Shown one piece after another: positions 1 to 42,375 of a stretch of DNA of 42,375 nt. The notes beneath the pieces are model-generated. The model had not been told where the DNA came from and made no database searches. It saw nothing but the letters and a program-made list of their open reading frames with translations. Source of the stretch: Cyanophora paradoxa CCMP329 (taxonomy: Eukaryota; Plantae; Glaucophyta); assembly GCA_004431415.1 (NCBI GenBank), contig QPMI01000319.1:1-42375 (forward strand), in the 5' to 3' direction. The stretch's first letter is position 1; the number at the start of each line of letters is the position of its first letter. A program made the translations under genes and the position numbers.

Positions 1-456
1 TGGTGAGATCCCCGTCGTCTTGTTGATGTGAGATCGCACTGCAAATAAAGACGATGAAATGAATTTGTCCCAGTTATCGTTGTCTTCGTTAACATAGTTG
101 TAAATAATATTCTTCAGGGTCTGATTCAAACGTTCCACCTTGCCCGTCGCCATCGGACGATAACCAGTGTTGAGAACTGATTTGGTGTCTAGTTTGTTCA
201 ATAAGAGTCTTGTGACGTTGCTCGCGAATGCGCCTCCTTGATCCGTATATATCATCCTTGGTGCGCCATGACGACATAAAATATTCTCATAAATCATATT
301 GCAAGCCGATTTTGCAGACATTGATGGAGTTGCCATTGCTTCTGGATAGCCTGTGTAGACACAAACAGCGGTGCAAATGTAGCGATTTCCACGTGACGTT
401 GTAGGGAGAGGTCCAATGAAATCCAGCTCAACCACTTCAGATGGGCGAGAAGCTGG
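1..456 (-). mobile_element. Ty3/gypsy integrase catalytic core (rve) fragment, runs off the window edge
   Basis: Not in the ORF track. Manual minus-strand translation is open: PASRPSEVVELDFIGPLPTTSRGNRYICTAVCVYTGYPEA...CRHGAPRMIYTDQGGAF...GKVERLNQTLK...NWDKFISSSLFAVRSHINKTTGISP, giving an exact D..D-35-E triad. Confidence 0.92.
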
Positions 457-465
457 GACCGTGTT

Positions 466-1265
466 AGATTTCGGGGGGCGATCGGTGCTGTGAGACTTCG
501 GGGGGCGATCGGGGCAGCCCCGAACCCAACCCCGAAACTAGAAAACTAACACCCTGGGATTTGCCAGAGCACTCTGGCAGGTTTGCCTGATAGGGAGGGG
601 TGTTAGTTTTCTAGTTTCGAGGTTGGGTAGGGGCTGCCCCGATTGCCCCCCCCAATCTCACAGGGGTCCCCACCCCTGCTGTTTCGTGTGGGTGGGGACC
701 CCTGTGAGATTTCGGGGGGCGATGGGGGCAGCACGAAACAGCAGGAAGGGAGCCCTGGGATTCGCCCCAGCACTCTGGCAGGTTTGCATGATAGGGAGGG
801 GTGTTAGTTTTCTAGGTTCGAGGTTGGGTTCGGGGCTGCCCCGATCGCCCCCCGAAATCTCACAGGGGTCCCCACCCACACGAAACAGCAGGCAGGGGGC
901 GCTGGGATCCGCCAGAGCACTCTGGCAGGTTTGCATGATAGGGAGGGGTGTTAGTTTTCTAGTTTCGAGGTTGGGTTTGGGGCTGCCCCCATCGCCCCCC
1001 GAAATCTCACAGGGGTCCCCACCCACACGAAACAGCAGGAAGGGAGCCCTGGGATTCGCCCCAGCACTCTGGCAGGTTTGCATGATAGGGAGGGGTGTTA
1101 GTTTTCTAGGTTCGAGGTTGGGTTCAGGGCTGCCCCGATCGCCCCCCGAAATCTCACAGGGGTCCCCACCCACACGAAACAGCAGGCAGGGGGCGCTGGG
1201 ATCCGCCAGAGCACTCTGGCAGGTTTGCATGATAGGGAGGGGTGTGAGTTTTCTAGTTTTGAGGT
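466..1265. repeat. 147-bp satellite block with orientation switches near 555, 677 and 731
   Basis: Monomer ...ACACGAAACAGCAGGCAGGGAGCGCTGGGATTCGCCAGAGCACTCTGGCAGGTTTGCATGATAGGGAGGGGTGTTAGTTTTCTAGTTTCGAGGTTGGGTTCGGGGCTGCCCCCATCGCCCCCCGAAATCTCACAGGGGTCCCCACCC; translates as a 49-aa repeat. Confidence 0.95.
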
Positions 1266-2096
1266 CAGCCTCAACTTTCTAGGTGACACTGCATCATGAG
1301 GCGCACCCCAAAAGGAAGCCAGGTGCACACAAAACTTTCTCAGGGGGAGACTGCACAAGGCGCTAGCCTTAGGCAGGTGCACCTCACCCAGCCTCAACTT
1401 TCTAGGTGACACTGCATCATGAGGCGCACCCCAAAAGGAAGCCAGGTGCACACAAAACTTTCTCAGGGGGAGAATGCACAAGGCGCTAGCCTTAGGCAGG
1501 TGCACCTCACCCAGCCTCAACTTTCTAGGTGACACTGCATCATGAGGCGCACCCCAAAAGGAAGCCAGGTGCACACAAAACTTTCTCAGGGGGAGACTGC
1601 ACAAGGCGGTAGCCTTAGGCAGGTGCACCTCACCCAGCCTCAACTTTCTAGGTGACACTGCATCATGAGGCGCACCCCAAAAGGAAGCCAGGTGCACACA
1701 AAACTTTCTCAGGGGGAGACTGCACAAGGCGCTAGCCTTAGGCAGGTGCACCTCACCCAGCCTCAACTTTCTAGGTGACACTGCATCATGAGGCGCACCC
1801 CAAAAGGAAGCCAGGTGCACACAAAACTTTCTCAGGGGGAGACTGCACAAGGCGCTAGCCTTACGCAGGTGCACCCCACCCAGCCTCAACTTTCTAGGTG
1901 ACACTGCATCATGAGGCGCACCCCAAAAGGAAGCCAGGTGCACACAAAAATTTCTGGGGGGAGAATGCACAAGGCGGTAGCCTTACGCAGGTGCACCTCA
2001 CCCAGCCTCAACTTTCTAGGTGACACTGCATCATGAGGCGCACCCCAAAAGGAAGCCAGGTGCACACAAACCTTTCTGGGGGGAGACTGCACAAGG
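1266..2096. repeat. 123-bp tandem satellite, about 6.7 near-identical copies
   Basis: CAGCCTCAACTTTCTAGGTGACAC recurs at 1266, 1389, 1512, 1635, 1758, 1881, 2004; 41-aa periodicity in the ORF track. Confidence 0.97.
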
Positions 2097-2431
2097 GCCC
2101 CCCGAAATCTGACAGGGGTCCCCACCCACACGAAACAGCAGGCAGGGAGTACTGGGATCCGCCAGAGCACTCTGGCAGGTTTGCATGATGGGGAGGGGTG
2201 TGAGTTTTCTAGTTTCGAGGTTGGGTTTGGGGCTGCCCCAATCGAATCCCAGCGCTCCCTTCCTGCTGTTTGGTGTGGGTGGGGACCCCTGTGAGATTTT
2301 GGGGGGCGATGGGGGCAGCCCTGAACCCAACCTCGAAACTAGAAAACTAACACCCCTGCCTATCATGCAAACCTGCCAGAGTGCTCTGGGCGAATCCCAG
2401 CGCTCCCTGCCTGCTGTTTCCTGTGGGTGGG

Positions 2432-2531
2432 TGACGGGTAGCGGCCAGAAATGATCAGAGAACACTTGGGAGAACATGTTTACCTGTCATTTGCAAGAGT
2501 CTCGTGTATTTATTCCAGAAGCCAGTACAAG
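2432..2531. other. 100-bp captured fragment, near-identical to ~24692-24791 (region next to the 3' end of gypsy copy B)
   Basis: TGACGGGT(A/T)GCGGCCAGAAATGATCA(G/A)AGAACACTTGGGAGAACATGTTTACC...GCCAGTACAAGCCC occurs at both loci with few differences. Confidence 0.9.
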
Positions 2532-3107
2532 CCCACCCACACGAAACAGCAGGCAGGGAGCGCTGGGATTCGCCAGAGCACCCTGGCAAATTTGCATGAT
2601 AGGAAGGGGTTTTAGTTTTCTAGTTTCGAGGTTGGGTTCGGGGCTGCCCCCATCACCCCCTGAAATCTCACAGGGGTCCCCACCGACACGAAACAGCAGG
2701 CAGGGAGCGCTGGGATCCGCCAGAGCACTCTGGCAGGTTTGCATGATAGGGAGGGGTGTAAGTTTTCTAGTTTCGGGGTTGGGTTCGGGGCTGCCACCAT
2801 CGCCCCCCGAAATCTCACAGGGGTCCCCACCCACAGGAAACAGCAGGCAGGGAGTGCTGGGATTTGCCAGAGCACCCTGGCAAATTTGCATGATAGGGAG
2901 GGGTGTAAGTTTTCGAGTTTCGGGGTTGGGTTCGGGGCTGCCACCATCGCCCCCCGAAATCTCACAGGGGTCCCCACCCACACGAAACAGCAGGCAGGGA
3001 GCGCTGGGATTCGCCAGAGCACTCTGGCAGGTTTGCATGATAGGGAGGGGTGTAAGTTTTCTAGTTTCGGGGTTGGGTTCGGGGCTGCCACCATCGCCCC
3101 CCGAAAT

Positions 3108-3247
3108 TCTAGCACTAAAGCCAACTGTCCATGAGCAGGGCCGGGCAGGGACAGTACCTGTAAAGGTACAGGAGGTTCCCACCTGGGCCTTATTGGACAC
3201 AGGAGCAGACGTTTCTTTGGCCTCACAAAAATTGCTAAACAAGTTGC
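3108..3247 (+). mobile_element. Retropepsin (LTR retrotransposon aspartic protease) active-site fragment
   Basis: VPVKVQEVPTWALLDTGADVSLASQKLLNKL contains the LLDTGA motif. Confidence 0.88.
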
Positions 3248-4660
3248 CGGGGGGCGATGGGGGCAGCCCTGAACCCAACGCCCAAACTAGAAAACTAACA
3301 CCCCTCCCTATCATGCAAACCTGCCAGAGTGCTCTGGCGGATCCCAGCGCTCCCTTCCTTCTGTTTCGTGTGGGTGGGGACCCCTGTGAAATTTCGGGGG
3401 GCAATGGGGGCAGCCCCGCACCCAACCTCGAAACTAGAAAGCTAACACCCCTCCCTATCATGCAAACCTGCCAGAGTGCTCTGGCGGATCCCAGCACTCC
3501 CTGCCTGCTGTTTCGTGTGGGTGGGGACCCCTGTGAGATTTTGCAAACCTGCCAGAGTGCTCTGGCGAATCCCAGCGCTCCCTGCCTGCTGTTTCGTGTG
3601 GGTGGGGACCCCTGTGGAATTTCGGGGGGCGATCGGGGCAGCCCCGAACCCATAAGGGGCGATGGGGGCAGCCCCAAACCCAACCTCGAAACTAGAAAAC
3701 TCACACCCCTCCCCATCATGCAAACCTGCCAGAGTGCTCTGGCGAATCCCAGCGCTACCCGCCTGCTGTTTCGTGTGGGTGGGGACCCCTGTGAGATTTC
3801 GGGGGGCGATTGGGGCAGCCCCAAACCCAACCTCGAAACTAGAAAACTAACACCCCTCCCTATCATGCAAACCTGCCAGAGTGCTCTGGCGAATCCCAGC
3901 ACTCTGTTTTGTGTGGGTGGGGACCCCTGTGAAATTTCGGGGGGCGGTAGGGGCCACCCCGAACCCAACCTTGAAACTAGAAAACTAACACCCCTCCCTA
4001 TCATGCAAACCTGCCAGAGTGCTCTGGCAGATCCCAGCGCTCCCTGCCTGCTGTTTCGTGTGGGTGGGGACCCCTGTGAGATTTCGGGGGGCGATGGGGG
4101 CAGCCTCGCACCCAACCTTGAAACTAAAAATCTAACACCCCTCCCTTTCATACAAACCTGCCAGAGTGCTCTGGCAGATCCCAGCACTCCCTGCCTGCTG
4201 TTTCGTGTGGGTGGGGACCCCTGTGAGATTTAAGGGGCGATGGGGGCAGCCCCGAACCCAACCTCGAGAAACTAGAAAACTCATACCCCTCCCCATCATG
4301 CAAACCTGCCAGAGTGCTCCAGCGAATCCCAGCGCTCCTTGCCTGCTGTTTCATGTGGGTGGGGACCCCTGTGAAATTTCGGGGGGCGATTGGGGCAGCC
4401 CCAAACCCAACCTCGAAACTAGAAAACTCACACCCCTCCCTATCATGCAAACCTGCCAGAGTGCTCTGGCGGATCCCAGCGCTCCCTTCCTTCTGTTTCG
4501 TGTGGGTGGGGACCCCTGTGAGATTTGGGGGGGCAATATGGGCAGCCCCGCACCCAACCTTGAAACTAAAAAACTAACACCCCTCCCTATCATGCAAACC
4601 TGCCAGAGTGCTCTGGCGAATCCCAGCGCTCCCTGCCTGCTGTTTCGTGTGGGTGGGGAC

Positions 4661-4807
4661 CAGCAAAAAGCCAATCGCAAATCCTGGAGGGCTGACCGAT
4701 CCATCGAACACACAGGATTTCTTGTGGACTATACGAATCCCATTCGTCTTAATGGCAAGATCCAATGCAAGGGTGACCCATTCCGCAAACTCCTCTGGGG
4801 TCTCCTT
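4661..4807. other. 147-bp non-satellite insert flanked by a short direct duplication
   Basis: TGGGTGGGGACC at 4650-4661 and 4807-4818; plus frame reads QQKANRKSWRADRSIEHTGFLVDYTNPIRLNGKIQCKGDPFRKLLWGLL; origin not recognised. Confidence 0.75.
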
Positions 4808-5593
4808 GGGTGGGGACCCCTGTGAGGTTCAGGGGGCAATCGGGGCAGCCCCGCACCCAACCTTGAAACTAGAAAACTCACACCCCTCGCTATCATGCAA
4901 ATCTGCCAGAGTGCTCTGGCGGATCCAAGCGCTCCCTGCCTGCTGTTTCGTGTGGGGACCCCTGTGAGATTTCGGGGGGCGCTCCCTGCCTGCTGTTTCG
5001 TGTGGGTGGGGACCCCTGTGAGATTTTGGGGGGATGGGGGCAGCCCTGAACTCAACCTCGAAACTAGAAAACTAACACCCCTCCCTATCATGCAAACCTG
5101 CCAGAGTGCTCTGGCGAATCCCAGCGCTCCCTGCCTGCTGTTTCCTGTGGGTGGGGACCCCTGTGAGATTACGGGGGCAATGGGGGCAGCCCCGAACCCA
5201 ACCTCGAAACTAGAAAACTAACACCCCTCCCTATCATGCAAACCTGCCAGAGTGCTCTGGCCAATCCCAGCGCTCCCTGCCTGCTGTTTTGTGTGGGTGA
5301 GGACCCCTGTGAGATTTTGGGGGGCAATGGGGGCAGCCCCGCACCCAACCTCGAAACTAGAAAACTAACACCCCTCCCTATCATGCAAACCTGCCAGAGT
5401 GCTCTGGCGAATCCCAGCGCTCCCTTCCTGCGGTTTCGTGTGGGTGGGGACCCCTGTGAGATTTCCGGGGGCGATCGGGGCAGCCCCGAACCCAACCCCG
5501 AAACTAGAAAACTAACACCCCTCCCTATCATGCAAACCTGCCAGAGTGCTCTGGCGAATCCCAGCGCTCCCTGCCTGCTGTTTCGTGTGGGTG

Positions 5594-6862
5594 AAGTCTC
5601 TACAATTGCACCTTCATTCGATAAAGGGTACTTCGAAAAGATCAAGTCGCAAATTGATTATGGATTTTCAGGAGCTACAGCTGATCAGAAGGAAAAGATA
5701 GAGGCTTTGTTGCGAAACAATTGTGATGTGTTTGTAGAAAAGTTTGTTTTTGATCCCAAGGCTTGTTTACCAGGTGAGCATTCTATCAACACTGGATCTT
5801 CACTTCCCATTAATTCAAGGCCTATGCACTGGTCTCCTAAGGATAGAGCACTTTTCAAAACAACACTGGAAGATTTGATTTCCAGAAACATTGCTGAGCC
5901 TTCGCAGAGTCCTTGGTCAGCACCAGCTTTCTTTGTTACAAAGCAAGGCACAGATGAAATGCGGCTAGTCACTGATTATCGCAAGTTGAATGCAATTACA
6001 AAGAAGAATGTGTATCCTCTTCCCAAGATTCAGGACATGTTGGATGCCCTCCAAGGCAACCAGTTTTTCTCCACAATGGACTTTTCAAGTGGGTTCTGGC
6101 AAGTTAAGATGAAGGATCAAGACAAAGAAAAGACAGCATTCAAAACGCCGTTTGGATTATTTCAGCTAAAAGTGATGGCGATGGGGCTCACTAATGCACC
6201 CCCAACCTTTCAGTCTATAATGGAAGGAATGTTGAACGATTATCTGTGGATATTTGTGCTTGTTTTTATTGACGATTTGATTACTTTCTCAAAGTCTTTT
6301 GAAGAACATTGCACCCATTTGCAGAAAGTGTTCAACAGGCTGCGGAAAAACCACGCAAAGTTAAAACCTAGTAAGTGTCACCTATTCAAAAAGGAGTTGA
6401 AATTTCTTGGGCATATTGTTGATGGAACTGGAAGGAGTCCCGATCCAGCAAAGTTAAAGGCCATTGACGAGTTTCCACAGCCAACAGATGTATCCAGTTT
6501 GCGATCTTTCTTGGGAACTTGCAACTATTATAGGGACAATGTCCAAAATTTCTCGCAAATCACATCTGATTTATATGAATTGACACAGAAGAATATTGAA
6601 TGGAAGTGGACAGACCACCATCAGCAACTCTTTGAGCAGGTGAAGCAAGAGTTATTGAAAAAGACTGTTCTCCACTTCCCTGATTTCAACAAGCATTTCA
6701 TTCTTGAAACTGATGCCAGTGATAAAGGCATTGGAGGTATACTATCGCAGGAGAAGGATGGAAAAATCATGCCAGTTTACTTCTATAGCAGAAAATGGAG
6801 AAAAGAAGAAAGAAATATGCCAGCTTCGGAGGCTGAATGTGCAGCTGTTGTTGATTGTCTCA
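5594..6862 (+). mobile_element. pol: Ty3/gypsy pol fragment (RT plus N-terminal RNase H), family A
   Basis: SPWSAPAFFV, RLVTDYRKLN, YPLPKI, FSTMDFSSGFWQV, KTAF, MGLTNAPPTFQ, VFIDD, FLGH, FILETDASDKGIGGILSQ. Stop-free; the ORF-track N-terminus (5236-5593) is satellite. Homologous to 32392-34000. Confidence 0.95.
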
Positions 6863-7148
6863 ATAGTATCTTGGATTTGTAGTTACTAGACAGGGCATCA
6901 AGCCCTCTGCCACAAAGGTGGAGGCTGTTCGCAAGTTTGCGACCCCCAAATCTGTATCAGAAGTTAGGACTTTTCTTGGAATGACTGGATATTATAGAAT
7001 TTTTGTACCTTTATATGCAGTTCTTGCAGCGCCACTCTATGATCTTTGCGCCAAGAGTTCACATTTTCATTGGACTGCTCGAGAGGATCTGGCTTTTCGG
7101 AAATTAAAAGAGTTGCTTTGTTCTGCTCCCATTCTTTCGCAGCCCTGA
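6863..7148 (+). mobile_element. pol: Second gypsy RT thumb/connection fragment, family B-like
   Basis: YLGFVVTRQGIKPSATKVEAVRKFATPKSVSEVRTFLGMTGYYR...KLKELLCSAPILSQP aligns to YLGFVVCREGIKP...SVSEVRSFLG...KLKELLCSSPILAYP in ORF 25194-27137. Confidence 0.9.
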
Positions 7149-7831
7149 ACCCAACATCGAAACTAGAAAACTAACACCCCCCCCTTTCATGCAAACCTGC
7201 CAGAGTGCTCTGGCGAATCCCAGTGCTCCCTGCCTGCTGTTTCTTGTGGGTGGGGACCCCTGTGAGATTTCGGGGGGCGATCGGGGTGTAAGGAAGGGGC
7301 GTTAGTTTTCTGGTTTCCAGGTTGGGTTTGGGGCTGCCCCTATCGCCCCCCAAAATCTCACAGGGGTCCCCACCCACACCAAACAGCAGGCAGGGAGCGC
7401 TGGGATTCGCCAGAGCACTCTGGAGGGGTGTTAGTTTTCTATTCGAGGTTGCCCCATCCATTGCACATCATCCTCAGGCACGCAGAAGCGGGATCATGCC
7501 ACATTGGTGTGGCTGCACCGATTGCCCCCCGAATTCTCACAGGGGTCCCCACGCACATGCAACAGCAGGAAGGGAGCGCTGAGATTCGCCAGAGCACTCT
7601 GGCAGGTTTGCATGATAGGAAGGGGTGTTAGTATTCTAGTTTCGAGGTTGGGTTCAGGGCTGCCCCCATCGCCCCCGAAATCTCACAGAGGGGAGGGGTG
7701 TTAGATTTCTAGTTTCGAGGTTGGGTTCGGGGCTGCCCCGATCGCCCCCGGAAATCTCACAGGGGTCCCCACCCACACGAAACAGCAGGCAGGGAGAGCT
7801 GGGATTCGCCAGAGCACTCTGGCAGGTTTGC
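7139..7831. repeat. Rearranged 147-bp satellite block with an inversion near 7288 and a ~55-bp insert at ~7457-7510
   Basis: Satellite motifs with internal deletions and more divergent monomers. Confidence 0.9.
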
Positions 7832-7976
7832 ACCTGTGCATGCTGTCGGGGGTACTTGAGGGAGCTAGATTCGATTATGAAGTCACTTGAACACAGTTGC
7901 GAGTCTGTGCTGGCGGAAGTTGAGGGGAGCAGTCGTTGTGGAGTGCCGCCTGGAGTAATTCGTGCGGCGACCTGGG

Positions 7977-8241
7977 AAGCTAAACCCCTGACAAAACTAG
8001 AAATCTATACGAGAGCAGGACTGGTTCCGGTTCCTAAAATCCACCAGCCTAACAAAACATTTAAATTCCTTGGGGTTTGGTTCACGATGACACTGAACTG
8101 GACGCACCAATTCCAGAACATGCTCGAGAAGGCCAAGATGGCAGCAGCTATCCTCCGACCAAAACGCCTGACAGACACAGAAATCATCTTCCTCACCCAC
8201 GTAGTGATAATGCCACGGATCACATACGGACTCACATACGG
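7977..8241 (+). mobile_element. Non-LTR (LINE) reverse transcriptase C-terminal/thumb fragment
   Basis: TFKFLGVWFTMTLNWTHQ...PKRLTDTEIIFLTHVVIMPRITYG matches the LINE (Y/F)K(Y/F)LG ... P-x-hydrophobic-x-Y pattern; 7977-8150 is identical by eye to 14132-14305. Confidence 0.8.
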
Positions 8242-8930
8242 CATCATCTGTACCTCGGTGCGCGCGACGCCCCGCCGCGTCTATGCGTCGCGAACTCGCG
8301 CACACTCACTCCGTTACAGGCGTGCTGCATCATGGACGACCCGTACGGCCACCCCTGGGCGAACCGGTGGAAGTGCCCCAAGGCGCAAGACGACTTCATC
8401 AAGAAGACCGCCTACTACGCGGCCGCCAAGGAAGTGCGTGTCTGCGGCGCGCCCGCGGGCTCCGCGGTGGCGAAAGCGGCCGCCGAAGCGGCTCGGGCGG
8501 CCGCCGCGCGCTCCGCCACCGACACCTTCCAGACGGACCTCGCGCGCACGCGCGCCGCCGTCAACGCCGACGCTGACGCCTCCGTCGTGTCCGCCGCCTC
8601 CGTCAGCACCACGAGCAGCGCGGTCCGCCGCTTCAGCCTCCTCGACATGCAACGCCCGGTCCACCGGCACAAGTCTCCGTCCGAGGCGAGCCCCGCGCAC
8701 CCGCCCGTCGCTTTCGGAATGACCGACCCCGCTGCCCGCAGATGCGTCGCAACGAGCGTCGTGCGGCTGAGCGCGAAGCCGCCGCCGCCGCCGCCGCTGC
8801 CGGCATGATGCCGGCCCCGCCAGCCCCGCGCCAGCAGACCGGCCGCGAGAGCAAGCGCCGGCTCGCCCAGAAGGCCGCGGAGATCGCCGCCAACAAGGCG
8901 GCCAAACGCTACCTCAACCAGGCAGCGTAG
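8242..8930 (+). pseudogene. 3' portion of a GC-rich spliced host-type gene (putative introns 8258-8319 and 8434-8741)
   Basis: GTGCGC...CTCAC...TTACAG (62 nt) and GTGCGT...CCCGCAG (308 nt), both phase 0, join ICTS|ACCIMDDPYGHPWANRWKCPKAQDDFIKKTAYYAAAKE|MRRNERR...RYLNQAA*. Confidence 0.5.
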
Positions 8931-9786
8931 CCTCGAAGGCGGGAGGCTCCGGCTCACGGCCGCCCGGAGCTATCGAGCAGCTAGCTCCTTTCCTCTCCTG
9001 TGCAGGAGACCCTTTCTCTAGCTATCTTTCCTTTCTTTGGACAATCTTTTCTTTCAGTCGAATGAACTTTCACGTCTACAACAGTAGATTTCATGGGGCT
9101 GTGCCCCTAGCCTGGAACTGATGTTCTCCTCCCCGGGCTCAGCCCCTAATGTGAACGCGAAGGCCTTTTTGGAAGTTTTTTGCCTTCGTCCTCCTGCAAT
9201 ATAGATAGGAAGAGGGGGGGGGGGGTTCGGAGTGGGGGGGGGCGAGGCTAGGACGAGGGTGCTCGCATAGGTAAGGACGCGCCCGCTCAGGACCCCACGG
9301 CGGCGACGGGAGCGGGAGGAGGCCAAGCTGGAGGAGACTCGAACGCGGCGTCGGCAGGGCCCAGCGGGCCCGTAAGGCCGAGGTTTAGGAGCTTCGGCTC
9401 CCCACGTTCGGCCAGCGACGCCCTGCTCCCAACACCCCGCCGCACCCGTGGACTTGGGCGGCGCGATCCAAGACCCAGCGCAACAACCTGAACCTACCCT
9501 CCCATCTCTCCCTCCCCACCTCCCCTCTCAACTCCCCCCTTCACGAGCGACCCACGGCCATGTTTTAAAACCAGCAAGAGGGCATCTAGGACCGTGTAGC
9601 TCAGCATGCCTACGCCTCCTACTTGAGGACCGGCGCATATTATGTGTTGGGGGCGACCTGACGGCTACAGCTTCAGCATCAGCTCGACTACGACAACAAG
9701 CTATAGAACCGAGCTCGCCCTTTTCCTCAGTGTAGCTTGGCTTTCCCAGTATCCGGTAGGCGCGGAGCGGGGGACTGCTGTCATGT

Positions 9787-10880
9787 GTGTACGAATGGAG
9801 CAGACTTTCCAAAAAAAAAGGAGACGTTCCAGCAGCTATAGATGGGCTCCGTCAGCAGATACAAGACATGACGCGAAATGCAGCAGATAGTTTGCGACCA
9901 CTCGTCGAGACAGCAGAGAGGGCAGTCACAGAGGAATCGGGGGCGGGGGTTCTGTTTCCTGTCAGTCGAGCAACCTCAGGGGGCATCGAGAACGCAGCTG
10001 GATCATTAGCCGGACGTGCAACAGATGCTATAACAGCTGTTGGGGGGATCCCTAAGGACATAGGGGGATGGGCTTTAGGGCCAGCGTTTGATAGGAGATT
10101 TGGTTGGCCCGCCCGCCCATCCAGTTCTAGTCAAGGGAGCAGCGAGGTTCTCAGTGCTGTCACCGCAACCCCTCGGGCAGCGCTGGACACAGTAGGTCGA
10201 GCATTGGCAAATGCAGCCTCGGACGCAACAGCAGCCCTTCAATCAGCTCCAGCGAGGATAGCAGAGGTGATGGCGGGGGTAGATGATGCCTTGAGGCCAG
10301 CAAGGTACAGATCGCGCCGCTCCAGTTTCAGCGATCTATTGACCACCAATATTCAACCTCGGTCTGTACAAAGGCCCATTCCTGGCAACGACTTTCTTCG
10401 ACCATTGAATAGCAAGGATCAAAATGATTACATTCCGGATTTGAGCCCACCCGTAGATGCTGCCAGTTCCAGCGCGCGCGTTAATCCACTCGAACGGTTT
10501 CGCAGGGGGCTCCTGATCGGCGTACCAACCACCCTTGGAATCATCGGAACCGCCCTGGGGCTTGGGTTTGGCCTAGCACGCAAGAAGGAAGAAGCACCTC
10601 CTGCCACTATTCCAACCCAACCGGAAAAAGACTAGCCCCTGCCATCAACCCGACCCCTGTGGTTTGACGAAAAAGGTTGCCTGAAGCAGATTTACTTTGA
10701 CCAGCTTGCCGGCAATCCTCTCTACCTCGAGTTTCTCATGGATGCGAGCGAGGAGTACAAGGCCGGTTCAAACTGGGATACCTGCAACCCTCCAGAGTGG
10801 TACAGGCAGAAAAAGAAGCCGACAGCCCCGCCCCCAGTTGCTCCGGGGCAGCCAGGGGCCCCAGCACAGCCCCCCCCCCT
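9787..10880 (+). CDS. Ala-rich unknown protein with one TM helix; frame continues past an in-frame TAG at 10633-10635
   Basis: 282-aa ORF with GLLIGVPTTLGIIGTALGLGFGLARKKEE; after the TAG the frame reads PLPSTRPLWFDEKGCLKQIYFDQLAGNPLYLEFLMDASEEYKAGSNWDTCNPPEWY. Start and end uncertain. Confidence 0.5.
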
Positions 10881-11507
10881 CTTCGGCAACGGACCGCCCG
10901 ACGCCGCCTTCCTCTTCCTCCCGCCGCGGCTCCTGTGGCACGCCAAGCCGCCCGCATCGTCGTCGAAGTACATGGTCTCCACCGCGAACGGGCCGTCCGC
11001 GAAGAAGCCGCAGCTCAGCGGGGGCCAGATCGCCCTCCGCACCTCGTCCTCGCCCATCCACCGGAGCGCTGTGACCCGCGATGCAAGGCAGTCCATGCGC
11101 TCCTCGAAGGGGGCGTCGTGGTGGTCGCGCTCGTAGCCCCCGACTGGCACCCCCGGCCCGGACGCGTGCATCCGCCAGGGGTCCGGGTTGTAGCGAACGA
11201 AGAACGCTTCTGCTGCATCGTGATCCTCGTCGACCGCACACGAACCCTGAAGGGAGTGATGGAGGAGCTGCAGGTGCCCCCCGCGGGCCAGCCGGTCAGA
11301 GATGAAACATCGACGGGGCGCGCGAAGATGGCGGCGATCGCAGGCCGCCTGCAGAGGCCGACGGCCCTCCGCGAAGAAGGGCACACGGTAAGACCCGATC
11401 ATGCGGTGGCGGCGTATCTCCACCCCGCGCGCCTGAAGCCCACGCTCCATCTCAAGCACCACCTCCTCGGTCTTGCACGCGCTGCCAAAGGCCCCGGCGT
11501 CCGACAT
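10880..11507 (-). pseudogene. Degenerate Vsr/DUF559-like PD-(D/E)xK endonuclease
   Basis: Within ORF 10722-11879: IGSYRVPF, AVDEDH, FFVRYNPDPW, EERMDCL, VETMYFD resemble the YRxD / EVDExxH / IR(F/Y)NPD / (Y/F)(F/Y)D pattern of this family; expected acidic residues look altered. Confidence 0.5.
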
Positions 11508-11594
11508 GCTCGCGGCGGTCCGGCGGGGTGCTGCGGGGCCGTCGTCCGATATCGAAGGCCGAGAAGAGAACAGGGGCAAAAACAACGCACGGAC

Positions 11595-12735
11595 GAAACA
11601 GAGTTTCCCCCGGCCTGTGAAACTCAGGATCGGCGGAACTGTGTTTCTCGGGCCGGCCCCCCAAACGGCCTTGGATGCACCGGGACCGGCCTCCCACCTC
11701 GCTGCGTCCCATACGAACTTAGCTTTGGCCATACGGACCCCGTCCCGACCATTGCCAGTTTGGGACCGGCCCCCGTTGTCTATAAAGTCACACGGTTTGG
11801 GCCATCCTAGATTCGTATGGAACTGGCAATGGTCGGGACGGGGTCCGGCAAGGGTCGAACCTCGGTAAATCCGTAACACAGGCTCAAGGTCGACTACACA
11901 GTTTTGCCGAACCTGTGAAACTCAGGGTAGGCGGAACTGTCTTTCTCGGGCCGGCCCCCCGAACGGCCTCGGACGCGCCGGGACCGGCCTCGCATCTCGC
12001 CGCGTCCCATACGAACTTAGCTTCGGGACCGGCCCCCGTTGTCTTTAAACTCACACGGTTTGGGCCATCCTAGATTCGTATGGAACTGGCAATGGTCGGG
12101 ACGGGGTCCGGCAAGGGTCGAACCTCGGTTAATCCGTAACACAGGCTCAAGGTCGACTACACAGTTTTGCCGAACCTGTGAAACTCAGGGTCGGCGGAAC
12201 TGTCTTTCTCGGGCCGGCCCCCCGAACGGCCTCGGACGCGCCGGGACCAGCCTCGCATCTCGCCGCGTCCCATACGAACTTAGCTTCGGGACCGGCCCCC
12301 GTTGTCTTTAAACTCACACGGTTTGGGCCATCCTGGATTCGTACGGAACTGGCGATGGTCGGGGCGGGGTCTGGCGAGCATCGAACCTCGGTAAATCCGT
12401 AACACAGGCTCAAGGTCGACTACACAGTTTCGCCGGGCCTGTGAAACTCAGGATCCGCGGAACTGTGTTTCTCGGGCCGGCCCCCCGAACGGCCTCGGAC
12501 GCGCCGGGACCGGCCTCGCATCTCGCCGCGTCCCATACGAACTTAGCTTTGGGACCGGCCCCCGTTGTCTTTAAACTCACACGGTTTGGGCCATCCTAGA
12601 TTCGTACGGAACTGGCGATGGTCGGGGCGGGGTCTGGCAAGCGTCGAACCTCTGTAAATCCGTAACACAGGCTCAAGGTCGACTACACAGTTTCGCCCGG
12701 CCTGTGAAACTCAGGATCAGTGGAACTGTGTTTTT
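11595..12735. repeat. 263-bp tandem repeat, about 4.3 copies (first unit 298 bp)
   Basis: TGTGAAACTCAGG at 11616, 11914, 12177, 12440, 12703 (spacings 298, 263, 263, 263). Confidence 0.95.
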
Positions 12736-12777
12736 GAGTCAGAGAGGGAAAAATCATTTCCCTGAGTCTGTCTAAAA

Positions 12778-13614
12778 ATGGAAGAAGCGCAGTTCAGCTT
12801 TCTCTTCATTCTTGTGGGCATTGCAATTGGAGCAGGAGCTGTGTATGTTCTTCGCTAGTGCCCTGAGAAGACTGACTGCCCAACCTGTCCATCATGCAGC
12901 GTGACCTGTCCTGCACCGACTGCCTGCCCAGCCTGCCCAGCACCTACAACTTGTCCTGCGCCTACAACGTGCCCTGCGCCTACAACGTGCCCTCCAGCGC
13001 CAACCTGCCCAACCTGCCCAACCTGCCCAACTTGCCCAACTTCTTCTAATTCAAATGGCCAGATCGATCCAAGTTTGATTAATTCAACCGGACTCTCTCT
13101 CATTGGTTTCGCGATGCATGTACAGCAATGGCTTCTCGGGTACATGGCGCCCTTGCTTGACCAACTTGGTAGGAAACCTTCAAACTACACGTGTGGACTC
13201 ACAGCAGGTAATAAATGCAGTATTCAAAAGCGATCATGGAATTATCCAGCTGAGAATATTGCTGCCGATGCTGCTTTTCTTGAATCCATGCGCGCTCGAG
13301 GGCTGGTGTTCGACCTGAAATCATGCACCAGCACCAACTGGGCGGAGTGCTCTGTAGTGAATCTGTCGACAACCTACCCCAGTGCACTAGCTACAAACAT
13401 GGACACAGTCCTAGCAGAGGGCAAAAGAGCAGTCTCCCGAGATTACTTCGATCCAGACTATCCAATGACATCTCTACAATCCTGGGATTCAATGAAGCCT
13501 GATCTACAGCGCCTAGCCGTCGAGACAGTGTCTGTAATAGCAGTGGAGAGGAATATAGCATCGTTTGTCGATCAAGCCGTGGCTCTGTCGACACCAGTTC
13601 AAATTACCAAGTGA
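12778..13614 (+). pseudogene. Membrane-anchored protein with Cys-Pro-Thr repeats, interrupted by an in-frame TAG at 12856-12858
   Basis: ATG 12778 MEEAQFSFLFILVGIAIGAGAVYVLR*CPEKTDCPTCPSC is in frame with ORF 12901-13614 (CPAPTT and CPT repeats followed by a globular region). Confidence 0.65.
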
Positions 13615-13835
13615 GAACTCTACTCCTGGTATACAACGCTACCTAAGCCCGCAGAGAACTCTCGCACCTCCGATTTGGAATCATTCAACACCACCGCTCG
13701 CCCCTGCTATCCGACCCTTCCTAAGCCTCTCCGAATAGCGCGCCTCCTGCGGGGCCGATTCCCCCCTCCCTGCCCCCCTCTGCCCCCGCTGCCCACCGAG
13801 GCCGCGCGCGGGGTACGGTGGCGCCGGCCCGGCCC

Positions 13836-13935
13836 CCCAGCGAGGCCGTACCCCGGCCCGCGTGCCCAGCGAGGCCGTACCCCGGCCCGCGTGCCCAGCG
13901 AGGCCCTACCCTGGCCCACGTGCTCAGTGAGGCCC
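13836..13935. repeat. 29-bp GC-rich minisatellite, about 3.4 copies
   Basis: CCCAGCGAGGCCGTACCCCGGCCCGCGTG at 13836, 13865, 13894, degenerate at 13923. Confidence 0.88.
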
Positions 13936-14049
13936 GCGCCTGACTCACGGGCGGCCCCTGTGCGCTGCGGCTTGCGTACCCCCCCGCTCCCTTCGAGTCT
14001 CCGCGGGCCCCATTCGGCGGGGGAGGCGCGTACCCATGGCGCGTAACTA

Positions 14050-14305
14050 ATGTCAGCGTTCTATACGGTACACGACATAGAGCTCAGCGCGCCAAAAACA
14101 GTAGCAACATATTGGCGACCCCGAATCAGCAAAGCTAAACCCCTGACAAAACTAGAAATCTATACGAGAGCAGGACTGGTTCCGGTTCCTAAAATCCACC
14201 AGCCTAACAAAACATTTAAATTCCTTGGGGTTTGGTTCACGATGACACTGAACTGGACGCACCAATTCCAGAACATGCTCGAGAAGGCCAAGATGGCAGC
14301 AGCTA
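14050..14305 (+). mobile_element. LINE RT fragment (domains 6-7), fused in frame to the capsid fragment
   Basis: FYTVHDIELSAPKT...TFKFLGVWF; shares 174 bp with 7977-8150. Confidence 0.8.
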
Positions 14306-14955
14306 CTGATTGTGCGCTAATCTGTCAATTCGTTAATATTCCTTCCGATGAGGCGGAGAGGCTGTTAAAGATGTCGTATGAACAGGGAGGCATTCGTATC
14401 CCGATTACGGAAATCATCCACAAGAAGACCCGATCACTTAAAACCGCTGATTCTGGTGAAGCGGTCGAGGTTTCGCTCGCTAACGTCTCTGGTCTTGTTC
14501 ATTCTATCCTTATGACAGTTCGTAACGTTAACAAGCTGAATAAATACACTCATTCTGATTTTGCCGGTTATGGATCTGCTCTTAAAATCGATGAGTTCCA
14601 AGTTTTCCACAATAACCGTGCGCTTGACATCACTAATAAACCCATTTCCGGTTTCTTCTCAGCTGCTAACCATATTCCATCGCATTACAATGGATGCACC
14701 GTAGGTAACGATGCTTTCGGTTTCGAAAATGCATGTGTTTATGGTGTGGTTCTCAGCAAGAACGGTAAGGAATCACTTCATAATAGTGTTCTCGGATATG
14801 TTGACATCTATTATAGTGCTTCAACTTACCTAAACCTTACGGTTTCTGGATGTTCCGATAGTAGTCCCGCGATTGTTGACGTCTTTTGTTTACGTCATAA
14901 TTGCGCGATTATCAATTCGTACAATATCAGTACGCTTAAGGTCAGTAATTTCTAA
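14306..14955 (+). pseudogene. Putative double jelly-roll major capsid protein, C-terminal half
   Basis: Beta-strand-like pattern CALICQFVNIPSDEAERL...VEVSLANVSGLVHSILMTVR...VYGVVLS...LGYVDI...YLNLTV...VDVFCLRHNCAIIN, directly upstream of an A32-type ATPase; recognised by pattern and context only. Confidence 0.65.
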
Positions 14956-15049
14956 GCATTTTTCTTTTCTTTCGTAAGAATAGGAAGCGTAATAGTAGGG
15001 AGTTGTGTGATTTTGTTTTTTATCTTATAACTGTAACGGACACACAGTA

Positions 15050-15802
15050 ATGGATATAGATTTAAATGATATTCCCGAATTCGACCCGGTTAACACAGCT
15101 AAATTACCTTCGCATTTCTTACTGGCGGGTAGGTCTAATTCTGGTAAGACAACGTATTGTAAATATCTACTTTATGAACTACGCGATAAGATTGATCAGA
15201 TCGTAGTGTTTAGTTCCACTGCGTTTACTGGTCAATTCAAAGATATAACGCATCCTGGAAATATCTATGAGGAATGGGACGATAATGTGGTGATAAAACT
15301 AATTAGTATGCAAAAGAAACGAATTGAGAACAATGAGAAGCGTAATAGTTTGGTAATAATTTTAGATGACATGATCGGTTCCACACTGAATATGGAAACA
15401 AATATGACCTTAAAAAAACTTGTTACAAGTGGAAGACATTATAATATTACCGTAATTTTCAATGTTCAGCGTTTATGTTCTATTTCTACTACCATTCGTC
15501 GTAATGTGGAATTCGTGGTTTTCTTCAATATTTTAGGGAATGAGAAAGAGTTTCAATGTGCTTATGATGAATATAACGCTGGAATGGATAGGAAGACATA
15601 CAAAGAACTACATAGACTTTGGGGTTACAAATATCAGACCGTCATAACTGGATTGCAAGGATACGATATAAAGACCTATACCGATCGCGCAATATTGACA
15701 GATGATGACATGAAAGCATTCCGTAAGTTTGTTAAGAAACGAGCGATAAAAAAGAGAGAATCGTTAAGAATTAGTAATGAACCCACGACTATTACGGTTT
15801 AA
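15050..15802 (+). CDS. A32-like (FtsK-HerA superfamily) viral DNA packaging ATPase
   Basis: Walker A LLAGRSNSGKTT, Walker B VIILDDM, family motifs TSGRHYNITVIFNVQ and IRRN; intact 250 aa. Confidence 0.93.
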   Translation: MDIDLNDIPEFDPVNTAKLPSHFLLAGRSNSGKTTYCKYLLYELRDKIDQIVVFSSTAFTGQFKDITHPGNIYEEWDDNVVIKLISMQKKRIENNEKRNSLVIILDDMIGSTLNMETNMTLKKLVTSGRHYNITVIFNVQRLCSISTTIRRNVEFVVFFNILGNEKEFQCAYDEYNAGMDRKTYKELHRLWGYKYQTVITGLQGYDIKTYTDRAILTDDDMKAFRKFVKKRAIKKRESLRISNEPTTITV

Positions 15803-16278
15803 CATACTTGATCTTTACGACAAACAGGACATTTATTATATATTTTAGGTGTTTTTGCTTGACAGTCTTCACAGATTTTACAAAAACATTGAGGACATGT
15901 TAAACCTACTGTGTCTTCTTCCTCTAAACAAATCACGCATTTGTTAGAAAACTCCTTATTGCTTTCATAAGTTCTAACCACTTTTATAATAGATTCCATG
16001 GTTTTTTCTTTTGGCATATGCGGTATCAAAAACTTGAGACCTTTATATATTATAACACATACGAATTTCATAAGAGGGTTGTAGAAATTCGTGGATTTAC
16101 TCATAAGGAAAAAAAATGTTTTGTGTTTTGGTGTGTGAGAGATCACATAAATCATATCATCTTTTTCACGTTGTTCTTCCCATTTTGGGAATGTTTTATC
16201 AGTGCATGTAAATGTAGCATTGCTTACTGGAATAGATGTAATAGAAGTTATGTAATTCATTATTTCTTTTGAATTCAT
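15799..16278 (-). CDS. C-terminal RING-finger protein (putative E3 ligase)
   Basis: CVICLEE...CPQCFCKICEDC...CPVCR; intact 159 aa; 4-bp overlap with the ATPase stop. Confidence 0.85.
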   Translation of the reverse strand: MNSKEIMNYITSITSIPVSNATFTCTDKTFPKWEEQREKDDMIYVISHTPKHKTFFFLMSKSTNFYNPLMKFVCVIIYKGLKFLIPHMPKEKTMESIIKVVRTYESNKEFSNKCVICLEEEDTVGLTCPQCFCKICEDCQAKTPKIYNKCPVCRKDQVC

Positions 16279-16323
16279 TTTTAATGCTCTTACTTTGATA
16301 ATAGATAAATCTTTATATGTGGT

Positions 16324-16392
16324 AGGTGTGAAATTTCAGATAATAATAAGGTGTGAAATTTCGGATAATAATTAGATGTGAAATATCGGATA
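16324..16392. repeat. Three 25-bp AT-rich direct repeats upstream of the RING gene
   Basis: AGGTGTGAAATTTC(A/G)GATAATAAT at 16324 and 16349, degenerate AGATGTGAAATATCGGATA at 16374. Confidence 0.8.
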
Positions 16393-16446
16393 GATTTATC
16401 GGAAATGAATGAATTAAAAATGGTTACTGACAGAAGATTTTTGATG

Positions 16447-19400
16447 ACCCACACGAAACAGCAGGCAGGGAGCGCTGGGATTCGCCAGAGCACTCTGGCA
16501 GGTTTGCATGATAGGGAGGGGTGTAAGTTTTCTAGTTTCGAGGTTGGGTGCGGGGCTGCCCCCATTGCCCCCCGAAATCTCACAGGGGTCCCCACCCAAC
16601 ATGGGCAGCCCCGACCCCAACCTCGAAACTAGAAAACTAACACCCCCCCCTACCATGCAATCCTGCCAGAGTGCTCTGGCAAATCCCAGCGCTCCCTGCC
16701 TGCTGTTTCGTGTGGGTGGGGACCCCTGTGAGATTTCGGGGGGCGATCGGGGCAGCCCCGAACCCAACCTTGAAACTAGGAAACCAACACCCCTCCCTAT
16801 CATGCAAACCTGCCAGAGTGCTCTGGCGAATCCCAGCGCTCCCTGCCTGATGTTTTGTGTGGTTGGGGACCTCTGTGAGATTTCTGGGGACAACATGGGC
16901 AGCGATCAGTGCAGCCCCAAACCCAACCTCGACACTAGAAAACTAACATCCTCCCAATCATGCAACCCTGCCAGAGTGCTCTGGCGAATCCCAGCGCTCC
17001 CTGCCTGCTGTTTTGTGTGGGTGGGGACCCCTGTGAGATTTGGGGGGGCAATGGGGGCAGCCCCAAACCCAACCACACAAAACAGCAGGAAGGGAGCCCT
17101 GGGATTCACCAGAGCACTCTGGCAGGTTTGCATGATAGGGAGGGGTGTTAGTTTTCTATTTTCGAGGTTGGGTTTGGGGCTGCCCTGATCGCCCCCCGAA
17201 ATCTCAGAGGGGTCCCCACCCCACCCACACCAAACAGCAGGCGGGTAGCGCTGGGATTCGCCAGAGCACTCTGGCAGGTTTGCATGATGGGGAAAGGTGT
17301 GAGTTTTCTAGTTTCGAGGTTGGGTTTGGGGCTGCCCCAATCGCCCCCCAAAATCTGACAGGGATCCCCACCGACACGAAACAGCAGGCAGGTAGTGCTG
17401 GGATTTGCCAGAGCACTCTGGCAGGTTTGCATGATAGGGAGGGGTGCAAGTTTTCTAGTTTCGGGGTTGGGTGCGGGGCTGCCACCATCGCCCCCCGAAA
17501 TCTGACAGGGGTCCCCACCCACACGAAACAGCAGGCAGGGAGCGCTGGGATTCGCCAGAGCACCCTGGCAAATTTGCATGATAGGGAGGGGTGTTAGTTT
17601 TCTAGTTTCGGGGTTGGGTTCGGGGCTGCCCCCATCACCCCCTGAAATCTCACAGGGGTCCCCACCCACAGGAAACAGCAGGCAGGGAGTGCTGGGATTT
17701 GCCAGAGCACTCTGGCAGGTTTGCATGATAGGGAGGGGTGTAAGTTTTCTAGTTTCGGGGTTGGGTTCGGGGCTGCCACCATCGCCCCCCGAAATCTCAC
17801 AGGGGTCCCCACCCACACAAAACAGCAGGCAGGGAGCGCTGGGATTCGCCAGAGCACTCTGGCAGGTTTGCCTGATAGGGAGGGGTGTTAGTTTTCTAGT
17901 TTCCAGGTTGGGTTCGGGGCTGCCCCCATTGCCCCCCAAAATCTGACAGGGATCCCCACCGACACGAAACAGCAGGCAGGTAGTGCTGGGATTTGCCAGA
18001 GCACTCTGGCAGGTTTGCATGATAGGGAGGGGTGTAAGTTTTCTAGTTTTGGGGTTGGGTGCGGGGCTGCCACCATCGCCCCCCGAAATCTGACAGGGGT
18101 CCCCACCCACACGAAACAGCAGGCAGGGAGCGCTGGGATTCGCCAGAGCACTCTGGCAGATTTGCATGATAGGGAGGGGTGTTAGTTTTCTACTTTCAGG
18201 GTTGGGTTCGGGGCTGCCCCCATCACCCCCCGAAATCTCACAGGGGTCCCCACCCACACGAAACAGCAGGCAGGGAGCGCTGGGATTCGCCAGAGCACTC
18301 TGGCAGATTTGCATGATAGGGAGGGGTGTTAGTTTTCTACTTTCAGGGTTGGGTTCGGGGCTGCCCCCATCACCCCCCAAAATCTCACTGGGGTCCCCAC
18401 CCACACGAAACAGCAGGCAGGGAGTGCTGGGATTCGCCAGAGCACTCTGGCTGGTTTGCATGATAGGGGGGGGTGTTGGTTTTCTAGTTTCAAGGTTGGG
18501 TTCGGGGCTGCCCCCATCACCCCCCAAAATCTCACAGGGGTCCCCACCCACACGAAACAGCAGGCAGGGAGCGCTGGGATTCGCCAGAGCACCCTGGCAA
18601 ATTTGCATGATAGGGAGGGGTGTTAGTTTTCTAGTTTGGGGGTTGGGTTCGGGGCTGCCCCCATCACCCCCCAAAATCTCACAGGGGTCCCCACCCACAG
18701 GAAACAGCCGGCAGGGAGTGCTGGGATTCGCCAGAGCACTCTGGCAGGTTTGCATGATAGGGAGGGGGTTCGGGGCTGCCCCCATTGCCCCCCAAAATCT
18801 GACAGGGATCCCCACCGACACGAAACAGCAGGCAGGTAGTGCTGGGATTTGCCAGAGCACTCTGGCAGGTTTGCATGATAGGGAGGGGTGTAAGTTTTCT
18901 AGTTTCGGGGTTGGGTGCGGGGCTGCCACCATCGCCCCCCGAAATCTGACAGGGGTCCCCACCCACACGAAACAGCAGGCAGGGAGCGCTGGGATTCGCC
19001 AGAGCACTCTGGCAGATTTGCATGATAGGGAGGGGTGTTAGTTTTCTACTTTCAGGGTTGGGTTCGGGGCTGCCCCCATCACCCCCGAAATCTCACAGGG
19101 GTCCCCACCCACACGAAACAGCAGGCAGGGAGCGCTGGGATTCGCCAGAGCACTCTGGCAGATTTGCATGATAGGGAGGGGTGTTAGTTTTCTACTTTCA
19201 GGGTTGGGTTCGGGGCTGCCCCCATCACCCCCCAAAATCTCACTGGGGTCCCCACCCACACGAAACAGCAGGCAGGGAGTGCTGGGATTCGCCAGAGCAC
19301 TCTGGCTGGTTTGCATGATAGGGGGGGGTGTTGGTTTTCTAGTTTCAAGGTTGGGTTCGGGGCTGCCCCCATCACCCCCCAAAATCTCACAGGGGTCCCC

Positions 19401-22400
19401 ACCCACACGAAACAGCAGGCAGGGAGCGCTGGGATTCGCCAGAGCACCCTGGCAAATTTGCATGATAGGGAGGGGTGTTAGTTTTCTAGTTTGGGGGTTG
19501 GGTTCGGGGCTGCCCCCATCACCCCCTGAAATCTCACAGGGGTCCCCACCCACAGGAAACAGCAGGCAGGGAGTGCTGGGATTTGCCAGAGCACTCTGGC
19601 AGGTTTGCATGATAGGGAGGGGTGTAAGGTTTCTAGTTTCGGGGTTGGGTTCGGGGCTGCCACCATCGCCCCCCGAAATCTTACAGGGGTCCCCACCCAC
19701 ACGAAACAGCAGGCAGGGAGCGCTGGGATTCGCCAGAGCACTCTGGCAGGTTTGCCTGATAGGGAGGGGTGTTAGTTTTCTAGTTTCGAGGTTGGGTTCG
19801 GGGCTGCCCCCATTGCCCCCCAAAATCTGACAGGGATCCCCACCGACACGAAACAGCAGGCAGGTAGTGCTGGGATTTGCCAGAGCACTCTGGCAGGTTT
19901 GCATGATAGGGAGGGGTGTAAGTTTTCTAGTTTCGGGGTTGGGTGCGGGGCTGCCCACAAAACAGCAGGCAGGGAGCGCTGGGATTCGCCAGAGCACTCT
20001 GGCAGGTTTGCCTGATAGGGAGGGGTGTTAGTTTTCTAGTTTCCAGGTTGGGTTCGGGGCTGCCCCCATTGCCCCCCAAAATCTGACAGGGATCCCCACC
20101 AACACGAAACAGCAGGCAGGTAGTGCTGGGATTTGCCAGAGCACTCTGGCAGGTTTGCATGATAGGGAGGGGTGTAAGTTTTCTAGTTTCGGGGTTGGGT
20201 TCGGGGCTGCCACCATCGCCCCCCAAAATCTGACAGGGGTCCCCACCCACACGAAACAGCAGGCAGGGAGCGCTGGGATTCGCCAGAGCACCCTGGCAAA
20301 TTTGCATGATAGGGAGGGGTGTTAGTTTTCTAGTTTCGGGGTTGGGTTCGGGGCTGCCCCCATCACCCCCTGAAATCTGACAGACCCCTGTGAGATTTTG
20401 GGGGGCGATCGGGGCAGCCCGAAACCCAACCTCGAAACTAGAAAACTAACACCCCTCCCTATCATGCAAACCTGCCAGAGTGCTCTGGCGGATCCCAGCG
20501 CCCCCTGCCTGCTGTTTCGTGTGGGTGGGGACCCACAGAAATCCCCACCCACATGAAACAGCAGGCAGATCGGATTCGCCAGAGCACTCTCGCAGGTTTG
20601 CATGATAGGGCGGGGTGTTAGGTTTCTAGTTTTGAAGTTGGGTTCGGGGCTGCCCCCATCGCCCCCCGATATCTCACAGGGGTCCCCACCCACATGAAAC
20701 AGCAGGAACGGGGGGCTGGGATTCACCAGAGCACTCTGGCAGTTTTGTATGATAGGGTGGGGTGTTAGTTTTCTAGTTTCGAGGTTGGGTTCAGGGCCCC
20801 CCCCATCGCCTCCTGAAATCTCGGAGGGGTCCCCACCCACACCAAACAGCAGGCAGGGAGCGCTGGTATTCGCCAGAGCACTCTGGCAGGTTTGCATGAT
20901 AGGGCGGGGTGTTAGGTTTCTAGTTTCGGTGTTGGGTTCGGGGTGGCTCCAACCGCCCCCCGAAATTTCACAGGGGTCCCCACCCACACGAAACAGCAGG
21001 CAGGGAGCGCTGGGATTCGCCAGAGCACTCTGGCAGGTTTGCATGATAGGGAGGGGTGTAAGTTTTCTAGTTTCGAGGTTGGGTTCGGGGCTGCCCCCAT
21101 TGCCCCCCAAAATCTGACAGGGGTCCCCACCCACACAAAACAGCAGGAAGGGGGCGCTGGGATTCGCCAGAGCACTCTGGCAGGTTTGCATGATAGGGAG
21201 GGGTGTTAGTTTTCTGGTTTCGAAGTTGGGTTCGGGGCTGCCCCCATCGCCCCCCGAAATTTCACAGGGGTCCCCACCCACACGAAACAGCAGGCAGGGA
21301 GAGTTGGGACTCGCCAGAGCACTCTGGCAGGTTTGCAGCAGGTTTGCATGATAGGGAGGGGTGTAAGGTTTCTAGTTTCGAGGTTGGGTTCGGGGCTGCC
21401 CCGATCGCCCCACGAAATCTCACAGAAATCCCCACCCACATGAAACAGCAGGCAGATCGGATTCGCCAGAGCACTCTCGCAGGTTTGCATGATAGGGCGG
21501 GGTGTTAGTTTTCTAGTTTCGAGGTTGGGTGCGGGGCTGCCCCCATTGCCCCCCGAAATTTCACAGGGGCCCCCACCCACACGAAACAGCAGGAAGGGGG
21601 CGCTGGGATTCGCCAGAGCACTCTGGCGGGTTTGCATGATAGGGAGGGGTGTAAGTTTTCTAGTTTCGAGGTTGGGTTCGGGGCTGCCCCCATTGCCCCC
21701 CAAAATCTGACAGGGGTCCCCACCCACACAAAACAGCAGGAAGGGGGCGCTGGGATTCGCCAGAGCACTCTGGCAGGTTTGCATGATAGGGAGGGGTGTA
21801 AGTTTTCTGGTTTCGAAGTTGGGTTCGGGGCTGCCCCCATCGCCCCCCGAAATTTCACAGGGGTCCCCACCCACACGAAACAGCAGGCAGGGAGAGCTGG
21901 GATTCGCCAGAGCACTCTGGCAGGTTTGCAGCAGGTTTGCATGATAGGGAGGGGTGTAAGGTTTCTAGTTTCGAGGTTGGGTTCGGGGCTGCCCCGATCG
22001 CCCCACGAAATCTCACAGAAATCCCCACCCACATGAAACAGCAGGCAGATCGGATTCGCCAGAGCACTCTCGCTGGTTTGCATGATAGGGCGGGGTGTTA
22101 GTTTTCTAGTTTCGAGGTTGGGTGCGGGGCTGCCCCCATTGCCCCCCGAAATTTCACAGGGGTCCCCACCCACACGAAACAGCAGGAAGGGGGCGCTGGG
22201 ATTCGCCAGAGCACTCTGGCTGGTTTGCATGATAGGGCAGGGTGTTAGTTTTCTGGTTTCGAAGTTGGGTTCGGGGCTGCCCCCATCGCCCCCCGAAATT
22301 TCACAGGGGTCCCCACCCAACCTGGACACTGGAAAACAAATACCCCTCACTATCATGCAAACCTGCCTGCCCATGTGGGGAGCAGTTGCTGTCCAAGAAA

Positions 22401-22578
22401 GATGCAATTGCAACACCCCTCCCTATCATGCAAACCAGCCAGAGTGCTCTGGGGAATCCCAGCGCTCCCTGCCTGCTGTTTCCTGTGGGGGTGGGGACCC
22501 CTGTGAGATTTCGGGTGGCGATGGGGGCGGCCCCCAACCCAACCTCGAAACTAGAAACCTAACACCCCTCCCTATCAT
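16447..22578. repeat. Large 147-bp satellite block (about 40 monomers) with inversions and local higher-order repeats
   Basis: Orientation switches near 16599, 17073, 20384, 20535, 22319; 855-bp duplication (18329 vs 19184) and 593-bp unit (21262 vs 21855). Confidence 0.96.
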
Positions 22579-22706
22579 GTCGGGGGCAGGGATCCCCCAG
22601 CAGCTGAGGGGGCTGTGAGATATCGGGGGCAGCGGGTGGCCCCGGCCTCGAGAGCTCATTTCCGTTGCGAATGAGCGTCCACTGCATTTTTCTTTGAAGC
22701 GGAACA

Positions 22707-23831
22707 ATGTGCAGGAAAATAGCAGTTGTAGGCATTTTTGGATTATCTGCCGTGCATCTCCTGTCATCGGTAGCTAGCGTGTACCTGTCTAAGCTGTCAA
22801 ACGCGGACTCCCTGTATTCAATTTGCTCTGACGCCACTGACCATGAAATAGTCTTAGAGCCATACAAATCAGATCACTCAGCCTTCAATATAACCTGCCC
22901 TCGATTTGTCTGGCAGAAACTTACTGACCACGCTGGCATCGGTCATCGAATCGCTGAATGGGCCACATCGTTGACAGTTGCGCGATTGTTCAACCTCACG
23001 TTTGTTCACGATCCATTTGTGTCGGTGCACGGAGAGCACGGAGATCAAAGCGGATGGGAAGACTTTCTCGGTCTTGGGGTCGGCGAAATCCAGATTGGAT
23101 TTCTTAGGGCACTGAATACTACCGTGATAGACTTGCCTCCACTTGAGCCAAAATATGGAAATGATGCTTTGTATAATACATATTCTATCATGATAAGAGA
23201 GTCCAGTGAGTGCAACGTACTCTTCCGCCTCCCATTGGGATTTGCATACGACATTCAGCGTCTTACGAAATCAATCGCTGCGCATAAATACAGAACTGCT
23301 CTTCGTAAAATCCAGATATCCTCAAAGTTTTCGTGCAGACCGTGCATAAACATTGCTGTTCACTTCCGTGTTGGTGATATACAACCCACATCTGAGACTT
23401 ATGTTTACAGGGTTTTGTGTAATGTTCTTCAAGAGATTCGCGATTTTTCAAGCAGTTATACTTTTGCTGTTGAAGTGCATGTTTTTGCTGAGAACTTTGG
23501 CAAAGAAAGGTTCATTCTCTTAAATAGGGTCGAAAACGTTACCTTTCATCCATCAGCAAGCGCTCAAGATGCTTTTTATCACTTTACCCAAAGTGATATT
23601 CTTATAATGACACAGAGTGGCCTTGGTGAACAGGCTGCGCTCGTCTCCACAAAACCTCTCGTATTTTCACCACCGACAAGGTTGTCTGTACCATCCAAAT
23701 TTTTTCCAGAAGGATCTGTGCAATGTGATCGTGATGGGAACTGCGGTCTCGAAGGTTTTAATCGATTGAGAGCTTTTCTTATCCGGAAAAAAATGTTTAC
23801 TCTTTGTCAAAGACTGAGAGATAAAGGATGA
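22707..23831 (+). CDS. Intronless fucosyltransferase-superfamily glycosyltransferase (GT11/GT23/NodZ-like), type II membrane
   Basis: N-terminal hydrophobic anchor; AGIGHRI, IAVHFRVGD (HxRxGD motif I), VHVFAE, DAFYHFTQSDILIMTQSGLG; intact 374 aa. Confidence 0.75.
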   Translation: MCRKIAVVGIFGLSAVHLLSSVASVYLSKLSNADSLYSICSDATDHEIVLEPYKSDHSAFNITCPRFVWQKLTDHAGIGHRIAEWATSLTVARLFNLTFVHDPFVSVHGEHGDQSGWEDFLGLGVGEIQIGFLRALNTTVIDLPPLEPKYGNDALYNTYSIMIRESSECNVLFRLPLGFAYDIQRLTKSIAAHKYRTALRKIQISSKFSCRPCINIAVHFRVGDIQPTSETYVYRVLCNVLQEIRDFSSSYTFAVEVHVFAENFGKERFILLNRVENVTFHPSASAQDAFYHFTQSDILIMTQSGLGEQAALVSTKPLVFSPPTRLSVPSKFFPEGSVQCDRDGNCGLEGFNRLRAFLIRKKMFTLCQRLRDKG

Positions 23832-23952
23832 AGACAAAGCATGTGATCACCATGCAAATCAAGATCATTCCAGACATGTTTCATAACCGTTTGCTCAGTC
23901 AATTCTGGGAAACACTCCTTGGAACGCTCGGAAGGGAGCGCTGGGATTCGCA

Positions 23953-24480
23953 ATCACCACCATCAGAAAACTGTCCAGAATCGTGAGAATCGCGCTGGGT
24001 ATAGTGCCCACCGCGACCTCCATGTCCTCCACGTCCAAAATTATAATTACCACGCCAACAGTCACCCTGGGGGCGAGAACTCACTTGGCGTCCAATCTGA
24101 TCTTACTTATCAAGAACTGCATTATTGGTGCGCTTAATCGCAGAGCGCAAATCATCAATTCTCTCGTCTACTTTAATTCCAAAACTCTTCAATTTTTCAT
24201 CCATTAAATATTCTACTTCAGACTTCGTCATGGGGGAAGAAGTAGAGGAAGACTTCATGTCTCTTACTTCAGGAAGAACCAGAGCCACACTCTGTAGTAA
24301 GAGACATGAAACCCAGGTCTCCCTTGGAATGAGAGCCCGCTGCAGAGTCCTGCAATTTCTTCTCCCACAACTGTTTGAGTCTGAAATATAATTTTTGTTT
24401 ATTATTGATTTCCATAGGCAAATTTCCAGGCAAATTCAATTAATTTCAAATATCTTTTATAACTACATCCTCAGTCAAAT
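23953..24480 (-). mobile_element. gag: Disrupted gag C-terminal fragment paralogous to the gag of copy B
   Basis: MTKSEVEYLMDEKLKSFGIKVDERIDDLR...RTNNAVLD and SRPQGDCWRGNYNFGR match [12 protein letters not shown]...[17 protein letters not shown]...RTSSIILD and [18 protein letters not shown]. Boundaries approximate. Confidence 0.78.
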
Positions 24481-24482
24481 CG

Positions 24483-24662
24483 CAGAGTGCTCTGGCGAAT
24501 CCCGGCGCTCCCTGCCTGCTGTTTCGTGTGGGTGGGGACCCCTGTGAGATTTCGGGGGGCGATGGGGGTAGCCCGGAACCCAACCTCGAAACCAGAAAAC
24601 TAACACCCCTCCCTATCATGCAAACCTGCCAGAGCGCTCTGGCGAATCCTAGTGCTCTCTCC
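24483..24662. repeat. About 1.2 monomers of the 147-bp satellite
   Basis: CAGAGTGCTCTGGC...CCAGAGCGCTCTGGCGAATCC. Confidence 0.93.
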
Positions 24663-24904
24663 CTATGCTGGAGATATCTGATTTGAATATATGACGGGTT
24701 GCGGCCAGAAATGATCAAAGAACACTTGGGAGAACATGTTTACCGTCATTTGCAAGAGTCTCGTGTATTTATTCCAGAAGCCAGTACAAGCCCCCAACTG
24801 ACTACCACACGCAAGGCACAGGGCTACCCTACGAGGGGAGTTTGGGTCCGAGATACAACATTTCTCGCTCCGTAGTCGAGAGGGCCACGTACTCGCTGGC
24901 CAAC

Positions 24905-25196
24905 TCAATCACGCTCAACGTAGGGAATGAGACGATTGGCGTGAACCGTGATCTTGTCACCGGTAGAATAGCCAAGCTTGTTATCGCCACCAACAAAACG
25001 AACCACGTAGGACACACCATGTCCACGAGAGGCATCAGCAACGATCTCCCAAGGACCAGTGAATTTGGGGTCCATCTTGCGCAAACGAGTCGAAGGGGTC
25101 TTGACACAGACCAATTCACCCTGAACGAACAACGGGTCACGCGAGGGTGAGGCAGCTTGCCCTTGTGCATCCTGTCGAGCTTGCCGAACCAAATCA
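24905..25196 (-). pseudogene. Integrase C-terminal GPY/F domain of copy B
   Basis: FVQGELVCV...KMDPKFTGPWEIV...VHANRLIPY then stop; no chromodomain. Confidence 0.85.
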
Positions 25197-27012
25197 GAAG
25201 ATTTTGCGAGGAACTCCACCACGATCAGAAGAGATTTTGCGAGGAACTCCATGTTCAGGAATCCAATGTTCGAAAAGTGCGCGAACAGCGACAGTGGCCA
25301 ACTTGGACCGTGCAGGCACTGCGGTGCCCCATCGAGTAAAAACATCGACAATTGTCACCACGTACTTATTACCACGACTTGATTTGGGAAATGGTCCAAC
25401 GATGTCGATCTCGATATGTTGCATAGGAGCATCAGCAACAACAGGTACAGTCGGAAGATTTGAAGAGGTTGGCTTCGGTTTAATCAACTGACACTTGTGG
25501 CAGCTCCGAACGTAATCATAGACATCGCGACGCAAATTCTTCCAATAGTAACGAGATGAGACAAGATCGATCAACTTGGTCACTCCAGGATGTCCGAAAT
25601 TGTCATGAAGAGCCCGAAGGACCTGTTGAGTCATGGGGTACGGAACAACGACTTGAAAAGAATCAGATCCAGTTCGTTGGCGACAAAGAACATCACACTT
25701 CAGTACGAATTTCCCACTCTTGAGAGTTCGCTCCACTGACTTGTCCACGCCCTCAGGAAGGACAAGCACATCATCTTCAAGATACCTGATCATGGTGTTG
25801 AGCAACGGATCCTCAAGTTGAGCAGCTCTAATATCAGAAGCAGAAAGAGATAAGTCAAGCTCAACTGCATTCACAAGAATAGGGATGAGAATGATAGGAG
25901 AAATTAGAGACAACCCCTCAATCTTGGCAACAACTCGCTTCACAAGTCTCGAAAGTGCATCGGCATCAGCATTCAGGGTACCAGACTTTTGAGAAATTTC
26001 ATAATTGTACTCCTGCATTCCAAGAATCCAGAGGGTAATCCGAGCATTTGGGAACTCCTTATTCGACTTCATATACTGGAGAGCACTGTGATCCGACTTG
26101 ATGAAGAACTTGGGGCCTTTCAGATAATGTGAAAACTTTTTTGTCACAGCCCAGTAAACAGCATATAACTCCTGCTCAGTAACTGTCCACTTCTGTTGCT
26201 CGTCTGATAATGGCTCTGCAGCATATGCAATAACAACCTCCTTGTTCCACTTGCGCTCAGCTGGGGTGAGGCTCTTAGAAGCAAATGAAATGACTCGCTC
26301 CTGACCATTGTCATCCAGTTGCGACAACACAGCACCAATGCCAGTTTTCGAAGCATCTGTTTTGAGGATAAAAGTCTTCTTGAAATCTGGATATGCAAGA
26401 ATAGGAGAGGAACACAATAACTCCTTGAGCTTCTGAAAAGCAAAGTCTTGTGATTCTCCCCATACAAACAAATTCTTGGATTTCAGCAAATCATATAATG
26501 GAGAAGCAATGATTGCACATGAAGGTATGAAGACCCTGTAGTAATTCACTAAACCTAAGAAAGACCTGACTTCTGATACAGATGTTGGAGTCTTGAAATT
26601 CTTCACAGCCTGAACTTTGCTGTCACAAGGCTTGATTCCTTCTCGGCACACAACAAATCCAAGGTACTCAGCTTCAGCCTTGAAGAAACGACACTTGCGT
26701 GCTTTTAACCGCAGGTGAGCAGCAATCAGCTGATCAAAAACCCATTCAAGATGTTCGAAGTGCTCCTTCAGACTCCTGGAAAAGACACAAATATCATCGA
26801 GATAGACAAGAATAAAGATGTAAAGGTATGCTCCTAACACTCCATTCATCAACATCTGAAATGTCGCAGGGGCCGTTTTGAGGCCCTGAGGCATGACATT
26901 CCACTCATACAAACCAGTTGGTGTCCTAAAAGCTGTCTTTGGCCGATCCTTATCACTCATCTTGACATTCCAATATCCATCATCACAACCTGCAACAGAT
27001 ATATATATATAT
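25194..27012 (-). pseudogene. pol: RT, RNase H, integrase Zn finger and partial core of copy B
   Basis: KTAF, MPQGLKTAPATFQ, VYLDD, TDAS, SDHSAL, NADADALSR, LHDNFGHPG...CHKC, IDIVGP, SSDRG; first RT catalytic Asp position reads G (ISVAGCDDGYW). Confidence 0.93.
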
Positions 27013-27051
27013 GGATCCAGAAAGAGCTTCAAGAGCATCATCAATTCTTGG

Positions 27052-29208
27052 TCAGGGATATGCATCATCCTTGGTAACACTGTTGAGCCTTCTGTAATCA
27101 ATACAGAAGCGATATGAGCCATCCTTCTTCCGCACAAGGACCACTGGGGCGGCCCAAGGGCTTCTCAAAGGACGAATCAAATTCCTGTTGATCAGCTTTT
27201 GAGTCTCTTGAACGATCTTTTGGCGCTGGTCAAAAGAGAGACGTCTTGGAGGTTCAGCAATCGGCTTTGCATCTCCAGTGTCAATGCTATGCTCAATAGG
27301 AGGAGCAGGTCTGGACTCATCATGTTTCCACTGACCCTCAGCAAAAACTTCATGCTTCCTTGCCAAGAAATCCCACATAAGCTTCCTTTCATCAAGATTA
27401 TCATCAGCTGAACCAACACTGCATGGAGAAATGAGGCTTGCAACATTTTCACCAAATCGCTCCCGAATCTCCTTCAGAATCACTTCATCAACTGAAGACA
27501 CTGATATGGAACCTGATTGCGACAAGACAGAACACTTTTTATCGCTATCTACGGGAATCGAGTTATTTACAACAGAATCTGAAACTCTTCTACTTGAATC
27601 ATCGGAAGAAGGCTGGAGAACAGCTTCGGACGCAGTGATATCTACTGAATCAGGACCCTTGTACTCAGAAGTGTGCACAAAACTTCCTTTCCCAGATGAG
27701 TCATAACTCAGCACCAGGTTGACATCACAGATTTTCGGCATGTTGTGGACAAATGATGTTTTACTCTTGCTTGGAACAAACCTGGCTAGCCGGGTACCTT
27801 CAGGTATTAATGCCGGTCCCCTGTCAGACCTTGGATCAAGATTGACAAGCAATACCTTGATACGTCCTCCACGACAATGAGCTGGGCCAGCTGACGAACC
27901 ACGGCGCTCAGCCGAGCGACCGCGATAACCACCAGAAGAATTTCCAAAATTGCGAGAATCACTTCCAGAATTAACAAATTTGTCATTCGAACGATTGCGA
28001 TCAAAATTATAATTCCCACGAGGCTGGTCACGCCAGCTATCACCACGAGGGCGATACTGCAACTGGCGAGACAACTGATCCATGCGATCCAAAATAATCG
28101 AAGAAGTGCGACGAGAATCATCGCGCAACTCATCGAACTGCTGGCGAGCTTCGTGCCGAATCTCGTTCAATTGGCGGCGAGTTTCGTCACGAAGTGAATC
28201 GAGCTTATCATCCACCTTCAAAGAAAACTGTTTAAGCTTCGATTCGACCCGCTCATCAATCAAAGACTCAATACGCTCCGAAGTGAGAGCGTTCAATCCA
28301 GAAACATTTTTCGGCGATCCAAAAGGAAGAGAAGCAATTCCAAAAGGAGAAACCGAAGAAAAAGAGGAAGTGCGATCGGTCCAAAGACTGCGCAGCCGAC
28401 GCAAAAAGCGAAGTTTGTTGTCGTCCAATTCAGCAGGTAGCTCACCCAACTTCAGATCATCACTCCAAAATTTGTTAAGTTTGTTGTCGTCCAATTCAGC
28501 AGGTAGCTCACCCAACTTCAGATCATCACTCCAAATTTGTTTCACCACAACTTTCTCGAGAATGCCAGCTTCCTCCGCTCGCTTCATCTTCTCCACAGCA
28601 AAGTCCTCAAAATTGACTTGAGTACCAGCCTGGAGACAAGCACTCTGGTATGTGTAGGACCAGAAATTGCGAGCAGAATCCGTCTGGACATCCGAATGCA
28701 TAAAGTGATCCTCGAATTTTTTAAGAAAAGTCGTCCAATTGTCACATTCAAGGACCACTCGAGAAAAGTCATGGGCCCCAGCTGCCTCATTGAAAACAGA
28801 CTGGAGTTTTAACTGCACATGGGGCCAAGCATAGTCAAAATCAGCCTTTGCCTGAGCCGTCCATGTGGAGTAAGGAGTGGTGTCCACAGCAGGAAGGACA
28901 TAGATCGCCTTCAGCACATCGCGAACATTTTTAAGGAATCTAGAAGGAGCAGAATACTCAAATTTGGGGAGAAGAAGATTCCGCAGGAGCGGCTTAATCA
29001 AGTCCACCCTAGGCTGGGCAGCCATGATGTCCTCCTGGTCAATGTCCACAGAAACGTTGTCCTCGTCAGCCAGCCTTCCTGCCTGTGCGGAGAGCAGGAT
29101 AGCTTTATTTATACAGTCGTTAACTAAGGTCCTCAGGAAGGGCCCAAGCCTACGACGGTACACTGCTCGAATAGTGTTGCTTGACGAGGCCAGTGTTCAA
29201 GAAAACAT
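27052..29208 (-). pseudogene. gag-pol: gag, partial dUTPase-like spacer and RT N-terminus of copy B
   Basis: ATG at 29208 then TTT TCT TGA in frame with ORF 27052-29163; coiled-coil and RG-rich gag end; [46 protein letters not shown]. Confidence 0.88.
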
Positions 29209-29542
29209 TTCAGATCGTTCCAAAAGAAAGAAAGAGAGATGAAGAGAGATTCCAAAAGGAGAGAAAAGAGACAACTCCGGAAACTCGCGGGATTCCACGG
29301 AAAACGGAGGTATCACAATCAAACGACCTCGGCCAGCCGGCCAAGAGCGCACACAGCTTCGAACATGAGATTCATGAGTGAATCGCGATGCAACAAGCTT
29401 ATGTTCTCCGCAAAATGGCGGAATCGACAATGAAAGGTCGCAGTGCGCAAATCGCTGCAGAACGCACTGTAAGCGTATACGCAATCAGAAGAACGATGCG
29501 CAGACGCTGTGAGACCGCTTTGTCGAACACTTCGCGTCGAAC

Positions 29543-29560
29543 ATTCCACCGCTGCCACGA
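29543..29560 (-). promoter_or_regulatory. Primer-binding site, tRNA-Leu type
   Basis: Minus strand TCGTGGCAGCGGTGGAAT matches the tRNA-Leu PBS TGGTGGCAGCGGTGGGAT (recalled) at 16/18; about 335 bp upstream of the gag ATG. Confidence 0.7.
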
Positions 29561-29562
29561 AA

Positions 29563-29791
29563 TACAATGGCTTCCGGCGGCAGCCCCGCTGATAAGAAGC
29601 TGCTTGAGTCTATACGATGGGTTCTAAGCCACTTCCGCACACGGCGCAGTGCCGTGCCGGGACGCACGTGCACACACGCGTAATATCCGCGTATGATTGA
29701 ATGACATACCCCTACACGAGGGACGGGGTATCACTAGCGTACATGCTACATTCGCTACGGCGAAAGGGAAGGGGAACTACGCTTCGCGACA
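29563..29791 (-). repeat. Putative 5' LTR of copy B (about 230 bp)
   Basis: Begins TGTCGCG exactly at the satellite junction and ends just before the PBS; no canonical CA end and no partner LTR visible. Confidence 0.5.
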
Positions 29792-31340
29792 CCAGAGTGC
29801 TCTGGCAAATCCCAGCGCTCCCTGCCTGCTGTTTCGTGTGGGTGGGGACCCCTGTGAGATTTCAGGGGGCAATGGGGGCAGCCCCAAACCCAACCTCGAA
29901 ACTAGAAAACTAACACCCCTCCCTATCATGCAAACCTGCCAGAGTGCTCTGGCGAATCCCAGCGCTCCCTGCCTGCTGTTTCATGTGGGTGGGGACCCCT
30001 GTGAAAATTTGGGGGCAGCCCCGAACCCAACCTCGAAACTAGAGAACTAACACCCCTCCCTATCATGCAAACCTGCCAGAGTGCTCTGGTGAATCCCAGC
30101 GCTCCCTTCCTGCTGTTTTGTGTTGGTGAGGACCCCTGTGAGATTTCGGGGGGCGATGGGGGCAGCCCCAAACCCAACTTCAAAACCAGAAAACTAACAC
30201 CCCTCCCTATCATGCAAACCAGCCAAGGTTCTCTGGCGAATCCCAGCGCTCCCTGTCTGCTGTTTCGTGTGGGTGGGAACCTGTGAGATTTCGGGGGGCG
30301 ATCGGGGCCGCCCCGAACCCAACCTCGAAACTAGAAACCTTACACCCCTCCCTATCATGCAAACCTGCCAGAGTGCTCTGGCAAATCCCAGCGCTCCCTG
30401 CCTGCTGTTTTGTGTGGGTGGGGACCCCTGTGAGATTTCGGGGGGCGATCGGGGCCGCCCCGAACCCAACCTCGAAACTAGAAACCTAACACCCCTCCCT
30501 ATCATGCAAACCTGCCAGAGTGCTCTGGCAAATCCCAGCGCTCCCTGCCTGCTGTTTTGTGTGGGTGGGGACCCCTGTGAGATTTTGGGGGGCGATCGGG
30601 GCCACCCCGAACCCAACCTCAAAACTAGAAAACTAACACCCCTCCCTATCATGCAAACCTGCCAGAGTGCTCTGGCAAATCCCAGCGCTCCCTGCCTGCT
30701 GTTTTGTGTGGGTGGGCACCCCTGTGAGATTTCGGGGGTCGATCGGGGCCGCCCCGAACACAACCTCGAAACTAGAGAACTAACACCCCTACCTATCATG
30801 CAAACCTGCCAGAGTGCTCTGGCGAATCCCAGCGCTCCCTGCCTGCTGTTTTGTGTGGGTGGGGACCCCTGTGAGATTTTGGGGGGCGATCGGGGCCACC
30901 CCGAACCCAACCTCAAAACTAGAAAACTAACACCCCTCCCTATCATGCAAACCTGCCAGAGTGCTCTGGCAAATCCCAGCGCTCCCTGCCTGCTGTTTTG
31001 TGTGGGTGGGCACCCCTGTGAGATTTCGGGGGTCGATCGGGGCCGCCCCGAACACAACCTCGAAACTAGAGAACTAACACCCCTACCTATCATGCAAACC
31101 TGCCAGAGTGCTCTGGCGAATCCCAGCGCTCCCTGCCTGCTGTTTTGTGTGGGTGGGGACCCCTGTGAGATTTCGGGGGGCGATGGGGGCCACCCCGAAC
31201 CCACCTTGAAACTAGAGAACTAACACCCCTTCCTATCACGCAAACCTGCCAGAGTGCTCTGGCGAATCCCAGCGCTCCCTGCCTGCTGTTTCGTGTGGGT
31301 GGGGACGTCTGTGAGATTTCCGGGGTCGATTGGGGCCGCC
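29792..31340. repeat. 147-bp satellite block with a 294-bp dimer repeat
   Basis: Alternating variants (GGDRGHPEPNLK / GVDRGRPEHNLE in translation) repeated in ~30560-31150. Confidence 0.95.
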
Positions 31341-31349
31341 ATCTTTGGA

Positions 31350-31613
31350 CTATGGACTGACTCCAAAATGACCTTGGTTTACGTAACCACTTGGTAATGG
31401 GAATACTTGCTGATTAATATAAACGCCATTAACATTATAACTTATCACAATATGATCGGTTCCAATCGAATTATAAATGCTGTTGGGAATCTCCGCATAC
31501 AAAACTCGACATTCTCGCGGTTTCGTTATTGGTGTAGTTAGTGAGACCTTGTAAGAGTTTTCTTTTTGTCCTTCTGATCGGTCTCTACTGTCGACATTGA
31601 TTAGCTGAATCAT
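31350..31613 (-). pseudogene. Putative minor capsid (penton) protein N-terminal fragment of a Polinton-like virus/NCLDV type
   Basis: MIQLINVDSRDRS...SYKVSLTTPITKPRECRVLYAEIPNSIYN...LPSGYV fits the hxhDSRDR...L..PI...h....IP.S.YN...hP.G.Y penton N-terminal pattern; AT-rich leader. Confidence 0.7.
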
Positions 31614-31638
31614 TTTATTATATGGTTATAGATAAACA

Positions 31639-32052
31639 CCGGAATCTGACCCCTCGGACGACTCCAGCACTCGCAGAGTGTCCAAGGAGCATGGTCATAT
31701 TCTGGAGGTTGCAAGGGAGGTTAAAATTGAACCTGGTGTGCAACGGAAGGTTGAACTGCAAGTCGGAGGCAACCGCTATTTGCCGGATTGTGAAGGTTTT
31801 CTTGTCAACTTCTACAAATGGGACGACAATCAGGAGGTCCGTGTGGCAAACGGACTTGCTGCATGTCGTGGAGGCAAAGTATATGCTTTAGTTTCGAATT
31901 TGAGCAATCGTTTTTCCGAGAAACCAGTTGTTTTGAAGAAGGGCCGTGCAATCGCACGATTTGTCCCTGAGAAGAATCTCGAAGCTGAAGTTTTTGACTT
32001 GGCTCTGAATTTGAGTTATGATCAAGATGGGAACGGCAAGTATGTGAAGGTC
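31639..32052 (+). mobile_element. Gypsy protease-RT spacer fragment with dUTPase-like fold
   Basis: VKIEPGVQRKVELQV...VANGLAACRGGKVYALVSNL...PVVLKKGRAIARFVP...LNLSYD is homologous to [13 protein letters not shown]...[15 protein letters not shown]...LVLSYD in copy B. Confidence 0.7.
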
Positions 32053-32174
32053 GAGTGCTCTGGCGAATCTCAGCGCTCCCTTCCTGCTGTTTCCTGTGGG
32101 TGGGGACCCCTGTCAGATTTTGGGGGGCAATGGGGGCAGCCCTGAACCCAACCCCGAAACAAGAAAACCAACAC
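32053..32174. repeat. Partial 147-bp satellite monomer linking two retroelement fragments
   Basis: GAGTGCTCTGGCGAATC...CCCCGAAACAAGAAAACCAACAC. Confidence 0.9.
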
Positions 32175-34900
32175 TCCTCCGAGGGGATGATCATGAGCGT
32201 CCTTGATGAGATCACGCTGCAAAGATGATGGAATAACAATGCGAGCATTAACACCCAAAGGCGAAAACATAAGCAGTCCTTTTCTGTTCATGGTGAAAAA
32301 CTTGGCCATGCGCTGGAGCTTTTCGTTGGAGGTTGTCTTCCCTTCCAACAACTCAATCAATTCAATGAGGTCCTTGTCTTGTCGCTGTGCCTCATTCACT
32401 CGGTCTAGACAAGGAAATGAGGTCGTCAGAAACGGAAATTGCAATGTTCAGAATTTCGTATTTATCTTCTGCATAAATATGTGAAGATGGATCTACTGGA
32501 ACTCTTGAAAAACCATCAGCACGGTTCAAAGAACCCTTCCTGTGTTTAATGGTGATATCATATTGCTGAATCAATGCAGACCATCGAGCAAGTTTTCCCT
32601 TTCCAGGTTTTCTGCTGAGCAACCATTCCAAAGCTTCACAATCTGTAAACACTGTTGACTTTGGTGCCCCTAGAAGATAGTGGCTCCACTGAGTAAGACA
32701 ATCTACAAGTGCTGCACATTCACCTTCAGAAGGAGGCATCTGTTTCTCAGAGCCTCTCCATTTGCGACTGTAAAAGCAAACGGGCTTCAAAACACCTTCT
32801 TGTTCCTGAGAGAGAATGCCAGAAGCACCCTTCTCGCAGGCATCTGTTTCAATTATAAACGGTTTGTTGAATTCAGGGTAGTGGAGAATTATGCACTTCA
32901 GCAATTCTTTCTTCAGATTGATGAAGTCCCTGGTATGCTCCTCTGTCCAAACAAAAGGAACATCTTTCTGTGTTAAATCGTAGAGACGAGCAGTTATAAT
33001 AGAAAACTTGTCGACATTATCTCTGTAATAGTTACAGGAACCAAGAAATGACCGCAGCTCAGTAGCATTATCTGGAATCGGAACTTTTTCAATTGCTTCC
33101 AGTTTTGCAGGGTCAGGGCGTCTGCCATTTCTATCTACAATGTGACCAAGAAACTTGAGCTCCATTTTAAAGAAGTGACACTTGTTGGGCTTGAGCTTGG
33201 CGTTGTTGGCACGTAGCCTGTTGAATGTATTTTGCAAGTCTCTGCAGTGCTCTTCAAAAGTCTTGGAATATGTAATAAGATCATCAATGCAAACGAGAAC
33301 AAACATCCAGAGATAATCATTGAAAATATTTTCCATGATGGCCTGAAATGTGGGGGGAGCATTTGTAAGTCCCATGGGCATAACCTTCATTTCAAACAAG
33401 CCATAAGGGGTTTTAAAGGCGGTTTTCTCCCGGTCAGATGGCTTCATCTTAACTTGCCAAAATCCAGTGGCGAGATCCATATTCGAAAAGAACCGACTTC
33501 CCTGAAGTGCGTCCAACATATCTTGTATATTAGGCAATGGATAAACATTTTTCTTGGTTGCTGCATTCAGGTTTCTATAATCAACTACGAGCCGCATTTC
33601 AGACGTATCATGCTTGCTGACAAAGAAAGCTGGAGAAGACCAAGAGCTCTGGGACTGTGCTGCTAAATTTCGAGCAAGCATGTCTTCCAAAGTCGTTTTG
33701 AACAATTCTCGGTCCTTGGGAGAATGGTGTAAAGGCCTCGATTTGATAGGAGGATGATCACCAGTATCAATGCTGTGTTCTCCAGGCAAGCACTTGTCTT
33801 CAGAAAATACGAACTTGTTCTCAAAAATATCACAGTTGTTCCTGAACAATTCTTTCATTATTTGTTTCTGTTCTACAGTTGCTCCAGAAAAACCAAAATC
33901 CAGTTGAGACTCTATGCTATCAAAGTAAGCTCTGTCAAAAGAAGGATCAATTGTTGATGTCACATTTTCTTTGCCTTTATGGAGATTGAGTGAGAGAATT
34001 TCATAATTTGCTTCTTGGATCCAGGATGCCAAAACATCACCCTTCTTTAGCATCATCTCATTATCACTACCACAGATGGTCATCCGAAAATTTAGATTGT
34101 TTCCAGACTGTCCAGTGGCTGCTGAAGTTTGTTTCCAGACTGTCCAGTGGCTGCTGAATCGAAAAAGAGACTGAATCAATTTGGGATCAGGGGGATCGTA
34201 ACACCTCTGGGCCTCTGCCTGCTCTAATTTGGTGCGGAAATCATTCAAAGAGGAGATTCCAAGCATGTTAAAATATTTGCAGTGCTTCAATGATGCCAGC
34301 TTCAGAATATACTCCACCAGATTTTTGTCCACCTCTCCTGGGAATGCAACTCTGGCTACCTTGAGGGACGTATCAATAAATCCATTGATGTTTGAACTGA
34401 GGTCTGGTTTCCATGGATAAAGATCGTAGAAATACGCCCGAGCATCGTCTTTACTGGGATTGAATCGCGCTTTCAATTGATTAACAACATCGTCAAAAAA
34501 AGTTGCTGGCAAGGGTTCTGGGTGGTCAAGCTGACAAAGAAAATCATGAGCAACACCCGTTGTAGCCGCTAGCAGAACAGAAAACTTTTCATCTTGTGAG
34601 AGACCGGGTACCCCCTTGAAAATGACATTTTCCATTTTTATTTTCAAGTCATCAACTCCAGAAAACCCGTCTGGGTTAAGACACACACCAGAAAATTGAA
34701 ATTTGGAGGCTTTTTTCTCTAAAAGATTAACAAGCTTCTGTCTAGCAAGAATTTCTTCTGCCATTTCCTCGATTTCTACCCGAGGTTCCTCGTCCTCTAA
34801 ACTATTGTCCACGTTTTCAGAGGCCACCTCCTCCACAACTGCACTGGCAAGCGATTTTCCACTTCTTAGTTTCAGATTGGAAAGCCTACCGATGCTACCA
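32175..34900 (-). mobile_element. gag-pol: Internally deleted, 3'-truncated Ty3/gypsy element (copy A): gag, RT, RNase H, start of integrase Zn finger
   Basis: LRSGK, TGVAHDF...LKARF (gag); VDYRNLN, MDLATGFWQV, VCIDD, TDAC, TDCEAL, NRADGFSR; frameshift near 32400-32440 then AQRQD...IVIP...AHDHPLGG. No protease motif. Confidence 0.93.
34885..34900 (-). promoter_or_regulatory. Putative primer-binding site (initiator tRNA-Met-like)
   Basis: Minus strand TGGTAGCATCGGTAGG immediately upstream of gag; its first bases can pair in an 8-bp hairpin GCTACCAC-CATTT-GTGGTAGC. tRNA identity is inferred. Confidence 0.55.
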
Positions 34901-35317
34901 CAAATGGTGGTAGCACCGCAAACAAAACAAAAAGTCACAAGACAGAAAAACAAGTCTACCAAGACTGGGTCCGTTGCCCCCCCGAGGGGGGGGATATCAG
35001 CCTACGGGCTCGACCACTGACCTATCAATGCATGCCTCTAATCTTTCAATCCCAGGTGAAAATCGCATCAATGATTGCCAATCCAGGTGGAAATGTGTTT
35101 CGAAAGCCATTCAAGCCAAAGCCGTGCGTGGACTTAATCCACTTGTCCTGAAATCTTAAACGATTTGCATGTTCACATCTTCGACCCCACTTGATTTTGC
35201 CTGCAGGCCCGTTGAAGAGAAACCCTACAGGCTTGATGACTGGCAACCTGGAGAGCAGCTACACTTTGATCAGAATGAGAAGCTTCTTCCAGGCACAGGC
35301 ATTTATGTGTGAGCTGT

Positions 35318-35620
35318 GGGTCCCCACCCACACGAAACAGCAGGCGGGGAGCGCTTGGATCCGCCAGAGCACTCTGGCAGGTTTGCATGATAGGGAGGGG
35401 TGTTAGTTTTCTAGTTTCGAGGTCGGGTTCAGGGTGGCCCCTACCGCCCCCCGAAATTTCACAGGGGTCCCCACCCAGGGGTCCCCACCCACACCAAACA
35501 GCAGGAGGGTAGCGCTGGGATTCGCCAGAGCACTCTGGCAGGTTTGCATGATGGGGAGGGGTTTAGTTTTCTAGTTTCGAGGTTGGGTCGGGGCTGCCCC
35601 CATCGCCCCCCGAAATCTCA
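35318..35620. repeat. About 2 monomers of the 147-bp satellite
   Basis: Satellite motifs with a small internal duplication AGGGGTCCCCACCC. Confidence 0.93.
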
Positions 35621-35754
35621 TCAAGGTTGAAATCGATGGTGACCGTTTCAAAGCTCTATCGATTACTGAAGAAGATGCGGAGAATTACATTATCCCTTAC
35701 GTTTATGACCACTCTCCCCTTTCTGAGGGTCCGGATCCGCGTCACCAGTTGTAA
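35620..35754 (+). pseudogene. 3' end of an unknown gene followed by an AT-rich non-coding tract to 36024
   Basis: Manual translation IKVEIDGDRFKALSITEEDAENYIIPYVYDHSPLSEGPDPRHQL*; below the ORF-track cutoff. Confidence 0.45.
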
Positions 35755-36024
35755 TTGAATTCAAATATAATTGATTTCATTCATTTTCACAGTAAAACCA
35801 CAGGGAGGGGGTCATGGGTAAAGAGAGAAAATGTGATTTATCAATAAAGTCGATAGATATATATGAGAGGCATAGGTAGGGGGTCATGGTTTTTTGGGGA
35901 AAGTGAGCAATTTACGATTCCTATCGGGCATTGGTAAGGAATCGATCGTAAATTGCTATTAATTGATGCGAGGTTCATAATTGCGATGCGGGGTTTTAAC
36001 TGCGAGGTTCACTGCAAACCGACC

Positions 36025-39000
36025 GGCAGCCCTGAACTCAACTTCGAAACTAGAAAACTAACACCCCTCCCTATCATGCAAACCTGCCAGAGTGCTCTGC
36101 CAAATCCCAGCACTCCCTGCCTGCTGTTTGGTGTAGGTGGGGACCCCTGTGAGATTTTGGGGGGGCGATGTGGGCAGCCCCAAACACTACCTCGAAACTA
36201 GAAAACTAACACCCCTCCCTATCATGCAAACCTGCCAGAGTGCTCTGGCGAATCCCAGCGCACCCTGCCTGCTGTTTCGTGTGGGTGGGGACCCCTGTGA
36301 GATTTCGGGGGGCAATGGGGGCAGCCCCAAACCCAACCTCGAAACTAGACAACTAACACCCCTCCCTATCATGCAAACCTGCCAGAGTGCTCTGGCGAAT
36401 CCCAGCGCTCCCCGCCTGCTGTTTCGTGTGGGTGGGGACCCCTGTCAGATTTCGGGGGCGATCAGGGCAGCCCTGCACCGAACCTCGAAACAAGAAAACT
36501 AACACCCCTCCCTATCATGCAATCTTGCCAAAGTGCTCTGGCGAATCCCAGCGCTCCCTGCCTGCTGTTTCGTGTGGGTGGGGACCCCTGTGAGATTTCG
36601 GGGGGCGATCGGGGCAGCCCCAAACCCAACATCGAAACTTGAAAACTAACACCCCTCCCTATCATGCAAACCTGCCAGAGTGCTCTGGCGAATCCCAGCG
36701 CTCCCTGCCTGCTGTTTTGTGTGGGTGGGGACCCCTGTGAGATTTCGGGGGGCAATGGGAGCAGCCCTGAACCCCAACTCGAAACTAGAAAACTAACACC
36801 CCTCCCTATCATGCAAACCTGCCAGAGTGCTCTGGCGAATCCCAGTGCTCCCCGCCTGCTGTTTCGTGTGGTTGGGGACCCCTGTGAGATTTCGGGGGCA
36901 ATGGGGGCAGCCCTGAACTCAACTTCGAAACTAGAAAACTAACACCCCTCCCTATCATGCAAACCTGCCAGAGTGCTCTGCCGAATCCCAGCACTCCCTG
37001 CCTGCTGTTTGGTGTAGGTGGGGACCCCTGTCAGATTTCGGGGGCGATCAGGGCAGCCCTGCACCGAACCTCGAAACTAGAAAACTAACACCCCTCCCTA
37101 TCATGCAATCTTGCCAAAGTGCTCTGGCGAATCCCAGCGCTCCCTGCCTGCTGTTTCGTGTGGGTGGGGACCCCTGTGAGATTTCGGGGGGCGATCGGGG
37201 CAGCCCCAAACCCAACATCGAAACTTGAAAACTAACACCCCTCCCTATCATGCAAACCTGCCAGAGTGCTCTGGCGAATCCCAGCGCTCCCTGCCTGCTG
37301 TTTTGTGTGGGTGGGGACCCCTGTGAGATTTCGGGGGGCAATGGGAGCAGCCCTGAACCCCAACTCGAAACTAGAAAACTAACACCCCTCCCTATCATGC
37401 AAACCTGCCAGAGTGCTCTGGCGAATCCCAGTGCTCCCCGCCTGCTGTTTCGTGTGGTTGGGGACCCCTGTGAGATTTCCGGGGGCAATGGGGGCAGCCC
37501 TGAACTCAACTTCGAAACTAGAAAACTAACACCCCTCCCTATCATGCAAACCTGCCAGAGTGCTCTGCCGAATCCCAGCACTCCCTGCCTGCTGTTTGGT
37601 GTAGGTGGGGACCCCTGTCAGATTTCGGGGGCGATCAGGGCAGCCCTGCACCGAACCTCGAAACTAGAAAACTAACACCCCTCCCTATCATGCAATCTTG
37701 CCAAAGTGCTCTGGCGAATCCCAGCGCTCCCTGCCTGCTGTTTCGTGTGGGTGGGGACCCCTGTGAGATTTCGGGGGGCGATCGGGGCAGCCCCAAACCC
37801 AACATCGAAACTTGAAAACTAACACCCCTCCCTATCATGCAAACCTGCCAGAGTGCTCTGGCGAATCCCAGCGCTCCTGCCTGCTGTTTGTGTGGGTGGG
37901 ACCCCTGTGAGATTTCGGGGGGCAATGGGAGCAGCCCTGAACCCAACTCGAAACTAGAAAACTAACACCCTCCCTATCATGCAAACCTGCCAGAGTGCTC
38001 TGGCGAATCCCAGTGCTCCCGCCTGCTGTTTCGTGTGGTGGGACCCCTGTGAGATTTCGGGGGCAATGGGGCAGCCCTGAACCAACTCGAAACTAGAAAA
38101 CTAACACCCTCCCTATCATGCAAACCTGCCAGAGTGCTCTGCGAATCCAGCACTCCTGCCTGCTGTTTGTGTGGTGGGGACCCCTGTAGATTTCGGGGGC
38201 GATCAGGGCAGCCCTGCACCAACCTCGAAACTAGAAAACTAACACCCTCCCTATCATGCAATCTGCCAAGTGCTCTGGCGAATCCCAGCGCTCCCTGCCT
38301 GCTGTTTCGTGTGGGTGGGACCCCTGTGAGATTTCGGGGGCGATCGGGCAGCCCCAAACCCAACATCGAAACTTGAAAACTAACACCCCTCCCTATCATG
38401 CAAACCTGCCAGAGTGCTCTGGCGAATCCCAGCGCTCCCTGCCTGCTGTTTGTGTGGGTGGGACCCCTGTGAGATTTCGGGGGGCAATGGGGCAGCCCGA
38501 ACCCAACTCGAAACTAGAAAACTAACACCCCTCCCTATCATGCAAACCTGCCAGAGTGCTCTGGCGAATCCCAGTGCTCCCGCCTGCTGTTTCGTGTGGT
38601 GGGGACCCTGTGAGATTTCGGGGGCAATGGGGCAGCCCGAACTCAACTTCGAAACTAGAAAACTAACACCCTCCCTATCATGCAAACCTGCCAGAGTGCT
38701 CTGCCGAATCCCAGCACTCCCTGCCTGCTGTTTGTGTGGTGGGGACCCCTGTAGATTTCGGGGGCGATCAGGGCAGCCCTGCACCAACCTCGAAACTAGA
38801 AAACTAACACCCTCCCTATCATGCAACTGCCAAGTGCTCTGGCGAATCCCAGCGCTCCCTGCCTGCTGTTTCGTGTGGGTGGGACCCCTGTGAGATTTCG
38901 GGGGCGATCGGGGCAGCCCCAACCCAACTCGAAACTGAAAACTAACACCCTCCCTATCATGCAAACCTGCCAGAGTGCTCTGGCGAATCCCAGCGCTCCC

Positions 39001-42000
39001 TGCCTGCTGTTTGTGTGGGTGGGACCCCTGTGAGATTTCGGGGGGCATGGGGCAGCCCGAACCCAACTCGAAACTAGAAAACTAACACCCCTCCCTATCA
39101 TGCAAACCTGCCAGAGTGCTCTGGCGAATCCCAGCGCTCCCGCCTGCTGTTTCGTGTGGTGGGGACCCCTGTGAGATTTCGGGGGCAATGGGGCAGCCCG
39201 AACCAACTCGAAACTAGAAACTAACACCCTCCCTATCATGCAAACCTGCCAGAGTGCTCTGCGAATCCCAGCCTCCCTGCCTGCTGTTTGTGTGGTGGGG
39301 ACCCCTGTAGATTTCGGGGGCGATCAGGGCAGCCCGAACCAACCTCGAAACTAGAAAACTAACACCCTCCCTATCATGCAACTTGCCAAGTGCTCTGGCG
39401 AATCCCAGCGCTCCCTGCCTGCTGTTTGTGTGGGTGGGGACCCCTGTGAGATTTCGGGGGCGATCGGGGCAGCCCCAACCCAACTCGAAACTGAAAACTA
39501 ACACCCCTCCCTATCATGCAAACCTGCCAGAGTGCTCTGGCGAATCCCAGCGCTCCCTGCCTGCTGTTTGTGTGGGTGGGGACCCCTGTGAGATTTTGGG
39601 GGCAATGGGGCAGCCCTGAACCCAACCTCGAAACTAGAAAACTAACACCCCTCCCTATCATGCAAACCTGCCAGAGTGCTCTGGCGAATCCCAGTGCTCC
39701 CCGCCTGCTGTTTCGTGTGGTTGGGGACCCCTGTGAGATTTCGGGGGCAATGGGGCAGCCCGAACCAACTCGAAACTAGAAAACTAACACCCCTCCCTAT
39801 CATGCAAACCTGCCAGAGTGCTCTGGCGAATCCCAGCACTCCCTGCCTGCTGTTTGTGTGGTGGGGACCCCTGTAGATTTCGGGGGCGATCAGGGCAGCC
39901 CGCACCAACCTCGAAACTAGAAAACTAACACCCTCCCTATCATGCAACTGCCAAGTGCTCTGGCGAATCCCAGCGCTCCTGCCTGCTGTTTCGTGTGGGT
40001 GGGACCCCTGTGAGATTTCGGGGGCGATCGGGGCAGCCCCAACCCAACATCGAAACTGAAAACTAACACCCTCCCTATCATGCAAACCTGCCAGAGTGCT
40101 CTGGCGAATCCCAGCGCTCCCTGCCTGCTGTTTGTGTGGGTGGGGACCCCTGTGAGATTTCGGGGGCATGGGGCAGCCCGAACCCAACTCGAAACTAGAA
40201 AACTAACACCCCTCCCTATCATGCAAACCTGCCAGAGTGCTCTGGCGAATCCCAGTGCTCCCGCCTGCTGTTTGTGTGGTGGGGACCCCTGTGAGATTTC
40301 GGGGGCAATGGGGCAGCCCGAACCAACCTCGAAACTAGAAAACAACACCCCTCCCTATCATGCAAACCTGCCAGAGTGCTCTGGCGAATCCCAGCGCTCC
40401 CTGCCTGCTGTTTGGTTGGTGGGACCCCTGTGAGATTTGGGGGCGATGGTGGCAGCCCTGAACCCATCCTCGAAACTAGAAAGCTAACACCCCTCCCTAT
40501 CATGCAAACCTGCCAGAGTGCTCTGGCGAATCCCAGCCCTCCCTGCCTGCTGTTTCGTGTGGGTGGGGACCCCTGTGAGATTTCGGGGGGCGATGGGGGC
40601 AGCCCCAAACCCAACCTCGAAACTAGACAACTAACACCCCTCCCTATCATGCAAACCTGCCAGAGTGCTCTGGCGAATCCCAGCGCTCCCTGCCTGCTGT
40701 TTTGTGTGGGTGGGGACCCCTGTCAGATTTCGGGGGCCATCAGGGCAGCCCCAAACCCAACCTCGAAACAAGAAAACTAACACCCCTCCCTATCATGCAA
40801 TCTTGCCAGAGTGCTCTGGCGAATCCCAGCGCTCCCTGCCTGCTGTTTCTTGTGGGTGGGGACCCCTGTGAGATTTCGGGGGCGATGGGGGCAGCCCCAA
40901 ACCCAACCTCGAAACTAGACAACTAACACCCCTCCCTATCATGCAAACCTGCCAGAGTGCTCTGGCGAATCCCAGCGCTCCCCGCCTGCTGTTTCGTGTG
41001 GGTGGGGACCCCTGTCAGATTTCGGGGGCGATCAGGGCAGCCCTGCACCGAACCTCGAAACTAGAAAACTAACACCCCTCCCTATCATGCAATCTTGCCA
41101 AAGTGCTCTGGCGAATCCCAGCGCTCCCTGCCTGCTGTTTCGTGTGGGTGGGGACCCCTGTGAGATTTCGGGGGGCGATCGGGGCAGCCCCAAACCCAAC
41201 ATCGAAACTTGAAAACTAACACCCCTCCCTATCATGCAAACCTGCCAGAGTGCTCTGGCGAATCCCAGCGCTCCCTGCCTGCTGTTTTGTGTGGGTGGGG
41301 ACCCCTGTGAGATTTCGGGGGGCAATGGGGCAGCCCTGAACTCAACCTCGAAACTAGAAAACTAACACCCTTCCCTATCATGCAAACCTGCCAGAGTGCT
41401 CTGGCGAATCCCAGCGCTCCCTGCCTGCTGTTTGGTCTAGGTGGGGACCCCTGTGAGCTTTTGGGGGGGCGATGTGGGCAGCCCCGAACCCAACCTCGAA
41501 ACTAGAAAACTAACACCCCTCCCTATCATGCAAACCTACCAGAGTGCTCTGGCGAATCCCAGCGCCCCCTGCCTGCTGTTTCGTGTGGGTGGGGACCCCT
41601 GTGAGATTTCGGGGGGCGATGGGGGCAGCCCCAAACCCAACCTCGAAACTAGACAACTAACACCCCTCCCTATCATGCAAACCTGCCAGAGTGCTCTGGC
41701 GCATCCCAGCGCTCCCTGCCTGCTGTTTCGTGTGGGTGGGGACCCCTGTCAGATTTCGGGGGCCATCAGGGCAGCCCTGCACCCAACCTCGAAACAAGAA
41801 AACTAACACCCCTCCCTATCATGCAATCTTGGCAGAGTGCTCTGGCGAATCCCAGCGCTCCCTGCCTGCTGTTTCATGTGGGTGGGGACCCCTGTGAGAT
41901 TTCGGGGGCGATGGGGGCAGCCCCAAACCCAACCTCGAAACTAGACAACTAACACCCCTCCCTATCATGCAAACCTGCCAGTGTGCTCTGGCGAATCCCA

Positions 42001-42375
42001 GCGCTCCCCGCCTGCTGTTTCGTGTGGGTGGGGACCCCTGTCAGATTTCGGGGGCGATCAGGGCAGCCCTGCACCGAACCTCGAAACAAGAAAACTTACA
42101 CCCCTCCCTATCATGCAATCTTGCCAAAGTGCTCTGGCGAATCCCAGCGCTCCCTGCCTGCTGTTTCATGTGGGTGGGGACCCCTGTGAGATTTCGGGGG
42201 GCGATGGTGGCAGCCCTGAACCCATCCTCGAAACTAGAAAGCTAACACCCCTCCCTTTCATGCAAACCTGCCAGAGTGCTCTGGCGAATCCCAGTGCTCC
42301 CTGCCTGCTGTTTCGTGTGGGTGGGGACCCCTGTGAGATTTCGGGGGGCGATCGGGCAGCCCCAAACCCAACCTC
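36025..42375. repeat. Uninterrupted single-orientation 147-bp satellite array (about 44 monomers) with a 4-mer higher-order repeat
   Basis: Diagnostic AATCTTGCCAAAG at 36521, 37107, 37694 (586-587 bp); continues to the window end. Confidence 0.97.

What the first reader, a model, noticed from the sequence alone, without database searches (positions are those of the whole stretch)
1..36024. Satellite array acting as a trap for shards of retrotransposon and DNA-virus sequence
Seen: about 20 unrelated pieces (~55 bp to ~5 kb) alternate with blocks of one palindromic 147-bp repeat. Most recognisable pieces are parasite DNA: at least two gypsy families in several diverged copies, one LINE, Polinton-like virus capsid/ATPase/penton genes and a virus-type nuclease. 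Many are internal gene slices with no LTR, TIR or poly(A) end, in both orientations, and often stop-free, so they did not arrive by their own transposition. Established: piRNA clusters and EVE-rich loci store such fragments as silencing templates. Inference: a repeat-plus-captured-fragment archive, loosely CRISPR-like in layout, filled by break repair and possibly transcribed into dsRNA through the inverted satellite arms. Neutral heterochromatic decay and library chimerism are real alternatives.
Basis: partly seen in the sequence, partly recalled or inferred. Interest (0 to 1): 0.85.

Follow-up and report, generated by a model that had tools for sequence, protein, structure and literature searches.

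The report
Scrambled satellite edge holding parasite shards
In an unidentified eukaryote, the edge of a 147-bp satellite array is a patchwork of satellite, retrotransposon, virus-like and host DNA pieces, likely stitched together by repeated DNA-break repair; part of it is matched by likely RNA, but a role in silencing parasites is untested.

Summary
The mosaic is there: 15 non-satellite blocks (23.2 kb, about 24 pieces) lie among 12.8 kb of a 147-bp satellite. The monomer is not palindromic. The satellite is itself scrambled: 21 jumps in 1-36,024, none in the 6.35 kb beyond. Joins carry 0-5 nt microhomology, and 0 of 14 inserts sit in an in-register break, unlike CRISPR. About 61% of insert DNA is gypsy, LINE-like or Polinton-like; the capsid and ATPase calls have tool support, while penton, LINE and nuclease rest on recalled motifs. 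One gypsy is nearly full length, and an intact single-copy fucosyltransferase-like gene sits inside. An RNA-like run has one contig running from that gene into an antisense gag shard, and 8 GT..AG skips on the strand antisense to gypsy pol. At least 3 of these come from other copies. The penton-like shard has no RNA cover. Best reading: a break-repair scar (0.6). A read-through antisense trap is possible (0.17) but unproven.

The parts
462..35620 (.). Scrambled blocks of the 147-bp satellite (12.8 kb in all): 21 direct satellite-to-satellite jumps (8 strand flips), plus 4 joins through 3-21 bp spacers
36025..42375 (+). Unbroken head-to-tail 147-bp array (0 jumps), the internal control
1..461 (-). 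Gypsy integrase core shard, cut by the window start
   Evidence: PF00665 E 1.8e-13
1266..2096 (.). Second tandem repeat, 123 bp x 6.8
2432..2531 (.). 100-bp shard, 97% identical to 24692-24790 (probable gypsy A LTR); microhomology 0 and 3 nt; the satellite flips strand across it
3108..3247 (+). Retroviral-type aspartic protease shard
   Evidence: PF00077 E 5e-4
4662..4806 (.). 145-bp unassigned insert, the only one with an exact flanking direct repeat (12 bp)
5594..6860 (+). Gypsy B-type RT/RNaseH shard, 68% nt to 32696-33957
6861..7138 (+). Gypsy A-related RT shard (61% aa to gypsy A), joined directly to the previous piece
7975..8250 (+). LINE-like RT C-terminal shard (name from recalled motifs); 174 bp are 100% identical to 14132-14305
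   Evidence: no library hit
8251..11597 (.). Unassigned GC-rich mosaic: ORF with a hydrophobic C-terminal stretch (9868-10635 +) and a nuclease-like ORF (about 10914-11507 -, name from a recalled motif)
   Evidence: no significant hit
11598..12733 (.). Third tandem repeat, 263 bp x about 4
12734..14046 (+). Unassigned: ORF with Cys/Pro/Thr repeats and a GC-rich 29-bp repeat
14047..14305 (+). Second LINE-like shard, fused in frame to the capsid half
14306..14955 (+). C-terminal half of a double-jelly-roll major capsid protein (Polinton-like virus type, inferred)
15047..15802 (+). A32-like packaging ATPase, uninterrupted ORF
   Evidence: PF04665 E 4.4e-14
15799..16275 (-). RING-finger ORF convergent with the ATPase, same AT-rich piece
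   Evidence: PF13639 E 0.008, below the curated cut-off
22707..23831 (+). Intact, intronless, single-copy fucosyltransferase (GT11)-like gene, covered by one RNA-like contig
23933..23951 (-). 19-bp satellite sliver between the gene and the gag shard; both junctions bridged in 4 of 4 runs
23952..24482 (-). Gypsy A-related gag shard, antisense to the upstream gene
24658..29791 (-). Near full-length, internally deleted gypsy A copy with both probable LTRs cut by satellite; carries a 66-bp local duplication; template for + strand GT..AG skips
31341..31635 (-). Penton-like 5' shard (name from recalled motifs); several-fold single-copy depth in DNA, no RNA cover in 2 of 2 RNA-like runs
   Evidence: no hit
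31636..32052 (+). Gypsy A-related shard; 1-nt and 2-nt microhomology at its ends
32181..35027 (-). 3'-truncated gypsy B copy lacking 767 bp that the RNA contigs carry, with a 32-bp duplication near that point; about 1% from the copy seen in RNA
35028..35317 (.). Single-copy unassigned piece; no RNA cover at 35130-35289
35621..36024 (.). Unassigned AT-rich piece with other copies in the genome; 3-nt microhomology with the satellite

Best explanation
This is the rearranged edge of a 147-bp satellite array, likely a scar of repeated double-strand breaks that end-joining repair would have sealed with pieces of the satellite itself, of gypsy and LINE-like elements, of a likely endogenous Polinton-like virus, of other tandem repeats and of single-copy host DNA. 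SHOWN: the patchwork; short microhomologies; no in-register insertion; local duplications next to deletions; reality of the 22.55-24.2 kb junctions in three DNA runs; other genomic copies of the gypsy and penton-like pieces. INFERRED: NHEJ or microhomology-mediated joining as the enzyme route; that the parasite-rich content reflects what is abundant near the satellite or loose in the nucleus (retrotransposon cDNA, viral DNA) rather than selection; CpG methylation of the array. An intact single-copy gene inside the patchwork is likely transcribed and would read on into an antisense gag shard. On this reading that is a by-product.
For: Satellite is cut and rejoined to itself 21 times in 12.8 kb against 0 times in the next 6.35 kb. 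Microhomology at those 21 joins is 0-5 nt, mean 1.38 against 0.72 for random joins (p about 0.007; the parse may inflate this a little). At the 6 insert junctions where both parents could be read, overlap is 0, 3, 1, 2 and 3 nt, and one has a single extra base. 0 of 14 inserts are flanked by in-register satellite, 6 of 14 have a strand flip across them, and 1 of 14 has an exact flanking repeat. Deletions come with local duplications of 66 and 32 bp. Unrelated pieces join directly without satellite (gypsy|gypsy at 6860, LINE-like|capsid at 14305, penton-like|gypsy at 31636). Non-parasite pieces are caught as well. C>T/G>A changes are 12.6% at satellite CpGs against 1.4% at other C/G. Precedent: yeast NHEJ captures Ty cDNA, mtDNA and fragile nuclear DNA from about 44-46 bp upward, and about 4,000 of 33,000 insertions join 2-4 pieces (PMC11372161; section 7 and passages read). 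The smallest insert here is 44 bp (a single case).
Against: The largest piece (5.1 kb gypsy A) and the gypsy B 5' half look like ordinary insertions cut later, so not every piece need be a captured filler. Many shards are still stop-free. The gene-to-antisense-gag contig and RNA contigs carrying this window's gypsy A letters show that the region is not inert. The genome-wide repeat content is unknown, so neutrality is assumed, not shown. Junctions in 1-22.4 kb were not checked against reads.
Confidence: 0.6

Rival explanations
1. A functional silencing trap. The single-copy gene at 22.7 kb would drive + strand read-through into antisense gypsy sequence, and the RNA would be processed into small RNAs against active copies, as in mosquito core piRNA clusters. 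Break repair would supply new shards and selection would keep the useful ones.
For: One RNA-like contig (X1, 22642-24377, 0 differences) covers the whole + strand ORF, the 19-bp satellite sliver and 426 bp of minus-strand gag. Another (24713-25170; 0 substitutions, 1 gap) keeps this window's letters where DNA contigs of 3 runs show other letters. 8 of 10 X1 joints shown are GT..AG skips of 44-108 nt on the + strand, antisense to pol; chance is 0.4% each, and none is in the 3 DNA runs. No + strand ORF over 180 aa arises in any of 128 splice combinations. Downstream of the gene, 3 of 4 gypsy pieces (8.5 of 8.9 kb) are minus strand. Read-through clusters with antisense viral pieces are described in bioRxiv 10.1101/2022.08.22.504762 (abstract and section 7 read).
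Against: Contigs give no strand and no small RNA. At least 3 of the 8 spliced joints lie on contigs with other copies' letters, and two contigs with this window's letters cross splice sites unspliced (26598-26742, 26760-26897). The only X1 contig shown across the satellite at 24657 has depth 19, and its first 369 letters do not lie on the window. The penton-like shard and 35130-35289 have no RNA cover in X1 or X2, and gypsy B RNA is from a fuller copy elsewhere. Over the whole region, gypsy pieces are 5 minus and 4 plus. Gypsy A relatives are abundant in both RNA-like runs, so they are not plainly silenced.
Confidence: 0.17
2. Ordinary nested insertion followed by slow decay. Gypsy, LINE and Polinton-like elements entered the satellite by their own integrases, and later deletions and inversions trimmed them to slices.
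For: Gypsy A keeps probable LTR remnants at both ends, and gypsy B keeps its 5' region. Capsid, ATPase and RING ORFs keep their order in one 2.1-kb piece. Retrotransposons nested in endogenous PLVs, and fragmented PLVs, are reported (PMC12220804, passages read).
Against: No element keeps a complete end with a target-site duplication. Nine gypsy pieces from several diverged copies would each need two deletions. Shards are about 1% or less from copies elsewhere (gypsy B) or 100% identical to each other (LINE-like), which points to recent, abrupt cutting. The neighbouring 6.35-kb array is untouched.
Confidence: 0.13
3. Library or assembly chimera: whole-genome amplification or a low-coverage long-read consensus created the joins.
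For: Strand flips with short microhomology are also typical of amplification chimeras (established knowledge). Monomers at 37.9-40.3 kb have 6.5 gap openings each against 0.2-0.9 elsewhere, so parts of the contig rest on poor consensus.
Against: DNA runs X5 (2024), X11 (2012) and X13 (2019) each hold one contig from 22548/22550 to 24089/24225 with 0 differences, at their lowest depth on the stretch (65, 42, 47). These contigs cross 23932|23933 and 23951|23952 in 3 of 3 runs; at 22579|22580, 1 of 3 meets the tool's 31-letter rule and the other two have 30 letters. X5 and X13 also hold 34999-35345 with 0 differences, but with only 29 and 28 letters beyond its two junctions.
Confidence: 0.07

Closest known systems
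Complex NHEJ insertions at double-strand breaks (yeast Ty cDNA / NUMT capture; PMC11372161, section 7 and passages read)
   Same: Multi-piece joins of retrotransposon, repeat and nuclear fragments; short microhomology; smallest pieces near 45 bp.
   Different: Here about 70 joins over 36 kb are in a reference sequence, pieces reach 5 kb, the satellite itself is shredded, and DNA-virus pieces take part.
Drosophila centromere 'islands of complex DNA' (PMC6516634, passages read)
   Same: Tens of kb of TE fragments and other repeats flanked by large satellite arrays.
   Different: Those islands are defined by CENP-A binding (not testable here) and share a retroelement; here satellite blocks are interleaved and flipped throughout.
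Mosquito core piRNA clusters made by read-through from an upstream gene (bioRxiv 10.1101/2022.08.22.504762, abstract and section 7 read)
   Same: An expressed gene directly upstream of antisense parasite fragments (22.6-24.4 kb contig).
   Different: No small-RNA data; orientation is mixed over the region; the virus-like shard tested has no RNA cover; those clusters lack H3K9me3 and trap RNA-virus pieces.
Endogenous Polinton-like viruses in protist genomes (PMC12220804, passages read)
   Same: Capsid plus A32 ATPase in a eukaryote genome, several copies of the penton-like piece, mixed with retrotransposons.
   Different: Only slices are present (2.1 kb and 0.3 kb), and the retro-elements abut them through microhomology joins instead of nesting whole.
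CRISPR array (layout only; recalled)
   Same: Repeat alternating with foreign DNA.
   Different: Repeat blocks vary from 19 bp to about 6 kb, flip strand and break at any phase; inserts vary from 44 bp to 8.6 kb.

Membership tests
piRNA/siRNA source cluster (TE/EVE trap) | Produces locus-derived 21-30 nt RNAs | not testable with these tools
   Only assembled contigs were served.
piRNA/siRNA source cluster (TE/EVE trap) | Long precursor covering the fragments | tested here: inconclusive
   One contig covers 22642-24377 and contigs with window letters reach 27587; no RNA cover at 31290-31609 or 35130-35289 in 2 of 2 RNA-like runs.
piRNA/siRNA source cluster (TE/EVE trap) | Fragments biased antisense to the precursor (uni-strand type) | tested here: inconclusive
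   Whole region: gypsy pieces 5 minus, 4 plus. Downstream of the gene: 3 of 4 minus. Strand of the RNA unknown.
piRNA/siRNA source cluster (TE/EVE trap) | Enriched for parasite DNA over genomic background | not testable with these tools
   61% of insert bp, but no genome is held.
CRISPR-like ordered archive | Inserts added at a fixed repeat position with the repeat restored on both sides | tested here: not met
   29 junction phases spread over the monomer (most in one 13-bp window: 8, p=0.13); 0 of 14 inserts in register.
End-joining complex insertion / rearrangement scar | 0-5 nt microhomology or a few extra bases at joins, no target-site duplication | tested here: met
   21 satellite joins with 0-5 nt; 6 insert joins with 0-3 nt or +1; exact flanking repeat at 1 of 14.
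End-joining complex insertion / rearrangement scar | Joins exist in independent DNA libraries | tested here: met
   Met only for 3 junctions in 22.55-24.2 kb; most of the roughly 70 joins were not tested.
End-joining complex insertion / rearrangement scar | Dependence on Lig4/Ku or Pol theta | not testable with these tools
   Needs genetics.
Polinton-like virus | Double-jelly-roll major capsid protein | tested here: inconclusive
   ESM 0.97 to Preplasmiviricota and Capsid_NCLDV clusters but recognition 1768; one unnamed 30% relative; fold model pLDDT 30, unusable.
Polinton-like virus | A32-like packaging ATPase next to the capsid gene | tested here: met
   PF04665 E 4.4e-14, above the cut-off, 92 bp after the capsid ORF.
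Polinton-like virus | Penton (minor capsid protein) | tested here: inconclusive
   Beta-rich 87-aa model at pLDDT 48; no fold or profile hit; name recalled.
Polinton-like virus | 15-40 kb genome with terminal inverted repeats, integrase/recombinase and polymerase or primase-helicase | not testable with these tools
   Only slices are in the window and no genome is held; a virophage or giant-virus origin is not excluded.
Centromeric island of complex DNA | CENP-A/CENH3 occupancy | not testable with these tools
   Needs ChIP.

The most novel reading that the evidence does not exclude
A break-prone satellite edge acts as a natural trap: end-joining packs it with retrotransposon and DNA-virus shards, and a resident single-copy gene reads through into them to make antisense, spliced, non-coding RNA that silences the active copies. 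This would be a piRNA-cluster-like memory in a probably non-animal eukaryote, filled by DNA repair rather than by transposition.
Probability: 0.17. Interest if true: 0.78.

Novelty: new variant of a known kind. Interest (0 to 1): 0.47.

Why it matters
Such satellite-edge patchworks are usually dismissed as chimeras. Part of this one is shown to be real, with about two joins per kb and a sharp boundary to clean array. It shows how slices of retrotransposons and DNA viruses can enter heterochromatin without their own integrases. It also offers a direct test of whether a gene read-through into such slices is used for silencing. If neutral, it is an extreme natural example of a known repair outcome.

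Tried and rejected
No whole genome is held, so genome-wide enrichment was not tested. No listed run is on record as RNA. I treat X1 and X2 as RNA because they lack cover where DNA runs have it and X1 alone has GT..AG skips; this stays an inference. Summed depths were used only as rough single-copy versus multi-copy hints. The 'palindromic monomer' was rejected. No preferred breakpoint phase (phases, two of 29 corrected). No Rfam family in 1-36,500 and no tRNA gene in the window. The ATPase found no relative at E<=0.001 among 150 candidates or in viral contigs. The capsid half, P0127 and the nuclease-like ORF found no viral-contig locus. Capsid half, LINE-like and nuclease-like pieces had no meaningful PDB sequence hit. 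AlphaFold models were too poor to use (pLDDT 30 and 48), and the fold search of the second gave 0 hits at E<=0.001. A 26-nt satellite motif had 0 exact matches in metagenome and viral contigs, so no sister locus could be compared. The host lineage was not established: the best gypsy B relative is 43% identical, and the gene's relatives are 25-32% identical and unnamed. The scan's earlier findings returned nothing. Parts without a bridging contig in the rows shown are not counted as absent; the tables were cut (16,427 and 6,905 pieces not shown).
Full report
Anatomy. A 147-bp repeat fills 19.1 kb of the window; 104 near-full monomers average 94% identity to their consensus. In 1-36,024 it totals 12.8 kb and alternates with 15 other blocks totalling 23,210 bp. 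The monomer is not a palindrome: only a 16-bp imperfect palindrome lies inside it. A cyclic alignment shows that the satellite is cut and rejoined to itself 21 times in this stretch (8 flips of strand), with 4 more joins through 3-21 bp spacers, and never in the 6,351 bp that follow. With 29 satellite-insert junctions and the joins between inserts, there are roughly 70 joins in 36 kb. Satellite CpGs mutate to TpG/CpA at 12.6% against 1.4% for other C/G, which suggests methylation (inference).

What the inserts are. My hand division gives 24 pieces: 9 gypsy (11,175 bp), 2 LINE-like (535), 2 Polinton-like (2,436), 2 other tandem repeats (1,967), 2 single-copy (1,643), 1 piece present in several copies (404) and 6 unassigned (5,050). 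Five gypsy pieces have Pfam support; the other four are assigned by similarity to window or database gypsy sequence. The ATPase is firm (PF04665). The capsid half is probable, though the atlas recognition score is below its threshold and the fold failed. Penton, LINE and nuclease are recalled-motif calls with no library support. Two facts go against 'internal slices only'. First, 24658-29791 is a nearly whole gypsy with probable LTR remnants at both ends (motif naming recalled). Second, 22707-23831 is an intact, intronless gene resembling GT11 fucosyltransferases (ESM 0.96; relatives with weak PF01531 scores). The host is an unidentified eukaryote with short spliceosomal introns; a protist or alga is my guess, not a result.

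Is it real? 20 of 24 listed runs hold 53-69% of the words of 22,600-29,700. I laid 5 of them on two stretches, 22,420-29,900 and 31,290-36,080. Three DNA-type runs of 2012, 2019 and 2024 each give one contig with 0 differences from 22,548/22,550 to 24,089/24,225 at their lowest depth on the stretch. It crosses gene|satellite and satellite|gag in 3 of 3 runs. At satellite|gene, 1 of 3 meets the 31-letter rule; the other two have 30 letters. Two runs also give 34,999-35,345 exactly, reaching 29 and 28 letters past its junctions, short of the rule. One run could be the assembly's source, but three libraries would not share random chimeras. Monomers at 37.9-40.3 kb carry many single-base gaps, so the contig has weak stretches.

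How the joins were made. Satellite-to-satellite joins overlap by 0-5 nt (mean 1.38 against 0.72 at random, p about 0.007). Loose ends of contigs from other copies, and in-window duplicates, reveal both parents at six insert junctions: overlap 0, 3, 1, 2 and 3 nt, and one extra base. No insert has satellite in register on both sides, 6 of 14 have a strand flip across them, and 1 of 14 has an exact flanking repeat of 12 bp. Breakpoint phase does not cluster significantly (p=0.13). Gypsy B lacks 767 bp that RNA contigs of the family carry, with a 32-bp duplication nearby; gypsy A has a 66-bp duplication that a DNA contig of the family skips. This is the signature of end-joining with short microhomology and templated bits (established knowledge). 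Yeast NHEJ makes the same multi-piece captures and draws on retrotransposon cDNA without selection (PMC11372161; section 7 and passages read). Whether the donors were neighbours or loose DNA is not resolved.

Copies elsewhere. Summed DNA depth, a rough hint only, is 65 on the gene in X5, about 140-160 on gypsy B, about 430 on the penton-like piece, 240-2,900 along gypsy A and over 100,000 on satellite bins. So the parasite shards tested appear to have relatives elsewhere in the genome, and the gene appears not to.

Transcription. X1 and X2 are only guessed to be RNA, but they lack cover on the penton-like piece and on 35,130-35,289 where DNA runs have it. For the trap idea: X1 has one exact contig from 65 bp before the gene's ATG, through the ORF and a 19-bp satellite sliver, into 426 bp of minus-strand gag. 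Further X1 contigs carry this window's letters in gypsy A (24,713-25,170 and four shorter ones up to 27,587). Of 10 X1 joints shown (15 of 45 joints were listed), 8 are GT..AG skips of 44-108 nt on the + strand, antisense to pol, and are absent from the DNA runs; chance is 0.4% each. Splicing opens no ORF above 180 aa. Against it: at least 3 of those 8 joints are on contigs with other copies' letters, and two contigs with this window's letters cross splice sites unspliced. The one contig shown over the satellite at 24,657 is shallow, and its first 369 letters lie elsewhere. Gypsy B RNA runs on past this copy's break and carries the deleted 767 bp, so it comes from another copy. Satellite-containing RNA contigs exist (450 and 328 nt, 6-8 differences), but none shown crosses an inversion here. 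Contigs cannot give strand or small RNA. Antisense RNA of LTR elements is itself known (PMC10974842 and PMC7264820, search listing only), so the spliced antisense RNA may come from the elements' own LTRs.

Comparison. It works like a complex end-joining insertion accumulated many times over, and it is laid out like a Drosophila satellite-flanked island (PMC6516634, passages). One sub-region resembles a mosquito read-through piRNA cluster (10.1101/2022.08.22.504762, abstract and section 7), but membership cannot be claimed without small RNAs. It fails the CRISPR-like test. Endogenous, fragmented PLVs mixed with retrotransposons are known in protists (PMC12220804, passages). Searches returned no paper whose listing describes a shredded satellite interleaved with PLV and gypsy shards. 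The library lacks most subscription papers, and no supplements were read.

Verdict. Break-repair scar 0.60; functional read-through trap 0.17; own-machinery insertion with decay 0.13; artefact 0.07. New variant of a known kind; interest 0.47.

Noticed in passing
window 25672-27717 (+): Eight short GT..AG introns on the strand antisense to gypsy A pol in run X1, several with CTGAC-like branch points and three alternative acceptors for one donor: family-level spliced antisense RNA with no long ORF.
   Followed up: partly
window 22707-23831 (+): An intact, intronless, apparently single-copy GT11-like gene sits inside scrambled satellite; the 60 bp before it look like decayed satellite; nearest relatives are only 25-32% identical.
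   Followed up: partly
window 14047-14955 (+): A LINE-like RT shard is fused in frame to the capsid C-terminal half, giving one 302-aa open frame; 174 bp of the shard recur identically at 7977-8150.
   Followed up: partly
window 2431/2532, 3107/3248, 20382/20383, 20534/20542: Four strand flips rejoin the satellite within 6 phases of the same monomer position (fold-back-like), two with a captured 100-140 bp spacer.
   Followed up: no
window 4650-4818: A 145-bp unassigned insert flanked by an exact 12-bp satellite duplication, the only target-site-like repeat.
   Followed up: partly
window 9868-10878 and 12778-13614 (+): Abutting ORFs of 51-55% GC with hydrophobic segments and Cys/Pro/Thr repeats and no library hit; possibly from one unknown element.
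   Followed up: partly
window 15047-15802: The A32 ATPase has no relative at E<=0.001 in the word-indexed protein search, which suggests a divergent virus lineage in this host.
   Followed up: partly
window 37900-40300: Monomers have about 6.5 gap openings each, a likely low-coverage long-read consensus; higher-order repeats are visible at 36.4-37.7 kb.
   Followed up: partly
window 1266-2096 and 11598-12733: Two further tandem repeats (123 bp, CpG-poor; 263 bp, CpG-rich) are caught in the patchwork.
   Followed up: no
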